The position numbers and the translations under genes are program-made. Below, in pieces: positions 1-64,000 of a stretch of DNA of 64,000 nt. The notes beneath the pieces are model-generated. The model was given only the letters and a program-made list of their open reading frames with translations. It was not told the origin of the DNA and ran no database searches. Origin of the DNA: a virus (lineage: Duplodnaviria > Heunggongvirae > Uroviricota > Caudoviricetes); the IMG/VR virus record IMGVR_UViG_3300042901_002340; one strand, written 5' to 3'. Within the stretch, counting starts at the first letter, position 1; each line of letters opens with the position of its first letter.

Positions 1-14
1 TGCTTAAGGGTTCG

Positions 15-539
15 GTGAGCTATGCTTTTACCCAGGCGTTAAATCCAAATCCTACCAAGAATATTAATGGAGTCTATCCTGGTACGGATTATGGTAATAT
101 GACACAAAGATTGAAATTTAATATAATCAATCTGGATGACGATGCCAAATTTATTGGTACATCAGATAATATTGATGCCTGGGAGATAGGGGGGAGTGAT
201 GATTTTATCTTCAAATTTATAATAGAACAAACTATGTTGGATTTTTCTAAATATGACAATAAATTTTTATTCCTTTATGGACTTGATCCGGCCAAGACCG
301 TGGATTTCACACCATACATAGAATCCATGTCCAAATATTTTAATTACCTTCTAAAATTAAATGTTGGTGATCCCATAAAATATGATATAATGGAGGATAT
401 AGATGGCTATTTCAAAAAAAATCCATTAGACTTATATAAGATTGATGACATGCCAACATTTAAGGCAGATGTGCTCAGGAGAACTGGAATAAAAGATTAT
501 AGCGCAATTGGTAGAAAATTAAAATCTGGAATGATATAA
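15..539 (+). CDS. Hypothetical protein, family A paralog 1; the 5' end may lie upstream of the window
   Basis: ORF of 174 aa. Its C-terminal ~45 aa (YFKKNP...GIKDYSAIGRKLKSGMI) are shared with ORFs 539..1330 and 2940..3566. The last ~50 nt are near-identical to 1270..1330. Confidence 0.55.
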   Translation: MSYAFTQALNPNPTKNINGVYPGTDYGNMTQRLKFNIINLDDDAKFIGTSDNIDAWEIGGSDDFIFKFIIEQTMLDFSKYDNKFLFLYGLDPAKTVDFTPYIESMSKYFNYLLKLNVGDPIKYDIMEDIDGYFKKNPLDLYKIDDMPTFKADVLRRTGIKDYSAIGRKLKSGMI

Positions 540-1330
540 TGAGAAATGTAAAAACATTCAATCAACTTTTTGAGGATAAAATTTCTTATTCAGATAAACT
601 AACACCCGAACAAAATGCCTTTGTTAATAAATTGGTTAGAGGGGTTTGGGATTATTCAGAAACAACTGGAAAGATACATGCCAATGGTTCCATAAGTCAT
701 TCGGATCTTAGCAGGACATCAGGAATGACATTTAGAGATCCGATCAGTGATTTTATGGGTGTTAAATTTTCAAGTTGTAATGGGTATTGCTCCCTTGGTG
801 GTAACAATTTAACTTCTTTGGAAGGAACTCCGGATAAGGTTCATGGTGGATTTTCGTGTGAAAATAATAAATTGAAAACCCTAGTTGGAGGACCAAAGTT
901 TGTAAAATTTCAGTATGATTGTTATGGTAACGAACTGACTAATCTTGAAGGCTTGGCAGAGGAGATTGGTGGACGCCTGGATGCTAGAAAAAATCCAATA
1001 ACATCATTGAAGGGATTGGTACTCAGAGATGTTCTTTGGCAGGTAAAGAGTGTCATATACATAGACGGATTAACTATACCACATGGCAAATTCACAAGAA
1101 GCGCGATTAGGAAACAGTTTATCTCAGGGAACGATATAGAAAAATCCCTTTTATCTACCGTTCTTGATAATGAAATTGATTGGGAATTTCTTGATGATTA
1201 TTTTAAAAAAAATCCAATGGAGATGTATGTTCTTGATAACCAGCCGGAGGTCAAAAATGGAATATTGGAAAGAACCGGAATAAAGGATTATAGCGCAATT
1301 GGTAGAAAATTAAAATCCGGAATGATATAA
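539..1330 (+). CDS. LRR-like repeat protein, family A paralog 2 (same C-terminal domain)
   Basis: 263 aa. Central ~22-residue repeats read NNLTSLEG / NKLKTLVG / NELTNLEG / NPITSLKG (leucine-rich-repeat-like). The C-terminal ERTGIKDYSAIGRKLKSGMI is identical to the end of ORF 15..539. Confidence 0.6.
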   Translation: MRNVKTFNQLFEDKISYSDKLTPEQNAFVNKLVRGVWDYSETTGKIHANGSISHSDLSRTSGMTFRDPISDFMGVKFSSCNGYCSLGGNNLTSLEGTPDKVHGGFSCENNKLKTLVGGPKFVKFQYDCYGNELTNLEGLAEEIGGRLDARKNPITSLKGLVLRDVLWQVKSVIYIDGLTIPHGKFTRSAIRKQFISGNDIEKSLLSTVLDNEIDWEFLDDYFKKNPMEMYVLDNQPEVKNGILERTGIKDYSAIGRKLKSGMI

Positions 1331-1333
1331 AAA

Positions 1334-1362
1334 AAGGCTGATATTAATATCAGCCTTTTTTG
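1334..1362. terminator. Bidirectional intrinsic terminator (hairpin aaggctgatattaatatcagcctt flanked by an A-run and a T-run)
   Basis: Perfect 10-bp stem with a T6 tail on the plus strand and an A-run upstream. It overlaps the 3' end of minus-strand gene 1350..2126. Confidence 0.6.
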
Positions 1363-2126
1363 TTCTTACAATTATCGAAATGGTGTCTTTTTAAATTCCC
1401 TGGGTCCATAAACTTACCACAGTGCGGACATTCCAATTTTTTTCTTTTTTTTGCTGCTTCGCTCTGTTTTATCCTTACTTCAATACGTCTGGATCCATTA
1501 TTTTCTGATAGCTTCTTTAAAGTTTCTGGTCTATTCTGTGATTCTATATTTATTAATCTTTTTCTCTCCCTTTCTTCATCAGATATATTTAACCAAAAAT
1601 TTGCTAAGCCTTTCTTTCTCTTATTTACAGTTTCCTCCTTATTTTGGGATATTCTAAGATTTTCTTTATGTGAAATTGATTTTTTTACACCGATAATTTT
1701 AATTTTAATTTTTTCTATAACTTTTGGATCCTTATTGTGTGCTATAGTTTTGACTAATCTCATTTCTCTTTCTTCGGGATTTAGTGAATCCCAATATTTC
1801 TTTATTGATATTGACAATCTTAAATTTGACTCTGCTGACATTTTTCCACCTAACCCATCCATTCTACAACACAAGGACGGGATATTCAAAACGTCATAAT
1901 GTATTTTCCAAGCAGTTTCCCTTAATATTAACATTTTATCGTCCTCCACAATTTCTATTATTTCGAATATATGAGAACACCAGCCATATTTCCTTAATGA
2001 ATTGTACAATTTTGTTTGTTTTTTACAAGAAAGTGATTTATACCTACTTACTCTTTTTTCTATGTTTGTACTTTGTCCTATATAAATTTTACCAGATGGG
2101 CTTGTTATCTTATAAATTCCCTGCAT
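1350..2126 (-). CDS. GIY-YIG homing endonuclease (free-standing), with a C-terminal Cys/His zinc-finger-like segment
   Basis: N-terminus MQGIYKITSPSGKIYIGQST is a canonical GIY...YIG motif. NUMOD-like basic segments follow. The C-terminus reads CPHCGKF...HHFDNC. Confidence 0.75.
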   Translation of the reverse strand: MQGIYKITSPSGKIYIGQSTNIEKRVSRYKSLSCKKQTKLYNSLRKYGWCSHIFEIIEIVEDDKMLILRETAWKIHYDVLNIPSLCCRMDGLGGKMSAESNLRLSISIKKYWDSLNPEEREMRLVKTIAHNKDPKVIEKIKIKIIGVKKSISHKENLRISQNKEETVNKRKKGLANFWLNISDEERERKRLINIESQNRPETLKKLSENNGSRRIEVRIKQSEAAKKRKKLECPHCGKFMDPGNLKRHHFDNCKNKKG

Positions 2127-2132
2127 TATTCC

Positions 2133-2837
2133 TTAATTAAATTTGTATCCTGTTAATTTTTCAATATCTTCCCTTCTAACTAATAATTTTTCCAGTTCAA
2201 TCTTTTCTGAGGTATTTGGAAAAATATATGCTCTGAATTCTTTGGTTTTCTTGATGTATATCACCTTCCAACATTTTACTGGTACTGCTACTTTATGAGG
2301 TCCGAAAGTTTTTAATATTCCTATGGATCCGCACCAAACATGAACACTATCATTTTCCATAGCTAGTAATCTTGTTCGTGTTTCCAGTGTTTTCCACGAT
2401 CCTGCATTTAAGGTATGTGGTTGTGGTGTCATATTGCTGAAATAAAAACATTCCTTCTGTGCAATATCTCCATTACACAAATTGGAAGCTGCTGGACACA
2501 TGTGACCTCTATCATACCCTGACCCCACATAATCTTTCGCTATATCGGTCTCCTTAGGAAGGAGAGGATCAGGTTTAAAATCATCCTTTCTTTTTAGTGG
2601 ATTTGGACACCCGACCTTTGCTTTGGTTTCCCACCATTCAACAAGTACCGGGTACTTTAAAGATTTGCTGTAGACTGTGGTGTAGTTTATATGTTTCAAT
2701 CTTATCGTGTCTTGGGCACTGCTCAACCAAAAAACGAAAAGAAATAGCACAATGTATGGTTTTCTCATTCTGATATGTTTTCTTTTATATATCGGATTTT
2801 GATCCAAAAATCGGGGGTGCTTGGATATATAGAGCAT
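2133..2837 (-). CDS. Secreted DNA/RNA non-specific endonuclease (Serratia NucA / EndoG family, DRGH motif)
   Basis: DRGHMCPAA matches the DRGH active-site signature. A hydrophobic signal-like segment IVLFLFVFWLSSAQ follows the internal Met MRKPYIV. The real start may be that Met at about 2768. Confidence 0.7.
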   Translation of the reverse strand: MLYISKHPRFLDQNPIYKRKHIRMRKPYIVLFLFVFWLSSAQDTIRLKHINYTTVYSKSLKYPVLVEWWETKAKVGCPNPLKRKDDFKPDPLLPKETDIAKDYVGSGYDRGHMCPAASNLCNGDIAQKECFYFSNMTPQPHTLNAGSWKTLETRTRLLAMENDSVHVWCGSIGILKTFGPHKVAVPVKCWKVIYIKKTKEFRAYIFPNTSEKIELEKLLVRREDIEKLTGYKFN

Positions 2838-2939
2838 CCGGCTGACTCTCTGAAGTCAGGTTTTAGGACCGGAATAGTTACGGCTATGTAAAGGTTGGAA
2901 TTCGCTACTCCAACCTTTTTTATTTGTGATATATAAGAG

Positions 2940-3566
2940 ATGAGAATAATAAAATCTTTCAATCTTTTCGGATTTAGTGTAAACGAGAATGTTTATAGAC
3001 CCTATGTGAGTTCATTAGAAAATCTTGATTCCTATAAAAAGATGTCTGAATGGTCAGATGTTAATATAGAACAAAGACAGGATGGTAAACTAACTAAAAT
3101 AAGTATTTTCCCCAATGATAATGACGTTGTTTTAAAATACGAATTAAGAGAGATGCCAAGTTCAGAATCGGACAGTAGAATAAAAATGGGTGTTTATAAA
3201 TTTAAAGATTTTGGTTGGGAATACATTATGGGATATAGTGTATCCAATGTTTCTGATTATGAATCTATATTTAGAGGAATAGAAAAATCATCCATCAAGG
3301 AACTATATGGTATTGATATAGGGAAAAAAGGATTTCTATCATCACCAGAATCTCTTGAACCTATAGAAGATTGTGAAAATCCGGATCTTATGAGATCCCT
3401 TATAACAAGGATACCTGAGGTAAAGGTGATTAATTACTTTAAACAAAACCCAATGTCTATCTATATGTTGCACAGTTGCCCTGATATAAAGAAAAAGATA
3501 ATGGATAAAGCAGGAATAGGTGATTTCTCTAAAATAGGAAGAGCATTAAAAAAAGGGATGATATAG
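2940..3566 (+). CDS. Hypothetical protein, family A paralog 3
   Basis: 208 aa. The C-terminus YFKQNPMSIYMLHSCPDIKKKIMDKAGIGDFSKIGRALKKGMI is homologous to the ends of the other two paralogs. Confidence 0.6.
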   Translation: MRIIKSFNLFGFSVNENVYRPYVSSLENLDSYKKMSEWSDVNIEQRQDGKLTKISIFPNDNDVVLKYELREMPSSESDSRIKMGVYKFKDFGWEYIMGYSVSNVSDYESIFRGIEKSSIKELYGIDIGKKGFLSSPESLEPIEDCENPDLMRSLITRIPEVKVINYFKQNPMSIYMLHSCPDIKKKIMDKAGIGDFSKIGRALKKGMI

Positions 3567-3576
3567 ATAAGAAATA

Positions 3577-6087
3577 TTAAGAAATGAACGTTACAGTTCC
3601 TCCCGGTCTTCTCCAGTCTGGTTCTGAATAAACACCAACCGTTGACCAATAACTCATTCCTCTAGTATCATTTGAGGTGGTTGTTTTAAAATCATCTATA
3701 TTTATCCAACCAGCATTACCATCACAATCTATGTAAAACTCTAATACACAATTATGGCTAACTGCGGGAGTTGTATAGGTTAATGTTTGCCATGCGCCGT
3801 TTGCTGCATTTGTTGCACTAACAGCTACAGTTTCTGTTAAATTTCCAGCTAAAGGGTTAAACGCATACATTAATCGTGGTTGATTACCGTTGTATGCAAT
3901 ACCATCCCCGGCAACAGACTTTCTAACAGCAACGGATATAGTACACGTTTGTCCTGATTGGACAGCCACTCTAACAGAATTTGAGAATGTTTTGTTTGTT
4001 AATACTGCGGGAACTATTCTTATGGTTGGAAGACCATTATATGTAATTATATTATCATTTTCTATTGATCCGTTAGATTGGTATTGTCGGTAATCGTTAG
4101 TTACTCCATTATGTTTTAATGATGTTACGCCATTAAATCCATTCACGGAAGTAAATTGTGTTGTTGAAACAAATGCAGCAGGGGCTCCAAAAAATAAACA
4201 ATTTGTTAATGTGGTTCCAACTTGACCCCCTCTCAAACATGCAGTTGTAAAATTACTTTCCACATTATCAGGTCTTCTTCCAAATGTACAATTTGAAAAA
4301 TGTGTATAATCATTAAGCATTGCTGTATAACCAATCGCACTTAAAAGACCTGTTTTGCCTGCCCAAAAGAAACAATTATTGAACCAAAGTTTTCTAAGAA
4401 ACCCACCAATGGTATCGATATTTATAACATTGCCATAAAAATAACAATTTTCATATTTTTCAAAAGCTGTTCTATCGGTACCTGCTGTTACTGATGTATA
4501 TCTAATGGCAACTGCATTATTAAAAAATACATAATTACTTACTGTATTATTAAAACCCGTTGTTGTGTTATATATGGCACCATTACCTCCAGTTGCATAA
4601 AATCGATTCCCTGTAGATCCATTTGCCAAAGCCACACCGCTAAGCCCTGCATTTTGGGAAGATGCTATAACATTGTTGCTACCAAGTGATCCAGCACCTA
4701 TTGCACCAAATGCAGTGAAACCTATTATTAAGTTATTATTGGTGACTGCTCCTAAAAATTCAGCATAATTATAAAAAACATTATTAGATAGTGAATATGT
4801 AGTGGTTATCAGATAGGAAAATATAGTGGTTGTACCAGGTGAAGTGGTTTGCCAAAATGTACATTGTTGGGTGTTAAATGTTCCTGTATATGTAGAAGTT
4901 CCTGAATTATGTACAAAAGTACCCATTTCAAAAAATTCAACATCAAAGAATGTTGTAACCCCATTTAAACCCTGTACAAAACGGGTTTTAAATGTACCAC
5001 TTACACTTCTTATTTTTATAGTTCGTGTCAGATTACACAGATCTGCTTGTATGTAAATAGCTGCATTCCCATCATGTGCAAATGAGGTTGCCCCGTGGGT
5101 TAATGTTGTACCACTGGCATTAGCATTCAATGTTACTCTTTCATGTTGAGTGGTTGTTCTTGTGGTACTTGGTATCACAATTACGTCATTTTGTTGCCAT
5201 CCAGTGGAAACATCAGTGGTCATACTTGTTGCTCCTGCTGTAATATCTGCAGCTAAAAGCGCCCTATGTAGAACGGTTGTTGCATATTTTGTTTCTAATG
5301 TACCAAAATTATAGATCTGAAATTGTAAAGCAGTAGCACAATTTATTTCCAAAACTGCGGTTGATGTAGCAGGAATAGGTGTAGATGCAGTTCCAATTGT
5401 AAATGTTCCACCCCTTCCGATCCAAATATCACCGGCTAATCTTAAAACATAACTTGTGGAAGCTGCCACCCCATAATTAAATATCCCATTACTTCCAATG
5501 TAGCACTGTCCATATTGTGTTGTGGTTGTGCTATCCATTGTAACCGTGGTTGTGGCATTAACACCAGCTGATGTATAACTTCCTCCTGTGATTAATATGT
5601 CGGTTGCAGCAGGCGCCGCCGTTGTGGTTGTTACTAGTGCTCTACTCCAGTTATTAGCAGTAGCATCTCGATAAACACTAACTTGTGCAGCAACTGATGT
5701 TAGTAATCTTATTGAATAGCTATTCCCTGCAACCAATAATTGATTGGCACCAAATTTAAAATAGGCCCAACCAACATAAGGTGTTGCTTGATTACTCGAG
5801 TTGGGTAAATCGCTGACGTTTAGTACCACTGAAGTAATTACTGCTGCGGTGGTGCTATTAAATAACTGAAGTGTGATGGTTCCGGATGGTGTTGCAATTC
5901 TACCCAGTATTTGAATAGAAACTCCCGAAATGGTTATAGCTCCAGGAATAAATGTGGATGAAGCAACAGCAGAAGTTGTTAGAGTTGTACTTGCTGCCCT
6001 ACTATCTAAATAGGATGTAGCATTAACCACACCCCACGTAGATGAACTTGATAAATTTCCGTCCGCTATTGAATGTAGTACAGCCAT
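3577..6087 (-). CDS. Tail fibre or tailspike-like protein with parallel beta-helix (pectate-lyase-like) repeats
   Basis: 836 aa, very rich in Thr/Ser/Asn/Gly/Ala. Repeated N/G-x-x-x-x-N beta-helix-like rungs. It lies immediately downstream of the collagen-like fibre genes. Confidence 0.55.
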   Translation of the reverse strand: MAVLHSIADGNLSSSSTWGVVNATSYLDSRAASTTLTTSAVASSTFIPGAITISGVSIQILGRIATPSGTITLQLFNSTTAAVITSVVLNVSDLPNSSNQATPYVGWAYFKFGANQLLVAGNSYSIRLLTSVAAQVSVYRDATANNWSRALVTTTTAAPAATDILITGGSYTSAGVNATTTVTMDSTTTTQYGQCYIGSNGIFNYGVAASTSYVLRLAGDIWIGRGGTFTIGTASTPIPATSTAVLEINCATALQFQIYNFGTLETKYATTVLHRALLAADITAGATSMTTDVSTGWQQNDVIVIPSTTRTTTQHERVTLNANASGTTLTHGATSFAHDGNAAIYIQADLCNLTRTIKIRSVSGTFKTRFVQGLNGVTTFFDVEFFEMGTFVHNSGTSTYTGTFNTQQCTFWQTTSPGTTTIFSYLITTTYSLSNNVFYNYAEFLGAVTNNNLIIGFTAFGAIGAGSLGSNNVIASSQNAGLSGVALANGSTGNRFYATGGNGAIYNTTTGFNNTVSNYVFFNNAVAIRYTSVTAGTDRTAFEKYENCYFYGNVINIDTIGGFLRKLWFNNCFFWAGKTGLLSAIGYTAMLNDYTHFSNCTFGRRPDNVESNFTTACLRGGQVGTTLTNCLFFGAPAAFVSTTQFTSVNGFNGVTSLKHNGVTNDYRQYQSNGSIENDNIITYNGLPTIRIVPAVLTNKTFSNSVRVAVQSGQTCTISVAVRKSVAGDGIAYNGNQPRLMYAFNPLAGNLTETVAVSATNAANGAWQTLTYTTPAVSHNCVLEFYIDCDGNAGWINIDDFKTTTSNDTRGMSYWSTVGVYSEPDWRRPGGTVTFIS

Positions 6088-6302
6088 TAATAAATTATTA
6101 TTTCGGTTAGCTGATATTCTTCAGTTGAAAAATTACCTTCAAATATTTCAGTGGCTCTATCAAACATGTCCTGTTCCGTAAATCCCTCCTCAAAAGGAAC
6201 GCACCCAAGTCTGAGCATTTGAACCCCATCCTCATCAAATTCCAAATCAAAATGTGATAAAGGCAAAGCGTTGTATCTTCTGTTTAAATATATTGCTATC
6301 AT
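6087..6302 (-). CDS. Hypothetical small acidic protein (possible fibre assembly factor)
   Basis: 71-aa ORF that overlaps its fibre-gene neighbours by 1 and 4 nt. Confidence 0.4.
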
Positions 6303-9300
6303 TGATATCCCTCTAATGTTAATGTTATTCTTGTTTGTGTAGTTACTGAATCTAAATTGAATCTGATTATGTTACCTGCGGTAATCCCGGTTGTCCAGGC
6401 TGTTAATGTTGTGCTCTGTCCTTTTATAGATCCAGCCAAATTTGGTTTTGTTCCCGATGCACCTATTATGGTGTTTGCCACTGTGGGTGGATATGTTGCA
6501 TAAGGAGCGCTCCATATATCAACTGAGGCTGTTCCGCCAACGTCACCTAAGATGGTCCAACCTGTTATTGTCATTGCATACGGGATAACAACATCCGCCT
6601 GTGAACCAGCAGTAAGGACAGATCCTCCACCATCAAACACCACACCAAAAGCTCTTGGTATTGTCGGGGTAGCACCTGTTGCTCCAGTAGCACCGGCCGA
6701 ACCAGTTGCTCCATTTGTCCCCTGTGAACCTGTTGCTCCTGCGGGTCCAGTAGCACCTTGACTTCCAGTAGCACCTTGACTTCCAGTTGGGCCAACCCCA
6801 TTTGTTATTAAAGCCGCAGTAAACCACGTACCTGAACTGGCTCCATTTATATTTTGTGATGTTGGGTTACCTGTAAATGCTGTGACTTCAATATAATCTG
6901 TTGTGCCATTAAAATATGTGATAATGTCAATTTCTTGACCATATCCTGCACCTGTAACAATTTGAGTTTGTTGAATAGCTACTTGAGTACTACCATTCTT
7001 TCTAAATTGAATATTACTTTGATTGTTTGTAACAGAACCTGCATCCCACCATACTGCAAGTTGCAAATTGTAATATCCTGCAATTGTTGGTTGAAACTTA
7101 TTAGGAGTCCACCAGTTTTGAGGGTCAAACTCGTCTACAAATGTTATAACTTGGTCAGAACCGTTTGTTATCGTTTGAGCACTTCCACCTTTAACTGCTT
7201 TCATTACATAGTCACTAGGTGTTAATGAAACACCCGGTCCAGTGGGACCTTGACTTCCAGTTGCTCCAGTAGCTCCAGTGCTTCCGGTGACTCCATTATT
7301 TCCTGTTGCACCTATGCTTCCAGTAGCTCCTTGACTTCCAGTAGCTCCAGTTGCCCCAGTGTTTCCAGTTGCTCCAGTACTTCCAGCAGATCCAGTTGCC
7401 CCAGTGCTTCCGGTTGCCCCTGTTGCACCCACTCCGCTGGGTCCGGTTAAACCAATAGCACCAGTTGCTCCAGTAGGTCCTAACTGTGTATACATTACTT
7501 GTGTGAATGTAGCAATTACACTTGGTGTTGCCGGATGAACCGGTGCAACACCTGCTGGTAAATATTCAATTGAAACCTGTGTACTATCAGCATGCCACCA
7601 AAGTTCTACGGTATCTCCAGGAGCTACTGATGTTCCCACAAAGTTAACAGTTGCAACTGCATATCCAAATTCAGAAGCATTTTTTCTAGCAGGTACGTGA
7701 AAACGTGTAGTGCTGTCTGGATAGTCAGATCCGTTATATCTTAGCCAAATATCGGCATAATGAATGGCATTATCTATATTCTTGAGCTGTATAGAATAAA
7801 TCATGGTATATGTTCCCGGATTAGCAATGACAACAGTACCTGTGCCGCTCAAAGAAAATCCAACCGAACCTTGATTGCCATTAATTCCCACTATTTGTGC
7901 CGTACCTGAAGATATCAAAGGCTGATCGTTGGTATCATAAAAATTTCCATAGTAACCTAAAGCACCCCCAGCTCCGGTTGGTCCTGTTATTCCGACTGGT
8001 CCACTGGTCAATATTGCAACTATGATATCTTGGTTGTCAGAAAAGGAGTATCCTCCAGCTACATAGGAAACTGGAACTGTAACATAAGTATTGGCAAGTC
8101 CTGTAAGAGGGCCATTCACTTTCCAGGATTGATAATTATTAGAGTTTGATAGGTCCTGAATAATTATAGTATCACCTACTTTAAGTAGATTAAGAAATAT
8201 ATCTACGTCGATTCCTAATTGGGTTAGGTGGGAGAATGTTAATTGAGAAGATGCCGTTTGTGTGGCATTATGCCATATAACATAACCATTACCTGGTGGT
8301 GGTGAAGTGGTTGTTGTTTTTGCTTTGTAGGTATAATATGACGTGGATTGACCATTTGAACCGGTTGGTCCCTGAGAACCTGTAGCACCAGTTGCTCCCT
8401 GAGATCCATTTATACCTGCATCACCACTTCTGGAAAAGGAAACGACTAATGAATCTCCTGGATTAATTGTGCCATTGCTTCCTATATAAGTAACCGTTAT
8501 TATCTCTCGTCCCGAAGAATTGCCACCGGTTAGTATTTGATAGTCCGCATAAATATTTGAAATCCCATTAACGCTTATTCTTAAACTACCTTTTATTGGA
8601 TTAGTGCTATCTGCTAAGGTATTATTCCAATTCGTAATATTACCTCCCTGTGCATCGGTATTACTTATTTGTATTGCTGATGTATCAGTCACATTTGTGC
8701 CATTAAATCCAATATAACCCGGGGTAATACCACCGCTGGAATATGAGTAATTTTCCATTGTCATTAGAACAGAATCACCTCCAAAATTACCAGTAATACC
8801 GATTGATCCGGTAGCTCCTGTGGCTCCAGTAATTCCGGTTGCTCCTGTGCTTCCTGTAGATCCATTGGCACCAGTAATTCCAGTGGCTCCAGTGCTTCCA
8901 TTAGCACCAGTGGCTCCAGTGCTTCCTGCAGAACCAGTAGCACCAACTTCACCAGCAATACTAAAAAACCAAGCTCCATAGGAACCTGCTGACCCAACTA
9001 TATAATCAACCTCAATGACTAATGTGGAAGAAGTAAACGATATTACTTGTCCTTCCATGTAGTTATTTGCATTAACAATTGCTCTAATCCGATTTCCTAC
9101 GGGTGCATATGCTGATTGTGTGGCGCTTAAATTTGTTACAAAAGTTTTTGTACCTACTGAAAGTGTATTTGCTGAACTAGAGGATAGTTTATATCCTGCA
9201 CCTTCCGACCCAGTAGCACCAGTGCTTCCATTAGCACCAGTAGCACCAGTGCTCCCATTAGCACCAGTTGCTCCGGTTGCTCCAGTGCTTCCAGTAGGAC

Positions 9301-9775
9301 CAGTTGCTCCTGTGCTTCCTGTAGATCCAGTAGGGCCAGTTGCTCCTGTGCTTCCTGTAGCACCAGTTGACCCGGCCGGTCCAGGAACTGTTGAATCCGC
9401 ACCTGTTGCTCCAGTGGAACCGGTTGGTCCTGTAGCTCCGGTGGAACCAGTTGCCCCAGCTGGTCCAGGAACTGATGAATCTGCTCCAGTTGCTCCAGTT
9501 GTTCCAGTTGCTCCAGTAGATCCGGTAGGTCCAATTGAACCTTGTGGTCCAATTGAACCTTGTGGTCCAGTTGGACCTGTGGGTCCAACTGGACCACCCG
9601 AAGGACCTGTGGGTCCAGTTGGACCCACAGGTCCAGTAGCACCGTCACCAGTTCCTCCCGTGCCTATATTTGCTAATAGCCACTGATAGCCACTCCAGAT
9701 CCATAATTTTTGAGATCCTTCGTCGGATGATAAAAATGCTTGACCTATTCTAGGTGATTGTGGAAATTGAGCCAA
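6299..9775 (-). CDS. Collagen-like repeat-containing tail fibre protein
   Basis: 1158 aa with several long (G-x-T/S)n and GPxGPxG collagen-like tracts separated by globular Thr/Ser-rich segments. Confidence 0.7.
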
Positions 9776-9877
9776 TTTGATGCGTTACTTTTTCTATATA
9801 TCGAACTCGAAAAGTTGTGGGATTTTACATGATCCCGGGAGCTAACTCTATATTGATTTTAAGTGTATCGCTATGGT

Positions 9878-11326
9878 TTATAAACCTATTATAGCGGGAT
9901 CCAATATTCCAAATGGTGTTTGGATAAATGTGGCATCACCTAAAATTGATAGGGAGGATCCTGACGAGTTATACAAAGTATTAGAATTTCCAATTGAGGT
10001 TCCTACAATTTCAAGTATATTATTTCCATTAGAACCATCATCATACCAAATATTTAATGTATCTGTATTATTAGAATAAAATTTGCAATTGCTTAGAGTT
10101 ACATACATGCATGTTTCAGAGAATCCTGCTCTAGAAAGTATATGAGCTTTTTCTGGTGGTGCTTGCTTATTAGAGTAGTTTACGAATCTTACGTTTTCAA
10201 AATTCCAAATTCCATTGTAGTAATCCTCGCTTTCAGTACCAACATTTTCAAGTAAATTTATATTTGCATATTGCTGAGCTTTAGTATCACCAGTTATAAA
10301 AATACTATTTGTTACTGCTACACAGTCCCTTCTGGAGTTCGATAATTTAATATTATTTGTCAAAGAATATAAATAAGTATTCACTATGTGCAATCTTGTG
10401 CCATCTGCATTACTCATAAGAAAGCCATAGGCGCAATCGTTGGCAAGCATGGAAACATTGGAAATTCTACATTTTAAACCGGTACCGCTTAAAAGAAATA
10501 GACATTGAGGTTCAAATAAATCATTTTGACTTAATATAACAGCATTAGGAGATTCTTCTAGATTATTACTACGATCGTCACCAACTATTGAAAAATTCCT
10601 AGTAATATCTATTAAACGGTCGGCAGAATCCAAGAGATTGAAAACTACCTTTACTCCTCCATTTAGCTTGATTGTTAAATTTACCGCGGGAGCCCATGTT
10701 CTAGTTTCCGTGTAATTCCCAGGAAATACCCAAATAGTATGATCGTCTAATTCTAAGGCATTACAATAGACAATTGCACCGCGAATGGTCTGAAAAGGAA
10801 GATCCAGTCTACCCACTACACCAGTAGAATTATTACCATTAGGATCTACAAAAAGGGTTTTAGCATAAGTAAAGGATGATCCGCTACCGGTGGGACCCTG
10901 TGGACCAGTTACCCCTATCCCAGTAGCACCTTGTGGACCTGTTGGTCCAGTAGCACCAGTTCTACCAGTAGCACCAGTTACTCCAAAAATACCAGTAGCA
11001 CCTTGTGGACCTGTTGGTCCAGTAGCACCAGTTCTACCAGTAGCACCAGTTACTCCCACTCCAACAATACCAGTAGCACCCTGTGGACCTGTTGGTCCAG
11101 TAGCACCCTGTGTTCCTTGTGGACCTGTTACTCCCGAAATACCAGTAGCACCTTGGGCTCCTTGAGGACCAGTAGGACCTTGAGGACCAGTTACCCCCTC
11201 GCCTGTCCCGCCTATAGTATAAATATAATTACCCTCACCATCGTAGACATCATTACCTTGTATCTGTAATAATCTACCATAGGTGTCGGCTATAAATTCG
11301 CCGGTAAGATTTAATGGATTTGACAC
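9878..11326 (-). CDS. Collagen-like repeat plus beta-helix domain fibre protein
   Basis: 482 aa. N-terminal GxTGxQGxTG collagen tracts, then a C-terminal beta-helix-like Asn/Ser-rich domain. Confidence 0.65.
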
Positions 11327-11344
11327 TTATTAAATTTTTTTGCG

Positions 11345-12049
11345 TTAAGCAATTCTAACTCTAGTGCCTGATTGTGCCTGGTTATTTTGCTTTTGTGATA
11401 GTATTTCTACCTTTACATTTTTACTGCTTTGTACTTGGAATGTTTCGTACCAAGGGTAGAAAATCTCACCATCCACGACAACCTCAAGTTTAATTACTCC
11501 CTTGAGTCCAGGTGATAGGATTGATATTTTTTTGAGTGGTATTCTACAAACACCGCCATTTATGGAACCTTTAAAGAATATGTTCCATTCATCAGATTCC
11601 AATATGAGTCTAACTGCGGTGTTCTTAACATCGCTTCCCTCTATCATAACTTTACATTCAAATGACTCCGCTTTATCTCTGAATATCTTGTAAGCAAGCG
11701 GATCCATTGGAATTTGTGGTTCCTCTTCTATGGGTTCTTCCATTATCCCCTCAGGTTCTGGTATGAATGAAGATTTTGCTGATTTTATATAAGCAGGATC
11801 AATAAAATCCGTTATCGTCTTCTCTTTAGGTACCTCGCAATAATCTTCGATCTCGTCATCCTCTCCGTAATTTCTTCTGATGTCAACAGGAATAGGTAGT
11901 TCCATGGTTGATGAAGCTATATCGTCAAGCAGACTTTCCTTTAGAGGTTTCTCCTCTTTCCTGTGTTCTCTTCTCTCTAAAACCGGTTTAGTTTGAGCTT
12001 GTACTCCCTTCTTTGGGTCGAAAACGAAATCTGAATATTTTGTTATCAT
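11345..12049 (-). CDS. Hypothetical acidic protein
   Basis: 234-aa ORF in the same transcriptional direction as the fibre genes. Confidence 0.5.
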   Translation of the reverse strand: MITKYSDFVFDPKKGVQAQTKPVLERREHRKEEKPLKESLLDDIASSTMELPIPVDIRRNYGEDDEIEDYCEVPKEKTITDFIDPAYIKSAKSSFIPEPEGIMEEPIEEEPQIPMDPLAYKIFRDKAESFECKVMIEGSDVKNTAVRLILESDEWNIFFKGSINGGVCRIPLKKISILSPGLKGVIKLEVVVDGEIFYPWYETFQVQSSKNVKVEILSQKQNNQAQSGTRVRIA

Positions 12050-12052
12050 CTC

Positions 12053-12418
12053 TTATTGATTGTCTTTTACTTCGATCCTTATATTATATTTATCGAAGGT
12101 TTTTTGTATGTCACCAACTGTGACTTTCCTAGATATCTCCTTGTGTCTAGTCTCTGTATATATCTTCCCGTTAACTTCACAAACTATCCTTATAAATTGT
12201 TTAACGTCTTCCTCCGGAAGTTTCTTTTCGATGTTTTCGAGTGGATGTATTCCATATCCGCCAGCCATATCAACAGCCGAAGCTGCGTCTTGAACTATCC
12301 TGTATGTTGTTTCCCACTTATAACCATCACGATCACCGAATATTAATGTGTTTCCCTCCCATGTGAAATAGACTCTGCGCTCTGACATTTGATACTTTTT
12401 TATTAGATATATATTCAA
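12053..12418 (-). CDS. Hypothetical protein
   Basis: 121-aa ORF with tight spacing to its neighbour. Confidence 0.5.
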   Translation of the reverse strand: MNIYLIKKYQMSERRVYFTWEGNTLIFGDRDGYKWETTYRIVQDAASAVDMAGGYGIHPLENIEKKLPEEDVKQFIRIVCEVNGKIYTETRHKEISRKVTVGDIQKTFDKYNIRIEVKDNQ

Positions 12419-12429
12419 ATAAATAAATC

Positions 12430-12960
12430 ATGGAATTTAAAGGAATACCAGAAATACTTGAAAAATTCACGCTTACGCAGAGAATACTTGCTCTTCTGAT
12501 GCTCCTGATGGCCATAGTTCTTATTACACTCGGTCCTAAATTAATAGATGCTCTAACAACAAGCAATACTGAATGTATATCAGAAACTAAAAGACAATCG
12601 GTAAGAATAACGTATCTGGAGAAGGTTGTGGATACCCTTGACATGAAGATTATAAAAAATCAAAGAAGATACACAAACGAGAGCGCCCAAAGGGAAGCTG
12701 AATTTATAGCAATGCTGGATGAACTTAAGGGAGATATAAATAGATCAAAAAATAGAAGATCCGTAAAATTGTATCCGATAGTAAGGAAAGAGATGGTGCG
12801 AAATGTAGATTCTGGTGGCGTTGCATATTCCCCCGCTCCTGATAGAATTGAAAGGTCTCCTACCGTTATACAAGAATCGGGAATCAGTGATAAAAAAGTC
12901 AATGATATAGTAAAGAAAATAGAAACACTTAAAAAGAAAGTAAAGAATGATGCACATTAG
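12430..12960 (+). CDS. Hypothetical membrane-anchored protein
   Basis: 176 aa with an N-terminal hydrophobic helix LALLMLLMAIVLITLGP. Confidence 0.5.
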   Translation: MEFKGIPEILEKFTLTQRILALLMLLMAIVLITLGPKLIDALTTSNTECISETKRQSVRITYLEKVVDTLDMKIIKNQRRYTNESAQREAEFIAMLDELKGDINRSKNRRSVKLYPIVRKEMVRNVDSGGVAYSPAPDRIERSPTVIQESGISDKKVNDIVKKIETLKKKVKNDAH

Positions 12961-13648
12961 AATGTTTGAGAATTTCGGAAAAGAAAGTGATTTTGTCTCA
13001 CAATGTGATAGACTTGTTGGCGATTCCGATATATGGAGAAGGAATAAGGATAAGGTTAAGGAATTAAATCCTGATTTGGAGTTGAGACAGGTGAATGTTC
13101 CTGGAGTGGAAGCAAGTTTTGATGCCCATGAATCTAGACCCAATAATATAGTTATAGAAGTTGGTCCAGGAAATGTTGATGACTCAACAATGGCACATGA
13201 ACTTATACATGCATTACAATTCATAGAAAGAGGCGAATTGGAGATATTCACTCAGGATGCAACTAGAGAATTTTCTAATCTATCGGACTCAGAAGTTTGG
13301 GAATATTTTATGCTTGCAATCTACATGAGTGATGAATTAGAAGCTGAAGCTCAAAAAGCAGAGCTTAAATTTGGTCTTCAGAAAACCCAGAAGGATGTGA
13401 TGGACTGGATAAAGATGAACACCCCAGAAAAAATTGCTAAACAAATATCTGTATTAACTCCTATTGACAATGAATTTGATTTGGAAAGCTTTGAAGAATT
13501 TCCGGATCTCTGGGTTAGTGTTTATTTAAACTACACTGAAGTTTCTTTGGATAGGTATCTGGAAGAATTGAAGGATAAATCACTATTGGAATTTATTGCT
13601 TATTATTATTTAAAATTTAGTGCGTTTGTAAGATATATGGAATCATAA
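12947..13648 (+). CDS. Hypothetical protein with HExxH motif (possible zinc metallopeptidase)
   Basis: 233 aa. MAHELIHALQ contains HExxH. There is no further support. Confidence 0.35.
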   Translation: MMHIRMFENFGKESDFVSQCDRLVGDSDIWRRNKDKVKELNPDLELRQVNVPGVEASFDAHESRPNNIVIEVGPGNVDDSTMAHELIHALQFIERGELEIFTQDATREFSNLSDSEVWEYFMLAIYMSDELEAEAQKAELKFGLQKTQKDVMDWIKMNTPEKIAKQISVLTPIDNEFDLESFEEFPDLWVSVYLNYTEVSLDRYLEELKDKSLLEFIAYYYLKFSAFVRYMES

Positions 13649-13655
13649 AAAAAAA

Positions 13656-13676
13656 GCCTGAGAAAAACTCAGGCTT
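13656..13676. terminator. Bidirectional intrinsic terminator (gcctgagaaaaactcaggc between an A9 run and a T6 run)
   Basis: Perfect 7-bp GC-rich stem. It sits between convergent genes 12947..13648 (+) and 13696..14442 (-). Confidence 0.65.
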
Positions 13677-13695
13677 TTTTATAATAGATCCTTGA

Positions 13696-14442
13696 TTACT
13701 TTCCGAACACCACGGTAATCGTAGCACCAGTGCTTTTAGCAATTCTTGAAAGAGCATCAAAATCGCTTTCTTTCATAGGTTGAGCTGCAGAAACCATTTT
13801 TTCTTCCTTAGCAACAGGAACAGAAGCAACTTTTTCTGATACTTGTAAATTTTTATTTTTACCTTTGGCAGCTCTAGCTTTTTCCATTCTCAATAGCATG
13901 TCAGCTTTTTTCATGTCTTCTTTCACGTTTGCTTTTTTATTGGTAATTGCTTGGGATTTTTTCAGTGCATGTTTTCTAACAGTTATAGCAACAGATGTTC
14001 TTCCCAGAATTTTACCAATCTCATTTGCGGATTTGCCCTCAGCAACCAATGATAAAAGCTTAGCATCTTCCTCTTTACTCCAGGTAAGTTTCACAATCTT
14101 GGATTTTTTAGATTTTGTGGTTCCCGTCGCTGGAGCAACGTTGATTGGTTGTGCCACTAGTGTTCTTGAAATAACCTTAACTGGCAATTCTTTTCTTTTG
14201 TTTCTGTTTTTAACTGAAACAGATTTTGGTACATCTACACCTTTACCCTTAGATGATGGTAAACGAACATCAACATGGAGGTTATGCTTTCTTGTTGTTA
14301 CCGCCATGATGGTTCTTCCTAAGATTTTTGCGATCTCAGCAGCAAAAGCACCGCCTCTTGCCATCTTGATCAAAGTTGAGTCATCTGCTGTTGACCATCC
14401 TCTGTTATTAGATGGAGCTTTAGGATTTCTTTTTAATTCCAT
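13696..14442 (-). CDS. DNA-binding protein with two tandem GcrA-like / Myb-like helix-turn-helix repeats
   Basis: Two repeats, W-S/T-x-x-E/D-D-x-x-L ... EIAKILGRT..AV..RKH.L, resemble the GcrA N-terminal domain. Lys-rich linkers separate them. Confidence 0.45.
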   Translation of the reverse strand: MELKRNPKAPSNNRGWSTADDSTLIKMARGGAFAAEIAKILGRTIMAVTTRKHNLHVDVRLPSSKGKGVDVPKSVSVKNRNKRKELPVKVISRTLVAQPINVAPATGTTKSKKSKIVKLTWSKEEDAKLLSLVAEGKSANEIGKILGRTSVAITVRKHALKKSQAITNKKANVKEDMKKADMLLRMEKARAAKGKNKNLQVSEKVASVPVAKEEKMVSAAQPMKESDFDALSRIAKSTGATITVVFGK

Positions 14443-14465
14443 AAGTATTAATTTTAAAATTACTT

Positions 14466-14500
14466 TGCAAATATAAGAAAAACCAACGGTATAAAAAAAT
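14466..14500 (-). promoter_or_regulatory. Conserved promoter element (TAnnTTTG -7 motif within ttgcaaatataag, plus an upstream A-run)
   Basis: Lies 25-35 nt upstream of the start of 13696..14442 on the minus strand. It is one of at least 13 copies of the same composite motif. Confidence 0.5.
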
Positions 14501-14506
14501 TATTTT

Positions 14507-14905
14507 GTGATTTTTTTTGAGATATATATGAAAAATTTATCATCCATGGACAATTACATTAAATTATATTCAGATTTCCTAAACGAAGGGGACAAAAAAG
14601 GGGAAAGCTTTGAGGAGTTTTCTAAAACAAGATTAGCTGGAGCTGCTAAGATAACAGAAGCTGCTAAGGAAAAAGGTGGTGATGCTCTTTTAACATACCA
14701 CCATTTTAGAGTTAAACTTCCGGTTTATGAAAAAGCTGCCGCTGGTAAATTTGATGAAGCCGAGGCAAGAGAGGAAATGGAAGCTCTAGTAAAAGCTTTG
14801 GTTAAAGGAACAGCTGGATCTATAAAACTGGAACAGGTAGAATTTCAGAAACTCGTTGGCCTCATAGAGGTCTTTGGTGAATTACTAATAAGAAAAGGTG
14901 CTTAA
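14507..14905 (+). CDS. Hypothetical protein (true start probably an internal Met near 14528)
   Basis: 132-aa ORF. A terminator hairpin overlaps its stop codon. Confidence 0.5.
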   Translation: MIFFEIYMKNLSSMDNYIKLYSDFLNEGDKKGESFEEFSKTRLAGAAKITEAAKEKGGDALLTYHHFRVKLPVYEKAAAGKFDEAEAREEMEALVKALVKGTAGSIKLEQVEFQKLVGLIEVFGELLIRKGA

Positions 14906-14920
14906 ATAAGCACCTTTTTT
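14893..14920. terminator. Bidirectional intrinsic terminator (aaaaggtgcttaaataagcacctttttt)
   Basis: 8-bp stem, A-run and T-run. It overlaps the stop codons of convergent genes. Confidence 0.6.
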
Positions 14921-15207
14921 GTTTCGTTCAGTTTGTCATAATACTTCATCTTGATTGACTTGTATCCATGACCTCCATAGAAAATCCTATTCTTAATAAC
15001 GTTCTTTGCGTCATTGTCATAGTTATCAATGAACCAATCTATATTAATGTTTAATTTGGATTGAACTCCTACGTTAAACTCATTAAATACTTCATTCTCG
15101 ATCTCCTCGATTTTAAATATTCCTTTCTCTCCTCTAAGAAATGCATGTTTAGAAGTTGTTCTTAAGTAGTTAACTACGTCTTGTCTGTTTTGTTCTTTTG
15201 TTTTCAT
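14902..15207 (-). CDS. Hypothetical protein
   Basis: 101-aa ORF. Confidence 0.45.
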   Translation of the reverse strand: MKTKEQNRQDVVNYLRTTSKHAFLRGEKGIFKIEEIENEVFNEFNVGVQSKLNINIDWFIDNYDNDAKNVIKNRIFYGGHGYKSIKMKYYDKLNETKKVLI

Positions 15208-15227
15208 TTTTCTTTTGTTTTATTTAA

Positions 15228-15845
15228 TTATTTTTTTAGAATCCATTGATAGAATCCTGGTTTTATGTTATTGTCCAATTTTTCCCAAAGCCCTGACAGC
15301 TGGACTGATTCTGTCATGTGTATGTTTGATCCCTGTGATTTCCCATTCTCGTCAAATATCTCCCATGTGTAATAGACGTGCATACCTCTTTCTGAATCAA
15401 CCATCTTGTTTTGGAACCAGGTCCATCCCTTATTGGAATTTTCAATCATCTTCTGCTTACCCTGCTCGAATAGTCTATCATCAATCTCCTTACTGGAATC
15501 AAATGCCTCTTTTGCTTGTTTTAATATTGTGTCCTCTCTTTCCTTTCTTTGTGACTCGTTGGCATAGGTTAGTTCGAACTTGAACAGCTTCTCAACGTCT
15601 TCCCATTTTTTGTCTCTTGAGTATTGATTTGAAGCAAAGTCGTAGACATCTTCACAGTATATGTCAATCTTATAACCTCTTGTTGAATAAACATATTCGC
15701 CGTTTTCATTTATGTAGGAATATGGTCCATCCCAATATCCCTCTTTTCCTATTGCATGGATTGGTACACCACCTTCCATTCTGATGTGTCCATTTCCTTC
15801 AGGATCCGCTTCCTGTAGCATCTTAATAAATTCTTTTGTTGTCAT
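15228..15845 (-). CDS. Hypothetical protein
   Basis: 205-aa ORF. Confidence 0.5.
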   Translation of the reverse strand: MTTKEFIKMLQEADPEGNGHIRMEGGVPIHAIGKEGYWDGPYSYINENGEYVYSTRGYKIDIYCEDVYDFASNQYSRDKKWEDVEKLFKFELTYANESQRKEREDTILKQAKEAFDSSKEIDDRLFEQGKQKMIENSNKGWTWFQNKMVDSERGMHVYYTWEIFDENGKSQGSNIHMTESVQLSGLWEKLDNNIKPGFYQWILKK

Positions 15846-15942
15846 CTTATTTGATTGTTATTAATTTTTGTTCATGTAAGCCTAAATAAGGCTCGCTGCT
15901 TGATTATTTTTATATTTTGATATCAATGTATGTCCGAGGATT

Positions 15943-16293
15943 TTAATCGCCAAATTCCTTCTTTAATGCTTCATATTGTTTCTTTCTCTCAGCTTTTTTA
16001 GCCTCCTCATACCTTTTCCTATCCTCCTGTTGTTTTTTCTCCCTGATGATTCTTTCTGCCTCCTCCCGCTCTTTTCTTTCATTAAATAAAGCATCAAGAT
16101 CCGATGTTAGTTCATCAATGTCGATATAATCAGTTATACATTCGCTATCACCACGGCATGTCCAACTATATTGACAATAAAATTGGCCATCCTCTTCTAT
16201 CTCGATTGAATCCGGTTTGTGTCCGGTCTTTGCAATAAATACCTGTTCAACTCTACCTCTAAGAGTTTTTAATTGTTCTAGTGTGATTTCCAT
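15943..16293 (-). CDS. Hypothetical protein with a charged coiled-coil C-terminus
   Basis: 116 aa with a KR/E-rich tail. Confidence 0.5.
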   Translation of the reverse strand: MEITLEQLKTLRGRVEQVFIAKTGHKPDSIEIEEDGQFYCQYSWTCRGDSECITDYIDIDELTSDLDALFNERKEREEAERIIREKKQQEDRKRYEEAKKAERKKQYEALKKEFGD

Positions 16294-16294
16294 T

Positions 16295-16702
16295 TTATTT
16301 GTTTTTAAGTTCCAATTCTTTTTCTCTCCCTATTATAATGTCCCTGTATTTGTAATGGAGTTCGTATGGTAGATTACTTGAAACTCTGTGTGAATTGACA
16401 GAGATTTTTTTAATGTACTCATCCATGGTTTCCTGTGATAGTGTGGAGTAGTTAATCCAGGAGCTTCTTTTTCTAATGTAGATCAGATACTGTAATTTAG
16501 AATATTCGATTTGATAATTTAGATAGACCCCCAATATGTCCCATAACTGCTCGACTGTTAGCATTTTATGTTCCTCCAGAAATAGAATTGTGGTTCTGAT
16601 CTTCATCATTCTAAACCGTAGACCTTTCTGTTTGCCTACGGCTCTTTTAAGACTCAGCTTTTTAATAGAGTCAATGTTTCTAACTTTTAGAATTCCTTTC
16701 AT
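16295..16702 (-). CDS. Hypothetical protein
   Basis: 135-aa ORF. Confidence 0.5.
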   Translation of the reverse strand: MKGILKVRNIDSIKKLSLKRAVGKQKGLRFRMMKIRTTILFLEEHKMLTVEQLWDILGVYLNYQIEYSKLQYLIYIRKRSSWINYSTLSQETMDEYIKKISVNSHRVSSNLPYELHYKYRDIIIGREKELELKNK

Positions 16703-17350
16703 GATGTTTGTAGATTTTTTAGAGATAACGAAAGGTGGGACAAAGATTTCCTAACCTGCGGAGTACCAAAAAAGCACGCAGAAGTATAGGCGTCAACATC
16801 AGGCTCAAAAAACAATGATGCCTCTGTGACGTGTCTGAATTTTTCGTAAAGTTTAATTAAATGTGCTTCTGATTTTGCGGAGAGACAAATTATAGAATTT
16901 GATGTCTCTTTCCATTCTTTGAACTTTGTAGGATGTTCGTGTGCAAAATCTGCGATTGAATGTGTACTCTGTACAATTTGGTAACCTCCGGTGAGGTCGG
17001 ATCTGGTGATTACTACCAGTTTCGTTTCTTGAAATTTGTTAATCTAAGTCATTGTGCTCTAATTTTAGTTTTTTAATAAATCCAGTAATAGCGCAGTGAA
17101 CGGACTGCGTGTTACGTCTTTTAATTTCTACCGTTACCGGATTTATGTTTATTATATATTCAATTTTTTATTTTGTTTCACTTTTTATGCCCTATATTCT
17201 TCTGGATTAATTCCTTCCAGAAATGATAGCTTTGCATCGGTTAGATTGATCGATGAATAAACATCGGTGATCTCCCTCCTAGTTCTCGTGCTTCTATATA
17301 AGCAAACCTCGTAAATCCATTCATCAAATGTCATATTCTATATTTTTTAG

Positions 17351-17442
17351 TGACCAGTACAGGATTCGAACCTGTCATCCGTTCTATCGCCATTTCTTGT
17401 GGGATTCGAACCCCGATAGATAGGACTGCCAACATCCGGTCA
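17351..17442 (-). tRNA. tRNA-like element T1 (92 nt): canonical T-arm plus 7-bp acceptor stem, non-canonical interior
   Basis: Minus-sense 3' end is ACAGG-TTCGAAT-CCTGT-ACTGGTC-A. The 5' end TGACCGG pairs fully with it. The interior holds a second T-loop-like GGG-TTCGAAT-CCC inside a 7-bp hairpin TCTATCG/CGATAGA. Confidence 0.4.
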
Positions 17443-17587
17443 TAAAAATCATCCATATAAACACCCTTGAGGTTGGATCGTTCTGAAATACGTTCAGAAA
17501 CCTTAGTTGATTACCCCGGTTTAGTTTACATCGTCCAATTGACCACACCCTCTGACCCTTAGCGAGGTATGATGAATGAATGATTAG

Positions 17588-17697
17588 TGGTCGGTATAGG
17601 ATTCGAACCCATTTATATCGTGTGCATAGCCTTACACATAAAGTTCGTTTGACTATCCCTTCAATTTACGATTGCCTAGCCAATCAGCCACCTGACC
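17588..17697 (-). tRNA. tRNA-like element T2 (110 nt)
   Basis: 3' end ATGGG-TTCGAAT-CCTAT-ACCGACC-A. 5' end GGTCAGGTGGCTGATTGG... pairs with the 3' strand at 5 of 7 positions. Too long for a standard tRNA. Confidence 0.35.
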
Positions 17698-17943
17698 AAA
17701 AATGATGAATCAAAAAATTTCCGCCTTGGCTAAAAAATATCATCATCTGCTAAGACTTCTTTGAATGGTTCAGGTACCTAAATAGTTCAAGCTATTCTGA
17801 ATCTACATGTCATTAAAGCATTAGCTTTTTTAAGGTTCAAATCCGAACTGTAACTCATTTAATCCTTAACTTGTCGAAGCAAGTTTCTAGGTTTACCCCT
17901 AGCACTCCGTAGATACCACAGAGTAGTTAACATCGCTGATTTG

Positions 17944-18047
17944 TGGTCTGGACAGGATTTGAACCTGTATGAAGTTTACACCATTAAGGGACTTACACCC
18001 ACCTATTAAGGCTTTCTTTAAGCGTCTACCAATTCCGCCACCTGACC
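17944..18047 (-). tRNA. tRNA-like element T3 (104 nt) with a type-II (Leu/Ser/Tyr-like) D-arm
   Basis: 5' end GGTCAGG-TG-GCGGAATTGGTAGACGC is essentially the E. coli tRNA-Leu D-arm. 3' end ACAGG-TTCAAAT-CCTGT-CCAGACC-A. About 53 nt lie between the D-arm and T-arm, too many for a canonical anticodon arm plus variable arm. Confidence 0.45.
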
Positions 18048-18052
18048 AATTA

Positions 18053-18559
18053 TTATTCGCAATTAATTTTTCGAATGTTATAATTTGTAAATAAATTTAC
18101 ATAGTAATTTATTTCGTCTGGTCCCATTTTATATTGAAAAGAGACGTTATCAATCCCGTTAATGTATCTAACATAATTAATTTTTTTACTTTTCAAAATT
18201 ATGAATTCCAATTCTGATAATTTAAAATAAAAAATATTTCCACTTTTTGATTCATCCGTGGATTTTATTTTTAATCTACCCCCATCCTTAAATGAAAAGA
18301 GCAATTGACATTTTTTACTTGGACCACCAATGTTTGATTTAATTACTATAAGGCCATGGCAAGACAATCTATTGCCATCTATTTGGTAATTTGGTTTTAA
18401 TGTAAACCACTTTGTTCTATCAATATTTGAACAAACCACACCACTTGGTCCATAAATTTCGGTCTTATTGGTGCAGTCATCAATGGTAACTCGATCGTTT
18501 TGTGAATATATTGAATTTATCGCTAATATTAAAGCTAATGCAATCAATGTTTTTTTCAT
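18053..18559 (-). CDS. Secreted or lipoprotein-like hypothetical protein (start moved to the internal Met MKKTLIALALILAINS)
   Basis: The ORF-track N-terminal extension (18560..18676) overlaps tRNA-like element T4. The internal Met is followed by a signal-peptide-like segment. Confidence 0.5.
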   Translation of the reverse strand: MKKTLIALALILAINSIYSQNDRVTIDDCTNKTEIYGPSGVVCSNIDRTKWFTLKPNYQIDGNRLSCHGLIVIKSNIGGPSKKCQLLFSFKDGGRLKIKSTDESKSGNIFYFKLSELEFIILKSKKINYVRYINGIDNVSFQYKMGPDEINYYVNLFTNYNIRKINCE

Positions 18560-18578
18560 TATTTTTATATTCTTATTA

Positions 18579-18736
18579 GTAGTCAGAGTGGGATTCGAAC
18601 CCACGATGGTAATTGGAGCGTTGATTCTTCCACTGTCGCTAACAGGGGTTCCAAATCCTGTGCGTCCTTTCTCCAATTTAGCGTCTGCCTCGTTATAACA
18701 GGATTTCTCGCATTATAAGCCTTCCGCCACCTGACT
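18579..18736 (-). tRNA. tRNA-like element T4 (158 nt) with a ~32-nt insertion in the D-loop region
   Basis: 5' end AGTCAGG-TG-GCGGAA[GGCTTATAATGCGAGAAATCCTGTTATAACGAG]GCAGACGC. 3' end GTGGG-TTCGAAT-CCCAC-TCTGACT-A. The acceptor stem is 7 of 7 with one G-U pair. Confidence 0.35.
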
Positions 18737-18810
18737 CCTAGCTTCTAACAGATTAGGAATGTCTGTCGCTTTACACAGCTTAGCTATTTTTGGGTTTCCC
18801 CTACTCTCCG

Positions 18811-19176
18811 CTAATTGAGTTTTTCTATATGAGCAATAGATCCAATGACTCTACCATAATGTGATGGTGTTTTCATTGTGCCTATTATCTCACCTTTTTG
18901 ATTTATGTAAGCCGCCTCCCTTATCCAACCTATCTCTTTTGGGATTGGTAATGGCTTCCATGGTAATCTTTCTCCCTTGAATCTCCTTTTTAATTCTGAA
19001 TTTAAAAGCCTCTGAGCCTCACAGTTACAAAAATTAGCTCCTGTTAAAATCTCTCTGAACCAAAGTATATTCGATAGGTGCTGATGATCTATTTCCGAGA
19101 ATTTTTTAGTTTCTCCTAGAGCTGTTTTCCATAAATATTCTTTCATCGTTATGTTTTTTGTGATCCCACCGTGCAT
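18811..19176 (-). CDS. Hypothetical protein
   Basis: 121-aa ORF. Confidence 0.45.
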   Translation of the reverse strand: MHGGITKNITMKEYLWKTALGETKKFSEIDHQHLSNILWFREILTGANFCNCEAQRLLNSELKRRFKGERLPWKPLPIPKEIGWIREAAYINQKGEIIGTMKTPSHYGRVIGSIAHIEKLN

Positions 19177-19273
19177 CGAACACGTTACATCAGTTTTAGA
19201 GGCTGACCCAATTGCCGAATTGGATTAAGTTGAAGGACCATTTAAAACCAGAACCTAAATCCTGGTTTTATTT

Positions 19274-20095
19274 TTATTCAATATCTTCGATACCGCTACC
19301 AAATATTTGCTTCGTTTTTGTCGAGGTAAATCCTGGTTTGTAATCAATCTCCTGTCTCTTCAGAATTCTGTTATATGCATTATTAGGAAAGGTCTGCAGT
19401 AATATATTATTAGCTTTTGCTATGTTTTGTGACTTCACTTCTAAAGCTAAATATCCAGCTCTTTGTGTTTCAACGAATTGTGATAAGTCTGCATAGAAGT
19501 TGCTAAATTGATCATATGGTATCGGTTGATTTTCTTGTAACCATTTCCAGGTAAGTTTTTCTCCGTCACGTCTTCCGTCCATGATCATCTTAGTTATCTC
19601 GATGAACGTCTCTTTATTTTCGATCAGCACATTGTGTTTAAGGGTATAAGATTTCCACATGTTGTCGTAGTATGTTTCTTTCTCCTGGCTCACTTGAGCA
19701 TAATCATTTTGGTATAGAACGGTTTGGTTATAGATGGCTTTTGAATCCTTATAGAATCGGCTCAATCCGATAACTAGAAGTAACAGAACTAATAAACCAG
19801 CTACGCTTCCGAATGGATTTTTATCGCCGTCCTTAGATTCTCTGAAATCCCATTCTAAATTCTCATCCAATGACTTTCTCATTAGAATAACTACGTAGAC
19901 AAATAATCCTACTAGGAAAGCAATGTTGAATGTTGTGTGCATTGCTGAAAAACTTAAGGAACCATTGTCCTTTACCGTGTCACCTGGGAACTGTACCGTC
20001 CACATGAAGCCAAATGCCAAAAGCGAGATGACTGTGCCAATCATCTTCGAGATGAATTCTGGCTTACTTAATTTACCTTTTTTAAAGATACTCAT
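19274..20095 (-). CDS. LemA-like membrane protein (paralog of 25938..26495)
   Basis: N-terminal TM helices. The shared block YD.MWK...M.GR.DG..L..KW.QE..P...F..LYADLS...E.QR.G resembles the LemA family. Confidence 0.45.
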   Translation of the reverse strand: MSIFKKGKLSKPEFISKMIGTVISLLAFGFMWTVQFPGDTVKDNGSLSFSAMHTTFNIAFLVGLFVYVVILMRKSLDENLEWDFRESKDGDKNPFGSVAGLLVLLLLVIGLSRFYKDSKAIYNQTVLYQNDYAQVSQEKETYYDNMWKSYTLKHNVLIENKETFIEITKMIMDGRRDGEKLTWKWLQENQPIPYDQFSNFYADLSQFVETQRAGYLALEVKSQNIAKANNILLQTFPNNAYNRILKRQEIDYKPGFTSTKTKQIFGSGIEDIE

Positions 20096-20120
20096 AGAAT
20101 TGATTGTTAATTGTTAATTT

Positions 20121-21374
20121 TTATTTTTGCTCGTCATCAGTCCATGTAATGACTGGACAATTCTTTTTATACATACTATGAATTAAATCCCTAACCATTC
20201 CGAAGAAATCCACCATATATATAATACCCTGTACGATTGATCTGAATAGAGGTTCTACCCAACCAAAGAGGAATTTAAAACCTCTCCCTATACCCCTGCC
20301 GAATTTATAAACTGGCATCTTGGGACTTGGAATTTTTGGTGGATTGATCTTGCTCATTTGCATAAAGGTCCATTTGAGGGATGGGTTTATAACATACTTG
20401 AATGATATGTATATTACAAATCCTGCAGCTACCACCGAAGCTATTGTTAAAATTGCATATCCCACATATTTCCAATTTATCCAACCAACTGCTTTAACAG
20501 TGGCTACACCTAATCCCCAGATTATAAAGTAAGACATGATAACCACCAGACCTATACCAATGATCTTAGAAGTTTTGGACTGTTTAAATTCCTCTATCTT
20601 TACTTCTCTCACCTTTTTATTTTGGTATTTTTCCTCATCTTTCTGATCTCGTATTTCTCTTTTTAGCCTTGCTTCCTCGTCTCTTCTCATTCTTTCCTCC
20701 CTCTCCTCTTGACATTTTTGGTTATACCAAGCGGATCCTTTATCCTCTATTGCATATCTGTCCTTAAAATGAAGTTCGTATTGATACTTCTTAAAGATCT
20801 TACTGTGTGTAAGTACATAGGCTTCTCTATCAGTCATGGTTGGAAGTTTATCCAAGCAACTTTTAACAAAAGCTGCTCTTCTTTTTTCGTCCATCCTTTT
20901 AGAATATGTTGAGCAAGATTCGATGAAATTTGCCCCCATCTTACCAGTCATTTTGACAAGTAAAATAAGTGGGAATGTTAAAAATACCACAACCATTATC
21001 CAGAAATAAGGACACATGGTAGGGTGAACTTTATGTGGTTCTTTACCAAAAACCCATTTGTATACTTTACAATGCCAAGCATCCTTCTTGAAAGTGTAGA
21101 AATTCTTTTTTGGTTTTGGTTCTGCTGTTAGCCCGGGAATGTATTTGTTTTCCAGGCTAATGTCATACCCCTCAATACCCAGCTGACATTTACAGATTTT
21201 GTTCTCTCTGTCAATATCCCATTTTGTTGAGATGTAGACAGATTCAATATCTGGATTTTCTTTGATTTGATCTTTGTCCTGAACCTTACCGATTATTACG
21301 GTTCTAGATTCATTTAGGATCATGCTCTTCAATTCATATCCAGATTTGGTGGTGTGCAAATTTGAAAGTTTCAT
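20121..21374 (-). CDS. Hypothetical membrane protein with a charged coiled-coil segment
   Basis: 417 aa, several predicted TM helices, and an E/K/R-rich central region. Confidence 0.55.
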   Translation of the reverse strand: MKLSNLHTTKSGYELKSMILNESRTVIIGKVQDKDQIKENPDIESVYISTKWDIDRENKICKCQLGIEGYDISLENKYIPGLTAEPKPKKNFYTFKKDAWHCKVYKWVFGKEPHKVHPTMCPYFWIMVVVFLTFPLILLVKMTGKMGANFIESCSTYSKRMDEKRRAAFVKSCLDKLPTMTDREAYVLTHSKIFKKYQYELHFKDRYAIEDKGSAWYNQKCQEEREERMRRDEEARLKREIRDQKDEEKYQNKKVREVKIEEFKQSKTSKIIGIGLVVIMSYFIIWGLGVATVKAVGWINWKYVGYAILTIASVVAAGFVIYISFKYVINPSLKWTFMQMSKINPPKIPSPKMPVYKFGRGIGRGFKFLFGWVEPLFRSIVQGIIYMVDFFGMVRDLIHSMYKKNCPVITWTDDEQK

Positions 21375-21395
21375 TTTTGTTTTATTTAATTACAT

Positions 21396-21430
21396 GGCAA
21401 ATGTATGAAACATTTTCGATATAAAAAAAT
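21396..21430 (-). promoter_or_regulatory. Conserved promoter element (ggcaaatgtatg ... ttcgatataaaaaaat)
   Basis: Lies upstream of the start of 20121..21374. In gene orientation TACATTTG matches TAnnTTTG. Confidence 0.5.
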
Positions 21431-21445
21431 TATTTTGCATATTTT

Positions 21446-21844
21446 TTATATTATAAAATGAACATATTTACCTCTATAGCTTTCAAGCTCTTTAAATATG
21501 GAATGACCATTCTCATCAGCAACATAATCGAATCCACCATATCCACAAGTCCATTCCGAATAGCATCCATATATCAGATTAGCATAAAGCATGGATGTTA
21601 CCACCTCGGCGCTTTGCTGTTCGAAAGATTTCTCATCTTCCGGCTTCTCGTCAAGTATAACATAACGAACGTGATATCTTGGACTTTGTTTCGTGGAGTC
21701 ATTCCAATGATCCTCCTCGCTTTGAGCAAATAGCTCCTCTAGTTTCTTATATAAAGAAACTCCATCTATTTCTATATCCTGAATGCTTTCACAGCATGTA
21801 ACTGATATTCTCTCTCCTGATTTTATAACACCTTTTAATTCCAT
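21446..21844 (-). CDS. Hypothetical protein
   Basis: 132-aa ORF. Confidence 0.5.
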   Translation of the reverse strand: MELKGVIKSGERISVTCCESIQDIEIDGVSLYKKLEELFAQSEEDHWNDSTKQSPRYHVRYVILDEKPEDEKSFEQQSAEVVTSMLYANLIYGCYSEWTCGYGGFDYVADENGHSIFKELESYRGKYVHFII

Positions 21845-21847
21845 AAT

Positions 21848-22405
21848 TTAAACTTTTTCGTCAAAAAATACTTCAAATTCGTCTCTCGAGTAAACCCCAA
21901 AAAGACCAGATCGTGCTGGTTCATTGATTGATACGGTTCCTCCAAAATCATCTCTTTCACCATATCTATATTTTAGTGATCTCTTGGTGAATGCCTTTTG
22001 CCATGACTTTATATCTGTTTTAACCCAAGATCCGTGTCTATCTATAACTTCATTTGGTTTTACGTGATCCCTCAAATGATGCCAGATGTTCCCATCCATT
22101 TTAATAAACTCTTTTCTCATGGAGCTTATAGCTTTCTTTCTTCTTTTATTGTAATCATCCCAGAGTTTTTCTGATTCCTCTATTGTTCTATTTTCATCAT
22201 ATTCAACCTCCTTTGGAACAGTACTTGGTTGGTATCTTCCCATAGAACTAATAAGAAAAAACTCTTGGGCAATCTTAGGCATAGCGTAGAAACCTCTAGT
22301 AGCGGGTGGGGAATGATACGTAGCCGGTTCTGGCTTGTACCCCTTCTGCTTCTTTGGGTTAACCCCGCCGAATCTAACGAACGTATTTAGATCTTTTCCT
22401 TTCAT
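21848..22405 (-). CDS. Hypothetical protein
   Basis: 185-aa ORF. Confidence 0.5.
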   Translation of the reverse strand: MKGKDLNTFVRFGGVNPKKQKGYKPEPATYHSPPATRGFYAMPKIAQEFFLISSMGRYQPSTVPKEVEYDENRTIEESEKLWDDYNKRRKKAISSMRKEFIKMDGNIWHHLRDHVKPNEVIDRHGSWVKTDIKSWQKAFTKRSLKYRYGERDDFGGTVSINEPARSGLFGVYSRDEFEVFFDEKV

Positions 22406-22447
22406 GCTGCAAATGTATTAAATGGAAGCGAAATAAAAAAATAAAAT

Positions 22448-22834
22448 TCATCTTATTTTACTCCATTCTATTAAAGTGGAGTCTGAAATTATTTGGTCCC
22501 TATTCGGATCATATAGATTAAGTGATAATTTGAATGGCCTTCCTCCATCCTCAATTCCAAAAATATCCAATCTTGGTTGATAGAAATACTCTTTATCTGG
22601 ATCGGGTATTCTACATTCTAAACATCTACCGAAAAGTTTACCGTATATCATGGCGTCACCCAGAACAGGTGATTCACATCTGGCTACACCGTTTCCTTCC
22701 GTCCAATATTGAACACACTCAGATACACCGCATGTCTGACAGACGTGATGTTTTGCATAATGTAGTCTATTATTTATAAGAATAGTTTCTTTTAGATCAT
22801 AGCCATTAGGATTTATGAGTGTTATTTCATCCAT
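22448..22834 (-). CDS. Hypothetical Cys-rich protein
   Basis: 128 aa. CQTCGVSEC...CLEC is a zinc-binding-like motif. Confidence 0.45.
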   Translation of the reverse strand: MDEITLINPNGYDLKETILINNRLHYAKHHVCQTCGVSECVQYWTEGNGVARCESPVLGDAMIYGKLFGRCLECRIPDPDKEYFYQPRLDIFGIEDGGRPFKLSLNLYDPNRDQIISDSTLIEWSKIR

Positions 22835-23154
22835 TATAAATCTTTGGCCAATACCTTGACCCTCTCTATGGATTCGGAGGGTATGGTATAATATGCATTT
22901 TTTAAATTTCCAATTGATTCATTATACCTTGCTTGATCAAATGTTATATTATAGTAGGATTCATTTGATCGAATATCTGGTGAAAGCTTATGAATCTCTT
23001 CTATCTTTTCGTTAGATAGAACATAGTATGAGGATTTTAATTTATTAATTGCTCTGGAGTATTCTAACTGATCAAATGTTTGTTCGTAAGATTTTGGTAG
23101 TTTAAGCATGATGTTATGTTTTATGTTGATGTTAATTATAGATAAAAAAGGCAA
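22834..23154 (-). CDS. Hypothetical protein with an internal duplication
   Basis: 106 aa. Two similar halves (..YSRAINKLKSSYYVLSNEKIEEIHKL.. and ..YNESIGNLKNAYYTIPSESIERVKVL..). Confidence 0.45.
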   Translation of the reverse strand: MPFLSIININIKHNIMLKLPKSYEQTFDQLEYSRAINKLKSSYYVLSNEKIEEIHKLSPDIRSNESYYNITFDQARYNESIGNLKNAYYTIPSESIERVKVLAKDL

Positions 23155-23228
23155 AAGTTTTCAATTTTTTTCCAATATATAGATCAGATAACTAGAATCT
23201 CTCAATTTTTTTCCACTAAAGATGAAAA

Positions 23229-23495
23229 TTGTGCAAAAAAATTCCATTATGGACATCGAAACCCCCAAGAAAAATGCAGAGAAAAAACATTCAGACAATT
23301 GTTCTGATCCTGGCGACATTCTTCAACCCACTAGGCTTCGACGCACTTTTTGCATTAGTGATGCATTGGACAGGATCATATCTGATAACAGATGGTATAT
23401 TTTATTGCCTCTCGGCTTTTTTCTTTGGAATCTATTTTTGGATTTCAGGAAAGAAAATTAGTATACCAAAGTTAAAAAGAAAAAGTCAATCCTGA
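23229..23495 (+). CDS. Small membrane protein (holin-like topology, speculative)
   Basis: 88 aa with two hydrophobic helices, followed by the hairpin terminator aagtcaatcctgagattgactttttt. Preferred over the overlapping frame 23222..23461. Confidence 0.4.
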   Translation: MCKKIPLWTSKPPRKMQRKNIQTIVLILATFFNPLGFDALFALVMHWTGSYLITDGIFYCLSAFFFGIYFWISGKKISIPKLKRKSQS

Positions 23496-23506
23496 GATTG
23501 ACTTTT

Positions 23507-23689
23507 TTATACATTTTCCTTAAATAGAAGCTTTAGACATTCTTTTATATCTTCATCATCGGTTTCATTATAAAGAACTGATGGATGTTTCCCGCTACAT
23601 TTCAGCATGACATTATCAACAAATTCCTCACTCCACTTAAGCTTGGCCTGGTGTACATCCCAGCCCTTAATAACTATAGCTCCAATCAT
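23507..23689 (-). CDS. Hypothetical small protein
   Basis: 60-aa ORF. Confidence 0.35.
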   Translation of the reverse strand: MIGAIVIKGWDVHQAKLKWSEEFVDNVMLKCSGKHPSVLYNETDDEDIKECLKLLFKENV

Positions 23690-23714
23690 TTTATTTTTTT
23701 AAGATATATATTCC

Positions 23715-24317
23715 ATGATAAATTTAATGAATTTCCGAATCTTCGAAAGCTACGGTGAGAAATATTCGATGGATGATATAAAAGAACTCCCAGCCTTTAA
23801 ATTGCTTCTTGCTATGGGATATTATGAAACTAGTACACCAGCGATGAAAAAACACACGAGCGTAAGGTTATACAACGATGAACTTGAATTGAATGATCCC
23901 GATGATAATATTATTGTTTATTCTAGTGGTTACATTAGAAGAAATACACCAGCCAGATATAAGCCTAGTAATCAAAGTGTTAGAATAAAATTTGACGGAG
24001 AGGAAACATTGGGAAGATGGAACGATCAGTTTCTATATGTTTATGATTGGACACTGAAACAATACAAGAAGAAGGGAATAGCTAGTAAATATGGAGATAT
24101 TGAAAAATCAGAATTTTTAAATACCGATTCTATTATCGATTTCATGGTTAAAAAAAATGCTAAGGATGCAACATTGATATTTTCTCTATATGATTCACTT
24201 AATGATATGCAAAGGGATAAATTTATAAAAAAAATAAAAACAACCAGAAAAGATTTTGAGGATAGAATGAGGAAATATAAGACAGCAATGAATATATTAG
24301 ACAAATGGTTAAAATAA
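23715..24317 (+). CDS. Hypothetical protein
   Basis: 200-aa ORF. A terminator hairpin lies at 24320..24338. Confidence 0.5.
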   Translation: MINLMNFRIFESYGEKYSMDDIKELPAFKLLLAMGYYETSTPAMKKHTSVRLYNDELELNDPDDNIIVYSSGYIRRNTPARYKPSNQSVRIKFDGEETLGRWNDQFLYVYDWTLKQYKKKGIASKYGDIEKSEFLNTDSIIDFMVKKNAKDATLIFSLYDSLNDMQRDKFIKKIKTTRKDFEDRMRKYKTAMNILDKWLK

Positions 24318-24319
24318 AA

Positions 24320-24344
24320 AATCCAGCTTAAGCTGGATTTTTTA
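24320..24344. terminator. Intrinsic terminator (atccagcttaagctggat plus a T-run)
   Basis: Perfect 7-bp stem followed by T6. Confidence 0.6.
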
Positions 24345-24711
24345 TTTTCTTCCATTTTATTTTATCTAAGATGTATTCACACTGGATTACGATTTTACTG
24401 AATTGGACCATATCGAAATTTATTGCTATGACCTTCATTCCTTTCCATTTCTTATCGAATTCACCTAAATCGGTAGAAGGCCAAGTGTTCTCCTGATGCG
24501 CACTTATCAATGGTCCTCCTGGCGGGTCAATAGCTATAATGTTTGTTCCAACCTCACCCCTTATAGTTCTAAGACCACCTGGCATAAACCCAGTCATTTC
24601 AAATTCTAATAGACCAATTCTTTTAAAGAGAATCTTATCCGAATGTCTATTTAGATATGTTGCTTTTTCCTTAATAGTATCCATTCCTTTTGTTACCGTT
24701 GAACATGTCAT
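24328..24711 (-). CDS. Hypothetical protein
   Basis: 127-aa ORF. Confidence 0.45.
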   Translation of the reverse strand: MTCSTVTKGMDTIKEKATYLNRHSDKILFKRIGLLEFEMTGFMPGGLRTIRGEVGTNIIAIDPPGGPLISAHQENTWPSTDLGEFDKKWKGMKVIAINFDMVQFSKIVIQCEYILDKIKWKKIKNPA

Positions 24712-25882
24712 TTAGTGGATCATCATTTCCGTCTATATCATTAACAACTGCCCAATAACAAATCCATATAGTTAGTGCAAGAGTTATAAGGAATGTAACC
24801 CATTTAGCCCAGGTTGGCGGATCCACTGAGATGTATGAGAATTCACTAAAGTCTTTTCTCTTAAATTCCCTATCAACATTATACCAAACCGCATTTGATA
24901 ACTTTGAAGCATCAAACTCTTTGTGCTTCATTATGTCCTCCCGAACATCCGGTATTATTCTTCTGATTGGACTCCAACTGAAAGGTTTAACCCATTGTAT
25001 ATGTCTCGATTTACTTGATAATCCAACACATACTACAATTTCGTTATCGTTACCCCCGTCCCAATAAGCCTCCTGCATATCTGCAGCAACCGATGGCATG
25101 TCTTTGAAATATAGAAAATATATTCTTGCGTGTTTCTTTACGCCAAGCTTTCCATTTAGGAACGTAGCCCATTGGTTCATGTACCACTTGTCTCTCTTAT
25201 TTACCCATTTAATGCTATCTAAACCAAGAACCATTTTTTGATCATATCCGTTAACGTTGGGATAATCAAATAGTTTATATTGTTTCTTGTCATTGTCGGA
25301 TATAATCGGATAATCAAATGCTGTATGGGCTGCCTGAACTCTATTTTCGTAACTGTTCTCTGTTGTTGTAGATTCAGCAGTAAGTGGTAACCCGTTCCAG
25401 TTTATCTGGTATGCATCACCATCCTGTCCACAACCCCCGTGATAGTTGATATTCCTGCCGAGTTCAATAAATTGTGGTTTAGCTGACCATTTTTTCATTA
25501 GCCTATTATACTCAGCCTGTGTGATATTCCAGGTTTGTCCCAATGAATTCTTAATTTCCCATTCGGGTCCGTTTTCGTCACAGTATGAGCAATCATAGTA
25601 AACTGTTCTTCTGCAATTCTTACCACACGAGACAGTATAACTACATGTTTTATTAACCCATGTTGTGTATGGTTCGTAATATCTTGCCGATACAATTAAA
25701 GCTCCGCGATATTCGGTATCGGTCACCTGTACCTTCTCGACTATGGCCTTAAAGATAGCTATGAATGATAGACAAGCCAATAGCGGGATCAAAACTTCCC
25801 ACCAAGTCAATTTCTTCGAGAAAAATTTAAGCAGCACTATGGCGCCTATAATCGGTATTAAGAGACATAACCAGATAGACAT
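24671..25882 (-). CDS. Hypothetical membrane protein (TM helices at both ends)
   Basis: 403 aa. Hydrophobic segments at the N-terminus and C-terminus. Confidence 0.55.
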   Translation of the reverse strand: MSIWLCLLIPIIGAIVLLKFFSKKLTWWEVLIPLLACLSFIAIFKAIVEKVQVTDTEYRGALIVSARYYEPYTTWVNKTCSYTVSCGKNCRRTVYYDCSYCDENGPEWEIKNSLGQTWNITQAEYNRLMKKWSAKPQFIELGRNINYHGGCGQDGDAYQINWNGLPLTAESTTTENSYENRVQAAHTAFDYPIISDNDKKQYKLFDYPNVNGYDQKMVLGLDSIKWVNKRDKWYMNQWATFLNGKLGVKKHARIYFLYFKDMPSVAADMQEAYWDGGNDNEIVVCVGLSSKSRHIQWVKPFSWSPIRRIIPDVREDIMKHKEFDASKLSNAVWYNVDREFKRKDFSEFSYISVDPPTWAKWVTFLITLALTIWICYWAVVNDIDGNDDPLNDMFNGNKRNGYY

Positions 25883-25937
25883 AATCTTTACTTTTTAGAA
25901 GAAAGGCAGACCGAAGTCTGCCTTTGATTTGTTTTTA

Positions 25938-26495
25938 TTAAAATACTTTGGTGTCGTTGTCCTTGCCAGTTTTTATGACGTCGTCAGTTTTATCGGAAGT
26001 GATTGGCTTATAGGTTAATCGGGTTCTGCCCATGAAGCTGGAAAGAATAAATCCTGACGGGAATTTGGTCATGATGTTATCATGTGCTAATACAATATCC
26101 ATAATCATTTTCTCCTGCATGAAGAAACCATCCCTCTGGCCTTCTATAGTACGACTAAGATCCGCATATAAAGCTGATACTTGATCAAAGTTTGCATTTG
26201 GGTTTGATTCTTGCACCCATTTCATAACAAGTCCCTGTGCGTCCTTACGTCCCGACATAATGATGTTAACGTTACGAACGAATGAACTGTCATTCTTAAC
26301 AGCGATTTGTGATTTCTGAGAGATAGTTTTCCACATTTTATCGTAGAAAGCTGTACGTTCGTCCATTTTTTGTTTGAAGCGATTTCTTAAATCTACTTCT
26401 TCATTGCTTGTCGAGATAACGCTTGAGAATAACCCGAAGATCACGATAAGTACCAAACCAATAATACCAAACTTGATAATTTTACTAGTGTCCAT
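25938..26495 (-). CDS. LemA-like membrane protein (paralog of 19274..20095)
   Basis: 185 aa with an N-terminal TM helix. Motifs are shared with 19274..20095. Length and topology fit LemA. Confidence 0.45.
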   Translation of the reverse strand: MDTSKIIKFGIIGLVLIVIFGLFSSVISTSNEEVDLRNRFKQKMDERTAFYDKMWKTISQKSQIAVKNDSSFVRNVNIIMSGRKDAQGLVMKWVQESNPNANFDQVSALYADLSRTIEGQRDGFFMQEKMIMDIVLAHDNIMTKFPSGFILSSFMGRTRLTYKPITSDKTDDVIKTGKDNDTKVF

Positions 26496-26537
26496 TTTTG
26501 TGTTTTTTAATTTTAATTGTTGTTATTTAATTATAGG

Positions 26538-26571
26538 GCAAATATATGGAAAAGATTCAACATAAAAAAAT
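26538..26571 (-). promoter_or_regulatory. Conserved promoter element (ggcaaatatatg ... ttcaacataaaaaaat)
   Basis: Lies upstream of 25938..26495. Confidence 0.5.
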
Positions 26572-26607
26572 ATTTAAGGAATTATTTCATTAAATTGTCA
26601 TATAATA

Positions 26608-27192
26608 ATGAAAATAAATATGAAGGAAGAAACAAAATCAAAGGCCATAACTTTCTGCGGTGCTCCGAGTTCGGGAAAAAGTACATTAGCAACTTCAATA
26701 CATCATGGACTTAAGGTTAGAAAGAAAAATTCCATATTTGTTGGTGAAGCTGCAACCGATTACATAGCTGAATGGGGAATACCGGACACACCAACGGATC
26801 AATTAGTCATATTCTATAAGCAGCTCGGAAGGGAAAGAATGTATGTTGGTTCTAAGGATTGGATAATATGTGATTCGAGTACAATCTTAAATTACTTTTA
26901 TTTCAGATCTCTCTTTGGAAACCAGTTATCTCTTAAAGATATTGCAACTATTAACCACGTACAAAAGGAGATACTTAAATCTTTGAGCCAGTGGCATAAG
27001 ATCTACTATGTTCCTCCATTCTTGGAGGACGATGAGAACGATGGAATAAGGTTCCACAATAAGGAGGAAATAATTAGATTGGATTCCATAATTAAAAACT
27101 ATTTGGAACTTGAAAGAATACCATATGTTGATCTTTCAGTTATTCCAATAGAAAATAGAACGGAGTGGGTTCTTAAGGATCTGTTGTCCTAG
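26608..27192 (+). CDS. P-loop NTPase, NadR-type (AAA_28) kinase; possible nicotinamide riboside kinase
   Basis: Walker A ITFCGAPSSGKSTLA. Block order resembles the NadR ribosylnicotinamide-kinase domain: ..DTDF/ICDSS.., DG.R.., then the tail ..VPYIEI/IPYVDL... Confidence 0.4.
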   Translation: MKINMKEETKSKAITFCGAPSSGKSTLATSIHHGLKVRKKNSIFVGEAATDYIAEWGIPDTPTDQLVIFYKQLGRERMYVGSKDWIICDSSTILNYFYFRSLFGNQLSLKDIATINHVQKEILKSLSQWHKIYYVPPFLEDDENDGIRFHNKEEIIRLDSIIKNYLELERIPYVDLSVIPIENRTEWVLKDLLS

Positions 27193-27419
27193 TCGATCAT
27201 TCCCTTTGCTTTGAACATGTTGTAGTTGACTCTTATCTCACCACCTTCAACATCATCACTTCTTAGAAGTACGTCAAATTCACCAGGTTCTTCTACTATA
27301 TAGCGATCCCCCATATATTTAACCTTGTCCCCTCTCCTTAGGGCCATGAATTTGTCAAGTGTTGTTGCTCCGTAAGCTGAAGATATTGAATAATCTTCGA
27401 ATATTTGTAAGTGTTTCAT
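27189..27419 (-). CDS. Hypothetical small protein
   Basis: 76-aa ORF. Confidence 0.4.
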   Translation of the reverse strand: MKHLQIFEDYSISSAYGATTLDKFMALRRGDKVKYMGDRYIVEEPGEFDVLLRSDDVEGGEIRVNYNMFKAKGMID

Positions 27420-27848
27420 TTAGTAAGTTATATCTTTCCATGAATCTAATACTGATGCATTGTCATTCAGGAATTTTTTAAAATTTGTCTCTAAAACAGA
27501 TTCCCGCCATAATGGGGTTTTTCCATTTTTTGCATTTAGCATTATTCTAGGACCCTTAAGTCCCATATTTTTCTTTATGTGGGACGGATCAGAAACTATA
27601 GATACGGCTTTAAAGTTACCGTCTTGTTTTGCTATTCTGTAAGGTTGGAAATCTAAATGAGCCATCCTACCCCCACCTGCTGATGTTATCTTTTTAATTT
27701 TAAATGCGTACATTCTAGTTATCTCGTTGATGGTTAAACCTCTAACAAGTAATATACCACCTTCAACCCAATCCTGTGGGTCTGCCATTTGATTTTCATT
27801 TATGAATGAATTGAAGTTTAATATGTTTTCCATACTGTATATATTCAA
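27420..27848 (-). CDS. Hypothetical protein
   Basis: 142-aa ORF. Confidence 0.45.
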   Translation of the reverse strand: MNIYSMENILNFNSFINENQMADPQDWVEGGILLVRGLTINEITRMYAFKIKKITSAGGGRMAHLDFQPYRIAKQDGNFKAVSIVSDPSHIKKNMGLKGPRIMLNAKNGKTPLWRESVLETNFKKFLNDNASVLDSWKDITY

Positions 27849-27883
27849 ACAAATAAAGATATATAGAATAAAAAATTAGCGAC

Positions 27884-28150
27884 ATGAAAAAATTTCTGAT
27901 AGACATGTTTTCTAGCAATAATGAGGTTTCTTCGAAAAGAATTGCTTCTATTTTTGTGCTAATTAATATTGTGATACTAGCTTATATTGCTACATTCAGA
28001 TCAGAGGATGGAGTAACACCGGAATTTATGTACGATTCTCTTTGCCTTATAGCAGGTGGGGGATTGGGATTAAGCGTTATTGAAAAAATACTTGCATTAA
28101 AATATAAGGGTAAGGATGAAACCCCATCGGATTCAAATCAAACTAAATAA
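27884..28150 (+). CDS. Small membrane protein
   Basis: 88 aa with two hydrophobic helices. Confidence 0.4.
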   Translation: MKKFLIDMFSSNNEVSSKRIASIFVLINIVILAYIATFRSEDGVTPEFMYDSLCLIAGGGLGLSVIEKILALKYKGKDETPSDSNQTK

Positions 28151-28151
28151 A

Positions 28152-28424
28152 ATGGAAAATATTAAAAGTTACGAAAGATTCAACGATTACGTTGGTGAAA
28201 ATTGGGATGCTGATTCACAGAAACAATCATGTATGAGTGAAAAAGCAATAACCAAAATGAAAAAACTTTGCGAAAAGCATTTAATGGACGAGGCTAACGA
28301 ATATCATAATGATATGGACGAGGCTCATACATATGAGGGGTATATAGAGGAATGTCAGAGTATGTTGAAGGAGATGCTAGGACAACCTGGATACGCATCG
28401 GTAGGAAAGCCATTTGCAAATTAA
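28152..28424 (+). CDS. Hypothetical small acidic protein (start moved to MENIKSY to avoid overlap)
   Basis: ORF 28116..28424 has an internal Met at 28152. A terminator hairpin follows at about 28430..28455. Confidence 0.4.
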   Translation: MENIKSYERFNDYVGENWDADSQKQSCMSEKAITKMKKLCEKHLMDEANEYHNDMDEAHTYEGYIEECQSMLKEMLGQPGYASVGKPFAN

Positions 28425-28437
28425 AAAAGCTGAAGAT

Positions 28438-29007
28438 TTATTCTTCAGCTTTTTTTACCCCGAAGGTTTTATTATAAACATCCTCGATGGCCTTTATTCC
28501 TGATTCGTCTATCTCCCTTGTACCTACGCCTGCAAAATTTTCGGTCAATTTGGGTGTTTCAATAATTGTCCAAGATCCTGAAGAATATGTGTGCCATTCT
28601 TTAACTAATTGACAGAAAACAAAAACTGGCATTTCTTTATCAATTGCCATCTGAACTGCCCAGCCTGTTCCTCCACTTACTAGATTGTTTTCTATTCTTG
28701 ATATTGCAAAAACAGAATCAGATTTATTAACCTGAAACCAATTTCTTCTCAGAAGATTATTAACATAAGCATTTCTGGTTGGGTATTTCCTTTTCAGAGT
28801 TTTATTTGCTTTAATAAGATCCGAATCAATTATCTTTTCTAGTTTATCTGACATCTTTATTGATGCATTACCCTTCGTTGTTTTATATCCATCTATAAAA
28901 TAATGATTGAATTCTCTTAGACCAAAACGACGTCCGATGATTTCCCATGTGATATCCGCTCCTATTGCTCCACCAGAATGTAAAACATAAGTTTTATTAT
29001 TCATCAT
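28438..29007 (-). CDS. SLOG / DprA-like Rossmann-fold nucleotide-binding protein
   Basis: N-terminal VLHSGGAIGADITWE is a GGAxGAD glycine-rich loop like SLOG, LOG and DprA families. Central ...SGGTGWAVQMAI. Confidence 0.4.
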   Translation of the reverse strand: MMNNKTYVLHSGGAIGADITWEIIGRRFGLREFNHYFIDGYKTTKGNASIKMSDKLEKIIDSDLIKANKTLKRKYPTRNAYVNNLLRRNWFQVNKSDSVFAISRIENNLVSGGTGWAVQMAIDKEMPVFVFCQLVKEWHTYSSGSWTIIETPKLTENFAGVGTREIDESGIKAIEDVYNKTFGVKKAEE

Positions 29008-29461
29008 TGGGTTTCAATTGGCAATCCTCAACAGCTACAGCTTTCTTGTTTTTATAGTAAACTCTATGAACATCTGCAAGAAAAGAAACCTCATCCGGAC
29101 CTAGAAATTCCATCATGAGTCTTAGAACTGATGGGAGAACTTCCGATTCATGGAAGATCATTCGGATCTCCTTATAACCATTTCTCTTTCCCTCCTCCCA
29201 ATCCTCCGGATCCTTGATGTTGCTTTCATTGGTGTGTGTCTTGTGTTCATAGATCTGTCCATCGTAGTAACTGAACTCGCTAGTTTCCCCAACTATGCCG
29301 TCCAATTCCTTGACGTCATTAAAGAATTGATCGGTTCCCTTTTCCTCTATATACTTTTTGAATTCTGCAAATATCTCCGGAAATTCTTTCTCGTGTATTT
29401 TGAATTCTTTGTGATCGTGACCCATCTTATCCCAAAGGATCGAAGAATATAAACTCACCAT
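28997..29461 (-). CDS. Hypothetical protein
   Basis: 154-aa ORF. Confidence 0.45.
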   Translation of the reverse strand: MVSLYSSILWDKMGHDHKEFKIHEKEFPEIFAEFKKYIEEKGTDQFFNDVKELDGIVGETSEFSYYDGQIYEHKTHTNESNIKDPEDWEEGKRNGYKEIRMIFHESEVLPSVLRLMMEFLGPDEVSFLADVHRVYYKNKKAVAVEDCQLKPNDE

Positions 29462-30366
29462 TATTTTTTCTTTTTAAAGTACTTATCCATAATATGTGTG
29501 ATGATATTATGTTTTTTATCGGTACAAGTTATTGTTATATAATTTTTTGATGCGTTTTGTGTGTGAACTAGACCATATCTTTTCATCAATGTAATATCAA
29601 CCTCAGGTGTAAGAGAAGCTGAGTTTACTCTCTCACTTTTATTGAAAACCTCACCCTCTGAATGCTCAACCAGAAATATTCCTTCGTTCATCGGTCCGTT
29701 ATTTCTGCCTATAACCACTCTTTTATCCTTCCAGCTAAGATTTGGATTTACTAGGATTTCAATTTTTCCCCTGTATACCCCACATTTATAGATTAATCCT
29801 GATAGTCCTCTCTGTCCCATTGATGAATCATGTTCAATTGGACTGAATCCTTCGCTGTCGGAAAAATGTGGTAATAATCCGGGCCCTATTATAACAAAGT
29901 TTGCTGGTCCGATTCTTGAAGCAGCCGCTATTCGGTTGGATAAAAGTAGTACCTTTCTTGGCAATTCCCCATCCTTTGATAGGTCAAGCATTGGAATATA
30001 TCCCGTCCATTTATTGGCAAGGTTCTGGATTTTTGTCCATAGCTTTCTGTTTGATTCGTAACCAAGCAATTTCATTTTTTTATAAATCTGCTTTTCCTGA
30101 CCTGTACTGGATTCTCCTATAAGAGTGGATTCAATCATTGTCATAGCATCAATACCATAAGCATCAAGATCTTTTATCTGTTCGCCGTTGATTGTCGATT
30201 TAACCCGGTATGTCTCTAGTTCAACAAGTTTTGTTTTTGTTGTTACCCCGATTTCTGGAAATCCGTCTTCGCTAGGTGTATCTTTTAATTCTGTGGTCAG
30301 GTAAGTTAATATCCCATGTCCACTGTCTACCTGTGATACAGATATATGTTTTTTAATCTCACTCAT
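29461..30366 (-). CDS. Hypothetical protein
   Basis: 301-aa ORF with no recognised motif. Confidence 0.5.
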   Translation of the reverse strand: MSEIKKHISVSQVDSGHGILTYLTTELKDTPSEDGFPEIGVTTKTKLVELETYRVKSTINGEQIKDLDAYGIDAMTMIESTLIGESSTGQEKQIYKKMKLLGYESNRKLWTKIQNLANKWTGYIPMLDLSKDGELPRKVLLLSNRIAAASRIGPANFVIIGPGLLPHFSDSEGFSPIEHDSSMGQRGLSGLIYKCGVYRGKIEILVNPNLSWKDKRVVIGRNNGPMNEGIFLVEHSEGEVFNKSERVNSASLTPEVDITLMKRYGLVHTQNASKNYITITCTDKKHNIITHIMDKYFKKKK

Positions 30367-30429
30367 TTACATAAGTTATTTTTAAATCGCTTCTTAGAAG
30401 CTCGCAGGATTTTGTGGATTCCCAACCAT

Positions 30430-30942
30430 TTAATATTTTCTTCTGGCTTCTCTCCCTATTGTTGTAAGTAAAGCACCAAAAGCAGAATCGAAGTCCGGAT
30501 ATTGTGGCATTTCGTATCTTGTACATAGGATATCAACGTTGCCCTTTCTGTAGAATCCATCAGGACAGCAAACTATAACTTTAGCGTTACTACCTGCACA
30601 TAGGCCTAATTCTAATAGAGTTATTGGACTTTTGGATTCTGGTAGGATGTTAAAGAATATCACATCCGAATCCTCGATGTTGTCAAGTTCCCAGTTTACT
30701 TGGTAGTTGAATACTGAGTTGGATTCTTCCTGTTCCCATGTGTTGTCCCATGAATCCCTTCTTGGGTTGTAAACATCTACGTGATGTGTGAAACCAATCT
30801 CATTATCGAAGGATGATAATCTTCTGTAAGTTTCCTCTTGCCAATCCTCAGAATTTCCCATCTCAATGGTTCCAGCTAGGAACACCGATATTGGGTCTGG
30901 TTGCTGTGTGAAATCGTTGTCAGGTTTTATTAAAGTTACCAT
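30430..30942 (-). CDS. Nucleoside 2-deoxyribosyltransferase-like (NDT/Rcl superfamily) protein
   Basis: VFLAGTIEMG...W near the N-terminus and ...DSDVIFFNILPESKSPITLLELGLCAGSNAKVIV resemble the NDT-like fold. Confidence 0.45.
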   Translation of the reverse strand: MVTLIKPDNDFTQQPDPISVFLAGTIEMGNSEDWQEETYRRLSSFDNEIGFTHHVDVYNPRRDSWDNTWEQEESNSVFNYQVNWELDNIEDSDVIFFNILPESKSPITLLELGLCAGSNAKVIVCCPDGFYRKGNVDILCTRYEMPQYPDFDSAFGALLTTIGREARRKY

Positions 30943-31033
30943 GTTAATTATTTAGAATTTATACAAATTTAAGTGATTTTGTTTCATAAAAAAACCCGTG
31001 ATTACTCACGGGTTTTGCATATATGTTCAGGTA

Positions 31034-32947
31034 TTATTTGTTACCTCTTTTAGGTCCTTCCTGACTAATTGGACTTGATGGAGTTACCTCTGGAGTTTCC
31101 TTAACCTCAGCAGCAGCTTTTCTAGCGTTAACCTGGTTTAGTAATTCCATCCCAAGCAATCCTGAGATTGGTCCATTAGAACCATCTCCTCCGCTGATAA
31201 GGATTTCAGGAATGATCTTGATGTTATTAACCCCGATTGACTCTACAACTTTTAATTGTCCGAAGTTATCAGCACCCATCGCTTGAACTTGTTTCTCGTA
31301 AGCTTCTGCTGTCGCTCTACCGATAGCTTCAATCTTAGAAGCCTCAGCCTTACCTGTTACTTCGATTTGAGTAGCATCTGCTTTTGCCATCAGTTCTTTT
31401 GCTTTTGCCTCCGCTCCAGCTTTGATTTCAATAGCTTTTGCTTCCCCTTCAGATCTCTTAACTTCAGCTTCAGCTTTTCTTTGCGAGATCTCAACTGATT
31501 GCTGTGCACTTACCATTTCTCCTTGCATGTTAGCCAAGGCTTTTGCTGATTCAAGGGTTTTACGTTGATCTTGTGCTTTTTTCTGAGTCTCGAATGTTAC
31601 CTCCTCTTCCTGTGCGATCTTACGATCTGTTAATGTTTTCATTAACGATTCAGGTGGGACGATGTCTCCGATTAATGTATCTACTGCATGTACATTGTAC
31701 TCATCCAGAACTTTTGATATATTCGCCTTTGCAGCATCTTGTCTTTGCTGACGTGTTGATAGGAACGCAATAACATCTGAATCCTGTGCAGAGTTACGGA
31801 AGTAGTTACCAATTGTTGGCTCTAGTACTTGTGATACAAGATTTGACATAGAACCGAATCTAGCAATAACCTTTGGTGCCTCTGTGGAGGGAATGTGAAT
31901 AATTTGAGATACGTCCAGATTGAATGGGAATCCATCCTTAGATCTAACCGTGATGGTGCTTAGATTTTTATCCAAATTGTGGGATTCTGATCTGGCATTT
32001 GCCCAGTTGAGTACCAGATTTGTTGTTGGAACAACTTCAATTTTCTGTGTGTATGGATTGATTGCATATTTACCTGGATCCAATGGCGTAATGCAAACAC
32101 CTTTTTGTCCCTTCTGAACAATATTTCCATGTTTGAATGTATCCCCTGTGGTATCAACACCCTCGTCACCAACATAAGATATAACAACACCAACGTGACC
32201 AATTGGTATCTGTGTCATCTCCTTCTTCTCTATTTCTATTGCCCAAGGATTAATCGAATATGAACCTGCTTGAATAACCTGAACTTGAAGTCCTCTTTGG
32301 CCTCCATTTTCTAAGAATTTATCAAAATCCTGGAAGTTATTATGCCCATCCACCGTTGATCCTGCGATCGATCCGGTTTTAAGAGGTATACCATCCAATG
32401 CAGTTATTACCCCAACCATTCCGTCTTCAATGTAAGTGATATCTGCTTCGTATATCTCGAATATATGTTTGTTGATACGATATACCCCGTTATTAAGATA
32501 TCCGACCTGCTTACCACGTTGACCTCCATTAGTTAAGAATTCTCTAGCTGACTGGTAGTTATCGCAATCAACGTGTCTGGCTAAAATGGACCCTGTTGGG
32601 AGTTGGGCACCGTCCTTAGATGTAATTATTCCAATTTTTCCTTTCTGGATAACCGTTAATGGTGATTGGTCAATTGTGAATTGCCAAGGCCAATAGAACC
32701 AATATAATCCTGGTGCTAATGTATCAGCCTGAAATCCAGGTTCTCCATTAAGAGCAATAATCTTACCATCAGGTAATGTTTTGTTTGCTCCGAAAAGTAC
32801 GAATTTTTTGGTAACTAGACCAATTTTATCCTCTGGGATAATTACCATACCGAAGAATACTCGGAGCGTGAATTTGTAAAATAGTACAGCTAGAATTGGA
32901 ATAATCCACCAAGCATACCCTAATAAATTTGAAATTTGTTCGTGCAT
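31034..32947 (-). CDS. SPFH / band-7 / flotillin-like protein
   Basis: 637 aa. N-terminal TM segment, SPFH-like beta-rich region, and a C-terminal flotillin-like EA-repeat coiled coil (QRKAEAEVKRSEGEAKAIEIKAGAEAKAKELMAKADATQIEVTGKAEASKIEAIGRATAEAYEKQ). Confidence 0.65.
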   Translation of the reverse strand: MHEQISNLLGYAWWIIPILAVLFYKFTLRVFFGMVIIPEDKIGLVTKKFVLFGANKTLPDGKIIALNGEPGFQADTLAPGLYWFYWPWQFTIDQSPLTVIQKGKIGIITSKDGAQLPTGSILARHVDCDNYQSAREFLTNGGQRGKQVGYLNNGVYRINKHIFEIYEADITYIEDGMVGVITALDGIPLKTGSIAGSTVDGHNNFQDFDKFLENGGQRGLQVQVIQAGSYSINPWAIEIEKKEMTQIPIGHVGVVISYVGDEGVDTTGDTFKHGNIVQKGQKGVCITPLDPGKYAINPYTQKIEVVPTTNLVLNWANARSESHNLDKNLSTITVRSKDGFPFNLDVSQIIHIPSTEAPKVIARFGSMSNLVSQVLEPTIGNYFRNSAQDSDVIAFLSTRQQRQDAAKANISKVLDEYNVHAVDTLIGDIVPPESLMKTLTDRKIAQEEEVTFETQKKAQDQRKTLESAKALANMQGEMVSAQQSVEISQRKAEAEVKRSEGEAKAIEIKAGAEAKAKELMAKADATQIEVTGKAEASKIEAIGRATAEAYEKQVQAMGADNFGQLKVVESIGVNNIKIIPEILISGGDGSNGPISGLLGMELLNQVNARKAAAEVKETPEVTPSSPISQEGPKRGNK

Positions 32948-32980
32948 TTTTTTAATTATTAATTGTTAATATTATTGAAT

Positions 32981-33014
32981 GCAAATATATGACAAAATTT
33001 CGAATTAAAAAAAT
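32981..33014 (-). promoter_or_regulatory. Conserved promoter element (gcaaatatatg ... ttcgaattaaaaaaat)
   Basis: Lies upstream of 31034..32947. The terminator hairpin aaaaaatccgaaatttatttcggatttttt follows it. Confidence 0.5.
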
Positions 33015-33196
33015 AAATCACAAAAAAAATCCGAAATTTATTTCGGATTTTTTGTTAGTATATTCCCCAATCTGGAATGGTTATTATCTTTTCCTTCCTT
33101 GGCCTTTTAACCTTTGATTTTTTAGGAAATTCCATGTCTTCATCAATCTTTTGTATGAAGGTTTTAAATGTTTTTATATTCTCAAAAGTTTTCATT

Positions 33197-33943
33197 TTAA
33201 GTGATTATTTTTGCGGCTATATTCTCAACGAATGCCTTCATATCTGCAGGTGATATCTTATCTACAGAGTCTTCCATGCTATGACATAGAAATAGAACTT
33301 CAAAATCTAAGCATCTCCCATCGGAACAAACAACTGGTGTTTTCTTATCTGTTGGAGGCAATGGATTGATAACAACAGAATCTATACCATTCCTTCTGAA
33401 AATAACAGAATCGTTGAAAGGTGTTCTAACTATTGGACAATCAAAGATGGATTGGATGTGATCTGTTAGTGGCCCTGGGTAGTCTCCAATAAAGAAATCT
33501 TCACCCCCTCTGCCGGTTAACTCGAAATTAAGTACCCATTTGATATCACCAAAATCTCCAGCATTAATTCTTTCGCTCAGATGTTTGGATCCAAATCCTC
33601 CATACTCTTCACCGTCCAATATCGATACGTTTATTGAAGGTACCAATTTCTTAAGTGCAATCGCATTAATAACTGAACAGCTATTATCATTTGCATTGTC
33701 TGATTTTGGATTAACTATATCGTGATGAGCAACAACAAACTGGTTTGAATTACCTAACAGATTGATATTGAACCCGTCAGTTTTCTCATCGACAGGGAAA
33801 CGATCAATCTCGTATTCTATCCCCTCTTTTTTAAGAAGAGACACTATAAACTCCAGCCTGGGGGTAAGTTCCTTCCCATTGGTGAAGATAGGACCTACAT
33901 TTTTTGCGGCACAGAGCCCATAAATTTCATTGTATATACTCAT
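33197..33943 (-). CDS. Zn-dependent peptidase-like protein (M28/M20-like motifs)
   Basis: VVAHHDIV (H.D), ANDNSCSV (GA.DD.SG-like) and ...NDSVIFRRNGIDSV (SDH..F...GIP-like). Confidence 0.4.
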   Translation of the reverse strand: MSIYNEIYGLCAAKNVGPIFTNGKELTPRLEFIVSLLKKEGIEYEIDRFPVDEKTDGFNINLLGNSNQFVVAHHDIVNPKSDNANDNSCSVINAIALKKLVPSINVSILDGEEYGGFGSKHLSERINAGDFGDIKWVLNFELTGRGGEDFFIGDYPGPLTDHIQSIFDCPIVRTPFNDSVIFRRNGIDSVVINPLPPTDKKTPVVCSDGRCLDFEVLFLCHSMEDSVDKISPADMKAFVENIAAKIIT

Positions 33944-33961
33944 CAGATTATTTTAATTTAT

Positions 33962-34972
33962 CTATATATCATCCTCGTCCCCATCCTCATCGTAGCCATA
34001 GTACTCTTTCATTTTGGCGACTGATGGTTCTAAGGATGTTATGATTCTTTTCCAACCTTCCCAGTTGAAGTGTTGTGACCCGTACTGAGATCTTTGGAGT
34101 TTGAAACACATCCCTCCCATTGCTGAAGTTAATCTCGCAGTTTCAATTAGCCACTCAAAATCAGTTCCTTCTCTTAGACAAGATGTAACTAAAACTACTG
34201 CATGCTCACGCTTCATGCTTTCTAATAAATGTATTCTTGAGGAGTACATAGCTTCCCTTAGTTTCTCGGGAAATGTTTTACTTTTTCTGTTACCTTCACC
34301 AATCTTGATGAACTTGGCTATACCTTTTCTCATGCCATCGGTATATTCTTTTTGCCATTTTGCTTCGTAGCTGTCTTTCCTACCTTCTGCTGAGAAGTCC
34401 GGATCGGTTAACGTGTCATAAACAGGAGCATGGATATAAGTAACCGTTAGTGCCTTGCAGATATCAAGTATAAACTCGGGTAAATTATTATCCACTCCTT
34501 TAAGTTTCCACCTGTTATCGGATTCCCCATCAGTTCCTTTCATACCATACGTGAACCATCTGTCATCAGTTGCTACATCCATCAAGCTGGCAAAGGGAAT
34601 TCCACATAGGATCCCCTCCATTAACTTTACTCTTTTTTGGGTCTCCTCGTCATCCATAGGAACGACATCACCGCAATCGTTATACTTACCTCTAATAGCA
34701 GGTCCAAATGGAACATAGTCAGACATAGCACCTTCGTTAGAAACCTCCATGCCTTTGTGGTCCATGTTGTTACCCCAATTTTCGGTTGTTCGTTCCCATG
34801 TTTGCAAAGCTTTTTCCAGACCTTCCTTCTTTGCTTGTTTAATAAAAGATGAAACCATGTAACCGCTACCTTCTTGTGCGGTTCTCCTTGGTAACATGAA
34901 TTGGACTACTAATTCTTGTCTATCTACGATTGTTTGATTTGTGATTGAACACAATGTGTAAAAACTTCCCAT
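33962..34972 (-). CDS. Hypothetical protein
   Basis: 336-aa ORF with an acidic C-terminal tail. Confidence 0.5.
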   Translation of the reverse strand: MGSFYTLCSITNQTIVDRQELVVQFMLPRRTAQEGSGYMVSSFIKQAKKEGLEKALQTWERTTENWGNNMDHKGMEVSNEGAMSDYVPFGPAIRGKYNDCGDVVPMDDEETQKRVKLMEGILCGIPFASLMDVATDDRWFTYGMKGTDGESDNRWKLKGVDNNLPEFILDICKALTVTYIHAPVYDTLTDPDFSAEGRKDSYEAKWQKEYTDGMRKGIAKFIKIGEGNRKSKTFPEKLREAMYSSRIHLLESMKREHAVVLVTSCLREGTDFEWLIETARLTSAMGGMCFKLQRSQYGSQHFNWEGWKRIITSLEPSVAKMKEYYGYDEDGDEDDI

Positions 34973-35355
34973 TATTTTTTTAGATTAATTGCTTTTTTTA
35001 GACCCTCCTCCAGGGCATCTTCATAGATAGTGAATGCTTCGTCACATTCAAAAGTTGTTTCATTATCGTCCATTATTAGCCATTCGTAATGACCTTCTTT
35101 TAGTGCGGGAACAATGAAAACATTTATTCCTAATTCTTCCCTCAGCCATTTCTGAAGAAGTGATTGTGTTGGCGCCGATATTGATTCTTCAGTATTATTA
35201 CATTTTCCAATACCTTGTTTTGAGAGTAGTACCTTCAAATACTCAGGATCCCAATAGTATCTTCCATCAACTGGAATATTGAATCCCTTTGACTTAGCTA
35301 ATTCTGCGGTCTCTATGGTTATTAATTTTTCTTCCATTCCTTTATTATTCCTCAA
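34972..35355 (-). CDS. Hypothetical protein, family B paralog (see 54794..55939)
   Basis: Shares LAKSKGFNIP...YYWDP and PTQSLLQKWLREELGINVFI with three tandem ORFs at 54.8-55.9 kb. Confidence 0.5.
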   Translation of the reverse strand: MRNNKGMEEKLITIETAELAKSKGFNIPVDGRYYWDPEYLKVLLSKQGIGKCNNTEESISAPTQSLLQKWLREELGINVFIVPALKEGHYEWLIMDDNETTFECDEAFTIYEDALEEGLKKAINLKK

Positions 35356-35385
35356 ATATATGAAATCCTTTCGAATAAAAAAAAT
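35351..35385 (-). promoter_or_regulatory. Conserved promoter element (ctcaaatatatg ... ttcgaataaaaaaaat)
   Basis: Lies upstream of 34972..35355. Confidence 0.45.
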
Positions 35386-35421
35386 CCCGAATGATATATT
35401 CGGGATTTTTTATTTTGGTGA

Positions 35422-37083
35422 TTATTTTAATCTCTCTCTAATTTCTGTTAGCGTGACCTGATTGTGGAATTTACCATCCTCATAGATGGTAAATAATAAA
35501 CCACTGTCTTCCTGCTCCTTAGTGCATTCGGTATTTACCTCCAACTGATCCTTACCATCGTACTTGATCTCGTAAGGTAAGGCATCTGGCCTGTTATTGA
35601 ATACCTGACAGAAACCCTTTAATGATTTTTTAGTACCATTATCTGTTATTGGGTCTTTGTAGATATTATATTCGGTCGTGATGTAATCAGTTTGACCGTC
35701 AGGATCAACACCATTAAATTCCTTAGTAGAGAACCAAGCTCCTTTAGCTGCATATCCAGCAGAGTCTCTTGTTAGCATGACATATGTGTAAGAACCAACC
35801 CCTACAACGACGTTAGTAGATGCAAATCCTTTGGCTTCTGACCTTGTGTAGATAGCAATTTGTCTTTCCAAGTTGATTGAATCACCGTAGATGGCTCCAA
35901 TGTGTGGGTCCAATCTTTTATATCCTTGTTCATTGATAGTTCCACCAAAGATATCCCAAAGTAATTCAATAACACCTTTACCTTCTGGAGTTCCAGTGTG
36001 TAATGTTGATTCGCTACCGCAAATAATATCGACTGGGTCTCCAGAATCAGGACGAATTACAAGTTTACCATCTCTTGCAAGGATTTCCTTTTTAAGTCTT
36101 GGTAGAATGTGCGTAATAACTTTCCATAAATCCATTGTATCAGAAACTGCAGAAAGAATGCCTTTAGGGAATTTTTTCAACCAATCTCGAAGATTAAGGT
36201 ATTCTGCAATTGCTAGGTAGTCCGGAGCATCAACCGATCCCTCGCAAGGGGAATCGAAAGAATAGTAGTTTAGAATCTCATGGTTTAATTTTCCAGATTT
36301 TAATTTTTTCTCGTAGAAGAAAATACCTGTACAAGTCACGCTGTGCTCTGAAGCATTAACGCTATAAACAGGAACCTCATTCTCATCAAAATCGTAGTAG
36401 TATCTTGATGCCGGGATAACATTTAATGTGTCGCTACCAGAATTACTCATGGCGTGTCCTAAACCGATTGCGATTGAGGTGAAAGGATTACCACCTCTAC
36501 TATGAAAATCGTGACACATGAAATCAGCTAACCAAAGATTCTCCGGATCTGTTTTGGTAACCCATTCCACAGCATTCTTTTTGAATCTGTGTGCAATGGT
36601 AGCAGCAGTAGGTAATTGCCAAGCCAATTTAGAAACCAATGTCTCTAAGTAAAGTCCAAGCCATGCATAACCATCAACAGTATTAATACCCGTCATGTGA
36701 GGGATATTTGGTTTGGTGAAGGTTCCTTCTGGGATAGCTTTGATTTTAACTGGAAGGTATCCAAGTTTATGAAGCTCTGTGAAATGCCCAGCATCATAGT
36801 CCATCATAAGATACTTAGCCATATCTCTTCCAAATTTCTCTGCCACCTCCACATGTTTATTGAAGAAAAGCTCCTGAAAGTTACTATGAATGTATCTCCA
36901 AACTAATTGTTGACCTGCTGACATGATGCCGTCTATCGATGGATGCATGTACTTGATGCTTCTTGGAATCCATGTCCAATATTCGGTTGCTGTGTTTTCA
37001 GCTAACATTGCCTTGTGCCCAACTTTATACCCGTCGGATTCGTAAAGGGGGTTGATTTTAAACGTTTCGTTTAGTTTTTCCAT
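35422..37083 (-). CDS. nadV: Nicotinamide phosphoribosyltransferase (NAMPT / NadV-like; could be a Namat-type enzyme)
   Basis: Recalled NAMPT blocks aligned by eye: DGYKVGHKAM (cf. DSYKVTHYKQ), KIKAIPEGT, CHDFHSRGG (cf. LHDFGYRG), LVIRPDSGDPVDII (cf. LIIRPDSGNPLDTV), GAIYGDSIN. Confidence 0.8.
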   Translation of the reverse strand: MEKLNETFKINPLYESDGYKVGHKAMLAENTATEYWTWIPRSIKYMHPSIDGIMSAGQQLVWRYIHSNFQELFFNKHVEVAEKFGRDMAKYLMMDYDAGHFTELHKLGYLPVKIKAIPEGTFTKPNIPHMTGINTVDGYAWLGLYLETLVSKLAWQLPTAATIAHRFKKNAVEWVTKTDPENLWLADFMCHDFHSRGGNPFTSIAIGLGHAMSNSGSDTLNVIPASRYYYDFDENEVPVYSVNASEHSVTCTGIFFYEKKLKSGKLNHEILNYYSFDSPCEGSVDAPDYLAIAEYLNLRDWLKKFPKGILSAVSDTMDLWKVITHILPRLKKEILARDGKLVIRPDSGDPVDIICGSESTLHTGTPEGKGVIELLWDIFGGTINEQGYKRLDPHIGAIYGDSINLERQIAIYTRSEAKGFASTNVVVGVGSYTYVMLTRDSAGYAAKGAWFSTKEFNGVDPDGQTDYITTEYNIYKDPITDNGTKKSLKGFCQVFNNRPDALPYEIKYDGKDQLEVNTECTKEQEDSGLLFTIYEDGKFHNQVTLTEIRERLK

Positions 37084-37088
37084 TTTTA

Positions 37089-37574
37089 TTAATTGTTTTC
37101 GTTTCCTATTATTTTTCTAATTTCCTCGTCAGTAAGAATAAATTTTGGATCTTCTCTATCTACGAATGTTGATTTATTTGTTTCAAACCACTTTGAGAAT
37201 TTTTTAGCATATATCTTAGTGTATGGATCTATAGAAAAAAGAAGTTCCGTGTGTATGAATGCGAAATTTCCATCCGTCGCGGGTAATCGGATTGCGCTAA
37301 CTTTCCCGTTTTTATTCAGTGAAAAAACTAGGGACAAATCTGAATTTGTATCTATTGAAGAGTACTTCCCAACCAGATCTTTATGTGCAAAGAAGTACAT
37401 GGAGCTATCGCCTCTCCAATTAAATTGGTACTCTCCGCTGGTAAGAAGTTCATAACTATACTTATATTTATGGAAATTCCTAAAATTAACCAATGTCGAC
37501 ATTAGCATCATAAGTAGAATGGTGATGCACACTGATAATATAACCGATGTGATTATTGTAATTGCTGTTGTCAT
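37089..37574 (-). CDS. Hypothetical membrane protein
   Basis: 161 aa with an N-terminal TM helix. Confidence 0.45.
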   Translation of the reverse strand: MTTAITIITSVILSVCITILLMMLMSTLVNFRNFHKYKYSYELLTSGEYQFNWRGDSSMYFFAHKDLVGKYSSIDTNSDLSLVFSLNKNGKVSAIRLPATDGNFAFIHTELLFSIDPYTKIYAKKFSKWFETNKSTFVDREDPKFILTDEEIRKIIGNENN

Positions 37575-37957
37575 TATAAAGTATTTAAAGATTTTTGTTT
37601 GGACTCTTCGAATGCGATTATAATTTTTTTTCTCCAGTATAGTGTATATGGGTCAAAGAAAGTAAAACTTGCCTCATGTATATAAGCGCTGATATTTCTT
37701 TTTCCAGTTAACAATTTTATTGATCCCTTTCCATCCCCAAAAAATATAATTTCGTTATCAGTAAAAGGATCTGTATTATCAGGTCTTCTGAAGTAGATGG
37801 TACTATCTGAGCTAAGATTTCTATCGCGAACATAGCTGCCATTCACTATAGCATCATATGTTGGTTTGTAGAATTGATAGTATTCTCTTAGTGTTAAGAA
37901 TGAGGATAACCATAGGATACCTATGATTATTACTAAAAGTAATATAATTGCTGTCAT
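37574..37957 (-). CDS. Hypothetical membrane protein
   Basis: 127 aa with an N-terminal TM helix. It shares the motif F..P.T..W.KK with 37089..37574. Confidence 0.45.
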   Translation of the reverse strand: MTAIILLLVIIIGILWLSSFLTLREYYQFYKPTYDAIVNGSYVRDRNLSSDSTIYFRRPDNTDPFTDNEIIFFGDGKGSIKLLTGKRNISAYIHEASFTFFDPYTLYWRKKIIIAFEESKQKSLNTL

Positions 37958-37959
37958 TA

Positions 37960-38451
37960 TTATTGGGTTTTATAGATTAATTCGTCTTTTTTGATGTATG
38001 GAATATGTATGTACTCATCCACTAAAGCTTTCTGTTTTTCTAAACATGATTCTAACATTTTAGATTTCTCTATTATAGCGGATTCTGGAACTTTTCTTTC
38101 TCTATTTTTATTTCTTTCCAAGCAAACTTTTAAAGGTGCTTCAACATAAACTAGTGTTATGTGATAACCTTTGTCCTTAAGCATTCCAATAATTCTCAAA
38201 GAGTAAGAGTTATTAACTCCACCAGAGTCCATGCACATAGAAATTCCTTTATCCGATAGTTCACACATTTGTCTTTCCGCTTCTTTAACACTCCATTGGT
38301 GAAGGGGTTCTGGATCCTTTGGGTCATAATCCTTATGTGATTGTTTGATAAGGTCAGCAGAAACTATAGAATAGTCTCCGGCATAGTCTCTATTGACTAT
38401 GGATGTTTTTCCTGATCCAGGTAAGCCGATAAAAAGTATTGCTTTTTTCAT
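37960..38451 (-). CDS. P-loop kinase (AAA_33 / polynucleotide-kinase or zeta-toxin-like fold)
   Basis: Walker A LFIGLPGSGKTSIV at the N-terminus. Size fits a small nucleotide or nucleoside kinase. Confidence 0.5.
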   Translation of the reverse strand: MKKAILFIGLPGSGKTSIVNRDYAGDYSIVSADLIKQSHKDYDPKDPEPLHQWSVKEAERQMCELSDKGISMCMDSGGVNNSYSLRIIGMLKDKGYHITLVYVEAPLKVCLERNKNRERKVPESAIIEKSKMLESCLEKQKALVDEYIHIPYIKKDELIYKTQ

Positions 38452-38466
38452 TCCCTTTAATTGTTA

Positions 38467-38500
38467 GGCAAATATAAAAAAAAATTCCGGATAAAAAAAT
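38467..38500 (-). promoter_or_regulatory. Conserved promoter element plus hairpin terminator
   Basis: ggcaaatataaa ... aattccggataaaaaaattttattcggaattttttt. The hairpin ends gene 38520..38852 and the promoter serves 37960..38451. Confidence 0.5.
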
Positions 38501-38519
38501 TTTATTCGGAATTTTTTAA

Positions 38520-38852
38520 CTAACAATCAATATATTTTATTTCGATGCCTTTCTTGACAGCAAATTCTATTTCCTCTGCGACACCTCTTGAATGATTCCA
38601 GCCTTCCATTTTGTAGACATGTAGCTCATCACTAACTTGAAGAAAGCTTAGACAGAAATTCTGCCAGAATGGCCAGTCTGTTGGCATTTCTTTAAATTGA
38701 GTAAGAGTGTGTCCGTATGTTATGGGTGAAAATGCTACGTTCCCTTTAGCACAAAGATCCGCTGCTATTTTTGATATTTTCTCGAAATTCTCCTCCCTTT
38801 TTTTGTCATCTGGATTGCTGTATGGCGATGCTAGGTAGATTATTTTTCCCAT
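38520..38852 (-). CDS. DUF1937-like protein (NDT-like clan)
   Basis: IYLASPYSNPD...FSPI...EGWNHSRGVAEEIEFAVKKGIEI matches the YLAsPYS / GW..S.GV..EI..A...G DUF1937 pattern as I recall it. Confidence 0.5.
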   Translation of the reverse strand: MGKIIYLASPYSNPDDKKREENFEKISKIAADLCAKGNVAFSPITYGHTLTQFKEMPTDWPFWQNFCLSFLQVSDELHVYKMEGWNHSRGVAEEIEFAVKKGIEIKYIDC

Positions 38853-39188
38853 TTAGAAATCTGTTATATTGTTTAATTCAGTCATACTGATGAAATTTGG
38901 TGGATCTAATTTATCTGATAGTTTTGCATATGTGGTATATGTTGGATATCCTGTATGCCCACACCCTCCTACAAAATCTTCCTCTTCAATAAGAATATAA
39001 AATGCCCATAGACCCAAATCTCTAACGTTGGTATGTTTATGCATAAAATCAAAGTCCTCGTAGTCCGATGGATGAAGTTTATATTCTATTGGCATACATA
39101 TATTATCTATACCATTACAACCTCCACAACAGCTGCTGATGTACCATCTGTTATCCCTTCTTACTGCGAGTCCTCTCTTTTCTAACAT
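38853..39188 (-). CDS. Hypothetical Cys-rich protein
   Basis: 111 aa. SSCCGGCNGIDNICMP...GGCGH. Confidence 0.4.
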   Translation of the reverse strand: MLEKRGLAVRRDNRWYISSCCGGCNGIDNICMPIEYKLHPSDYEDFDFMHKHTNVRDLGLWAFYILIEEEDFVGGCGHTGYPTYTTYAKLSDKLDPPNFISMTELNNITDF

Positions 39189-39454
39189 CGGTACAATGTC
39201 CCGTCTTCACCCCTTCCAGGAAATCCGTTATGCTCACCCGGGAATCCATGTGTCACCTCAAATCCATGTTGTTCTCCCAATTCCTCGAGGGTGGGATTCG
39301 GTTTCTTTGGCTCTTCTGCTTCGTGCTCAAAAAGATCATTTAGCTTTTTCTTAACAGTTTTCGTTTGATCGACTGTTAAATTGTCTCCCGTTGCAGATAG
39401 AAATCCATCTAACCACATTACAAATCCTTGTAGCTTATTCATCGTCCTCGTCAA
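39182..39454 (-). CDS. Hypothetical small protein
   Basis: 90-aa ORF. Confidence 0.4.
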   Translation of the reverse strand: MTRTMNKLQGFVMWLDGFLSATGDNLTVDQTKTVKKKLNDLFEHEAEEPKKPNPTLEELGEQHGFEVTHGFPGEHNGFPGRGEDGTLYRC

Positions 39455-39641
39455 TAAAGATTATACCTTCGCGGTCAATTAATATCTCGTCTGCAATCTC
39501 AGCAAGATACTCTGGTGCTTCGATGAGAGAGTCATCATCCTGCATTATCATTTCCCCAATTCCGTGTTTTTCGAAGTATTCTGTCAATTTTTGGATTGCA
39601 GCTTCTTTCTTTTCTGGTGTCCAGATCACTTTAATAATCAT
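39435..39641 (-). CDS. Hypothetical small acidic protein
   Basis: 68-aa ORF. Confidence 0.4.
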   Translation of the reverse strand: MIIKVIWTPEKKEAAIQKLTEYFEKHGIGEMIMQDDDSLIEAPEYLAEIADEILIDREGIIFIDEDDE

Positions 39642-39653
39642 AATTTATATCAT

Positions 39654-39887
39654 TTAGCATTTTACAATTATGTCTCGTTGTCTCTTTGGCGGTTTTGTAC
39701 CACCATCGTGGATAGCTTGCATTTCTGCTTGTACCACTGGATCCTCCGAATATGACGGATCTATATCGTGGTAGAAAACCAATTTTAAATGGTTTCTGAT
39801 TATCTCCACCTGCCTTGGGGTTAACTGTTCAGATTCTGATAACTCAAAGAAGCCTTGAATCCAAAAACAAAATTCCGTTGCTTTCAT
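39654..39887 (-). CDS. Hypothetical small protein
   Basis: 77-aa ORF. Confidence 0.4.
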   Translation of the reverse strand: MKATEFCFWIQGFFELSESEQLTPRQVEIIRNHLKLVFYHDIDPSYSEDPVVQAEMQAIHDGGTKPPKRQRDIIVKC

Positions 39888-40252
39888 TATTTTAAAAATT
39901 TAGGTTCATGATGTGTAATCTTTATATTTGGTTTGGTCCTGGTTTGTTCCGGCTGATAATCAGGTAGATACTCGCCAAACTCTCGGATCATGTTGAATTT
40001 AGCTATTGGAGCTATTTTTTGATCCAGAAAATCCTCCGAATCAACACCACAGGAAAGTATATTGAAGGCGGTTGCTGTGGAAATTGATTTGTTAACTTTG
40101 CTAACTTTTTCCCATCCACCCCATTGTGTTAGAGATCTTTGTGCATTATAGAACATTTCTCTCAGCTCCTGATTTGTTACACCTTCAGCTAATTGTTTTG
40201 CATAGGATCTTCTCATCCTATTTTTCTCTAGTCTTATACCAATCACCAGCAT
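39887..40252 (-). CDS. Hypothetical protein
   Basis: 121-aa ORF. Confidence 0.45.
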   Translation of the reverse strand: MLVIGIRLEKNRMRRSYAKQLAEGVTNQELREMFYNAQRSLTQWGGWEKVSKVNKSISTATAFNILSCGVDSEDFLDQKIAPIAKFNMIREFGEYLPDYQPEQTRTKPNIKITHHEPKFLK

Positions 40253-40580
40253 GCCAAACTATGAAGCCCATTATGCTATCCTCTTTCACATATTCCCCCT
40301 CAGGATCAACCAATATCCTATTCCCCTGCTGACTCATATAAACCTCGTATGTTCCTAGAGCATTGTGTCTAAGCTGAACTCTTTTTCTTTTGCTCAATTC
40401 GGTTAATATAAGTTTGGCTTTTGCTATATTAAAAAATCCTATGCTTTCTCCTGGTTCATCGCTTCCTGTTAGAAATTCCCATTTATAGAACTCTTCGGAT
40501 TTCTTTAGCTCCAATTCTAAGGTTGCTATTTCTTCTTCTGCTGTTGCTATTTCTTCCCTGATTTCTTTTGGATCCCTCAT
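40218..40580 (-). CDS. Hypothetical protein
   Basis: 120-aa ORF with an N-terminal coiled-coil EEIATAEEEIATLELELKK. Confidence 0.45.
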   Translation of the reverse strand: MRDPKEIREEIATAEEEIATLELELKKSEEFYKWEFLTGSDEPGESIGFFNIAKAKLILTELSKRKRVQLRHNALGTYEVYMSQQGNRILVDPEGEYVKEDSIMGFIVWHAGDWYKTREK

Positions 40581-40792
40581 TACTCTTTTTCTTTTATTAG
40601 TACATAAACCTCCTCAACCAATGCTTCCCTTGACCCCCATTTTAATGTCTCCTTTGATTTCAGGATTGAATTAATTATGTCCTGTTCCGATGGTGCAGTG
40701 TCTTGCATATCGACATGGGTTCCGTAGTGATCACTGAAATTATAAGCATTTACACTTATTTTATATCGCTTGACTAATCTATTCCCTTCCAT
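40580..40792 (-). CDS. Hypothetical small protein
   Basis: 70-aa ORF. Confidence 0.4.
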   Translation of the reverse strand: MEGNRLVKRYKISVNAYNFSDHYGTHVDMQDTAPSEQDIINSILKSKETLKWGSREALVEEVYVLIKEKE

Positions 40793-41354
40793 ATTCTCCA
40801 GGTTTTATTCTACCGGATGCAATATCTGCATCTATTAAATCGAAAGCACAATCCAAAAATATCATAAGTCCTTCTCGGAACGACCCTGGGTGGATAAGGA
40901 TACCTTTGATGATTTTATCGTTGACAACGAGACGATCTCCTCTCCCTCTCTCGACGGAGTATTCTGGGAGCTTGTATTTTCTGCGAAGAATTTCCATCGC
41001 TTCCCAGTAAACAGAACATTTCTTAACGAGTTCGTTATATTCTTCATTGTCGGAATAAACCATTTGACCCGTTTCGTTAACGATGTACCAACCCATCCCA
41101 TAGGCGTGTCCTCTGTCGCCAAACATATGGTGTGACTCGTGACTCGTAATGGTGCTAAACATACTTCCCTCATGCTGTGTAACAGTCTCTCCCCAGTGAT
41201 TTTCATATTGTTTCTTGATTTTTCCAGGAGCTTTTGGCGTAACAGATTCTAACGAATCTGCTATTGTCTTTCCGCTCACATTTCTAACTATTGGAAATTC
41301 GAATGCCATAAATGGCTCCGTTTCTGGATTTCCCTTTGGGTCTTCTGTCTTCAT
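40779..41354 (-). CDS. Hypothetical protein
   Basis: 191-aa ORF. The nested ORF 40862..41206 in another frame is rejected. Confidence 0.5.
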   Translation of the reverse strand: MKTEDPKGNPETEPFMAFEFPIVRNVSGKTIADSLESVTPKAPGKIKKQYENHWGETVTQHEGSMFSTITSHESHHMFGDRGHAYGMGWYIVNETGQMVYSDNEEYNELVKKCSVYWEAMEILRRKYKLPEYSVERGRGDRLVVNDKIIKGILIHPGSFREGLMIFLDCAFDLIDADIASGRIKPGEYGRE

Positions 41355-41356
41355 AA

Positions 41357-42139
41357 TTATCCGCTCCAGTGTAAATAATATTGTTCTCTTTTATCCTTAC
41401 TTAGAACATACTCGATTGTGGATTTAACTATCTCCAAAGCTTCGATGTACCAAGTGTTATCACTTTCAGTTACAACATACACACATGGTGACTTTCTAAG
41501 TACATGTGTGTATCCAGGTATGAGAGCAACAATTTTTTGTGGCTCTGCTATGCTAAATTCACCCTCAGAGCAGGAGTAATTGTATTCGTGTTTCTCCCTA
41601 TTTAATTTCTCTTTGAGTATTGCCATTGCATCCTGCTCCGAATTAACATCTGGATCACGGAATATGTTTGGTCCAACCGCTTTAATTCTGTAGGCTGGTT
41701 CAACCTTGAGTTTCTCTATTGCTGAATTGACCCTCTCCAAAGACTCCTCCCAATTTGGTTGGATATAATAGTCCTCATTTTCCACTGAGAATATTTCGCT
41801 AAGCGTTGGAACCCCCATATTTCCTAATATTCTCTCGATGCCACTATCGTTATAGGAGCTTCTAAAATAACCAATCTTGAAGTAGTGATCCGGATAGCAC
41901 GGATGTGGTTCCTCTATTGATTCAACGTTGGCTTCATCAGAACCCCAGGTATTAAGTCCAAGTCTTTGTGCATTTGCATTAACCTGTGATCTGCGGGATT
42001 CTTTTTCTTCATCCGACATATCGTCATATTTCACCTCACCTTCTTCCCAGATTTTGTTTGATAATTTCTCATACTCTTCCTCTGATTGTCTGGTTGCTTT
42101 GAAATCATCGTACCTTTTCAAATAAATGTCTAATCCCAT
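41357..42139 (-). CDS. Hypothetical protein
   Basis: 260-aa ORF. Confidence 0.5.
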   Translation of the reverse strand: MGLDIYLKRYDDFKATRQSEEEYEKLSNKIWEEGEVKYDDMSDEEKESRRSQVNANAQRLGLNTWGSDEANVESIEEPHPCYPDHYFKIGYFRSSYNDSGIERILGNMGVPTLSEIFSVENEDYYIQPNWEESLERVNSAIEKLKVEPAYRIKAVGPNIFRDPDVNSEQDAMAILKEKLNREKHEYNYSCSEGEFSIAEPQKIVALIPGYTHVLRKSPCVYVVTESDNTWYIEALEIVKSTIEYVLSKDKREQYYLHWSG

Positions 42140-42141
42140 AA

Positions 42142-42471
42142 CTATTCTTTATCTATGTTATTAATTATATCACTAATTCCGTCACTCTCTGACATGCCTT
42201 CTAATTTCTTGGCTAATTCTACGAATGCTGTATATCCAATATCCTGCATCTCCATGATGAGATCAACAACTCTAACGTCGACGTTTAATTCCTCTGCACA
42301 TTTTATTGCAGTTTTCTCCTCGAGTTTAACCCCAGATTCAACAAGATCCATTGCCATGTCGAATCCCTTTTCTGTTATGAGTGTTCCTCCTTCCAGAAAA
42401 CCACCCTCTCTTAGTTTGTTACACCAGTAAACAAACAGGAGTGCCTGTTCTTTAAGCTCCTCGAAGTTCAT
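42142..42471 (-). CDS. Hypothetical small acidic protein
   Basis: 109-aa ORF. Confidence 0.45.
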   Translation of the reverse strand: MNFEELKEQALLFVYWCNKLREGGFLEGGTLITEKGFDMAMDLVESGVKLEEKTAIKCAEELNVDVRVVDLIMEMQDIGYTAFVELAKKLEGMSESDGISDIINNIDKE

Positions 42472-42931
42472 TTTTCACAAGTGTTAATGCTTGACCTAAT
42501 AAATTAAGACCTAACCAATATGACGGATCCTCAACTCCTTGTGCATCCTCGTCCATACCAATTCCCCACACATTATCAAGAGGTGAAGCTTCAACAAAAA
42601 ATGCATTCCCTGTTGATAGCATTTCTTCCTTTAAGCCTGGATTCTGTGAAAATTTGGCTAGATTTCCTTCATATACAATAGCTAAGCAATTCCTTTCCCA
42701 AATTGATTTGTCAAAGTTCTTAACCATCCTTCCGAATTTCTTTTGTTCCCTTGGATTTTTTTCCTGCATGATTAATTCTGCAGTTTCTTCATCGCCAAAT
42801 AACAATGCCTTCTGGTGCATCATGTATTGCTCGCATGAATTATATTCTATTTTACCAATGGTCATATTTGCTTTATGCCATTGCGAGTAAATTCCATTCC
42901 AGAAAAACACGTATTTATTTGTTGTTTTCAT
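42452..42931 (-). CDS. NADAR domain protein (YbiA-like, DUF1768; ADP-ribose / NAD-associated N-glycosidase family)
   Basis: FFW....S.W, EQ.MM..KA, KFSQNP.L...LL.TG...VEAS..D..WGIG and LG..L..VR match the NADAR family pattern as I recall it. Confidence 0.65.
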   Translation of the reverse strand: MKTTNKYVFFWNGIYSQWHKANMTIGKIEYNSCEQYMMHQKALLFGDEETAELIMQEKNPREQKKFGRMVKNFDKSIWERNCLAIVYEGNLAKFSQNPGLKEEMLSTGNAFFVEASPLDNVWGIGMDEDAQGVEDPSYWLGLNLLGQALTLVKNELRGA

Positions 42932-43088
42932 ATCTTAAATATAGTTTAGTATAATATTCATCGGGATTTGTTAAATCCTCGAATGTTGCTGTTTCTATTT
43001 TAACTTTTTTTGTGTCCAATTTTAAGGACTCGCACTTTTTGATAATCGAGCTCAATTTAGAATCCTTGATTTCTATTCTTGGCATATG

Positions 43089-43787
43089 TTATATTTTAAG
43101 TTCGTACCTTTTATAAATTCTCCCACCGCCCTCCTTTGGATAGTATGATACATTTAATTCAGTAAATAGATATTTAACCCCCGATTTATCATTAAAAATT
43201 TCGAGTTTCCTCGCTGCTTCAAGTTTATATGGGGTTAAGTCCTTTAGTTCAACCCCGTTTCTGAATATGGATTCCTGACTTTCAATGGAATAACAAAACG
43301 AGATGCTGATATGTGGTGAATTGAGTGCATAGAGATTAACAAAAAGTCTCAGATCAGTATGTAAACAGATTGGGAACTCGTTGGTAACAATTCTAGCAGA
43401 AACTTTGTCTAGAAAATTCTCTATCTCCTCCTTTGTTCCTCTCTTTTGTTTGGCTATGTTCAATTTTTTGAATTCCTCGGACACCACCTTTTTCTCTGTT
43501 TTAAATTCTGACAAATAGTTTTCGTCCGGATCTTCAAGATCACATTCTATTCCCCTCTTCTTGAGTCTATCTATAATGTAAGCAGCATTCTTTGGTGCTA
43601 GAATCATACTAAATAAATAGTTTATTGCACCATCAAATGAATAAAAAGTCATCCCTGGGGAGATGTGATAAGACTCCTCAAGTTTGGCTATCGAAATTTT
43701 CGAGTACCAATCTTTAAGATCAGTTTTATATGGGAATCTTATTGATCCTCCAGCATCTAATATTTCCTCTATGGATTCCTTTCTCAT
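43089..43787 (-). CDS. Hypothetical protein
   Basis: 232-aa ORF. Confidence 0.5.
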   Translation of the reverse strand: MRKESIEEILDAGGSIRFPYKTDLKDWYSKISIAKLEESYHISPGMTFYSFDGAINYLFSMILAPKNAAYIIDRLKKRGIECDLEDPDENYLSEFKTEKKVVSEEFKKLNIAKQKRGTKEEIENFLDKVSARIVTNEFPICLHTDLRLFVNLYALNSPHISISFCYSIESQESIFRNGVELKDLTPYKLEAARKLEIFNDKSGVKYLFTELNVSYYPKEGGGRIYKRYELKI

Positions 43788-43792
43788 GCCTA

Positions 43793-44041
43793 TTATGATG
43801 TAAATTCTAACCAGGTGCCTTCTCGCTGATCGGATTTCATTTCAACTTTTTTCCATCCAGCCTTGATGTACCTGCCTCTTATTATTTCAAGATGTAAATA
43901 ACTCATACCTTCTGGAACCTTAAGAGTTAAAGTTCCCCCTGACCTAAGTTTAGAATTTGATAGATGAAGATCTATCTTTTTTTCAAATCCATCGGCTTCC
44001 TTTTGGAGATTTTCGTCCAATAATTGTGGTGAAACTGCCAT
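43793..44041 (-). CDS. Hypothetical small protein
   Basis: 82-aa ORF. Confidence 0.4.
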   Translation of the reverse strand: MAVSPQLLDENLQKEADGFEKKIDLHLSNSKLRSGGTLTLKVPEGMSYLHLEIIRGRYIKAGWKKVEMKSDQREGTWLEFTS

Positions 44042-44042
44042 A

Positions 44043-45116
44043 TTATACGTATTTATGTGTTTGGTCGTTAATCATAGCAATTGTGCCGGTGGTCAATTGC
44101 TTCAACGTCTCTTTAAAAACTTGTATTGCAGCCGCTACGTCATCTTTATGCACCATCTCTACTGTAGTATGCATATACTTCAACGGACTAGCTACGATCA
44201 CTGTAGGGACGTTTTCAAGGAAGAATGAAACTGTGTCATTTCCATAAGATCCAACAGATAGTTGCAACGGAATTTCTTTTTTCTTAGCAACATCTCTAAC
44301 GATATTGATTAGATCCTTGTGGTTTTGAGACGAGTACTCGATAACCGGACCTGCACCTCCTTTAACATCACCAGATTTGGCTTTGTTCATCTTAGGAGAG
44401 TTTGTGTTATGGGTAACGTCGTGAACCAATGCGATGTCTGGTTTAATTGTTTGAGCAATCAATCTTGCTCCAAATAACCCAACTTCCTCCTGGACAGCAT
44501 TAACTATGTAAAGATCGAATGGTAACACTGTTCCTTCCTCTTTAAGTTCTCTTGCAACTTCAGCAATGATGTAACCACCGATCTTATTGTCTAGTGATCT
44601 ACCCACGTAATATTTGCCCATCTCGAAGAATGGCTGGTCAAACGTGATACAATTTCCAACCTCGACCCCAAGTTTTGCAACCTTCTTTGCTGTGTCAACT
44701 CCAAGATCAACCCAAAGTTCATGAACTTCCGGTCCCATCTCAACTCTTTTTTCTCTAACGTGAATAGCAGGCCATCCAAAAACTCCAGGTACTTTTTTAC
44801 CGTCATGTGTGTGAACAAAAACAGTCATTGATGGAGCAATCATATTGTCTGATCCACCGTTTGTTTTCACTCTAATCATTCCGTTTTCCTCTATCTGCGA
44901 AATTACAAATGCTATCTCGTCGCAGTGGGCTTCCAAAATTACTTTCTTGGTTCCTGTCCCTTTGATTAAACCATATGCTGTTCCGTATGCATCAACTTTC
45001 ATTTCACTAACGAATGGTTTAACATAATCGATCCATATTTTCTGTCCTTCAAATTCTCTTCCAACCGGTGAGAAAGCGTCTAAATACCCTTTTAAAAACT
45101 TTTTATTATCGCTCAT
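44043..45116 (-). CDS. M42 family metallo-aminopeptidase (FrvX / glutamyl aminopeptidase-like)
   Basis: ILEAHCDEIAFVIS matches the M42 AHmDEiG motif. Overall length and layout fit the M42/M20 clan. Confidence 0.65.
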   Translation of the reverse strand: MSDNKKFLKGYLDAFSPVGREFEGQKIWIDYVKPFVSEMKVDAYGTAYGLIKGTGTKKVILEAHCDEIAFVISQIEENGMIRVKTNGGSDNMIAPSMTVFVHTHDGKKVPGVFGWPAIHVREKRVEMGPEVHELWVDLGVDTAKKVAKLGVEVGNCITFDQPFFEMGKYYVGRSLDNKIGGYIIAEVARELKEEGTVLPFDLYIVNAVQEEVGLFGARLIAQTIKPDIALVHDVTHNTNSPKMNKAKSGDVKGGAGPVIEYSSQNHKDLINIVRDVAKKKEIPLQLSVGSYGNDTVSFFLENVPTVIVASPLKYMHTTVEMVHKDDVAAAIQVFKETLKQLTTGTIAMINDQTHKYV

Positions 45117-45140
45117 TTTTATTGATTTTCATTATTATAT

Positions 45141-45174
45141 TGCAAATATATGGCATTATTTCGAGATATTAAAA
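45141..45174 (-). promoter_or_regulatory. Conserved promoter element (tgcaaatatatg ... ttcgagatattaaaat)
   Basis: Lies 25 nt upstream of the start of 44043..45116. Confidence 0.5.
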
Positions 45175-45212
45175 TATTTTTTGATATATATGCATATACA
45201 AAAAATCAAAAT

Positions 45213-45362
45213 ATGAAAAAATTAATAACTGTAAGGATAGACGCAGCGACATATGATCAATACAGAAAGGTGTTGGAAGAAAATGGAATGGATATGAGCA
45301 AAAGAATACGTAATTTTATAGATTCAGAAATAAAAGATCTTGGTGATGGAAAAAATTGTTAA
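45213..45362 (+). CDS. Ribbon-helix-helix (CopG/Arc-like) small DNA-binding protein
   Basis: MKKLITVRIDAATYDQYRKVLEENGMDMSKRIRNFI has the beta-strand then two helices pattern. The ORF-track N-terminal extension is rejected. Confidence 0.45.
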   Translation: MKKLITVRIDAATYDQYRKVLEENGMDMSKRIRNFIDSEIKDLGDGKNC

Positions 45363-46122
45363 ATCATACATATACTCACTCATAGATCCGGTTACTGAGG
45401 AAATAAGATACATAGGAAAAACAGTAAATCCATCACAAAGATTATCTGCTCATATAAAAAGCGGATATAAAAAAGGTAGTCATAAGGAATGCTGGATATA
45501 TGGACTATTAGAGAAAAATCTAAAACCAAAAATGAACATAATTGAGGAATGTTTGGATGATAGCTGGATAGAAAGGGAAAAATATTATATAAGAACGTTA
45601 CCAAATCTAACTAACCATACGGAAGGCGGTGATTCACCTTCCGGTCATAAGATGTCGGAAGAGACTAGAAAAAAAATGTCGGAGAGCAGAAGAGGAGAAC
45701 AAAACTCATTCTTTGGTAAATCACATTCCAATGAATCCAGAAAATTGATCTCGAAATCTATCAAGGAAATTCCAAAGAATGAGGGCTACGGATTTACTGG
45801 TAAAAATCACAAGGAATCATCCAGAGAGATAATATCTAAAAGAGCAAAGGAAAGAGCAAATAGAGGTGAATTACCTAAGCTGCCAATTATGTCAGGTAAG
45901 GATAATCCTGCATCGAAGGAGAGAATTTTCATATCCCCGTCAGGTGAAATATTCATTGTTTATAATTTAAGAAAATTTTGTAAAGAAAACAGCTTATCTC
46001 ACAATATAATATTTAGAAATATAAACAATGGACCTATAGAAAAACCAACGGATAAAAAAACTCTCGATAGACAAAGAACCAAGAGTCTAAATACCATAGG
46101 ATGGGAAGTGATACAGAAATAG
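45346..46122 (+). CDS. GIY-YIG homing endonuclease with NUMOD3-like repeats
   Basis: KSYIYSLIDPVTEEIRYIGKT is the GIY-YIG motif. Repeated H.EETRKKMSESRRG / HSNESRKLISKS / HKESSREIISKRAKE are NUMOD3-like DNA-binding motifs. The track start is TTG at 45340, so I use the ATG at 45346. Confidence 0.75.
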   Translation: MEKIVKSYIYSLIDPVTEEIRYIGKTVNPSQRLSAHIKSGYKKGSHKECWIYGLLEKNLKPKMNIIEECLDDSWIEREKYYIRTLPNLTNHTEGGDSPSGHKMSEETRKKMSESRRGEQNSFFGKSHSNESRKLISKSIKEIPKNEGYGFTGKNHKESSREIISKRAKERANRGELPKLPIMSGKDNPASKERIFISPSGEIFIVYNLRKFCKENSLSHNIIFRNINNGPIEKPTDKKTLDRQRTKSLNTIGWEVIQK

Positions 46123-46704
46123 TTATTTTTTTAGATGTACTATTGTTACCTTACAATCTTTTAGCTCCTCCTTTATTAGGGATTTAACCGTTTTCTCATC
46201 ACCTCCGGCCAATCCACACCCGATAAGGGGGAGTCCGACGTGTCTACCTTTGAATTGGTGGTTTATTTTTCTCATACAGAGTCTAAGTGCATCATAATCA
46301 AGGGGCCTAGCAGTTCCGCCCTCATGATTTAATCCAAACCCATATTGGGTGTAGCTATTAACAACTGCAAGATCAAATTTGCCATTTTCTCCGGTGTATG
46401 TATTAACCTTCCAATCTATCTGACCAAGCTTGTTATAGTCACCCCTATGCTGTTGACCTTCCATTGGAAATTTGTCACACCCAAATGCCCCAGCCATTTG
46501 TGGTGCTATTCCAGCTCCCATGGTACAGAAACAGTTACATCCATGGGTGATCACTTGGAATTTTCCCTGTTGTGCCATGGTTATTAGATTGCCAACTACC
46601 TCCCGATATGCTGGGTGGATTGGCTGACTAATAAGGGATTCTGGCAAACATGACCTGTCACACTCGCCGTTGCAATACATACAACCTCCTATTAGTGTTC
46701 TCAT
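46123..46704 (-). CDS. Macro domain protein (ADP-ribose binding or hydrolysing) with an N-terminal Cys cluster
   Basis: QVITHGCNCFCTMGAGIAPQ matches the macro VNaaN..l.gGgGva / Macro_2 pattern. LPLIGCGLAGGD is the distal macro motif. N-terminus has CMYCNGECDRSC. Confidence 0.55.
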   Translation of the reverse strand: MRTLIGGCMYCNGECDRSCLPESLISQPIHPAYREVVGNLITMAQQGKFQVITHGCNCFCTMGAGIAPQMAGAFGCDKFPMEGQQHRGDYNKLGQIDWKVNTYTGENGKFDLAVVNSYTQYGFGLNHEGGTARPLDYDALRLCMRKINHQFKGRHVGLPLIGCGLAGGDEKTVKSLIKEELKDCKVTIVHLKK

Positions 46705-47009
46705 TATTTAAGGTCTTCCGATTTAGTTGTTCCATCTCTATTGATGTGAACCACAATGTTATCCATGGTTTCTCTTACCCCTTCCTCGTGTCCTTTTTTT
46801 CTAGAATTCGCACTTATTAATGCAACCCCAATTGACAATAGAACCCAACCCACTGCGTTTAGTGGAGCATTCATTTTGAACGAGAAGGGAGAGAATGTGA
46901 TTTCAGTATCGCCAATAAACAGGAATCCTGCTATTACAAAAAGACCCAATAGTATAATTTCTAACATACTTTTCATTTTATTTGATTTTATAAACGTATA
47001 ACGTGTCAA
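46704..47009 (-). CDS. Small membrane protein
   Basis: 101 aa with two TM helices. Confidence 0.4.
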   Translation of the reverse strand: MTRYTFIKSNKMKSMLEIILLGLFVIAGFLFIGDTEITFSPFSFKMNAPLNAVGWVLLSIGVALISANSRKKGHEEGVRETMDNIVVHINRDGTTKSEDLK

Positions 47010-47196
47010 TTTTTTTACCGTCCGTTGTTAATTTGATAGCTGGTTCAATTTTTGTTTTAGATTCTATAAATTCAGAATTACCCCAAATTGTATTACCTAA
47101 AAAAACACCTAAAGCCCCTGCGACAAAAAATACAAAGATGATTATGGTTACGACAAATTTAAAAATTTCGCCGAAAACTTCTTCAGAATTAAACAT
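46978..47196 (-). CDS. Small membrane protein
   Basis: 72 aa with one TM helix. Confidence 0.4.
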   Translation of the reverse strand: MFNSEEVFGEIFKFVVTIIIFVFFVAGALGVFLGNTIWGNSEFIESKTKIEPAIKLTTDGKKIDTLYVYKIK

Positions 47197-47197
47197 A

Positions 47198-48103
47198 TTA
47201 GATAACTTTTAATTGTTTAAGTTTGTGCATCTCATTATCGTTTCTTAATGAGAATTCAGGATCGGACATATCAACATAACTGTTGGTTGTGTAGATACCA
47301 TCGAAGTGTTCATTTAGTGGCTTTAAACCAGCTGAAAAGATTCCATGGGTTACAACAAGGAAAATCTTACCTGTTGCATTTTTTTCTCTGAGTGCTTTAG
47401 CAATCTCGATAAATGTGCGTCCTCCGTCGCAAATATCATCTAAGATAAAGAAGTCTTTATCTAGATCCTCAGGTTTTAAAGGAACATCAGTGTGTGTAAT
47501 CTTGCCAGTCCCAATGTCTCTGTGTTTTGAAGCTATAACTATGTCCTGCTTATATCCAATGGACTCGGCAACATCGTAAACTTTCTTAAGAGCTCCAGCA
47601 TCCGGAGATATTAATCTCATTTTGGAATAATCAGTGCTTCCAGAATTGAAATAGTCACGCAATACAAATGTTAGTAAACCCTGACCATATTGAGTTACCT
47701 TTTTGAATTTTTTGATACATGCCTCAGTCACATCCGAATGCGGGTCAAGTATTGTTACTCTTTTGAATTTCTGTGCATTGATAATAGGAGCAAGAACCTC
47801 TTTGATGTAATTAACACTTCCTTCCTCGAATTTTCTGTCCGATCTCGCACCTAATAGGTATGATATCTCAAGTGAAGTTGCTTTAACTCCAAGCTCTTTA
47901 AGAGCTTTATTTGCACAAATAACCAATTCAAGATCCAAGAATGAAGTTATTCTGGATTTTATTAAAACTGGTTCCATTTTCTCAAACATATCATGTTTGA
48001 GAACTTCACCCTCCAATATGGTGATGGCTTGCTGGCCATCCGGAAATTTGGAGACCTTGAATTTGATACCGTAGCTTAACGGTTCGGAAAGATTTATTAC
48101 CAT
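47198..48103 (-). CDS. Ribose-phosphate pyrophosphokinase (PRPP synthetase)-like protein; could be an ADPR-pyrophosphate synthetase (Adps) type
   Basis: RVTILDPHSDVTEAC matches the PRPP-synthetase DLHA..IQGFF region. FFILDDICDGGRTF matches the PRPP-binding loop VDDMIDTGGT. 301 aa. Confidence 0.65.
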   Translation of the reverse strand: MVINLSEPLSYGIKFKVSKFPDGQQAITILEGEVLKHDMFEKMEPVLIKSRITSFLDLELVICANKALKELGVKATSLEISYLLGARSDRKFEEGSVNYIKEVLAPIINAQKFKRVTILDPHSDVTEACIKKFKKVTQYGQGLLTFVLRDYFNSGSTDYSKMRLISPDAGALKKVYDVAESIGYKQDIVIASKHRDIGTGKITHTDVPLKPEDLDKDFFILDDICDGGRTFIEIAKALREKNATGKIFLVVTHGIFSAGLKPLNEHFDGIYTTNSYVDMSDPEFSLRNDNEMHKLKQLKVI

Positions 48104-48115
48104 TATTTTTATTTT

Positions 48116-48862
48116 TTAAGATTCTAATTTGTTCCAGAATTGATTCTTGGCCAATCTTTCATTGATTGATGTGTATAGCTCACTAACCTTCAGTGCTTCT
48201 GTTAGTTTTTCGATAGTGCAACCTCTTTCTGCATAAGGATTGTTAAATCTTTGGTACATACCATCACTACCGAAATGAGGTGTTTCCAGAATCTCAGTTG
48301 GCTCATACATGTCAACGGCACCATCTTTTATCGAGTACTCAACAACAGCTTCGAGTGGTCTATCGTCCTCTCCTGCTTCCTGGTTCATTAGCTGTACCCT
48401 CATTTCAAGAAAAGGAAATGCTTCAGCAATTTTAACACAGTCGTCATAAACATCCTGTACGCTTGGCCACTTTCCTATATTGTAATTACTAGATCCAATT
48501 GTACCGTCCCAGTTGCACCAACCGTGTGGACCTCCAATCCAAGAAGAAACAATTCTGGAGTTGCTTAGGTAGTTAAGTTCAAGAACTCCGTATTTTTTAC
48601 CAGTTGATTCTGTCAAATCCCAGGCACCGTTAAAATCGAGGTTGTGCTTTTCTTTAAGTGTATCTCTGAGATCACTCCATGACACATCCACATCATAAAT
48701 TAGTTTATGGATCTTTTTTTCAAATTCTCTGTCATTGGAACAGAAACTAAATCGATCTGTCATGACATTAATAACCATTGCCTGCTGTTCAGTAACAGGT
48801 TTGCCAACAACAACTAGTGCTGGCCATTTAGGAAGTCCCTTGTTGAATAATTCTTCGTTCAT
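48116..48862 (-). CDS. Hypothetical protein
   Basis: 248-aa ORF. Confidence 0.5.
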   Translation of the reverse strand: MNEELFNKGLPKWPALVVVGKPVTEQQAMVINVMTDRFSFCSNDREFEKKIHKLIYDVDVSWSDLRDTLKEKHNLDFNGAWDLTESTGKKYGVLELNYLSNSRIVSSWIGGPHGWCNWDGTIGSSNYNIGKWPSVQDVYDDCVKIAEAFPFLEMRVQLMNQEAGEDDRPLEAVVEYSIKDGAVDMYEPTEILETPHFGSDGMYQRFNNPYAERGCTIEKLTEALKVSELYTSINERLAKNQFWNKLES

Positions 48863-48878
48863 ATCATTAAATTATATG

Positions 48879-48913
48879 CAAATATAAAAAAAAGATTCGA
48901 AATAAAAAAATTA
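48879..48913 (-). promoter_or_regulatory. Conserved promoter element plus a perfect hairpin terminator (gattcgaaataa-aaaaa-ttatttcgaatc, T6)
   Basis: Lies upstream of 48116..48862 and downstream of 48911..49267. Confidence 0.55.
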
Positions 48914-49156
48914 TTTCGAATCTTTTTTGATCCCGTCCCAAAGCTGTTTAAAGTGATTGTCACCTGTGGGAGTTGATGTTATTATCACCTTGCCCTCAAA
49001 GTCCCCCTCTATTTTAGGAAAGGTCTTCTCGTATGTTTCTGGATGAATTGTATTGATGTAATTTTCTCTGAAATATTCCTCAGATTCAATGCATTTTCTC
49101 AATTCCTTCTTGATCTTTTTTTTCTTATGATTCTCGTTATATTGTCCCATTTGCTT
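48911..49156 (-). CDS. Hypothetical small basic protein (start moved to MGQYNEN)
   Basis: ORF 48911..49267 overlaps 49137..49511 by 130 nt. The internal Met at 49156 removes the overlap. Confidence 0.35.
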   Translation of the reverse strand, partial: KQMGQYNENHKKKKIKKELRKCIESEEYFRENYINTIHPETYEKTFPKIEGDFEGKVIITSTPTGDNHFKQLWDGIKKDSK

Positions 49157-49511
49157 CCAATATGATTTTAAATGTGTACCATAACTGAAGATAATGTAGG
49201 ATTTGATCAAATCCAACAACAACGAATCCATTATGATAATCTCCCTTGTCCCAGAAAGGTTTACCAATTCTACTTGTAAGAAAATCTGTACACCAGTGAC
49301 AAACGAATGTCACGGTAGCAAAGAATACTGCTTGTCTAAAATCACCAAAGTAAAACCAGGAAGCCATTAACCATATAATCGAATAAACAGCAACGTGATA
49401 CGTTAGCCATTTTGGGTCTGTGCTTTTACCTTTTGCCTGGTCATCAGTTTGTAATGCGAAGTCTGCTAGGAAGTGTATTAGCAGAATGAAGATGAATATT
49501 TTATCCGTCAT
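49137..49511 (-). CDS. Hypothetical membrane protein
   Basis: 124 aa with 3-4 hydrophobic helices. Confidence 0.45.
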   Translation of the reverse strand: MTDKIFIFILLIHFLADFALQTDDQAKGKSTDPKWLTYHVAVYSIIWLMASWFYFGDFRQAVFFATVTFVCHWCTDFLTSRIGKPFWDKGDYHNGFVVVGFDQILHYLQLWYTFKIILEANGTI

Positions 49512-49512
49512 T

Positions 49513-49965
49513 TTATTTTATTTGTTTCCAAGCTACATGCAATCTAAAATCATCGTGATATTGTATTACATCAAAACTTATAACGTTGCTCACCGTAATC
49601 TTTTTTGTTATTGGATCAAGGGTACCAGCAATTGTTGGTCTTATGACACCAGCCGCAGATTCAACTAAGTTTCTAGCTATTTCGCCATGAGGAGTATCCA
49701 TAAACTCAACATCAGCAACAAGAAACCCATCAACCACATCCACCCTTGATACCTGATGAGTCACCTTTGATAGATCAATCGAAAAGTTTTCGTAGGTCCT
49801 ATCGCTAGCATCATGTATTAGCTCACCTCCAAAGAATCCCTTGTCTATTGCTTCCTTGGCATTCTCGTACATTTTAGTTATAGCCTCTTTTGTGTAGATG
49901 TTACCTATCAGATTAGGTACGTCAGCTTGCGCTATTGCTATTGTCATATGTTTATTAGAAGACAT
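49513..49965 (-). CDS. Hypothetical protein
   Basis: 150-aa ORF. Confidence 0.5.
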   Translation of the reverse strand: MSSNKHMTIAIAQADVPNLIGNIYTKEAITKMYENAKEAIDKGFFGGELIHDASDRTYENFSIDLSKVTHQVSRVDVVDGFLVADVEFMDTPHGEIARNLVESAAGVIRPTIAGTLDPITKKITVSNVISFDVIQYHDDFRLHVAWKQIK

Positions 49966-50209
49966 TTGTGATCTGTCTTGTTAAGATTGCTGAATCCTCC
50001 TCAGGTCTGGATTTTATATCCAAAGAGACACTTTCACCATAGGCAACAGCTTTAACTATGGTTTCTCCATAGCTGTCGACTTCGGTTCTGAAATCTACAA
50101 ATCCCGCTCCATCTATTCTGCCCATTCCCTTAGCCATGGTAGAATGTGTTATGACTGCAGAGAAAATGATTGCACTTCCGTCTGCTATAATATACTTTGG
50201 TTTATACAT
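49955..50209 (-). CDS. Hypothetical small protein
   Basis: 84-aa ORF. Confidence 0.4.
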   Translation of the reverse strand: MYKPKYIIADGSAIIFSAVITHSTMAKGMGRIDGAGFVDFRTEVDSYGETIVKAVAYGESVSLDIKSRPEEDSAILTRQITNVF

Positions 50210-50471
50210 CTTTTTGGTATTTATCTAAAAATTTTTGTATTATCGAAGATCCGCTCGATGACTTTCCAACAATCATGTTTAGCTCACCATCCTGTGGGCC
50301 AACCATATTATTCAAAGCCTCTGCCATTCTTTCCTTGAGTGACATGTTAGCTAATCTCTCCTCAGCTGCTTTATTTTCAAGATCAATGAACTCCTTCCAC
50401 TCCGGAGAGGACACGATTTCATTTATGCTATTGTACTTCAACTTCTTCAGATTTAGGTGATTTAATTTCAA
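50202..50471 (-). CDS. Hypothetical small protein
   Basis: 89-aa ORF. Confidence 0.4.
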   Translation of the reverse strand: MKLNHLNLKKLKYNSINEIVSSPEWKEFIDLENKAAEERLANMSLKERMAEALNNMVGPQDGELNMIVGKSSSGSSIIQKFLDKYQKDV

Positions 50472-51282
50472 ACTCCGGAATCATGACATCCATAAATTCT
50501 CTCTCCTGTGTGAATATAGGTGTCGGAATCATTTGCCATTTCAGTCTTTCAACCTGGCCATCTCTACCTTCAATCATTGTTGGTACCTTAGCAATAATGC
50601 CACCTCTTTTTTCTCTGAAGTGATAGTCATTCCAGTTGATTCCTTTCTGAAAAATCATCTCTTGCATGTCCTTCTCCTTCTTGCCATTTAATTCACTTTG
50701 TGAATATAGGCTTTGCGCAACGGATTGGATTGAGTTTCTAGTTCCATCTTGCTGTCTGAAGATGAAATAGTTCTCAACCTCACTTTTTTGTGGAATCTGA
50801 AACACCCTAGCATCGAACTCTGCTAGTTTAAATTTTTCGATCTCTGCTTGACTCATTGTTTGATCCAATATCGAAGATGCTAAACTTGCCATTGGATCAA
50901 CATTGTTCTTAGCATATCTGATCATTCTCAGCTGGTTGAACTTTGCAGTTGCCATAGAAGCTGCAACCGATGCCATTTTTTGTAGATTCCCATCGAACCA
51001 CATTTGAGTGTCTCTCTCTTCGAAATCAGTAATAAGTATACTGATCTCATCTGATTGAACATAGCCAAATTTTGCTCCCTGTATATTCTTACAAAGGTAG
51101 GCGGTGGTCTCGTTCATGTCTGCAATTAAACCTGCATCAAATGGAGATACCAAACCTTTTGTGTAGGTGTGGAAAGCTTTCCCGTCGATTCTGATTATTG
51201 TGTACGTTCTCCGTGGAACATAGTATCTAAAACGGTCTTCGTAGAATTCTTTCATACGATCGCCAAGGCTAAAGATTTTCAT
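50428..51282 (-). CDS. Thg1-like protein (tRNA-His guanylyltransferase family 3'-5' nucleotidyltransferase)
   Basis: TIIRIDGKAFHTYTKG...FGYVQSDEISILI and ..KMASVAASMATAKF match the Thg1/TLP catalytic core (cf. VVVRLDGRNFHRF...AYGQSDEYSFVF, ..KFMTHVASQFASSY, as recalled). Confidence 0.75.
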   Translation of the reverse strand: MKIFSLGDRMKEFYEDRFRYYVPRRTYTIIRIDGKAFHTYTKGLVSPFDAGLIADMNETTAYLCKNIQGAKFGYVQSDEISILITDFEERDTQMWFDGNLQKMASVAASMATAKFNQLRMIRYAKNNVDPMASLASSILDQTMSQAEIEKFKLAEFDARVFQIPQKSEVENYFIFRQQDGTRNSIQSVAQSLYSQSELNGKKEKDMQEMIFQKGINWNDYHFREKRGGIIAKVPTMIEGRDGQVERLKWQMIPTPIFTQEREFMDVMIPEFEIKSPKSEEVEVQ

Positions 51283-51284
51283 AG

Positions 51285-52169
51285 TTAATTTTTTAATTCG
51301 TATAATCCCTCCCTAACTAGAACGCTGTGCAGATCTCTAATTCTAAAGTAGTAACATGCATTTTTTGTTGATCCTCCATAGTAATCATGATCGTAAGATT
51401 CATCAACATCAACACACTCAGCCCATATTTTTTTGTATAGCATGAATGATATATGTGGACAAACCTCGTTGATTATATCGTCGAAGGCACTAAAGTTGGA
51501 TACTGGTGCTTCCCCAGAAACCGTTCCTCCGCCTCCCCAGCAATCTTTCCAATCTCCACCTAGACACCAGGATTGTGAGGTAACTTTTCCATCCCGATCT
51601 GGGCAAGAATGCTTGGATGCAATCTCATCCCTAAAAACCTCCCATGCTAATTTCATTACAGTTTTATGTGTTTGTATCGAAACTTTGACATCCTTCATTT
51701 CTGATAGACTTTCTGATATTTTAGCAAGATCTGGTGTTTCTATTGTTGAATTTGCGATTGATATCGATGAGTTCTTATCCCTTCTTCCTCTATCGTTGTG
51801 CATGCACGCATCAATATCGGGTGTCCAGTAATTGATTACAACCTCAGTATTCTTTCTGATTTGTAACTTATTCAAAAGATCTATAATACCGCCATTCGTT
51901 GAAACGAAAAGATCCAATATAACCTCATCATAATGCGTGGAGCTATTTTGATATTCTCTGATCATCTCAACATCAGGTTTGGTCAGTGAAGCGGATGGAT
52001 ACCTTCTTCTGATCTCGTATCTCTCCCTCAACTTATCAAATTCTATATGAAGAACCCCACCTTTGCTCCTCATGCTTCCTGCTGGCCCCTGTTTATCTTT
52101 AGCCCATGTGGTCTTTCCTGATCCCGGTAAACCAACTGTTATATGTAATTTTTGATTATTCATTCTCAC
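51285..52169 (-). CDS. P-loop kinase (polynucleotide-kinase-like) next to the Thg1-like gene
   Basis: Walker A ITVGLPGSGKTTWAKD at the N-terminus. The downstream region has no clear HAD phosphatase motif. Confidence 0.45.
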   Translation of the reverse strand: MRMNNQKLHITVGLPGSGKTTWAKDKQGPAGSMRSKGGVLHIEFDKLRERYEIRRRYPSASLTKPDVEMIREYQNSSTHYDEVILDLFVSTNGGIIDLLNKLQIRKNTEVVINYWTPDIDACMHNDRGRRDKNSSISIANSTIETPDLAKISESLSEMKDVKVSIQTHKTVMKLAWEVFRDEIASKHSCPDRDGKVTSQSWCLGGDWKDCWGGGGTVSGEAPVSNFSAFDDIINEVCPHISFMLYKKIWAECVDVDESYDHDYYGGSTKNACYYFRIRDLHSVLVREGLYELKN

Positions 52170-52392
52170 TTATAAATATAAATGGGTATTTTTCCTTCAT
52201 CTTTTCAGAATCCTCCGTTGCTTTATCCAGATGTTCTTTGTGGTATTTTTTAGAGTCTAATTTTCTTGAATAAATTATTCTTAATAGATCTTTTATTATC
52301 TCTTCCTGTGATTCGAAGTTATAATTAGCAAGCATCGGATAGATTCTATCTGCTGCTTCGTGAATTTCTAGGTTCTGAGATGAATCTTCCAT
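52156..52392 (-). CDS. Hypothetical small acidic protein
   Basis: 78-aa ORF. Confidence 0.4.
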   Translation of the reverse strand: MEDSSQNLEIHEAADRIYPMLANYNFESQEEIIKDLLRIIYSRKLDSKKYHKEHLDKATEDSEKMKEKYPFIFISENE

Positions 52393-52394
52393 TA

Positions 52395-52595
52395 CTATAA
52401 AGTTTCGTCTGGAAAGAATTTTTCAAATAGAATACCAAATCCTCCATGTTCTGTTACAGCAACCTTTCCTGTTGATACTTCTCTTGCTGTTACTGAGATG
52501 ATTCTCCACCCGTCGTTTAACACAGCATCAACTTCTTCCTGTGCATTAATTTTACCGCTTGAGGTAATTAAAAATTTTTGTCTAGTTACTGCCAT
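52395..52595 (-). CDS. Hypothetical small protein
   Basis: 66-aa ORF. Confidence 0.35.
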   Translation of the reverse strand: MAVTRQKFLITSSGKINAQEEVDAVLNDGWRIISVTAREVSTGKVAVTEHGGFGILFEKFFPDETL

Positions 52596-52607
52596 TTTAT
52601 TTGGTTT

Positions 52608-53040
52608 TTATAATGAAAAAATACATTCTTTTTTTGGATTGAATATTCTTAGAACAGTCCCCTGTCCAAATACCCAATTGAAGTAATGACCTCGATATTT
52701 AATAGTACCTCCACCAAAACTTGCATCAAAGCTATCAAGTTGTTTGTTATAAGGTCTCCCACCTATCTCGGCAGCATCGAATACAAAGTACATCAGATTT
52801 CTAGGATGTGGCATGTGACCTTTAGCGTAACATCTTCCCTCATATGCATCATCATGTCTAGCAATCTCCTTAGCTAATTTGAATTCAAATTCCGCTCTGG
52901 ATAGGCTCTCGATATACTTGAAGGCTCTTTGTTTTCTGTCAGCCTCCCTTTTCATCTTAGCCCCAATTCTTTCCATTGAAGCCTTTCCCTCTGGGGTCTC
53001 CATGAAAGCCTCTAATTTCTCCAACATATCCGATGCCATG
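52608..53040 (-). CDS. Hypothetical protein (start moved to the ATG for MASDMLEKL)
   Basis: The ORF-track start at 53066 is TTG and lies inside the conserved promoter motif. The ATG at 53040 sits about 25 nt downstream of the motif, as at other genes. Confidence 0.5.
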
Positions 53041-53062
53041 ATTCCTTTTATTAAATTATATT

Positions 53063-53096
53063 GCAAATATATGGATTTAATTCGAGATATAAAAAT
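53063..53096 (-). promoter_or_regulatory. Conserved promoter element (gcaaatatatg ... ttcgagatataaaaat)
   Basis: Lies upstream of 52608..53040. Confidence 0.5.
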
Positions 53097-53106
53097 TTAT
53101 TTCAAA

Positions 53107-53403
53107 TTATTTTTTAAGATTTGGAAACTCAAGAAACTCAGAATCCAATATTTCTTTTATCATTTTCAGTTTAATACCTGATGGATCTGTTATATGGAGA
53201 TGTCTTATGCTGGATGTTATTGATTTTATATCGTACGTAAGTCCCCATCCGGAAGCACAGGTATCTGCATCTCTACCAAACATAGCTTCAAAAGTATCCT
53301 TAACCCTTTGTCTCAATGGGAAATCCGCACCAAATTCCATCTCGCTTCTTTTAACTGGACCGATCTCGCAGTACCAATACTCGTCTTTTTCTTCTTTATT
53401 CAT
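53107..53403 (-). CDS. Hypothetical protein
   Basis: 98-aa ORF. Confidence 0.45.
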   Translation of the reverse strand: MNKEEKDEYWYCEIGPVKRSEMEFGADFPLRQRVKDTFEAMFGRDADTCASGWGLTYDIKSITSSIRHLHITDPSGIKLKMIKEILDSEFLEFPNLKK

Positions 53404-53405
53404 TT

Positions 53406-53804
53406 TTAATTTTGATTTACAACCTCAAGTCCAATGAAGCTCTCAAGATCTAGATTAATTCTGAACCAGTATTCATATCCTCCATCATGTCTTCCACCCT
53501 CATTAGAGTAGCTTGTGTCCTCCCAGAAATAGATCTCTATAACGTCGTTCTTAACCACTATTTGATTATCCTCACCAACTTCAAAGTCCATGAAAATCTC
53601 ATCGTGTTTCGGATCTGTTATGAAACGATAAAGGCTTTCTCCCTTCACCTTGTCCTCCTCAATATCCTCGATGAATTGTAGATATTCCTCCAATGTTGAG
53701 TATTCATCTAATGTATTTTTTCTCGTTTCCTGATATAGGCCAATAAAGTCGAAGAAGTTCTTCAACATATCTGATTCTGTCATAATTTTTGTTTTCTGTT
53801 CCAA
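53406..53804 (-). CDS. Hypothetical acidic protein
   Basis: 132-aa ORF. Confidence 0.45.
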   Translation of the reverse strand: MEQKTKIMTESDMLKNFFDFIGLYQETRKNTLDEYSTLEEYLQFIEDIEEDKVKGESLYRFITDPKHDEIFMDFEVGEDNQIVVKNDVIEIYFWEDTSYSNEGGRHDGGYEYWFRINLDLESFIGLEVVNQN

Positions 53805-54205
53805 TTATAATTAACAACCTCTCCATTAATATATTCCTTCCACGTCTTTTTCCATGGCCCCGAAAATAGTATTGTCATGCATCCAGTTCCATTTCCTATT
53901 TTATGATACGAATCCCTAGGAAAGTATTGAAAAACCTTCACTCTTGGTATAACCTTATATTCCCCACTCTCCTCGTTTAATAGGAGGTATTCATTATATC
54001 TACCAAAAAGTTTTACTGAGAATGCATTAAACGCATGAGTATGAAATCTATCCTGAACACCATCGCTTTTATGAAAATAAAAGAAGATAATGGAGAATAA
54101 CCATTTGCATTCAAACAGGACAAATTGAGAAACCATCTGGTCTCCAAATATGAACCTATTATAAGCTAATATTGATATTATTCTACCTTTCATGGCATCA
54201 CCCAA
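53780..54205 (-). CDS. Hypothetical protein
   Basis: 141-aa ORF. Confidence 0.45.
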   Translation of the reverse strand: MGDAMKGRIISILAYNRFIFGDQMVSQFVLFECKWLFSIIFFYFHKSDGVQDRFHTHAFNAFSVKLFGRYNEYLLLNEESGEYKVIPRVKVFQYFPRDSYHKIGNGTGCMTILFSGPWKKTWKEYINGEVVNYNWNRKQKL

Positions 54206-54444
54206 TAATATTTGCCACGATGTTTACAAACTGGTATATTGTAAAGTGGTTGTTCCAATGGAACCCTGTATATGATAACTCTTCCTGATTTTGTTTCTAG
54301 TGTAACTGTCCTTCCCCAAGCCGATGGGACTGCATAAATAACTTCGCCATTCATTCTTTCGTCCGTCTTACATATGTTCCGTAATCCCCCGCATGATACA
54401 CTAAGACAAAAAAGAGCTATTGATAATGCTATTTTGACTCTCAT
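54190..54444 (-). CDS. Small secreted protein (signal peptide MRVKIALSIALFCLSVSCGG, lipoprotein-like)
   Basis: 84 aa. The N-terminal hydrophobic segment ends in LSVSC. Confidence 0.4.
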   Translation of the reverse strand: MRVKIALSIALFCLSVSCGGLRNICKTDERMNGEVIYAVPSAWGRTVTLETKSGRVIIYRVPLEQPLYNIPVCKHRGKYYWVMP

Positions 54445-54794
54445 GATTTGAAATATATTGTGGCAGGAAATCCACCAAATACAAACTTAGTAACATCACA
54501 AAGCCACATATCAATATCATATCTGATACCCATATATTTTTCCATCCTATACCATGCACCCTCTCCCAATTCCCAATTTTCCAAGCGACCAAGATATAAA
54601 AACTCCATAAAATTCGCACCCTCGAAATTCTCATTAGCTAGAGTAACATAAATTGTTGTGTCCCCTTGCGAAAGTATATCCAGAAATGTATCAGCACCGG
54701 AAACCATCTGTAGATCAGCTTTTGATCCCTCCCATTCAGGTAGATCAACAAACCATCCGATTTCATCCTTATAAAATTTAAAAAGTCTTCTCAT
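54441..54794 (-). CDS. Hypothetical protein
   Basis: 117-aa ORF. Confidence 0.45.
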   Translation of the reverse strand: MRRLFKFYKDEIGWFVDLPEWEGSKADLQMVSGADTFLDILSQGDTTIYVTLANENFEGANFMEFLYLGRLENWELGEGAWYRMEKYMGIRYDIDMWLCDVTKFVFGGFPATIYFKS

Positions 54795-55204
54795 TATAAA
54801 AGTTTTAGAGCCTCCCTGATTCCCTCAGCTAAGCATTCTCTCATATCCCTTGTTGAATATGAGTTGTATTTTTCCATGTAGCCATATCCATCAGCATCAT
54901 GATCCTCCCAAACTCTAACCCGTAGATCAAGAAACCCATCATCACCTCTAAAAGTTTCTATCAGTGTGCTGCATCTTTTTTCCAACCAATTAACAACCTG
55001 TGAATATAATGGAGCAGAAATGGACTCAGGTAAACCACCAAAATGGTTATAATCCATTGGATGAAGCTTATAGGTATTAACGTTAATACACTCCTCTAGT
55101 GTACCATCTTCGTTGTAAATCATGAAGCATGGTTCACTAAATCCTCTATTTTTAAGTTGTACCGCTATATCAACTGGTACACAATGTTCCTCCATTATAT
55201 GCAT
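54794..55204 (-). CDS. Family B paralog
   Basis: AVQLKNRGFSEPCFMIYNEDG ... YSQVVNWLEK. Related to 55195..55587, 55580..55939 and 34972..35355. Confidence 0.5.
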   Translation of the reverse strand: MHIMEEHCVPVDIAVQLKNRGFSEPCFMIYNEDGTLEECINVNTYKLHPMDYNHFGGLPESISAPLYSQVVNWLEKRCSTLIETFRGDDGFLDLRVRVWEDHDADGYGYMEKYNSYSTRDMRECLAEGIREALKLL

Positions 55205-55587
55205 GATAGTGCTGATTTTATTGCTGCGTTTATTGCATCATAGTAATCCTCATAAGGTCCGTCGCCATGATCCATTTCGTCCTGGTCTTTGTCAGTGTAA
55301 TTTGTGTACTCGTAGGTGATTGTGTTATCTTCCATTAGAAATGGCATAATGACAATAATGATCCCGTGTTCATCTCTAAGCCAATCAGTTACCTGTTGAT
55401 GAGTTGGTGCAAGTATTAGATCATCAATCCTATATCCCAATGCTTTAGATATTCCGCTAATGCCTGATCCCCAATGTTGATCAGTAGCTGATAATTTATC
55501 ATACTTATAGAAGCACACACATTCCATATCGAACCCTAATGCTTTTAAAGCAATAGCCAATTCCAAACTAACAAATAATTTATTCAT
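55195..55587 (-). CDS. Family B paralog
   Basis: LAIALKALGFDMECVCFYKYD ... THQQVTDWLRDEHGIIIVI. Confidence 0.5.
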   Translation of the reverse strand: MNKLFVSLELAIALKALGFDMECVCFYKYDKLSATDQHWGSGISGISKALGYRIDDLILAPTHQQVTDWLRDEHGIIIVIMPFLMEDNTITYEYTNYTDKDQDEMDHGDGPYEDYYDAINAAIKSALSCI

Positions 55588-55939
55588 TTTCTCCTACTAT
55601 TTTAAAAGCTCTTAACAAGCAAACTTCCAATGCTCCCTCGTATTCATCGTATCTTCCACCAACGTCATAATAAATAGCCCCTTTACCTCTAACCACAGAG
55701 CATCTGTAACCGCATCCATTAATGGATGCATCAATTAAAAAATGCAATCCATGGACCTCTCTAAACCATCTCTGTAATAAAGACTGTGTCGGTGCGCATG
55801 GTAAAGCACACTCTGAATTATGACATTTTGTCGTTTGCTTTTCATATCTACCATTCTGATAGAACCCATCACATTGCCAATCAAAATTAAAATTTCTGGC
55901 TATCATGGCTATATTTGGGGAAACTATTTGATCCTGCAT
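55580..55939 (-). CDS. Family B paralog
   Basis: IARNFNFDWQCDGFYQNG ... PTQSLLQRWFREVHGLHFLI is nearly identical to PTQSLLQKWLREELGINVFI in 34972..35355. Confidence 0.5.
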   Translation of the reverse strand: MQDQIVSPNIAMIARNFNFDWQCDGFYQNGRYEKQTTKCHNSECALPCAPTQSLLQRWFREVHGLHFLIDASINGCGYRCSVVRGKGAIYYDVGGRYDEYEGALEVCLLRAFKIVGENE

Positions 55940-56468
55940 TATCTGAAATTTTCCATTCTTTTTCTTATCGCTTCCGCAGCTTTATAATCTTCTGATTCAA
56001 TTGCATTTTTTAAATAAACCTGACACTCAATCTCAGTTAATAACTCGATTGGTTTTCCGTCTATGGTTCCTCGAGGTGAACTTGATGATGTGGAGTTTTT
56101 TGGTTCCTCTATATCTGCACTAAATGACGGATCGATCCCCATGACCTTCTTAGCCTCCTCGTAATTTCTTCTCCAGCAGGCAGATTTGTTCGATTTTACT
56201 TCCTTCCATTTTATCTTATAAACATTTCCATCATGAACATCGACATAGACATTATCTTCTGTCCACCCACAAAGCTTTGCGTAACTTTTACCATTTTTTC
56301 TTAGAACATCGTATGCAGTGTCCGAATTAAATTGGTCCAGAATCAATTTATCACCAACCTTCCAATCCTTATATTCAGATTTTCTTGATCTTATTTTAAA
56401 AAAAGATCCAATGGCGATTATAATCACTATTGCAAATATTGCTAATGCTATGTAAGTTAATGTTTCCA
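55939..56468 (-). CDS. Hypothetical membrane-anchored protein (start moved to the ATG for METLTYIALAIF)
   Basis: The track start at 56487 is TTG within the promoter motif. The ATG at 56468 is followed by a TM helix. Confidence 0.5.
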
Positions 56469-56483
56469 TATGTAAAATTTTAT

Positions 56484-56517
56484 ACAAATGTATGAAAAAA
56501 TTTCGAATTAAAAAAAT
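56484..56517 (-). promoter_or_regulatory. Conserved promoter element (acaaatgtatg ... ttcgaattaaaaaaat)
   Basis: Lies upstream of 55939..56468. Confidence 0.5.
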
Positions 56518-57251
56518 CTTTTTTTCTTTTTTGCAAGGATCTTTATCCTCCTAACCTTAACCGGATATAATATCTTTATAAGAAACATGGAGATCAATTT
56601 ATATCTCCTTCTGTCCTTGTAACCACTAAGAGTCGAGCATCTGATGTACTCCATGCATTTATCAATTGACCAATCTGGATATTTGGTTTTTGAATTAAAT
56701 GCATCCAGATAATTTGATCTAAAATCGGATAATGAATGCTTCACCATGCTGTAATCACTAAGTATAAGCGTATTACAACCATCGGATGTTTCTTTTAGTA
56801 TATCCATTTTATATGAGAACCTTCTTGGCATGTATTGTTCATTTGTTGGGTATTTGTAACCCTTCTCTTTGGGTACAAATCTGAATGTATATTTACCGAG
56901 ATTGAATGTTCTAATTCTTTTTTTAATTTCAATTTGTCCTAGTCGATAGAAAAAATTCCAAGAATTTACTGCTATTGTTTTAGTTTCAAATTTCCAATGC
57001 TTATCCAGTATATCTCTGATGTCCCCATAATTCATGCCCTCCGGTGGGGTACCACAAAAGAAGTCTCCATCCTCCAGCCAGGTACATTTGTAAATCGAGG
57101 CAAAGCACCAATCAAAGTTTAGACATTGATATCCATCCTTCATTGAAGGTGTTCCGTTGGGATTTGATACATGATCACTCACATCTTGATATCTGTCTTG
57201 GTGAGTGACTACCAATGGCGATAAACAGCAGGGACAAAGTATACGTGGCAT
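56508..57251 (-). CDS. Hypothetical Cys-rich protein
   Basis: 247 aa with an N-terminal CPCC...C cluster. Confidence 0.5.
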   Translation of the reverse strand: MPRILCPCCLSPLVVTHQDRYQDVSDHVSNPNGTPSMKDGYQCLNFDWCFASIYKCTWLEDGDFFCGTPPEGMNYGDIRDILDKHWKFETKTIAVNSWNFFYRLGQIEIKKRIRTFNLGKYTFRFVPKEKGYKYPTNEQYMPRRFSYKMDILKETSDGCNTLILSDYSMVKHSLSDFRSNYLDAFNSKTKYPDWSIDKCMEYIRCSTLSGYKDRRRYKLISMFLIKILYPVKVRRIKILAKKKKRFF

Positions 57252-57252
57252 G

Positions 57253-57789
57253 CTAGGATTCCTTCGCTTCTAGTTCAACGTTTTTAGCAAGAAATTTCCA
57301 CATGAAATTGAACAGCTCATCATTACCATTTTTGATACATTGGTAAAGTATGGAGTCAAGATGCCCGGAGATTGACGTTCTTTCGTACGTGGTATTTTTC
57401 CTGTTCAACTGACTCAATTCAACACCGAGTGAATAGTATTCAGTTTCTCTGTTGTTCACGTCAAAATCTGCTTCCCTTCTAATCTTTGCTCTTATAGATA
57501 GAATTTCATTTCTCCTTTTGTTCTCTTCGTCAGTTATGATTGAATTTGTCATGCATAACGAGGCACTAAAATAATCACACTGTCTAAGAGCCTTATGGAA
57601 GTTAATAAACCACCAACTATCATCGGGAGCTTGTTGATATTCAGTAACTATGTACTCTAGAAAATCTGGATCACCTAGATGTAGAATGCTAAAGAGATTC
57701 CAATAAATAAAAAGTTTTGGTTCATTGTCTGACTTTTTTCTTAGAGAATCCAGAAATTTCTCCTCCAGTGTTTGATTTTTATTTTCCAT
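57253..57789 (-). CDS. Hypothetical protein
   Basis: 178-aa ORF. Confidence 0.5.
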   Translation of the reverse strand: MENKNQTLEEKFLDSLRKKSDNEPKLFIYWNLFSILHLGDPDFLEYIVTEYQQAPDDSWWFINFHKALRQCDYFSASLCMTNSIITDEENKRRNEILSIRAKIRREADFDVNNRETEYYSLGVELSQLNRKNTTYERTSISGHLDSILYQCIKNGNDELFNFMWKFLAKNVELEAKES

Positions 57790-58000
57790 CTGATATCCTC
57801 TCGTATTTCTTAATTAGACCATTCATTTTGAAGTAGATGAATGTGAGTACTATCGCTCCAATTGAAATAAGTACTGTGGTATCAATTGATTCTGAATCCG
57901 ATAAGTAAACGAAGAATGGAATAAAAGTCCAAAGAACTATTGCCATTATTCCGGTGCTTCTTCTGAAATCCTTAGCCTCCTTTAATGTTTCTGGTGTCAT
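57779..58000 (-). CDS. Small membrane protein
   Basis: 73 aa with two TM helices. Confidence 0.4.
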   Translation of the reverse strand: MTPETLKEAKDFRRSTGIMAIVLWTFIPFFVYLSDSESIDTTVLISIGAIVLTFIYFKMNGLIKKYERISDGK

Positions 58001-58034
58001 GAGTTTATTTTTAAATTAAAAATCCGAATTATCA

Positions 58035-58069
58035 CACAAATATATGATAATAATTCGGATTAAAAAAAT
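58035..58069 (-). promoter_or_regulatory. Conserved promoter element (cacaaatatatg ... ttcggattaaaaaaat)
   Basis: Lies upstream of 57779..58000. Confidence 0.5.
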
Positions 58070-58271
58070 AACAATAACAATTATTTTAAATTGTTTCTTT
58101 GGTATTTTATGGGATGGCTTAGTTCTTTCTATCTAAATTGGCAGTTTTATCTTGCGATTTTTCTTGAGGTGTAGTGCAGCAGCCCACTGCAGTTCTCTCC
58201 TTACCCAACTATTACCAATGCGTCCATCCTATAAAATACCGTTCATTCACCACGAAGAACATTTTATTTTT

Positions 58272-58340
58272 GTGGAGAGAGAAGGATTCGAACCTCCAAT
58301 CTTATTGCTTTACCTACACGTGACTTTAAGCATATCTCCC
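58272..58340 (-). tRNA. tRNA-like element T5 (69 nt)
   Basis: 5' end GGGGAGA pairs 7 of 7 (one G-U) with 3' TCTCTCC-A. T-arm GGAGG-TTCGAAT-CCTTC. The interior GCTT-AAAGTCACGTGTAGGTA-AAGC does not give a canonical D-arm or anticodon arm. Confidence 0.4.
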
Positions 58341-58351
58341 CATTTATATTT

Positions 58352-58458
58352 GTGGCCAGTGCAGGAATCGAACCTGCTGTTAATGCCAAAGCTCCACGAC
58401 ATCAACCATTGCTTTATAGGAACTTTCTAATGTGCAGGTTCCATCCCTGCATTCTGGC
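58352..58458 (-). tRNA. tRNA-like element T6 (107 nt)
   Basis: 5' end GGCCAGA; 3' end GCAGG-TTCGATT-CCTGC-ACTGGCC-A. The D-arm-like hairpin is GCAGGGATGGAACCTGC. Confidence 0.4.
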
Positions 58459-58543
58459 CGTTAAAAACAGAGGTCATCCAGTATACGGGGTGCGCCTCAC
58501 CTTATGCATCTAGGGCCCGTGCGTTTGTGTTTTACTTGTTTTG

Positions 58544-58620
58544 TGATTGGAACAGGATTCGAACCCATTTTTACCAGTACTCTCAATAGGCGTCGCGCCA
58601 CAATCAAGCTATTTCCAATC
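58544..58620 (-). tRNA. tRNA-like element T7 (77 nt)
   Basis: Perfect 7-bp terminal stem GATTGGA/TCCAATC, discriminator A, T-arm ATGGG-TTCGAAT-CCTGT. The interior has a GGCG-CGA-CGCC hairpin and no obvious anticodon stem. Confidence 0.45.
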
Positions 58621-58806
58621 GTTTAAAGAGCCTAGCCTGACCTGCCAGACAGTACATGTCGAGATTAATTTGGCGCCTCGTTATGTAGTAGACCCTTATG
58701 TTTTAACCCTGGACTTGGACTCTGCCTCGAACGATTTTATTAGTGATCCGCGGAACCACCTTATTTCGTGTCCAGTTATCACTGCAGCTTACAGTGACGT
58801 GGCTAG

Positions 58807-58933
58807 TGGGGGAAACAGGAATCGAACCTGTGACACTTTGAATCAGCTAAACCTCGCCTTTGTGTGAAGACGTCATAGATGCTATCTATGATGTAAGTTA
58901 GAGATGGATACCATACCGTTGGTCTATTCCCCC
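58807..58933 (-). tRNA. tRNA-like element T8 (127 nt)
   Basis: Perfect 7-bp terminal stem GGGGGAA/TTCCCCC-A, T-arm ACAGG-TTCGATT-CCTGT. The interior has a perfect 8-bp hairpin TCATAGAT-AGC-ATCTATGA. Confidence 0.4.
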
Positions 58934-59172
58934 TGTTGGAAACCAGTTAAAGCCGACCGATTTCCCTGTTATACCGACTTTTCCACTAGGTTAGGAAACT
59001 GTCTTCTGCAAAACCACCCTTACTTTTCCTTAAGGCTAGGAAAACTTTTAAACTACCCGGTCCTATTAACCTTGTTTTTAAATCTAAAACAATGTTCTCG
59101 TCCGATGGAGATGCACAATAAAAACTGCTTTATCTTCGTATTCTTTATCTTATTTCCCTTATTAATTACATT

Positions 59173-59206
59173 GCAAATATATGAAATTCTTTCGGAATAA
59201 AAAAAT
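59173..59206 (-). promoter_or_regulatory. Conserved promoter element placed to drive the minus-strand tRNA-like cluster 58272..58933
   Basis: gcaaatatatg ... ttcggaataaaaaaat. No protein gene lies between it and element T8, about 240 nt downstream on the minus strand. Confidence 0.45.
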
Positions 59207-59221
59207 AAATAATGAAAAAAA

Positions 59222-60124
59222 TTACATATTTAATCCTTCCTTCATTGATTCCTCCGAAAGCTTTCTAGCTTCCTCCATCTCTAAAGTGGATAAGAATTTA
59301 TCCAGTGTCAGATCACAATATTCATCTATCCAGTCGCCTATAAAGTACAATTTTCTAGTACCTTTAAGCACACCAAATAGAATTGGATCCTTGGCCTTTT
59401 CAACCTCGGCTTTTGTCATCTTTGTGGAATTGTCATACTTATCAAAATGCATAACCGCATAATTATCAAATAGCTCCGAAACGTCATATTTTTTCTTTTC
59501 CTCTATAACATCTTCCGGAATCATTCTGGCGTAGTTTTTTATCCACGTCAGTTTCAGCATTTTATCTTTTAGGTTTGCTTTTTTATAGAACTTAACTACA
59601 TCCTCCTCGGTAACGTATTTCATCTCACCAACCTCCAATAGTTTAGCTTCCGCAAGAACCCCATCCTTCTTATCTCTAAGTATTTCCAAGAAAGCTATCT
59701 GTCCATTATTCTTTGCAGTTTCTATTGCATTTGTATAGAATTCGACCGAGCCTGGATTTACCTCCAGAGTTTTTATTGAATCCTTAACATCATTAAAGAA
59801 TTCATCCACTGATTGATATCGGATTTTTGTTATCTTCTTGTTTGGAAATAGCATCTCCGCAGCTTTCAATTTAATCCAACTTTTAAACGTGTGCTCATGC
59901 ATGTGCCTATAGTGAAAATAATCAACCGCACGTACTTCTATTGAATCGGTGAGTGAATTTGCAGAATTTGAATCCCTTGTCATGGCATCCGAGAATGAAC
60001 TCATTCCACCAACCACGAAAGATCCGTTTGCTACTGATATGCTATTATTTTCCACCTTCTTGATGGCCTTGGGCATAGAGATGAAATTTTCAAATATCTC
60101 TAACTTGTTGGAATTTGTTATCAT
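59222..60124 (-). CDS. Hypothetical protein
   Basis: 300-aa ORF. Confidence 0.5.
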   Translation of the reverse strand: MITNSNKLEIFENFISMPKAIKKVENNSISVANGSFVVGGMSSFSDAMTRDSNSANSLTDSIEVRAVDYFHYRHMHEHTFKSWIKLKAAEMLFPNKKITKIRYQSVDEFFNDVKDSIKTLEVNPGSVEFYTNAIETAKNNGQIAFLEILRDKKDGVLAEAKLLEVGEMKYVTEEDVVKFYKKANLKDKMLKLTWIKNYARMIPEDVIEEKKKYDVSELFDNYAVMHFDKYDNSTKMTKAEVEKAKDPILFGVLKGTRKLYFIGDWIDEYCDLTLDKFLSTLEMEEARKLSEESMKEGLNM

Positions 60125-60127
60125 TGA

Positions 60128-60712
60128 CTAGTCTTTAAAAAGGTTTAATAAATATTCAAACATTGGTGCTAACTTATGATCCTTGTCATCGCCTCCGAGT
60201 TTAGTAACAAAATTGGCATTCTCTTTTTTGTACTTATCGTACATGGAGCTGCCTGTCATTTTTCCATATTGCACATTAGCTATACGGTCACAAAGCTTAA
60301 CGAAAACTGCTCCTGGTGTTGCTACTATTCCTGCATAGTATTTGTCATTGGCTCTCTCCGCACGATTTTTACCTTTCTCGTTGGTAACTGCATAAACTAT
60401 GTCAGCAGCATCTTTACCGAGATGATTTACCACGTCGTTATATGATGTTCTAGTATCTTCGATTGTATCATGCCCCCAACCAGCTTTTCTACAAGCCATT
60501 CTAAGGGAGACAAAGCCAATTCTGCTTCCGTCCAGAATCTCTCTAGATTTTCCGGTTTGCATGTCTTTCGTGTCGTCTAGGAGGTGTTCAAATTGCTGAG
60601 CCACCCTATCCACCATTCTTAGGTGAAAGCTGTATGGGATATATTTGTCATACATGTGGTTGGTGTTATCGTGTTGTGCTATGCACCAGTCTACGTAGGT
60701 TGTCAAATCCAT
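60128..60712 (-). CDS. HD-domain hydrolase, RelA/SpoT-Mesh1-like (possible small alarmone (p)ppGpp hydrolase)
   Basis: GWGHDTIEDT matches the SpoT/Mesh1 HD.xED signature. Upstream histidines HLRMVDRV precede it. 194 aa, typical of stand-alone hydrolases. Confidence 0.5.
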   Translation of the reverse strand: MDLTTYVDWCIAQHDNTNHMYDKYIPYSFHLRMVDRVAQQFEHLLDDTKDMQTGKSREILDGSRIGFVSLRMACRKAGWGHDTIEDTRTSYNDVVNHLGKDAADIVYAVTNEKGKNRAERANDKYYAGIVATPGAVFVKLCDRIANVQYGKMTGSSMYDKYKKENANFVTKLGGDDKDHKLAPMFEYLLNLFKD

Positions 60713-60730
60713 TTCTTTTATTTTTTATAT

Positions 60731-60764
60731 CGCAAATGTAATAATTAATTTCGATATAAAAAAA
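60731..60764 (-). promoter_or_regulatory. Conserved promoter element (gcaaatgtaa ... ttcgatataaaaaaat) followed by the terminator hairpin aagccggaaaaaatccggctt
   Basis: Lies upstream of 60128..60712 and downstream of 60812..61384. Confidence 0.5.
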
Positions 60765-60811
60765 TAAAGCCGGAAAAAATCCGGCTTTATTTAAAATTTT
60801 TATTGAATGAA

Positions 60812-61384
60812 TTAGAAATACCTTTCCTCAAATACGAGGAGATCTAATTTGTTATTTACGTTGATTAATTGAAGTGCATTCAGAAGATCTGAGTATTCAC
60901 CAACAGAATCATTTTGTATATCAACATACTTCTGGATGAAATTAAATGTTGGTGGATGTGCATCGCAAAGTGCATGCTGCATTGATGAGTAATTCATCAA
61001 TAGCTTATATTCTATGTCGTATCCCTCGTCGATAATACTAACTAATGAATCAAACTCATTTGGTACATTTACTGCAGGTATCTGTGGAAGTATATTCCAC
61101 TGGATTAAATAATCCTGTAAGCCTTTTGCGTGATCGAGTTCGGATGCTGCCTCAGCTTCAAAGAAAGCTGTTGCTTTTTTATAGTTTGCGTTTTTGCACC
61201 AATTGGCTGCATTTCTATATGTATAGTGTGCAGTGTATTCATCAGCTATTCTTTTCTCGAATGCAGCAACTATATCAGCTGATAAAACTTTTGGATTTGT
61301 AATTCCGTTTGATACTCCAATCTCTATGGCTTCAATCTCCACATTCTCGTTGGTTTTATCTTTGAAGTGTTTAAATGTTCTCAT
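60812..61384 (-). CDS. Ferritin-like protein
   Basis: AHYTYRNAANW...ATAFFEAEAASELDHAKGLQDYL matches the ferritin helix A/B pattern (Y.Y......F..FF...S.EE..HA.KL..Y). Confidence 0.6.
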   Translation of the reverse strand: MRTFKHFKDKTNENVEIEAIEIGVSNGITNPKVLSADIVAAFEKRIADEYTAHYTYRNAANWCKNANYKKATAFFEAEAASELDHAKGLQDYLIQWNILPQIPAVNVPNEFDSLVSIIDEGYDIEYKLLMNYSSMQHALCDAHPPTFNFIQKYVDIQNDSVGEYSDLLNALQLINVNNKLDLLVFEERYF

Positions 61385-61438
61385 AGATTATTATTATTTT
61401 GTCTACTATATATCAATACTGCAGACAAAATAAAATGC

Positions 61439-61816
61439 CTATGGAGCAATTCCCTCATCCACACAATAACCTGCTTCCTCCGTCTCCTCCACATATTTTT
61501 TATATGCTTCTGAATCCTCGCCAAGATTTATTCTGTATTCGGTTTCTCCATTATCCCATGAGGCCAATCTAATCATAACCGGTGTTCCGTGATAGATTTT
61601 TGTACATTGGTTCATTACCCAATCCTTGTGGTGTGCACCGTCAATCGATCCGTATCTCTCGATGAACTCAAACATCCAATCTTTGATTCCAAATCCAGTG
61701 TATGGATTTCCTGGATCTTCCATCCCTACCTCAACCTCTCCTAAATATTTTGCCATGATTTTTTTATTTAATTTCAACATGTAAGCAACATCCTGAACCA
61801 CCACACCCGCAAGCAT
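61439..61816 (-). CDS. Hypothetical protein
   Basis: 125-aa ORF. Confidence 0.45.
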   Translation of the reverse strand: MLAGVVVQDVAYMLKLNKKIMAKYLGEVEVGMEDPGNPYTGFGIKDWMFEFIERYGSIDGAHHKDWVMNQCTKIYHGTPVMIRLASWDNGETEYRINLGEDSEAYKKYVEETEEAGYCVDEGIAP

Positions 61817-61997
61817 AGATCTTATGTTTTATACCTTTTTCAATTTCACCTCTTTTTAATTGGGCATTATGTACCGCCTCATCATGTTTGATGATTGCCA
61901 TATCCAGGCTATCAAATAGTCTGTTGCCCTCCCTGGTAGTTTTGGTGCTTCTACCTTTTTTCCTTGCGATTCCTACAGCATCATATAACTTTGCCAT
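61764..61997 (-). CDS. Hypothetical small protein with a C-terminal Cys cluster (CGCGGSGCC)
   Basis: 77-aa ORF. Confidence 0.35.
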   Translation of the reverse strand: MAKLYDAVGIARKKGRSTKTTREGNRLFDSLDMAIIKHDEAVHNAQLKRGEIEKGIKHKIYACGCGGSGCCLHVEIK

Positions 61998-62174
61998 TAT
62001 TGTTCCTCCACTATTGTGTTAACGATTGGATAGTATCTAAATCTTCCATTGTCGTCTTTAAAGCAGTAGTAGTTATCACCAATTTCAGCAAGCTCTCCTT
62101 TTATGGTTGTATCCAAACCAAAGTATGACGTTGATCCGCTATTCAATAGCAATCTTATCCTATATTTTTTCATA

Positions 62175-62660
62175 TTAGTGTCCTTTAAATGCTTTTAAAT
62201 CGTTCATTTTCTTAGCTATTCTAATTCCCATTGGTGTGCTCATTAGTTCAATTTTAGGAACTATGCCACAGCGGATTAGTTCTATTCTATCCGCATCAAA
62301 GCATGCACCTATTGTGATGTCATCCGTTTCAACTACACCCTTGTGATGTTGCAAACATGCTCTCCATAGTTGGATATATTGGCTATATTCTAAGAATTCC
62401 AGCTTTCCACTGTTTCTTAGCCAAACAACAAAATCAGCAGCCCTATCCCCATGCTCGGGATCCTGATGATCATCTTCCCTTTTGCAATCATGTAGGTATG
62501 CAAAAAGACGAACAACAGTAAGATCCACACCGGGTTGTCGGGATAGCATCACTCCATTCTCATGGACCTCGTCCCAGTGATGTACCCCGTGTATCGATTC
62601 CTTGTCCATGACAAATGTCTCAATAGCTATTTTTTTAATTCCCTCTATGTGTTGTCTCAT
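62175..62660 (-). CDS. HD-domain phosphohydrolase
   Basis: HGVHHWDEVH...VVRLFAYLHDCKRED fits the H..H...D HD pattern. Confidence 0.45.
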   Translation of the reverse strand: MRQHIEGIKKIAIETFVMDKESIHGVHHWDEVHENGVMLSRQPGVDLTVVRLFAYLHDCKREDDHQDPEHGDRAADFVVWLRNSGKLEFLEYSQYIQLWRACLQHHKGVVETDDITIGACFDADRIELIRCGIVPKIELMSTPMGIRIAKKMNDLKAFKGH

Positions 62661-62665
62661 AATTG

Positions 62666-62908
62666 TTAAAATTGATCTTTGTATTTATTATAGTCCTCCT
62701 CTGATATTTCGCAGGTATTTATAACTGTAAAGAATTTATAGTTCCTATAGGGAGTTCCTTTATCCTCAGCAGCATCAACCTTTTTTATAAATTCCATTGG
62801 TGACGTGTTAATAACTTGGTTCCATTGGGACATTGAACCCGAACTGTTAGTTGCCTGATATGTTATAAAATAATACTTCATACTAACTATCATGAAATAA
62901 TCCGTCAC
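62666..62908 (-). CDS. Hypothetical small protein
   Basis: 80-aa ORF. Confidence 0.4.
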   Translation of the reverse strand: MTDYFMIVSMKYYFITYQATNSSGSMSQWNQVINTSPMEFIKKVDAAEDKGTPYRNYKFFTVINTCEISEEDYNKYKDQF

Positions 62909-63051
62909 CGTCTTCCATTATTTTTACGTCGCATTCCCCCTCGACAACATCGCCAACATTGGTCCAACCAATTCCATCGGGATCCGTCAGAATGACCATT
63001 TTATCTCCGTCTATTTTCTCTAGTATTTTTATTAAATCTTTTACTGTCATC

Positions 63052-63345
63052 TTATTGCGGATTTGTTGTTGCTATGTCTCCTATTAGATCGCCACCTGTC
63101 CAAACTGTAATTACCTGCCCCTTAGTGAATCTTTCGAACCTTCGAGGTTTAACCTCAATGATGGTGTCTTGTCCCCTTTTATTCTTTGTTTTTAAGCTCG
63201 CTGCTCCATCCCAGGAGCTTACCTTCATTACAGTACCCACATATCTATTTGGTTCAGTATGCATCACTATAATAAGTACTAGAACCAATATTGGGATTCC
63301 GACAAAGATTAATGGCAACGAAAGGTCTTTTAATGATTCTTTCAT
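63052..63345 (-). CDS. Small membrane protein
   Basis: 97 aa with an N-terminal TM helix. Confidence 0.4.
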   Translation of the reverse strand: MKESLKDLSLPLIFVGIPILVLVLIIVMHTEPNRYVGTVMKVSSWDGAASLKTKNKRGQDTIIEVKPRRFERFTKGQVITVWTGGDLIGDIATTNPQ

Positions 63346-63602
63346 TAGAAAAGATCATTAAATGGTGGATCCCAATTTTTCCTCTTTCTAGCAGTTTTTC
63401 CAATCTTTACGGAACCTGATGATAGATTTACCTGCCAACTTACCCCAACAGGTCCAGGGTTACCTGTAGGTCCAGCAGAGCCAAGTGATCCCATTTCCTT
63501 GTTGGATGGTAGATGCTTATGAGATTTTTTACCTGGATTTGTTGGCGCCTCACTTTGTGGGTTTGCTCTATTCGTCTTATCCCTCATTTCAACTCTTTCC
63601 AT
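63345..63602 (-). CDS. Hypothetical small basic protein
   Basis: 85-aa ORF. Confidence 0.4.
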   Translation of the reverse strand: MERVEMRDKTNRANPQSEAPTNPGKKSHKHLPSNKEMGSLGSAGPTGNPGPVGVSWQVNLSSGSVKIGKTARKRKNWDPPFNDLF

Positions 63603-64000
63603 TATATACTTCTTTTAGTGTCTCTGTCAATATCCTTCTCTTTGATAGCTGCTCTTTTATCATAGGTCTTCTTTCCCTTTGCAAGTGCTATATCCAACTT
63701 GATTAATCCTTTCTCGTTGGTAAAAATTCTAAATGGAACTATAGTCATTCCTCTGTCCATATCATTCTGTAGCTTTTTAAGCTCACTTCTATTAAGAAGT
63801 AATTTTCTTTCCCTATTAGGTTCATGAGAATATGTCGAAGATATTGGAGTTATGTTTAGATTCTTTAGAAAAAGTTCCTTTCCATTGAAATAACAGTAGG
63901 AATCCACAAAAGAAACCCTACCGTCCCTAATAGCCTTTACTTCAGATCCCATTAGTTGCATTCCAGCAGTTAGAGTCCTAATAAACTCATAATCGAACCT
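63602..64000 (-). CDS. smpB: SmpB (SsrA/tmRNA-binding protein); the N-terminus runs past the window end
   Basis: SEVKAIRDGRVSFVDSYCYF..ELFLKNLNI.P.......HEPNRERKLLLNRSELKKL.......GMTIVPFRIF.NEKGLIKLDIALAKGKKTYDKRAAIKEKDIDRD aligns block by block with recalled bacterial SmpB (..TEVKSLRAG..SDSYA...LHISPY......HEPRRTRKLLLHRREL.KL...GLTLVPLKLY...G..K.ELALAKGKK.HDKR..IK.RD). Confidence 0.75.
   Translation of the reverse strand, partial: RFDYEFIRTLTAGMQLMGSEVKAIRDGRVSFVDSYCYFNGKELFLKNLNITPISSTYSHEPNRERKLLLNRSELKKLQNDMDRGMTIVPFRIFTNEKGLIKLDIALAKGKKTYDKRAAIKEKDIDRDTKRSI

Follow-up and report, generated by a model that had tools for sequence, protein, structure and literature searches.

Repeated elements resembling strong Bacteroidota sigma-A promoters in a ~430-kb phage genome

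Minus-strand genes of a giant phage contig (IMGVR_UViG_3300042901_002340) are repeatedly preceded by one conserved intergenic sequence, raising the question of which RNA polymerase would read it and whether it is private to the phage. The window analysed here is a stretch of 64,000 nucleotides, for which an earlier note had proposed a composite of terminator hairpin and promoter recurring between 14466 and 60764. The repeated element is real, with 14 discrete copies of about 50 nt and one weak copy, and its outermost positions (14468-14499 and 60733-60764) agree with that range. The elements are probably strong promoters read by the host Bacteroidota RNA polymerase with its primary sigma factor, through which the phage would transcribe blocks of genes, most likely early ones; the polymerase, start site, promoter strength and timing are all features that we infer from the sequence.

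Anatomy and placement of the element

Read in the direction of transcription, the element consists of an A-rich tract, TTTTTTTA, N3, CGAA, N9, TAnnTTTG followed by C, and aTAATt. The earlier note had joined a promoter half written on the minus strand to a TTCGA...A7 half written on the plus strand; the true order is T7-A, N3, CGAA, N9, TAnnTTTG. Exactly 14 copies emerge from a composite search and again from a weight matrix; they score 39-60 bits, and the matrix finds no further site above 8 bits in the rest of the window, the best of 20 shuffles reaching 14 bits. Every copy lies on the minus strand, and the spacing from T-run to box is 24 nt in 13 of them, the sole exception being copy 8, which is one base shorter. 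The copies, given from the start of the T-run to the G of TAnnTTTG with the genes that they are predicted to drive, are as follows:

60733-60764, minus strand: copy 1 (51 bits), ATG 21 nt past the G; putative promoter of 60128-60712
59174-59205, minus strand: copy 2, top-scoring (60 bits); followed by a 1.1-kb stretch that is free of ORFs and has tRNA-like genes
58037-58068, minus strand: copy 3 (43 bits); putative promoter of 57779-58000 and downstream genes
56485-56516, minus strand: copy 4 (52 bits), T-run overlapping the stop of the upstream gene; putative promoter of 55939-56469
53064-53095, minus strand: copy 5 (53.5 bits); putative promoter of 52608-53039
48879-48910, minus strand: copy 6 (52 bits); putative promoter of 48116-48862 and the PRPP synthetase gene 47198-48103
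45143-45174, minus strand: copy 7 (51 bits), with a divergent GIY-YIG homing endonuclease gene upstream; putative promoter of 44043-45116
38469-38499, minus strand: copy 8 (47 bits); putative promoter of the kinase-like gene 37960-38451
35353-35384, minus strand: copy 9 (46 bits); putative promoter of 34972-35337 and downstream genes
32982-33013, minus strand: copy 10 (51 bits); putative promoter of the Band_7 protein gene 31034-32947
30964-30994, minus strand: weak 15th copy, made of a terminator hairpin, T7A and TAAATTTG at spacing 23, without CGAA; 22 nt before the ATG at 30942
26539-26570, minus strand: copy 11 (53.5 bits), TG replacing CG; putative promoter of 25938-26495
22410-22441, minus strand: copy 12 (39 bits), with the ATG of 21848-22405 at the predicted +1
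21398-21429, minus strand: copy 13 (56 bits); putative promoter of 20121-21374
14468-14499, minus strand: copy 14 (48 bits); putative promoter of 13696-14442, encoding a protein with two Myb-like repeats

The window is 89% coding, and 13 of the 14 copies lie between called ORFs; the copy at 59174 overlaps only a 98-aa plus-strand ORF judged spurious. In 13 copies the next ATG follows the G of TTTG by 5-44 nt, while the remaining copy precedes the ORF-free, tRNA-like region. These 14 copies occupy 46 kb, and five more were found in 18 kb of flanking sequence on the same 430-kb contig. The motif strings put forward earlier do recur well above expectation, but in their literal form they are rarer than claimed: CATAYATTTGC has six exact matches in the window (0.12 expected), all on the minus strand, and TTCGARWTAAAAAAAT has nine with at most one mismatch (0.12 expected), all on the plus strand.

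The identification of TAnnTTTG as the Bacteroidota sigma-A box is borne out by all 14 copies, each of which carries it correctly oriented and suitably spaced from the gene, with a C after the box in 11 of them. In Flavobacterium psychrophilum (PMC9723704), the sigma-A consensus box was mapped to positions -12 to -5, and the element also matches the -7 box of Bacteroides sigma-A (PMC7366714). The claimed TTTG-like element at -33 does not hold, since about 19 nt upstream of the box the G is absent from all 14 copies and a G-less T-run (TTTT) stands in its place. The conserved core of the upstream half is (T/C)CGAA, whose CG at -25/-24, kept in 13 of the 14 copies, is conserved more strongly than any other position of the phage element. 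Its palindromic character had been overstated: the 10-nt palindrome ATTTCGAAAT occurs in one copy only (48879) and the 6-nt TTCGAA in four of 14. Downstream of the box, the phage copies continue with an AT-rich aATATAATT.

If the box occupies its reported position of -12 to -5, TAnnTTTG-C would be the -7 box with its G at -5, and transcription would start at the A that follows about 5 nt further on, within the conserved aTAATt. This would place the T7-A run at -36 to -29, the usual place of the -33 TTTG, with the preceding A-tract possibly acting as an UP element or as bent DNA, and the (T/C)CGAA box would fall within the spacer at -26 to -22, all parts being held at one fixed spacing. Copy 12 and several unrelated contigs (TTTGCAGCATG) have an ATG exactly at the predicted +1, as would be expected if transcription began 5 nt past the G. 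Because the ATG of 21848-22405 lies at this position, the mRNA from copy 12 may be leaderless.

Hairpins associated with the element

The link to hairpins made in the earlier note is real in seven of the 14 copies and not in most of them. The seven hairpins, four of which pass a terminator scan and are putative terminators, are as follows:

60762-60792, minus strand: hairpin by copy 1, 13 pairs; predicted terminator of the upstream ferritin-like gene, the T-run of the element forming the U-tail
58021-58061, minus strand: hairpin and T-run by copy 3 (RNAfold); spans the -7 box, one arm being the element's AATCCGAATTAT
53078-53109, minus strand: weak hairpin by copy 5 (RNAfold); T-run in the loop, TCGAA box in the 3' arm
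48888-48928, minus strand: terminator hairpin overlapping copy 6, 18 pairs; the loop holds the T-run, the 3' arm is ATTTCGAATC and the tail is the T-rich spacer
38479-38517, minus strand: hairpin by copy 8 (RNAfold); the loop holds the T-run, followed by the 3' arm CCGGAATT and then T9
35379-35411, minus strand: hairpin by copy 9, 15 pairs; predicted terminator of the NAMPT gene, the T-run of the element forming the tail
33024-33053, minus strand: separate terminator hairpin with its own T-tail, 13 pairs; 10 nt upstream of copy 10

The hairpin is an optional add-on to the element. It takes three geometries, in which it would lie immediately upstream, so that the T-run serves as U-tail, around the T-run, with the CGAA box as 3' arm, or across the -7 box. 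Where the two are fused, the result would be a short cassette that terminates the upstream transcript and starts the next one.

Host-type architecture in chromosomes and phages

That the host is a member of the Bacteroidota, as previously proposed, is supported by several features. Shine-Dalgarno sequences, already described as weak or absent, show no enrichment upstream of 89 starts, where the sequence is A-rich instead, and sigma-70-type promoter matches in the window are fewer than expected from shuffles. In addition, the closest relatives in the phage collection of a 403-aa protein, the only window protein searched, are found in Tenacibaculum jumbo phages and Prevotella Lak megaphages. Within the window, the element copies are supported as one discrete promoter class, distinct from an ATATATA motif that is associated with plus-strand genes and structural ones, standing 5-25 nt ahead of every plus-strand gene and of the tail-fibre gene, and that probably represents a second, late class.

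The architecture extends to bacterial chromosomes. When 185,579 species genomes were scanned for the exact pattern, 35 loci came up, 21 of which were classed as genuine Bacteroidota chromosomal loci; as the pattern forced CGAA, these matches do not show its general frequency in host promoters. T7A-N3-CGAA-N9-TAYATTTG was found upstream of tRNA and ribosomal-protein genes in genomes of Flavobacteriales, Bacteroidales and Chitinophagales. Seven of the 21 loci lie directly upstream of tRNA genes, namely tRNA-Ser in the isolates Algibacter miyuki and Flavobacterium sp. ZT3R18, tRNA-Cys in three Bacteroidales, tRNA-Pro in F. psychrophilum and tRNA-Leu in a Chitinophagaceae, and three lie upstream of rplC, rpmH and rpsO, genes recognised through visual inspection of the first ORF sequences. 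In 19 bacterial matches, positions left free by the pattern are also phage-like when compared with other TAnnTTTG sites of the same loci (upstream A-tract, p = 3e-5; C after TTTG, p = 9e-3). Two unselected tRNA-Gln promoters are without CGAA, and some host tRNA promoters carry T7A or T7G at the -33 position.

The suggestion that about 35 nt of conservation mark a single phage promoter class is thus upheld as to the single class but not as to its being phage-specific, because the identical architecture stands at bacterial tRNA and ribosomal-protein genes. Judged by these sequences, the phage copies a strong host promoter class and not a private one. Phage and host promoters share the -7 box with its C, and an A-tract followed by a T-run at -33. 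They differ in that the box is followed by GC-rich sequence (CACCGCA, CACCCGCA) in host stable-RNA promoters and in that the phage repeats one near-invariant version many times. By mimicking the promoters of host tRNA and ribosomal-protein genes, the phage would compete for the polymerase. The blocks of genes served, comprising small accessory, nucleotide- and NAD-metabolism and tRNA-like genes, would most likely be transcribed from the start of infection.

Other metagenomic phage contigs carry this architecture too, each with 5-8 occurrences lying 20-30 nt ahead of small genes on the same strand, and it is present in many IMG/VR contigs, including some of 270-476 kb. The relatives are jumbo phages of the PTm1 type, with structural annotations of a T4-like kind, and in relatives normal tRNA arrays stand immediately downstream of the element. 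At the -33 position, the related Tenacibaculum phage PTm1 carries a canonical TTTG. The phage may itself be a T4-type myovirus: within the DNA covered, one ORF has a Gp23-family domain, and GIY-YIG/NUMOD3 endonucleases are present. Relatives differ by gene-sized indels, and most small ORFs near the elements are without a Pfam family.

Rival readings and known phage systems

A different reader has been considered, in which the elements are middle-type promoters whose -7 box is read by host sigma-A while a phage activator, possibly with a sigma-remodelling partner as in T4 MotA/AsiA, reads the T7A-N3-CGAA half. Consistent with this, a highly conserved box stands at a fixed distance from the -7 box where the -33 G is missing, just as T4 middle promoters keep a good -10 and exchange the -35 for a non-canonical MotA box at fixed spacing; T4 also uses middle promoters for tRNA and nucleotide-metabolism genes. 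In an unbiased viral sample, CG was present in just 18% of sites with the element spacing and was all-or-none per contig, a distribution that could reflect a factor specific to one phage lineage, and ORF 13696-14442, conserved in relatives, encodes a candidate DNA-binding protein. However, the upstream half including CGAA also stands at chromosomal genes of several orders, where a phage factor is absent, and the conserved box is placed at -28 to -21, whereas the MotA box lies at -35 to -26. Among the ORFs of the window, no match to sigma, anti-sigma, MotA or AsiA families was found, in an analysis that covered about 20% of the genome and with the proviso that proteins of this kind may bear no likeness to those of T4; the 64 kb hold no other sigma-A-like promoter class that could act earlier. 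The -33 box is, moreover, reported to be dispensable in F. psychrophilum. Middle-type promoters are hence considered unlikely.

It is very improbable that the elements are read by a sigma factor or RNA polymerase of the phage's own, the latter possibly packaged in the virion, and bear only a likeness to host promoters. Giant phages frequently encode machinery for their own transcription, the DNA examined covers about 20% of this genome and the element family is unusually uniform. Nevertheless, the -7 box agrees exactly with the host consensus, down to the C behind it, the complete architecture is shared with host tRNA and ribosomal-protein genes, and no sigma or polymerase domain was found in the 84 kb examined. 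Hardly any weight is given to the repeats being chiefly recombination or mobility sequences (shuffled like PeSLs or borne by homing endonucleases) or terminators, with a secondary promoter role. The ferritin-like gene is missing in one relative (L254) with a breakpoint exactly at 60733-60764, and an extra copy of the promoter segment 45134-45331 stands in one of the relatives beside an inserted LAGLIDADG endonuclease gene. Indel breakpoints relative to related contigs fall within 40 nt of an element in seven of 43 cases, against 4% of random positions, but this is not above the 24% found for intergenic positions in general. Moreover, the restriction of hairpins to half of the copies speaks against this reading, which also leaves the strict orientation, the start-codon distance and the match to host promoters unexplained.

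Returning to strong host-type promoters, close parallels are found in T4-type phages. T4 early promoters are 'uber' host-type promoters (UP/-35/TGn/-10) with extra consensus (Hinton 2010, PMC2988021); like the present elements, they combine near-perfect host core elements with additional conserved positions and an A/T-rich upstream tract, and stand in many copies before early genes, where they are thought to out-compete host promoters. They differ in sigma family and box layout, the phage element having a G-less T-run upstream and a CGAA box in the spacer. PeSLs (promoter-early stem-loops) join early promoters with stem-loops in five positional subclasses (PMC2839356), and the PeSL cassettes of T4-type phages (Arbiol et al. 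2010, PMC2839356; Comeau et al. 2014, PMC4122927) are similarly repeated, conserved intergenic cassettes in gene-dense regions with small orphan ORFs. In both, a strong promoter of the type read by the host's primary sigma factor would be preceded by an AT-rich tract, and the stem-loop terminator varies in position (upstream, over the upstream box or over the downstream box), termination being predicted here. Unlike PeSLs, the present promoters are of the Bacteroidota -7 type instead of sigma-70 -35/-10, the stems are AT-rich or CCGAA-based instead of GGGG...CCCC and are found in only half of the copies, and the ~430-kb genome has only a distant link to T4. A role in recombination is at most a possibility here, breakpoints at elements being no commoner than the intergenic baseline. 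We read the elements as the probable Bacteroidota counterpart of T4 early promoters and PeSL promoter/terminator cassettes.

Bacteroides phage B124-14 likewise has about five near-identical extended sigma-A promoters before gene blocks, but there a canonical TTG lies 19 nt upstream of the box, the T7A-CGAA module is absent and the weight matrix gave no match. The B124-14 family is possibly the source of the synthetic-biology phage promoter P_BfP1E6. A Bacteroides phage promoter was reported to give strong constitutive expression in uninfected B. thetaiotaomicron (bioRxiv 10.1101/2025.03.18.644028). Many copies of a host-like strong promoter are a familiar phage strategy, and in this ~430-kb phage the repeated host-type promoters would point both to the phylum of its host and to its early gene programme.

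A discrete family of minus-strand elements

A composite search of each strand of the window picked out 14 sites on the minus strand, with a single, unrelated site on the plus strand. The weight matrix built from the 14 copies recovered the same 14 at 39-60 bits and no further window site above 8 bits, and the top score in 20 shuffles was 14 bits. Hence the elements form a discrete family, and the proposal of the earlier note that a conserved element is repeated in this DNA is borne out. A fifteenth, weak copy lies at 30964, and the flanks of the same contig hold four more copies in the left 9.4 kb and one in the right 8.7 kb. Read 5′ to 3′ on the minus strand, the consensus is AAatA..A-TTTTTTT-A-ttt-CGAA-a.t.TTTca-TAtATTTG-C-a..aTAATtaa, where the first T of the T-run and the TA of the box are 24 nts apart in 13 copies; in the other copy, the distance is 23 nts.

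Both motif halves described in the earlier note exist in the window, CATAYATTTGC with 6 matches and TTCGARWTAAAAAAAT, at one mismatch or fewer, with 9 matches, against 0.12 expected from shuffles for each; they had, however, been written on opposite strands, all matches to the former being minus-strand and all those to the latter plus-strand. The palindrome is not a core feature of the element, since TTCGAA is found in only 4 of the 14 copies and the 10-mer in one. The same counts led to the rejection of ATTTCGAAAT as a palindromic operator for a dimeric regulator, and avoidance or retention of TTCGAA as a restriction site was discarded because the total count of this hexamer, 24 against 19 expected, is unremarkable.

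With 89% of the window coding, 13 of the 14 copies lie between called ORFs. Copy 59174 overlaps only one plus-strand ORF, of 98 aa and judged spurious, and stands before 1.1 kb that is devoid of ORFs and holds tRNA-like sequences. In 13 copies, the G of TTTG is followed after 5-44 nts by the next minus-strand ATG.

Predicted long-stem terminators were placed by the terminator scan at or beside four copies (60733, 48879, 35353 and 32982) and weaker hairpins by folding at three (38469, 53064 and 58037), in the following arrangements:

60733, 35353 and the weak copy 30964: hairpin directly upstream, the T-run being its tail
48879, 38469 and 53064: T-run as loop, CGAA box as 3′ arm, T-rich spacer as tail
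58037: hairpin across the -7 box
32982: a fourth, less tight arrangement, in which the terminator stands apart, 10 nts upstream of the element, and has a T-tail of its own

For the other seven copies, neither the terminator scan nor folding gave a hairpin. The terminator is therefore an optional module outside the conserved core, and not the core feature that the earlier note had taken it for. Retention of the T-run solely as a terminator tail was also rejected, since a hairpin directly precedes it in only two strong copies and the weak fifteenth, and host tRNA promoters keep the T-run without hairpins.

Proposed promoter anatomy and the CGAA box

In Bacteroides promoters (PMC7366714), TAnnTTTG is the -7 element, the -33 TTTG is weaker and the spacer is AT-rich. 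The sigma-A box spans -12 to -5 in Flavobacterium psychrophilum, where the -33 box is dispensable according to the same study (PMC9723704). Placing the G of TAnnTTTG at -5 gives this layout:

About -45 to -38: A-tract
-36 to -29: T7-A
-25 to -22: CGAA
-17 to -15: T-rich stretch
Predicted start site: an A within the conserved aTAATt

The T-run occupies the canonical -33 TTTG position. In phage PTm1, TTTG stands at precisely that place, and two host tRNA-Gln promoters, from outside the pattern-selected set, read A7-T7-G at the same 24-nt spacing; hence the T-run is a G-less version of the -33 region. Reading TTCG as a displaced -33 TTTG would leave an 11-nt spacer, which is much too short. In copy 12 (22410), the ATG starts at the predicted +1 (TTTGCAGCATG), an arrangement present at 22405-22441 of the window and in the compared loci L031, L037, L100, L099 and L117, unrelated contigs included. 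The arrangement fits the predicted start site and suggests that promoters of this type may occasionally produce leaderless mRNAs. T7A-CGAA promoter strings were not found in the accessible part of the F. psychrophilum table of mapped start sites.

An IMG/VR scan with a first, stricter motif gave no match, and one with T7A-N16-TAYATTTGC, which leaves the box free, gave 121 unique sites. In 22 of these, CG occurs at offset 11, versus 0-6 at each other offset, with T-t-y-C-R-A-A as the local consensus, and it tends to be present in all or none of the copies of one contig. CGAA is thus a real positional feature that depends on the lineage.

The extended pattern at host genes

The exact pattern TTTTTTTA-N3-CGAA-N9-TAYATTTG was found at no fewer than 120 metagenome loci and, in bacterial and archaeal genomes (185,579 species, one genome per species), at 35 loci. 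Among the matches listed, several metagenome contigs carry 5-8 copies each, 20-30 nts before small genes of the same strand, and only 27 of 155 loci (120 metagenome and 35 genome loci) share any protein with the window. Eight of the genome loci are on phage-like contigs:

L130, L133, L140, L150, L153 and L154 (CALAYS01...): six loci on small contigs of the ‘uncultured bacterium’ bin.88, a mis-binned close relative of the phage (87-90% protein identity)
L127 and L132: two loci on the multi-copy contig JALFSR010000100.1 (47.7 kb), binned as Clostridiales (MAG ‘Clostridiales bacterium SUG976’), with at least seven copies of a promoter variant

Twenty-one of the 35 were classed as genuine Bacteroidota chromosomal loci, and seven of these directly precede tRNA genes:

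tRNA-Ser(TGA): the isolates Algibacter miyuki and Flavobacterium sp. ZT3R18
tRNA-Cys: three Bacteroidales
tRNA-Pro: F. psychrophilum
tRNA-Leu: a Chitinophagaceae

Three others precede ribosomal-protein genes (rplC, rpmH and rpsO, recognised by eye in the sequences of the first ORFs). As tRNA and ribosomal-protein promoters together make up, by a rough estimate, a few percent of promoters overall, chance would hardly produce such an association. Positions left free by the pattern are phage-like too in 19 of these bacterial matches, with an upstream A-tract and a C after the box. Consequently, the extended motif is not restricted to the phage, contrary to the supposition of the earlier note. The host stable-RNA promoters differ from the phage copies in the stretch after the box, which is GC-rich in the former and AT-rich in the latter, a difference that may be relevant to growth-rate control. 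Five host tRNA promoters (L129, L131, L137, L144 and L148) have CACCGCA or CACCCGCA after TTTG, and the phage copies CAATATAATT.

The best reading of the family is that of promoters for the unmodified host polymerase, patterned on the strongest promoter class of the host and, for that reason, probably early; half of them would be fused to terminators. The TAnnTTTG boxes fit this, and the promoter assignment of the earlier note was largely right. The chief rival is a middle-type promoter, with an activator of the phage recognising the upstream half. The CGAA box, lineage-dependent and tending to be all-or-none per contig, is the chief argument for such a phage factor, whereas the presence of the upstream half at host genes weakens this alternative. 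No match to sigma, anti-sigma, MotA or AsiA families was found among the window ORFs. A crAss-like phage with its own polymerase, considered for the Bacteroides-type box, was rejected on account of the genome of about 430 kb and of proteins pointing to PTm1/Lak-type giants.

Beyond the host-polymerase reading, the upstream half (A-tract, T7-A, N3 and CGAA; -45 to -22) could, as a tentative and rather doubtful proposal, be a distinct, undescribed Bacteroidota promoter module, which would mark the strongest tRNA and ribosomal-protein promoters across several orders and be recognised by conserved transcription machinery of the host, for which the alpha subunit, a region of sigma-A and a dedicated factor come into question. 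Numerous unrelated phages, giants of 270-476 kb among them, would have captured it minus the host GC-rich stretch, so possibly free of growth-rate control.

Phage genome, probable host and proposed transcription programme

The window, at about 36% G+C, densely coded and mostly on the minus strand, lies on a 430,120-base contig that was obtained from several samples in independent assemblies. A megablast search of the phage collection with 20 kb gave no match. The protein search against that collection covered a single window protein (403 aa, 24671-25882), whose closest relatives are in the Tenacibaculum jumbo phages PTm1, PTm5 and pT24, Prevotella Lak megaphages and a 595-kb uncultured phage; every one of these phages for which the host is known infects Bacteroidota. 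Start codons in the window are without Shine-Dalgarno motifs, as the earlier note had remarked, and have an A-rich context, and sigma-70-type promoter matches are below shuffle expectation. Hence the Bacteroidota host that the note had proposed is well supported apart from the motif. The genes include one for a nucleoside deoxyribosyltransferase-like protein, and other features are as follows:

6299-9775 and 9878-11326, minus strand: two large tail-fibre-like proteins with collagen-like repeats; regional G+C 0.42-0.43, above the rest of the window
35422-37083 and 47198-48103: NAMPT and PRPP synthetase, an NAD salvage set
42452-42931 and 50428-51282: NADAR domain protein and Thg1-like guanylyltransferase; these and the NAD salvage genes are all downstream of promoter elements
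29461-30366, minus strand: Gp23 (major capsid) family domain protein, its gene surrounded by early-type genes and distant from those for the tail fibres; its 301 aa are too few for a major capsid protein of T4 type
1350-2126 and 45346-46122: GIY-YIG (NUMOD3) homing endonuclease genes, free-standing and oriented against the early genes
13696-14442, minus strand: 248-aa protein downstream of element 14468, with two Myb/SANT-like repeats (W-S-..-D-D...EI[AG]KILGRT) and a basic linker between
63602-63961, with 1-8660 of the contig to the right (L167): SmpB, CCA-adding enzyme family protein, tRNA-binding domain protein and RNA ligase, beside tRNA-like regions
58361-58377: weak match to the tmRNA model
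16700-19300 and 58000-59200, minus strand: ORF-free, with about nine tRNA T-arm and acceptor-end motifs (GGTTCGAATCC...CCAC)
17944-18047: Rfam tRNA model match
58807-58933: Rfam tRNA model match, 71-nt insert in the anticodon region
58273-58341: Rfam tRNA model match, without anticodon arm

ARAGORN detected no canonical tRNA in 16700-19300 or 58000-59200, and ordinary tRNA arrays follow the same promoter in the related contigs L022, L036 and L048. The 248-aa protein, without Pfam match and kept in several related contigs, is a candidate DNA-binding regulator.

Beyond the 14 copies and the weak fifteenth, no other intergenic TAnnTTTG in the window is placed like a promoter. A second motif, (G/A)ATATATA, lies 5-25 nts before every plus-strand gene and before a few minus-strand genes, among them that of the 1158-aa tail fibre, one palindromic ATATATA site often being shared by two divergent genes:

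2935, 9795, 12408/12413, 14523/14528, 23181, 23705/23710, 27838/27865, 33963, 45185/45190 and 61407: intergenic (G/A)ATATATA sites

T4 late promoters read TATAAATA, which the motif resembles, and by this analogy the ATATATA class is probably one of late promoters. Being separate from the element and T4-late-like, it implies at least two temporal promoter classes.

T4 early promoters combine excellent matches to all host elements with additional consensus (PMC2988021), and the promoter-early stem-loop (PeSL) cassettes of T4-type phages join strong host-type promoters to stem-loops, with five subclasses by position, and are concentrated in plastic regions rich in orphan genes (PMC2839356, PMC4122927). 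On the best reading, the present family would share this design, as host-type promoters of which half carry putative terminators. High activity in uninfected cells is known for one Bacteroides phage promoter (bioRxiv 10.1101/2025.03.18.644028). Bacteroides phage B124-14 (L161) has its own conserved sigma-A family with, unlike the element, a canonical -33 TTG: five near-identical extended promoters (TAAAACTTAAAGTTTCGATTGCA...TCCTTATATTTGCA...AAAGGAAAC; 19-nt spacer) at 2829, 4186, 6398, 24515 and 37961.

A PeSL-style role in shuffling is possible. Comparison with related contigs at 73-96% DNA identity placed 7 of 43 indel breakpoints no more than 40 nts from an element, versus 4% of random and 24% of intergenic positions; given the intergenic baseline, there is no excess beyond being intergenic. 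Two single cases are suggestive: a ferritin-like gene present in the window is missing from the related contig L254, with one junction exactly at 60766, and in L016 the 45134-45331 promoter segment is duplicated next to a LAGLIDADG endonuclease gene (L016 6301-7101) that is inserted at a different site.

For an uncultured phage of about 430 kb, the sequence alone thus points to a host phylum, Bacteroidota, and gives the outline of a transcription programme, in which 19 or more promoters would make up the host-polymerase class, alongside a distinct ATATATA class. The design of the element is already familiar from phages and what is new is the Bacteroidota promoter grammar: the T4-type design of many over-optimised host promoters, often terminator-fused, is extended to a phylum with a different one. 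The modest new lead is the T7A-CGAA module, common to the phage and to host tRNA and ribosomal-protein genes, which is testable and bears on strong Bacteroidota promoters, whose upstream elements are poorly defined so far. The exact element sequence is also a candidate part for driving very strong constitutive expression in Flavobacteria or Bacteroides.

Follow-up and report, generated by a model that had tools for sequence, protein, structure and literature searches.

Phage tRNA arrays are now regarded as counter-defence loci, and the tRNA-like RNAs beside them (phage T4 RNA C and D) have been without an assigned role for about 50 years. RNA C (species 1 RNA, rnaC) is one of a pair of small stable RNAs encoded in the T4 tRNA cluster and adjoins segB (PMC3014915). 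The tRNA genes of Lak megaphages have been described with "enigmatic introns", one of which is itself tRNA-like (Devoto et al. 2019, PMC6784885); in the Tyr(GTA) example of Lak Table S6, a 93-nt insert with an inner T-arm sits at position 37/38. These two are the closest known cases for the locus described here. Non-decoding mimicry of the tRNA acceptor/T/D elbow is also found in YrlA, which is handled by tRNA enzymes, is bound with Ro60/Rsr (PMC4201824), and is present in some jumbo phages (PMC7824862). Engineered tRNA scaffolds, as outlined in PMC3753655, carry a foreign RNA in the anticodon arm and are excised and stabilised by tRNA enzymes, and allo-tRNAs or 8/4 tRNAs, in the outline given by Mukai et al. 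(PMC5389517), split the 12-bp branch into an 8-bp acceptor and a 4-bp T stem.

The window analysed here is a whole stretch of viral DNA of 64 kb (64,000 nt), and its source is a huge Bacteroidota-type phage (megaphage) with a row of tRNA-like genes. The best phage relative of the window is a 642-kb uncultured phage, while no DNA similarity to cultured phages was found for it. An initial annotation had placed four minus-strand elements of about 92-158 nt at 17351-18736 and had described textbook T-arms, perfect acceptor stems, A discriminators and non-cloverleaf interiors. All four elements are present at these coordinates, with lengths of 157 (T1), 104 (T2), 110 (T3) and 92 nt (T4), 5-bp T-stems throughout (one G-U in T3), and a discriminator A in each; the type-II tRNA 5' region said to be common to three of them was also recovered. 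The perfect acceptor stems hold for two of the four (T1 and T4, both 7/7) but not for T2 (6/7) or T3 (5/7). A fifth element, T0 (19239..19161), lies just upstream and had been overlooked. The features of the cluster, in the direction of the minus strand, are as follows (L numbers denote other contigs).

19161..19239, minus strand: T0, non-canonical tRNA-like element, 79 nt
18811..19146, minus strand: small ORF, 111 aa counted from its ATG (19146), with conserved counterparts in L002 and L081
18736..18580, minus strand: T1, tRNA-like RNA, 157 nt, with acceptor, Leu-type D-stem, extended arm, T-arm and A
18687..18720, minus strand: D-loop expansion of T1, a hairpin with a GAAA tetraloop cap
18611..18678, minus strand: extended anticodon-position arm of T1, helices 5-8, with 3 compensatory pairs
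18053..18556, minus strand: ORF of 167 aa with the N-terminal signal-peptide-like sequence MKKTLIALALILAINSIYSQ
18047..17944, minus strand: T2, tRNA-like RNA, 104 nt, with Leu D-arm, T-arm and A discriminator
17699..17943, minus strand: ORF-free spacer sp23, 245 nt, abutting a tRNA-like element on either side
17697..17588, minus strand: T3, tRNA-like element, 110 nt, with D-arm, anticodon-position helix, T-arm and A
17442..17351, minus strand: element T4, 92 nt, with a terminal 7-bp stem and T-arm
17185..17334, minus strand: ORF of 49 aa, with homologues at L002 8417-8566 and L003 7266-7415

The elements adjoin ORFs within 6-24 nt, and the spacer abuts directly. The window contains 10 copies of the T-loop motif GGTTCRAWTCC, compared with an expectation of 0.13 (about 75-fold; 0/100 shuffles reached 10), and all 10 matches are confined to two clusters, the one at 17351-18736 and a second at 58273-58933. 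ARAGORN found 0 canonical tRNA genes in the window. Scanning for sigma-70 promoters and terminators gave only chance-level matches, and the TAnnTTTG motif showed no strand enrichment (40 matches on each strand).

The plan of RNA C, for which there is no formal family, is found at this locus: a phage RNA of about 100-160 nt that lies in a tRNA(-like) array, is closed by a T-arm and an acceptor-like stem, and is not a cloverleaf inside. RNA C itself has 139 nt, a perfect T-arm (CCGGG-TTCGAAT-CCCGG) on an imperfect acceptor-like stem (5/7), an interior of long hairpins instead of D and anticodon arms, and a place in a tRNA array beside the GIY-YIG homing endonuclease segB. However, the match is architectural only, with no sequence similarity past the T-loop, and RNA C is a single gene of a phage with an enterobacterial host and lacks a Leu-type D-arm, whereas the family found here is diversified and multi-copy.

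In T1, the acceptor AGTCAGG/TCTGACT forms 7/7 pairs including one G-U, and the T-arm GTGGG-TTCGAAT-CCCAC is followed by the discriminator A. Its interior consists of a D-loop expansion hairpin, an 8-bp anticodon-position helix with a 52-nt branched insert, and a 6-nt variable region. The hairpin, which corresponds to the 32-nt D-loop insertion already noticed in the element starting at 18736, sits between two G residues corresponding to G18 and G19, and when it is taken out, a canonical Leu D-loop results, AAAAG joined to GTAGACGC; the same D-loop module is also present in L287. The extended arm begins with the helix AATTGGAG/CTCCAATT, continues as an inner CGC/GCG helix and ends in a 5-bp hairpin whose 10-nt loop carries a conserved UUGGAA. 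Orthologues lie at L001 7356-7516 and L002 7499-7660, and the alignment of the three comprises 48 pairs with 96.5% of cells paired. Eight pairs were changed on both sides, a number reached in 0/500 shuffles and compared with 0-1 in slid controls, and they are distributed over the acceptor stem, the D-loop hairpin (helices 3 and 4, 2 pairs), the long arm and the inner hairpin. Because its orthologues show these 8 compensatory pairs, T1 is a selected structured RNA. Selection clearly acts on T1, and likewise on T0. In the latter, the acceptor stem has 8 bp and the T stem 4 bp; a hairpin of 5-6 bp takes the position of the D-arm, and a further stem of 4-5 bp carries the 9-nt loop C(C/U)UCUAAA(A/C), readable as a CUA anticodon-like triplet, and its alignment with L001, L002, L003 and L081 contains 22 pairs, 9 of them compensatory. 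ARAGORN did not call T0, and the Rfam tRNA model gave 23.6 bits for its L002 copy. The division into 8-bp acceptor and 4-bp T stem is the one known from allo-tRNAs, a likeness limited to T0. Allo-tRNAs typically have a long variable arm, which T0 lacks, and T0 has the 9-nt loop.

T2 has the acceptor GGTCAGG/CCAGACC (6/7, mismatch A5.A68), the T-arm ACAGG-TTCAAAT-CCTGT with discriminator A; its D-arm (TGGCGGAATTGGTAGACGC) is exactly that of a bacterial tRNA-Leu. A short anticodon-position helix, TTAAAG/CCTTAA, encloses 26 nt and is followed by a small variable-arm-like hairpin and then the T-arm. A copy in L202 (1132-1235), in an otherwise unrelated context, is 97% identical with a perfect acceptor; its interior is identical, and the 1:72 pair differs compensatorily (A-T to G-C). 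Another copy, in L076, is 74% identical and has the helix TTATGGA/TCCATAA; T2 is conserved elsewhere. T2 is also the element with a full fit to a larger family, defined by GGTCAGG-TG-GCGGAAT(T)GGTAGACGC, a variable interior, and then ACAGG-TTCGAAT-CCTGT-CCTGAC(Y)-A. T1 fits with a D-loop insertion and a different T-stem, T3 partially, and element T4 with its 3' half only. This scaffold (GGTCAGGTGGCGGAATTGGTAGACGC ... ACAGGTTCGAATCCTGTCCTGACYA) was found in 56 + 44 viral contig stretches (about 100 contigs) by a pattern in which the 5' 11-mer and the T-loop were fixed, and the conservation of those parts is therefore partly circular. Among the loci examined there were 56 mutually unrelated interiors, the interiors range from about 20 to more than 230 nt, and the elements from 67 to 282 nt. 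Acceptor pairing is intact even around a 231-nt insert (L002 8124-8405), covariation of the long arm is seen within sub-families (L038 vs L054, for instance, ATTGAG/CTCAAT to ATTCAG/CTGAAT), and in other phages, L026 and L029 with 23 tRNAs, elements lie inside ordinary tRNA arrays. Across 185,579 prokaryotic species genomes, the pattern had 28 matches, of which 1 was a true member, on a 516-bp contig. The family is essentially viral, found almost only in phages, and widespread. No strong shared motif emerged from the interiors (the best 6-mer, AATGAG, occurs in 8/56 vs 1.7 expected), their mean folding z was -0.54, and literature searches returned no description of a GGTCAGG / Leu D-arm family.

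The remaining two elements are less regular. In T3, the acceptor GGTCAGG/ACCGACC pairs only 5/7 in register, and the T-arm ATGGG-TTCGAAT-CCTAT contains one G-U and is followed by A. A D-arm, GCT/GGC with G17G18 in the loop, precedes a perfect 5-bp ATCGT/ACGAT helix at the anticodon-stem position with a 46-nt insert inside (17667..17622), and a 4-nt variable region leads to the T-arm. The terminal stem of element T4 can be read as TGACCGG/CTGGTCA (7/7) or as GACCGGA/ACTGGTC (6/7) with discriminator A, and the element becomes 207 nt long if the alternative 5' strand GGTCAGA (17557-17551) is used. Its interior contains the TCTATCG/CGATAGA hairpin of the initial annotation (17420-17414 / 17389-17383) around a degenerate second T-arm-like sequence, GGGGTTCGAATCCCAC, and the sole Rfam match is a weak one to tRNA-Sec (16.4 bits, E = 7.7). 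In L002 and L003, only the 3' T-arm and acceptor strand of element T4 are conserved, and searches with exact patterns found no orthologues of T3 or of the interior of element T4. Without orthologues and with imperfect stems, T3 and element T4 may be decaying copies.

Ordinary tRNA folds of 72-90 nt were not obtained from covariance models: T1, T3 and element T4 were below threshold in the Rfam tRNA search, and T2 scored 35.1 bits only because 32 nt were skipped locally. Together with the absence of ARAGORN calls, this rules out ordinary tRNAs with misplaced boundaries and bears out the non-cloverleaf interiors. The acceptor, T-arm and discriminator are those of a canonical tRNA, but the 5-bp anticodon stem with a 7-nt loop and U33/R37 is missing. 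A helix lies exactly at the anticodon-stem position in T1, T2 and T3, and 26-52 nt replace the 7-nt loop. Other known classes were tried and rejected. Relaxed Rfam searches (E <= 5-10), which covered the region, the whole window and L001-L003, returned no match to a group I intron, ribozyme, tmRNA or Y RNA. A tRNA interrupted by a group I intron was rejected, there being no RF00028 match and the inserts of 26-106 nt being too short. YrlA topology is permuted, the RNA ends lying in the Ro-binding stem and the acceptor-like stem being capped; the window elements, in contrast, are not permuted, the window ORFs scanned yielded neither a TROVE domain nor a Ro60 gene, and Rfam gave no match.

One alternative is that the elements are true tRNA genes into which short introns, one or two per gene, have been inserted at the anticodon loop and the D-loop, and that phage or host activity splices these out to yield decoding tRNAs, as proposed for Lak; where an insert is itself tRNA-like, RNase P and RNase Z could conceivably cut it out and an RNA ligase could join the ends. 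We consider this unlikely, although several observations speak for it. Lak megaphages are likewise huge Bacteroidota phages with oversized tRNA genes that bacterial tRNA finders miss, their anticodon-loop inserts in some cases have their own T-arm as in element T4 (PMC6784885), and the window's best phage relative is the 642-kb uncultured phage. As the exons of the Lak genes form clean cloverleaves, splicing exists or is at least plausible in such phages. In addition, the insert sites are those of archaeal and eukaryal introns, removal of the T1 hairpin restores the Leu D-loop, the window is without any canonical tRNA, and ARAGORN in intron mode at its default threshold reported introns of 15 nt in T3, read as Ser(GGA) but with many mismatches, and of 20 nt in 58352-58459, read as Thr(GGT). 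However, in Lak the insert is at 37/38 and intron-less alleles exist, whereas the exons of T1-T3 alone do not form a cloverleaf, and the window elements also have D-loop inserts. By manual reading, the residues flanking the inserts are GG.., AA.. and AA.. in T1, T2 and T3, without U33, and no anticodon loop Y-U-NNN-R can be reconstructed from them. The inserts extend the anticodon-position helix coaxially, without the 3-nt bulges of a bulge-helix-bulge. The intron solutions of ARAGORN shift in isotype and intron position with context (T1 as Gly(CCC) or Ala(AGC), T2 as Ile or Leu), and in a single-deletion scan of ARAGORN scores the elements did not exceed shuffled interiors, which the Lak Tyr positive control did not do either. 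No group I intron or self-cleaving ribozyme was matched, and no splicing endonuclease or RNA ligase was found among the roughly 55 window ORFs scanned, from a genome much larger than the window. The family weighs further against introns: the paralogues on the Leu scaffold have no anticodon arm in common, members of 67-76 nt are too short inside for such an arm and some are shorter than a tRNA, and the occurrence of one scaffold with dozens of unrelated interiors in about 100 viral contigs, with 1 prokaryotic member, argues against them. The window ORFs also include a Thg1-like gene and kinases.

The surroundings of the elements are described here together with a second alternative, in which the elements are decaying tRNA pseudogenes and recombination mosaics, produced by homing-endonuclease cuts at T-loop DNA and subsequent gene conversion among tRNA genes, without an RNA function of their own. 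The 111-aa ORF begins 14 nt past the T0 discriminator, the 167-aa ORF starts 24 nt past T1 and ends 6 nt ahead of T2, and the 49-aa ORF, which agrees with the small downstream ORF predicted earlier and is kept in L002 and L003, begins 16 nt past element T4; none of the three has a Pfam domain. The 167-aa ORF is missing from L002, L003 and L081. An ORF-free stretch had also been noted downstream; the relevant one is the conserved 245-nt spacer inside the cluster. The spacer is 97% identical to L001, 92% to L002 and L081, and 85% to L057, is always bracketed by two tRNA-like elements, and forms 69 pairs by RNAalifold, 6 with compensatory changes; Rfam had no match for it. Between the same flanks, close relatives hold different cassettes, and the differences involve entire cassettes as well as segments deleted between scaffold halves. 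SegB-type GIY-YIG endonucleases cut phage tRNA genes at RAWTSGAAC, which equals the T-loop sequence, and thereby drive the rearrangement of arrays (PMC13096335), and GIY-YIG-like ORFs occur inside the L001 cluster (a weak SegE match) and in the window at 1350-2126. Decay would also account for the degenerate second T-arm within element T4, the acceptor mismatches of T2 and T3, and the lack of orthologues of T3 and element T4; furthermore, the folding energies of the elements are no better than those of shuffles (z-scores of -0.5 to -1.7), so that thermodynamic stability is not distinctive. We nevertheless regard this alternative as improbable, since it accounts for the movement of cassettes and not for their retention. 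It is opposed by the compensatory substitutions in T1, T0 and sub-families such as L038/L054, by the unchanged T2 interior in L202 with its compensatory 1:72 pair, and by the maintenance of the scaffold, with its acceptor intact around 231 nt, in about 100 viral contigs.

A third alternative would make the elements aminoacylated, ribosome-directed molecules, similar to tmRNA or suppressors, which act in translation through rescue, recoding or frameshifting. The order of acceptor, D region, long helix, insert, T-arm and acceptor mirrors tmRNA, in whose tRNA-like domain the two RNA ends likewise close the acceptor and T-arm, and a long helix holding a large insert departs from the anticodon-stem position. 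The relatives L007 and L021 encode tmRNA, the conserved T0 loop contains a CUA triplet, and the A73 discriminator with the Leu D-arm is compatible with LeuRS. In L083, a CCA-adding-type enzyme is encoded beside the homologue of a 273-aa gene located immediately upstream of the cluster in the window; no conserved protein neighbour of the family members was found, the neighbours merely reflecting groups of related phages. Unlike tmRNA, however, the elements have no G3:U70 for Ala identity (3:70 is U-A or U.G), no tag reading frame, no pseudoknots and no reduced D region, and ARAGORN in tmRNA mode found nothing in the window while detecting the tmRNA of L007 and L021; membership of the tmRNA class was rejected on these grounds. 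Decoding geometry excludes arms of 8-16 bp, such as those seen here. There was also no sign in the window of TAG recoding that would match the CUA loop, as TAG is the stop of 10/73 long minus-strand ORFs and treating it as a sense codon merges ORFs no more than treating TGA as one. This alternative is therefore very improbable.

The initial annotation had left a choice among three readings and is supported in part. The one that fits best is that of tRNA-derived structured small RNAs, given the compensatory changes in T1, the lack of a recoverable canonical anticodon loop and the viral scaffold family. tRNA genes with short intervening sequences are disfavoured by the missing Y-U-NNN-R loop, the contradictory ARAGORN isotypes and the scaffold members that are too short, and the minihelix comparable to the tRNA-like domain of tmRNA stands as an architectural analogy but not as a class assignment. 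We thus lean, with some reserve, towards the explanation that these phage genes encode tRNA-like RNAs that derive from tRNAs, for the most part from a type-II tRNA-Leu, do not decode, and serve as top-half mimics processed by tRNA enzymes. The retained top half would comprise the 7-bp acceptor stem, the T-arm, the A discriminator and usually an elbow-forming Leu D-arm, while the decoding end would have been swapped for a variable, often structured insert, one subtype also having an expanded D-loop. Recognition by RNase P, RNase Z and the CCA-adding enzyme relies on the acceptor/T-arm minihelix and on the elbow, and E. coli LeuRS reads A73 and tertiary elements, not the anticodon. The cluster, its small ORFs and the 245-nt spacer may be transcribed as one RNA, from which RNase P would cut at +1 of every element and an RNase Z-type enzyme after the discriminator. 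This would release stable tRNA mimics of 80-160 nt together with the intervening small mRNAs and the spacer RNA, and the mimics could receive CCA and possibly leucine. As the cuts at the element ends would free both the mimics and the flanking RNAs, the top half would be the module for processing and stability, leaving the variable lower half as the part that functions or evolves fast. The released mimics may later act as a decoy, a sponge or a carrier of RNA modules. A comparable use of tRNAs as punctuation that releases flanking RNAs is made in polycistronic tRNA-guide arrays; these and the engineered scaffolds are laboratory constructs, and we know of no natural phage counterpart that has been described.

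Several points speak against the explanation by processed top-half mimics: a pure processing signal needs no elaborate conserved inserts, the thermodynamic support is weak, the acceptors of T2 and T3 are mismatched, and no orthologues of T3 and element T4 were found. We put forward, tentatively, a further possibility, in which the constant elbow and acceptor recruit RNase P, RNase Z, the CCA-adding enzyme and perhaps LeuRS/EF-Tu, the hypervariable lower half is the business end, and the whole forms a virus-specific tRNA-Leu top-half class of jumbo/mega-phages, with cassettes swapped via homing-endonuclease cuts at T-loop DNA. Defence nucleases and toxins directed at tRNAs could then be misled or soaked up by the lower half, acting as a decoy or sponge; examples are enzymes that cleave type-II tRNAs at the variable or anticodon region and enzymes that modify the CCA end. 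Or the same class could constitute a natural tRNA scaffold, on which diverse functional RNA modules are displayed and by which polycistronic RNAs are punctuated. A search of the window for antisense targets of the inserts gave nothing beyond chance-level 10-13-mers. The locus ties phage T4 RNA C/D and the tRNA "introns" of megaphages to one large, essentially phage-confined family, and this family offers testable molecules with defined ends, covarying orthologues, and cassettes swapped between near-identical flanks. It thus allows one to ask whether phage tRNA mimicry serves as decoy, sponge, scaffold or RNA punctuation. The family also matters for annotation, because standard tRNA finders overlook or mislabel such genes: ARAGORN called 11/31 of the short family members tRNAs, none of them Leu, and its labels included spurious isotypes such as Pro(AGG).

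The tRNA-like elements of this phage combine a conserved tRNA top half with variable lower halves, are restricted to viruses, and occur in arrays beside ORFs and a conserved spacer. The 17351-18736 cluster contains T1 to T4, and a fifth element just upstream of it, T0, was missed in the first reading:

19161..19239, minus strand: T0, tRNA-like element
18736..18580, minus strand: T1, tRNA-like element of 157 nt
18047..17944, minus strand: T2, tRNA-like element of 104 nt
17697..17588, minus strand: T3, tRNA-like element of 110 nt
17442..17351, minus strand: T4, tRNA-like element of 92 nt

The 3' ends of T1-T4 all consist of a 5-bp T-stem with the loop TTCGAAT or TTCAAAT, stacked on a terminal stem that is closed by an upstream 5' strand and followed by an A. 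For the motif GGTTCRAWTCC, 0.13 occurrences are expected in the 64-kb window and 10 were observed; no shuffle reached 10, and all matches were confined to this cluster and a second one at 58273-58933. The initial annotation described the T-arms and acceptor stems as perfect; the four T-arm/terminal-stem ends are indeed present, but the acceptor stems are complete only in T1 and T4 (7/7 pairs each), with 6/7 pairs in T2 (A5.A68) and 5/7 in T3. The other features it listed were found again, namely the shared type-II 5' region GGTCAGG-TG-GCGGAATTGGTAGACGC, which is identical to the bacterial tRNA-Leu D-arm as in E. coli, a 32-nt D-loop insertion (in T1 as numbered here), the TCTATCG/CGATAGA hairpin (in T4), and a small downstream ORF (17185..17334, 49 aa). 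The folding energies of the elements are unremarkable.

When the sequences were read against the folds, T1, T2, and T3 showed a common plan, in which an acceptor stem, U8, G9, and a Leu-type D-arm are followed after 1 nt by a helix exactly at the anticodon-stem position (AATTGGAG/CTCCAATT in T1, TTAAAG/CCTTAA in T2, ATCGT/ACGAT in T3) and by a variable region of 4-6 nt before the T-arm, where T2 has a small extra hairpin. The 7-nt anticodon loop is replaced by 52 nt in T1, 26 nt in T2, and 46 nt in T3, which fold into more hairpins. Since the residues beside this helix (GG.. in T1, AA.. in T2 and T3) give no U33, excision of a segment recovers no anticodon loop in any of the three. The D-loop of T1 also holds a hairpin with a GAAA tetraloop; in the family member L287, deletion of the D-loop hairpin leaves AAAAG joined directly to GTAGACGC, a normal Leu D-loop, and the expansion is therefore located between G18 and G19. 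T4 has no D-arm, a second, degenerate T-arm lies inside its interior hairpin, and its 5' end is ambiguous (17442 or 17557). Like T3, T4 may be a copy in decay or a mosaic.

The initial annotation had considered that dedicated searches might fold the elements as ordinary tRNAs, which was not borne out. ARAGORN at default settings found no tRNA or tmRNA in the whole window, and the sole Rfam match in the cluster at the gathering threshold was T2, at 35.1 bits and only through a local 32-nt skip replacing the anticodon arm; ordinary tRNAs are thus ruled out. Two second-cluster elements were also matched at this threshold and aligned like T2. At E <= 10, Rfam returned nothing beyond T2 for 17000-19200 except a 16-bit tRNA-Sec alignment of T4, which is meaningless. 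The intron-mode calls of ARAGORN are unstable, as between runs T1 switched from Gly(CCC) and a 77-nt intron to Ala(AGC) and a 68-nt intron, and T2 from Ile(AAT) to Leu(AAG).

Orthologues of T1 and T0 show that their structure is under selection. T1 has orthologues in the viral contig stretches L001 and L002, and in the resulting RNAalifold structure 96.5% of cells are paired and 8 pairs are changed on both sides (acceptor stem 3, D-loop hairpin 2, long arm 1, inner hairpin 2); none of 500 shuffles reached this level, slid controls gave 0-1, and UUGGAA is kept in the inner loop. For T0, 9 of 22 pairs covary in five genomes (the window, L001, L002, and two further stretches, L003 and L081). In T0 the acceptor stem measures 8 bp and the T stem 4 bp, the T-loop (TTCGATG) is non-standard, and a 9-nt loop, CCUCUAAAA, contains a CUA triplet; T0 could be an unusual amber-suppressor-like tRNA, but we saw no sign of TAG recoding within the window. 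A T2 copy in an unrelated context in L202 is 97% identical and has a perfect acceptor stem, so A5.A68 in the window is a derived point change, and the 1:72 pair differs between the two by a compensatory change from A-T to G-C. Another T2 copy, in L076 (74%), keeps the anticodon-position helix with changed pairs. No orthologues of T3 or T4 were found in the material searched.

The long family pattern GGTCAGGTGGC-N60-90-GGTTCRAATCC, which fixes the 5' 11-mer and T-loop of every collected member, matched 56 viral contig stretches, in which the D-arm, T-stem (ACAGG/CCTGT), and 3' strand are nearly constant and the middles unrelated between members. Among the loci in hand we counted 56 mutually dissimilar interiors, with no strong motif shared among them; the long arm covaries in closely related pairs (e.g., L038 vs L054). 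Several phages carry 4-8 scaffold elements each (L043 at least 6), and some phages have scaffold elements within arrays of 23 ordinary tRNAs. An N35-59 gap version of the pattern added 44 further stretches; of 31 distinct short members (67-91 nt), ARAGORN accepted 11, none as Leu, and some short interiors are about 20 nt, too small for an anticodon arm. The family also includes a long member at T4's position, whose interior has no Rfam match:

L002 8124-8405, plus strand: 282-nt family member with a perfect 7-bp GATCAGA/TCTGATC closure, a Leu D-arm, and a 231-nt interior

Across 185,579 bacterial and archaeal species (one genome per species), the long pattern gave 28 matches with 1 true member, on a 516-bp contig binned with a Flavobacterium MAG; the scaffold family is almost entirely viral. 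Decoding tRNAs with introns, as a family-wide explanation, are hard to reconcile with interior lengths that form a continuum on one constant scaffold, some shorter than a tRNA's, and with the T1-T3 flanks, which give no U33 loop, although individual elements may be intron-bearing tRNA genes. No RNA ligase or splicing endonuclease genes were found among the ORFs scanned in the 64-kb window of a much larger genome, which is a weak argument against introns. The continuum, sub-tRNA sizes included, agrees with tRNA-like RNAs in which the lower half can vary freely. In at least 120 viral contig stretches (L140-L259), we also observed pairs of T-loop motifs at a distance of just 36-66 nt, which leaves no room for two separate tRNAs; some are T-arms nested in Leu-scaffold elements (L144, L150, L162, L173) and others truncated mini tRNA-like elements after a normal tRNA.

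The nearest architectural match is phage T4 RNA C, a 139-nt RNA whose perfect T-arm rests on an acceptor-like stem pairing at 5/7 positions and whose interior is made of hairpins, placed in a tRNA cluster beside segB (PMC3014915). In phylogeny and phenomenology, the elements come closest to the Lak megaphage tRNAs described as bearing "enigmatic introns", one insert being itself tRNA-like (PMC6784885); however, the Lak exons fold into a clean cloverleaf and their insert sits at 37/38, which does not hold for the elements here. Although tmRNA and YrlA likewise join a tRNA-like module to another domain, the elements here lack the features that define either. The family is absent from Rfam, and the literature searched gave no description of it; the elements belong to the already known kind of tRNA-like RNAs from phage tRNA clusters, in an apparently undescribed form.

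Close relatives carry differing contents between the same flanks. L001 has a different element at T2's place (Rfam 48 bits), in L081 the place of T1 is taken by an 83-nt element and eight elements are present in total, L002 is without the 167-aa ORF and T2, and L003 has only one element at the locus. Elements and ORFs are tightly packed, with 14 nt from the end of T0 to the 111-aa ORF start, 24 nt from T1 to the 167-aa ORF, 6 nt from its stop to T2, and 16 nt from T4 to the 49-aa ORF; no protein family is consistently adjacent to scaffold-family members. The following ORFs and spacer bear on this exchange and packing:

17699-17943, minus strand: 245-nt spacer, ORF-free, bracketed directly by T2 and T3
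1350-2126, minus strand: GIY-YIG endonuclease ORF
L001 8535-9209, plus strand: SegE-like GIY-YIG ORF (weak SegE match), inserted in the L001 tRNA-like cluster

Bacteriophage T4 SegB cleaves phage tRNA genes at RAWTSGAAC and drives tRNA-array rearrangement (PMC13096335). Because this motif is the T-loop DNA sequence and a GIY-YIG ORF lies in the L001 cluster, homing-endonuclease cuts at T-loop DNA are a plausible engine of cassette swapping, and such exchange is perhaps also behind stray T-arm copies, e.g., inside T4. The spacer is 85-97% identical in L001, L002, L081, and L057, each copy bracketed by two tRNA-like elements; RNAalifold predicted 69 pairs, 6 of them compensatory, in several hairpins, and Rfam gave no match. 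It is a candidate new ncRNA freed by tRNA-type processing. On its opposite strand, a single GGTTCAAATCC at 17834-17844 (plus) has no proper T-stem and is probably a chance occurrence or a relic. Another conserved spacer, ATGAGTTGATTACTCAG...CATAATTGCA, about 157 nt long and not in the window, sits between tRNA-like elements in two different phages (L081 7046-7205 and L057 11362-11518, both plus). A non-coding hairpin motif, GAAATTAAAAGAC(G/A)TAACACGCAG.C.GTTC.CTGCG, is common to the window (~17080-17135, minus, downstream of the 49-aa ORF) and the otherwise unrelated L202 (~920-965, plus, upstream of the T2-type element). In L083, the position that the tRNA-like cluster occupies in the window, next to the 273-aa gene homologue, holds a CCA-adding/poly(A)-polymerase-type nucleotidyltransferase gene (3064-3801, plus; PolyA_pol, 1.6e-19) that has no homologue in the window.

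The acceptor/T-arm minihelix and the elbow are what RNase P, RNase Z, and the CCA-adding enzyme recognise, and for this reason tRNA-processing enzymes would be expected to excise the elements from a polycistronic transcript. The products would be stable tRNA mimics, and the small mRNAs and spacer RNA lying beside them would be freed in the same step. With an A73 discriminator and a Leu D-arm, the mimics could be leucylated, given that the LeuRS of E. coli does not depend on the anticodon. No antisense targets of the inserts were found within the window; attractive options for the mimics are that they act as natural "tRNA scaffolds", or as decoys or sponges that counter defences aimed at tRNAs.

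The second non-coding cluster (58273-59181, minus strand) has four more tRNA-like ends, with a TAnnTTTG motif ahead of it at 59181:

58933..58807, minus strand: 127-nt element in which 71 nt replace the anticodon arm
58620..58544, minus strand: 77-nt element
58459..58353, minus strand: 107-nt element
58341..58273, minus strand: 69-nt element with one hairpin between acceptor stem and T-arm

Upstream of the 58544 element, part of the sequence shares 93% identity with L057 11057-11115. The window also encodes collagen-repeat tail fibres, a Gp23-type capsid protein, NAD-salvage genes, and a Thg1-like enzyme. The closest deposited phage is the uncultured LR756502.1 (642 kb), with 64% identity in a 637-aa protein, and a 434-kb contig is among the syntenic relatives. 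Going by the signal-peptide style and the TAnnTTTG motifs, the host may belong to Bacteroidota. Genes of possible interest for RNA repair and nucleotide salvage are the following:

50428..51282, minus strand: Thg1-like 3'-5' polymerase (Pfam Thg1, 1.4e-25)
51285..52169, minus strand: 294-aa ORF directly beside the Thg1-like gene, weak P-loop AAA_33 match (23.2 bits vs cut-off 27)
37960..38451: AAA_33/zeta-toxin-like kinase, confident match
35422..37083, minus strand: NAPRTase
47198..48103, minus strand: PRPP-synthetase-like gene
42452..42931, minus strand: NADAR
30430..30942, minus strand: nucleoside 2-deoxyribosyltransferase
46123..46704, minus strand: Macro domain, weak

The Thg1-like gene and the AAA_33 ORFs could form a tRNA 5'-end repair module, and the NAD/nucleotide salvage set (30430-48103, minus strand) is reminiscent of phage counter-measures to NAD-depleting defences.

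Follow-up and report, generated by a model that had tools for sequence, protein, structure and literature searches.

A stretch of 64,000 nucleotides from a Caudoviricetes phage (the window) carries, within about 10 kb, genes for SLOG-like, nucleoside 2-deoxyribosyltransferase (NDT)-like, DUF1937-like and P-loop kinase proteins around a gene of the NAMPT family. The question raised by this locus is whether these genes work together and, if so, on what. The open reading frames (ORFs) named in the first-pass annotation were all present on the minus strand, its fold assignments were correct by profile searches (Table 1), and the interleaving with NAMPT was borne out, although unrelated genes (a gp23-like paralogue, an SPFH protein, an M28 peptidase and unknowns) were found by profile search to be interspersed as well. 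The window comes from a novel giant phage; its relatives give assembled contigs of 386–434 kb, and the 64-kb window amounts to a quarter or less of a genome of roughly 400 kb. The minus-strand unit that we recovered runs in the order Prs-like, Macro, NADAR, DUF1937-like, NAMPT, SPFH and NDT-like, and extends past positions 28438–38852, to which the earlier reading had been confined; the true partners, Prs-like, Macro and NADAR, were missed there because they lie outside that interval. We consider that the region probably belongs to an extended NAD+ reconstitution island of the NARP1/NARP1-AP type whose genes are dispersed.

Table 1. Features of the window discussed in the text (positions in the 64,000-nucleotide stretch)
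Feature	Position	Strand	Evidence or remark
AAA_28 P-loop protein, NadR ribosylnicotinamide-kinase domain family	26608..27192	+	PF13521 1.2e-13
SLOG-fold protein, unannotated family	28438..29007	-	Not conserved module member
Short gp23-like (major capsid protein fold) paralogue	29461..30366	-	PF07068 Gp23 1.3e-11; directly downstream of NDT-like
NDT-like protein (PF15891)	30430..30942	-	Of the accessory genes in the Prs-like/NAMPT operon, the commonest in sampled loci
SPFH/Band-7 membrane protein	31034..32947	-	PF01145 6e-27
Perfect 15-bp hairpin, A and T runs either side	35379..35411	.	Just 3' of NAMPT stop; terminator-like on both strands
NAMPT-family enzyme, Adps-associated (Namat-like) clade	35422..37083 (553 aa)	-	PF04095, phrog_448
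Small P-loop kinase, Pnk/PSTK-like	37960..38451 (163 aa)	-	AAA_33 6e-14, Zeta_toxin 1e-8; not conserved module member
DUF1937-like protein (NDT/DrHyd clan), module accessory gene	38520..38852 (110 aa)	-	PF09152 1.4e-14
NADAR-domain N-glycosidase-family protein	42452..42931	-	Pfam NADAR 1.7e-47; TIGR02464 2e-41
Macro-domain protein, T4 Tk.4/Appr-1''-p phosphatase type, candidate Adpp	46123..46704	-	phrog_335
Prs-like pyrophosphokinase, candidate Adps (NARP1 ADPR pyrophosphokinase)	47198..48103	-	Pfam, phrog_619

The Prs-like protein gave weak Pfam matches (Pribosyltran 7e-7, plus Pribosyl_synth) and a match of 6e-63 to the phage-specific phrog_619. Its score against TIGR01251 was 84.6 bits (cut-off 113 bits), and it stayed under every Prs equivalog cut-off. 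Its counterpart in a Bacteroidia NrtR operon was 35% identical (115 bits), and Adps of Bacillus phage FADO, whose NARP1 was confirmed by deletion, was 28% identical (60 bits). We regard it as a candidate Adps; with just 28% identity to FADO Adps, a true Prs stays as the alternative. The NAMPT protein matched PF04095 (NAPRTase family, 9e-24) and NAMPT phrog_448 (3e-136), and showed 40% identity (315 bits) to FADO Namat versus 26% (114 bits) to the Nmnat-associated Nampt of CcrColossus, which places it by sequence comparison much nearer the Adps-associated clade. Both proteins matched phrog_12872, which suggests a fusion family. In NARP1 (Adps and Namat; Osterman et al. 2024, bioRxiv 10.1101/2024.02.11.579819) a divergent phage-type Prs-like protein is likewise paired with a NAMPT of this clade, and in close relatives the two genes are adjacent or at most about 3 kb apart. 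In the window, however, 9.1 kb and 24 ORFs separate them, outside the NARP1 working definition of 'within 10 genes', and they are probably in different transcription units. The window Prs-like protein also differs from the verified Adps, sharing only the 28% identity given above. Terminator-like hairpins lie 3' of NAMPT and of the M28 gene (the second at 33053–33024), and parts of the island are therefore probably transcribed separately, although terminator-like sites across the window showed no excess over shuffled sequence. The window order matches that of compact archetypes, PRS-Macro-NADAR-x-x-DUF1937-NDT-NAMPT (L032) and PRS-x-DUF1937-x-NAMPT-NDT (L018), only stretched out.

Excess of co-location over chance was judged by comparative genomics and not inside the window. 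The viral samples comprise the top 80 matches rather than a random selection, and counts are uncorrected for phylogeny. Among the best 80 of 542 viral PF15891 loci (268 more were bacterial), NAMPT lay within 10 kb of the NDT-like gene in 70, the Prs-like gene in 54 and Macro in 38, all on one strand. The distance from NAMPT to the NDT-like gene in this sample was at most 300 bp in 34 loci and at most 2.5 kb in 30 more, and five of the 10 loci lacking NAMPT were truncated contigs. SPFH, present in 21/80 NDT and 13/80 NAMPT loci, frequently sat between the two genes, and the gp23-like paralogue adjoined the NDT-like gene in 14/80. NADAR was part of the module in 19/80 NDT-centred and 15/65 DUF1937-centred loci. 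The gene orders were permuted (PRS-NAMPT-NDT, PRS-NDT-NAMPT, NDT-NAMPT-PRS and NAMPT-NDT-PRS); median pairwise ORF sharing between flanks was 0, with 77% of pairs sharing less than 10%, and the loci formed 20 flank clusters, 17 of which had NAMPT within 3 kb. The association does not come from one lineage. Centring on NAMPT instead (best 80 of at least 593 loci) recovered PRS in 71, NDT in 40, Macro in 23, NADAR in 10, DUF1937 in 8 and SLOG in 4, with neither the kinase nor NadR within 10 kb in any locus; the NDT-like gene thus outnumbered the Macro phosphatase near NAMPT. In the DUF1937-centred viral sample (n = 65), NAMPT or PRS lay within 10 kb in 23 of the 37 loci at least 44% identical to that of the window, and in none of the 28 distant ones, which had other contexts. 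Co-location beyond chance thus holds for the NDT-like protein, the window's DUF1937 clade and NAMPT, and not for SLOG or the kinase.

The neighbourhood was directly observed in bacteria as well. Among 80 bacterial NDT-like loci, Prs-like was found in 34 and NAMPT and NADAR in 27 each, and one Bacteroidia operon read NrtR-Prs-NADAR-KptA-Metallophos-NDT-NAMPT-Macro-TonB receptor-PnuC-NadR. NrtR, which ADPR releases from DNA, controls prs-nadV operons that combine a Prs paralogue with NadV (Rodionov et al. 2008, PMC2330246). The Bacteroidia operon shares NADAR, NDT-like and Macro genes with the phage in the same relative order; it differs in adding PnuC and NadR, and the window contains no NrtR, KptA or metallophosphoesterase. 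The NDT-like and DUF1937-like genes are accordingly recurrent partners of an NAD+-rebuilding operon in phages and Bacteroidota.

Directly visible in the two families were their folds and conserved residues: S105 and E111 were invariant among NDT-like homologues, and S88, G90 and E94 among 29 DUF1937 homologues. The DUF1937-like protein also matched DUF7768 and DUF4406 in Pfam and PDB 1t1j (1e-8), and profile–profile comparison of the two families detected no similarity to each other. Both share the fold of the NDT/DNPH1/MilB superfamily, with the conserved Glu at the nucleophile position. In DNPH1/Rcl a Ser-x5-Glu spacing is found in which Ser binds the 5'-phosphate and Glu is the nucleophile. 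We take S105/E111 and S88/E94 to be the same spacing, with the Ser six residues before the Glu presumably as in nucleotide-specific DNPH1. We know of no PF15891 or DUF1937 protein with a known substrate, PDB 4mcj and 1t1j being uncharacterised.

From homology and conserved pairing, the Prs-like protein would convert ADP-ribose to ADPR-pyrophosphate, and the NAMPT-family enzyme would form NAD+ from this product and nicotinamide, so remaking the NAD+ cleaved by host defences. Between and after the core genes the accessory genes follow the compact-operon order, Macro, NADAR, DUF1937-like, SPFH and NDT-like. We infer that the NDT-like and DUF1937-like proteins are further 'feeder' or 'editing' enzymes, either N-glycosidases or base-exchange transferases with the conserved Glu as nucleophile, and that they feed ADPR or nicotinamide to NAD+ rebuilding. 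Their predicted substrates are NAD+-derived 5'-phosphorylated ribosyl N-glycosides, such as base- or amino-acid-ADPR conjugates, N-linked cyclic ADPR or NMN, and the ADPR or nicotinamide set free from them would be passed to the core enzymes.

Accessory feeders within NARP1 operons have precedents in Adpp/Macro and RyDEP. In NARP1-AP (Adps-Adpp-Namat), Adpp of Vibrio phage Gary converts ADPR-1''-phosphate to ADPR (bioRxiv 10.64898/2026.01.28.702374), and in the window too a Macro-type phosphatase-family gene lies beside the Prs-like gene, two small ORFs downstream. Its product matched phrog_335 'phosphatase' (4e-41) and PDB 2fg1/2afc (2e-9), as well as the macrodomain 5e3b (0.0045), and belongs to a type with 2720 phage records, many labelled macro or phosphatase; it differs from the NARP1-AP case in falling under the Pfam Macro cut-off (0.007). 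The island also adds conserved NADAR, DUF1937-like, NDT-like and SPFH genes, which are absent from that paper's description. RyDEP, assigned to 2'/3'cADPR cleavage in NARP1 operons (mycobacteriophage DyoEdafos; bioRxiv 10.64898/2026.05.28.727677), follows the same logic of an inserted glycosidase making ADPR from an NAD+-derived molecule for the core. Its RyR Repeat12 fold is, however, unrelated to the NDT/DrHyd fold, and it cuts an O-glycosidic ribose–ribose bond, whereas the bonds that NDT-fold enzymes are known to act on are N-glycosidic.

An ordinary nicotinamide salvage of the NARP2-like kind would read the same genes differently: the Prs-like protein would make PRPP, NAMPT would make NMN, an NMNAT from another part of the ~400 kb genome would complete NAD+, AAA_28 would phosphorylate nicotinamide riboside, and the NDT-like and DUF1937-like proteins would act as nucleotide nucleosidases, either to provide nicotinamide or ribose-5-phosphate or to remove off-pathway products. 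The Bacteroidia operon, in which NadR and PnuC accompany Prs, NDT and NAMPT and the Prs-like gene retains Pribosyltran_N, makes PRPP-based salvage possible there. Namat also makes NMN from PRPP in vitro, the AAA_28 gene (matching the kinase part of the phrog_3462 NMNAT model at 4e-4) is syntenic in the phage family, being kept in relatives downstream on the opposite strand, and with 64 kb read an NMNAT may lie elsewhere. Against this, NMNAT or NadR was found neither within 10 kb in the 80 NAMPT-, 80 NDT- and 65 DUF1937-centred viral loci nor by profile scans of the window; the clade of the NAMPT, the Prs-like scores under cellular thresholds and the Macro gene beside Prs-like, as in NARP1-AP, also argue against it, and we consider it unlikely. 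That the co-location reflects no functional coupling, only the usual build-up of auxiliary genes in a giant-phage early region, would fit the collinear gene order of the 386–434 kb relatives, the interleaved unrelated genes and the NDT-like genes of cultured Caulobacter, Brevundimonas and other phages (CcrColossus, Kabachok, Slickus01, EliS-L02, DLP_6), which have no adjacent NAMPT or Prs-like gene. Yet the adjacency survives permuted orders and unrelated flanks and is found again on bacterial chromosomes, there controlled by an ADPR-sensing regulator, and a directly observed co-loss points the same way: in a ~92% identical relative, three separate indels took exactly Prs-like, the NAMPT block and NDT-like and left Macro, NADAR, DUF1937, SPFH and SLOG. 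We consider a lack of functional coupling highly improbable.

The proposal that SLOG-like, NDT-like, DUF1937-like and kinase proteins form one module binding or destroying immune nucleotide signals (gcADPR, cyclic oligonucleotides) did not hold for all four. The SLOG fold was confirmed, ThsA-type SLOG binds gcADPR, and two other contigs (L038/L109 and L047/L119) have SLOG directly beside a Prs-like gene. In large phages SLOG, Macro, NADAR and NadV co-occur, with predicted processing of ADPr derivatives (Iyer, Burroughs, Anantharaman, Aravind 2022, PMC9503650); that survey found only ARC-type DrHyd domains in viruses and did not tie PF15891 or DUF1937 to NAD salvage, and the window SLOG-like gene differs in having no conserved link to salvage genes. 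NAMPT was near SLOG in only 2/80 loci, and NAMPT, NDT or DUF1937 in 2–3/80, all close relatives of the window's phage; the kinase occurred in 0/80, 2/65 and 0/80 loci across samples, relative L001 has SLOG and NAMPT without NDT, DUF1937 or kinase, L004 lacks the kinase, and unrelated genes and terminator-like hairpins separate the four. We therefore judge a four-protein module very unlikely. SLOG-like and kinase genes adjoin the island through genome collinearity and probably act elsewhere, since SLOG often occurs as a domain of giant virion proteins that are injected, and the kinase is polynucleotide-kinase-like (phrog_505, 2e-10; PSTK and Pnkp matches weak). In Leptolyngbya phage Lbo-JY46 the kinase carries a fused C-terminus with weak similarity to NT5C/HAD, and its gene is 1.4 kb upstream of NAMPT. 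The DNA-precursor or base modification route, in which NDT-like enzymes would hydrolyse or exchange dNMP bases (cf. DNPH1, MilB) either to remove canonical nucleotides or to make a modified base, draws on the shared fold of the NDT/DNPH1/MilB superfamily (Pfam clan of PF05014, PF15891, PF09152) and on Stenotrophomonas phage DLP_6, whose NDT-like gene has PhoH, exonuclease and dCMP deaminase genes around it. Pfam scans of most window ORFs of at least about 100 aa found no hypermodification genes (hydroxymethylase, dNMP kinase or base-modifying transferase), and the conserved genomic partners in phages and bacteria point to NAD/ADPR, not deoxynucleotides, which makes this route extremely improbable.

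What stands of the counter-defence idea is the recurrence of NDT-like and DUF1937-like genes in NARP1-type Prs-like/NAMPT operons with Macro and NADAR; SLOG and the kinase drop out of it. Read as an NAD+ reconstitution island, the locus extends the known NARP1 and NARP1-AP systems by recurrent NDT-fold partners in phages and Bacteroidota.

The region around the NAMPT-family gene of this phage is probably a dispersed and extended NARP1-type island for NAD+ reconstitution. The NDT-like and DUF1937-like proteins encoded there are conserved accessory enzymes, undescribed in the papers searched. All of the genes named in the first-pass annotation were present, and their identities were borne out by Pfam, phrog and fold comparison; three further island partners (Prs-like, Macro and NADAR) fall outside the interval that it had drawn (28438-38852). 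The phage is AT-rich (approximately 36% GC) and carries nearly all of its genes on the minus strand. A megablast search of 50,697 phage records with window positions 28-40 kb yielded no hit, so this is a phage without a close cultured relative, and since the contigs of its close relatives, from metagenomes, measure 386-434 kb it is a giant phage, of whose genome 64 kb are covered here. The seven island genes, from Prs-like to NDT-like, span 18 kb and are interspersed with a homing endonuclease gene, two peptidase genes and many small ORFs. Scans for promoters and terminators across 28.4-48.4 kb returned sites no more numerous than in shuffles, and only two strong hairpins stood out in this stretch.

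Island genes and other features of the window, with the matches that identify them
Feature	Position	Strand	Match or property
SLOG-like	28438-29007	minus	phrog_768 'DprA-like' only
NDT-like	30430-30942	minus	PF15891, nucleoside 2-deoxyribosyltransferase-like, 8e-34
SPFH (SPFH/Band-7, flotillin-like)	31034-32947	minus	637 aa
NAMPT-family enzyme	35422-37083	minus	profile match
P-loop kinase	37960-38451	minus	AAA_33 / Zeta_toxin
DUF1937	38520-38852	minus	1.4e-14
NADAR	42452-42931	minus	
Macro	46123-46704	minus	phrog_335, 4e-41
Prs-like	47198-48103	minus	phrog_619, 6e-63
GIY-YIG homing endonuclease	1350-2126		
GIY-YIG homing endonuclease	45346-46122	plus	
Endonuclease_NS	2133-2837		non-specific DNA/RNA endonuclease
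Large protein	6299-9058		collagen-like Gly-X-Y repeats
gp23 short paralogue	29461-30366		301 aa
DUF3307 membrane protein	49137-49511		
Thg1-like	50428-51282		tRNA-His guanylyltransferase
Second AAA_33 kinase-domain protein	51285-52163		
Ferritin-like	60812-61384		
SmpB homologue	63602-63961		3.8e-38

NARP1 consists of Adps, a Prs-like ADPR pyrophosphokinase, and Namat, a NAMPT-like enzyme, which remake NAD+ from ADPR and nicotinamide, and NARP2 consists of Nampt and Nmnat (bioRxiv 10.1101/2024.02.11.579819). The NARP1 of the Bacillus phage FADO was verified by deletion. The window NAMPT fits the Adps-associated (Namat) clade, being closer to FADO Namat (40% identity, 315 bits) than to the 'Nmnat-associated' Nampt of CcrColossus (26% identity, 114 bits). 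Among the best 80 NAMPT loci a Prs-like gene was a neighbour in 71 and NadR in none, and NMNAT, NadR and PnuC were detected neither in scans of the window nor near the sampled viral loci. The Prs-like protein scored below every cellular Prs cut-off (84.6 versus 113 bits) and matched a phage family, phrog_619; it shared 28% identity with FADO Adps, and by pairwise scores and library cut-offs it may be either an Adps or a true Prs. As read from these sequences, the core would convert ADPR to ADPR-PP through the Prs-like protein and then, through the NAMPT, to NAD+. The authors' definition of NARP1 places the pair within 10 genes of each other, whereas in the window the two genes are separated by 24 ORFs (9.1 kb); in most related loci they do lie within 10 genes. 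The Macro gene, two small ORFs away from Prs-like, showed a weak Pfam Macro match and macro-like PDB matches. In the published NARP1-AP system the Macro protein Adpp makes ADPR from ADPR-1''-phosphate (bioRxiv 10.64898/2026.01.28.702374), and in the window, too, the Macro gene stands beside Prs-like and is predicted to encode a phosphatase. Two viral loci carry compact operons, in the orders PRS-Macro-NADAR-x-x-DUF1937-NDT-NAMPT (L032) and PRS-x-DUF1937-x-NAMPT-NDT (L018), and the genes of these archetypes are found in the window on the minus strand in the same order, dispersed. Both the Prs-like protein (positions 13-223) and the NAMPT (374-535) matched a single PHROG of 547 positions, phrog_12872, which suggests that the two are fused in some phages.

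The first-pass annotation had proposed one module made up of the SLOG-like, NDT-like and DUF1937-like proteins and the kinase near NAMPT. Gene order is kept among the relatives of the window phage while individual genes are gained and lost, and we therefore used family-centred sampling, the purpose of which was to tell linkage from collinearity. Viral loci were fetched for each family with 10 kb on either side, and six-frame ORFs were searched with the window proteins (phmmer E < 1e-5). The viral and bacterial samples were the best 80 matches per query and not random draws.

Viral loci of each family in which a match to the other window proteins was found within 10 kb
Locus set	NAMPT	Prs-like	Macro	NADAR	SPFH	NDT-like	DUF1937	SLOG-like	Kinase	NadR
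NDT-like (best 80)	70	54	38	19	21		11	4	0	
DUF1937 (65)	22	21	14	15	13	22		5	2	
SLOG-like (best 80)	2	0	0	3	3	2	3		1	
NAMPT (best 80 of at least 593)		71	23	10	13	40	8	4	0	0

A conserved link with NAD genes held for the NDT-like family and for one clade of DUF1937 (NAMPT in 70/80 loci, and NAMPT or Prs-like in 23/37, respectively), but not for the SLOG-like protein (NAMPT in 2/80) or the kinase (0-2 loci per set). The 37 DUF1937 loci were those whose protein is 44% or more identical to that of the window and contained all of the positives, the 28 distant loci having none. The SLOG-like positives were close relatives of the window phage. The difference in NAMPT proximity between the NDT-like and SLOG-like sets gave a Fisher p of 2.5e-31, uncorrected for phylogeny. 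Among the best 80 NDT-like loci, NAMPT and the NDT-like gene were less than 300 bp apart in 34 and less than 2.5 kb apart in 30 more, and of the ten NAMPT-negative loci five were contig ends. The same-strand orders PRS-NAMPT-NDT, PRS-NDT-NAMPT, NDT-NAMPT-PRS and NAMPT-NDT-PRS were all observed, the median share of flanking ORFs common to pairs of NDT-like loci was zero, and NAMPT lay within 3 kb in 17 of 20 flank clusters. Because of this close spacing, the permuted orders, the lack of shared flanks at the median and the spread over flank clusters, the NDT-NAMPT link is more than the effect of a single lineage. In cultured phages carrying NDT-like genes no adjacent NAMPT was found.

Comparison with individual relatives gave a similar picture of genes coming and going. 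One relative (L006) carries all of the named genes, another (L004) is without the kinase, and a 386-kb relative (L001) retains NAMPT and the SLOG-like gene and is without NDT-like, SPFH, DUF1937 and kinase. A natural deletion variant, IMGVR_UViG_3300006056_000031 (L013/L158), is approximately 92% identical to the window in nucleotide sequence and differs by three separate indels. In place of the Prs-like region (window 46522-49248) the variant has approximately 370 bp, the NAMPT block (34247-38187) is deleted, which leaves the kinase gene's 5' portion fused to the 3' portion of a 336-aa gene, and where the window has NDT-like (30369-30943) there is a 364-aa ORF which by eye has the look of a homing endonuclease. 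Macro, NADAR, DUF1937, SPFH, gp23-like and SLOG-like genes are retained. The joint loss of Prs-like, NAMPT and NDT-like is what would be expected if the three work together.

Both the SLOG-like protein and the kinase are probably bystanders of the NAD island. The former adopts the Rossmannoid SLOG fold, in which strand 1 is followed by a Gly-rich loop and another loop is of the GGxG type. Fold comparison gave scores of 13.0 for 3imk, 7.6 for ShosA/DprA, 6.9 for LOG TM1055, 6.6 for DprA and for Moco carrier protein and 6.3 for YpsA, which therefore confirmed the fold noticed in the first-pass annotation. Membership in a described sequence family (LOG, DprA, YpsA, DUF2493 and others) was rejected, as the protein had no match in Pfam or NCBIfam at E <= 0.1 and phrog_768 was its sole match; no Pfam domain was detected among 120 listed homologues. 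The family is large and widespread. The virion RNA polymerase of the N4-like Klebsiella phage Pylas contains the SLOG-like sequence as a domain, the crAss-like phage cr113_1 has it embedded in a protein longer than 4300 aa, and in 14 of 80 loci it lies within ORFs of at least 1000 aa; its place in the virion RNA polymerase and in giant ORFs suggests that the domain acts early and is injected. Viral SLOG domains were predicted to process ADPr derivatives (Iyer et al. 2022, PMC9503650), and the present data neither support nor exclude that prediction. Free-standing homologues (42-45% identity) are also annotated in genome records of corals (Dendronephthya, Montipora) and horseshoe crab. The kinase consists of a kinase domain alone, with a GLPGSGKT motif, AAA_33 and phrog_505 matches and weak PSTK/Pnkp matches. 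Its assignment as an NR kinase or as a zeta/AvrRxo1-type NAD 3'-kinase was set aside as less likely, since its conservation with the module is rare and profile comparison matched it best to polynucleotide or tRNA kinases. The only other case seen in a NAMPT/Prs-like neighbourhood was that of the cyanophage Lbo-JY46, where the homologue is fused to a weak NT5C/HAD-like C-terminus.

Two roles had been suggested in the first-pass annotation. A counter-defence role survives in part, for the NDT-like and DUF1937 proteins that accompany Prs-like/NAMPT operons, but not with the SLOG-like protein and the kinase as members. DNA-precursor modification found no backing, as Pfam scans of the window, covering most of its ORFs from about 100 aa upwards, returned no dNMP hydroxymethylase, base transferase or dedicated dNMP kinase. 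The profile searches that it had recommended assigned both PF15891 (with an NDT fold) and DUF1937 (PF09152; 55.1 bits versus a cut-off of 23, and 1t1j at 1e-8) above gathering scores. In the NDT-like protein E111, within the motif S105-P-I-T-L-L-E111, was invariant in 25 sequences. Other invariant positions of this protein are R61, R62, R132, R142 and K104, Arg/Lys residues which appear to suit an anionic substrate. By its motif E111 is presumably the equivalent of NDT E98 and Rcl E93. In DUF1937, E94, S88 and G90 were invariant in 29 sequences, and in both proteins a Ser precedes the Glu by six residues (S105/E111 and S88/E94). In DNPH1/Rcl the Ser is the 5'-phosphate-binding residue and the Glu serves as nucleophile, while nucleoside-specific NDTs have Asp at the Ser position. 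The two families were also considered as paralogues and rejected, profile-profile comparison giving a probability of 0.15% and no similarity. Their solved homologues, 4mcj (NDT-like) and 1t1j (DUF1937), are uncharacterised, and literature searches on DUF1937 in phages, PF15891 / Nuc_deoxyri_tr2, NARP1 with NADAR, and NrtR with deoxyribosyltransferase returned nothing relevant.

RyDEP, a glycosidase within a NARP1 operon, converts 2'/3'cADPR to ADPR (bioRxiv 10.64898/2026.05.28.727677). By analogy with RyDEP and Adpp, we propose a feeder role for the NDT-fold enzymes: the NDT-like and DUF1937-like proteins would act on the N-glycosidic bonds of NAD+-derived nucleotides, by cleavage or exchange, and the ADPR or nicotinamide so released would re-enter the core pathway. 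Tentatively, the PF15891 NDT-like family and the DUF1937 clade of the window might be new families in the NAD+ arms race, N-glycosidases or base-exchange transferases that open defence-made N-linked ADPR conjugates (histidine-ADPR, N1-/N7-cyclic ADPR, other base-ADPR adducts) or free nicotinamide from NMN-type products, the same enzymes serving an ADPR-induced recycling operon in Bacteroidota. The NDT-like gene was the commonest NARP1 accessory in our samples (40/80 NAMPT loci versus 23/80 for the published Macro phosphatase), and the NDT-fold enzymes together would be the commonest, above that phosphatase. In the Bertelyvirus phage CcrBL9 (L011 4332-6393) the published NARP3 pair of PnuC and a NadR-like NMNAT/kinase has a DUF1937 homologue immediately after it, and this arrangement is a second, independent link of DUF1937 to NAD+ rebuilding. 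A general link between DUF1937 and NARP3 was rejected; it is true of Caulobacter Bertelyvirus phages and fails in phiCbK and a small Vibrio phage. In the Tunturiibacter phage Tunturi_5 (L012 5962-9750) an NDT-like PF15891 domain makes up the N-terminal part of a 1262-aa protein, annotated as a MutT/NUDIX hydrolase and encoded beside the portal gene, which may be a virion-associated polyvalent protein.

A bacterial counterpart was also observed. The best 80 bacterial NDT-like loci, mostly from Bacteroidota, included NAMPT in 27, NADAR in 27 and Prs-like in 34, the last possibly including housekeeping Prs. In a Bacteroidia MAG (JAEUTO010000005.1, 4640-14040; L341) an uninterrupted same-strand run of eleven genes comprises NrtR, Prs-like, NADAR, KptA/Tpt1, metallophosphoesterase, NDT-like, NAMPT, Macro, TonB receptor, PnuC and NadR; judged by its gene content, it looks like a complete operon for recycling ADPR derivatives to NAD+ on a bacterial chromosome. 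Its Prs-like protein is 35% identical to that of the window, and its accessory genes of known chemistry all make or process ADPR derivatives. ADPR frees NrtR from DNA, NrtR controls prs-nadV operons, and what the second prs paralogue of these operons does was still unanswered in 2008 (PMC2330246).

Several other genes of the window were recorded. The SPFH protein has an N-terminal membrane segment, and its gene lies between NAMPT and NDT-like, as it also does in 21/80 NDT-like loci. Directly downstream of NDT-like, in a non-structural region, there is a short paralogue of gp23 (T4 major capsid protein); this adjacency recurs in 14/80 NDT-like and 10/80 NAMPT loci, and one idea is that the paralogue is a capsid-sensor decoy. 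A Thg1-like gene, which in the window precedes that of the second AAA_33 protein, is repeatedly found no more than a few kb from NAD modules (NARP1 in FADO, PnuC-NadR in CcrBL9) and was present in 18/80 NDT-like and 12/80 NAMPT loci. One of the two GIY-YIG genes carries NUMOD3, and the plus-strand one is inserted between the M42 peptidase and Macro genes. L001 carries a SIR2-domain gene (1-371) upstream of the M42 peptidase gene, at a distance of a few genes, where the window has homing endonuclease, Macro and Prs-like. The DUF3307 gene is approximately 1 kb upstream of Prs-like, and in L018 (9592-10008) it lies between Prs-like and DUF1937. By eye, Endonuclease_NS has a signal-peptide-like N-terminus, and the collagen-like repeats were likewise seen by eye in the translation. 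SmpB and ferritin-like homologues were also present.

NAD+ depletion is among the commonest bacterial anti-phage strategies, and reconstitution pathways with their feeders (Adpp, RyDEP) are an active field. The window and its relatives point to two more accessory families, PF15891 NDT-like and one DUF1937 clade, the former present in half of the best 80 NAMPT-centred viral loci and in ADPR-regulated Bacteroidota operons too. Gene-distance definitions of NARP1 overlook dispersed giant-phage versions. The conserved context gives two orphan families with solved structures a testable substrate space, and suggests that some defences make NAD+-derived products yet to be described. If the proposed activities are true, NARP1 could remake NAD+ from products that otherwise escape that pathway.
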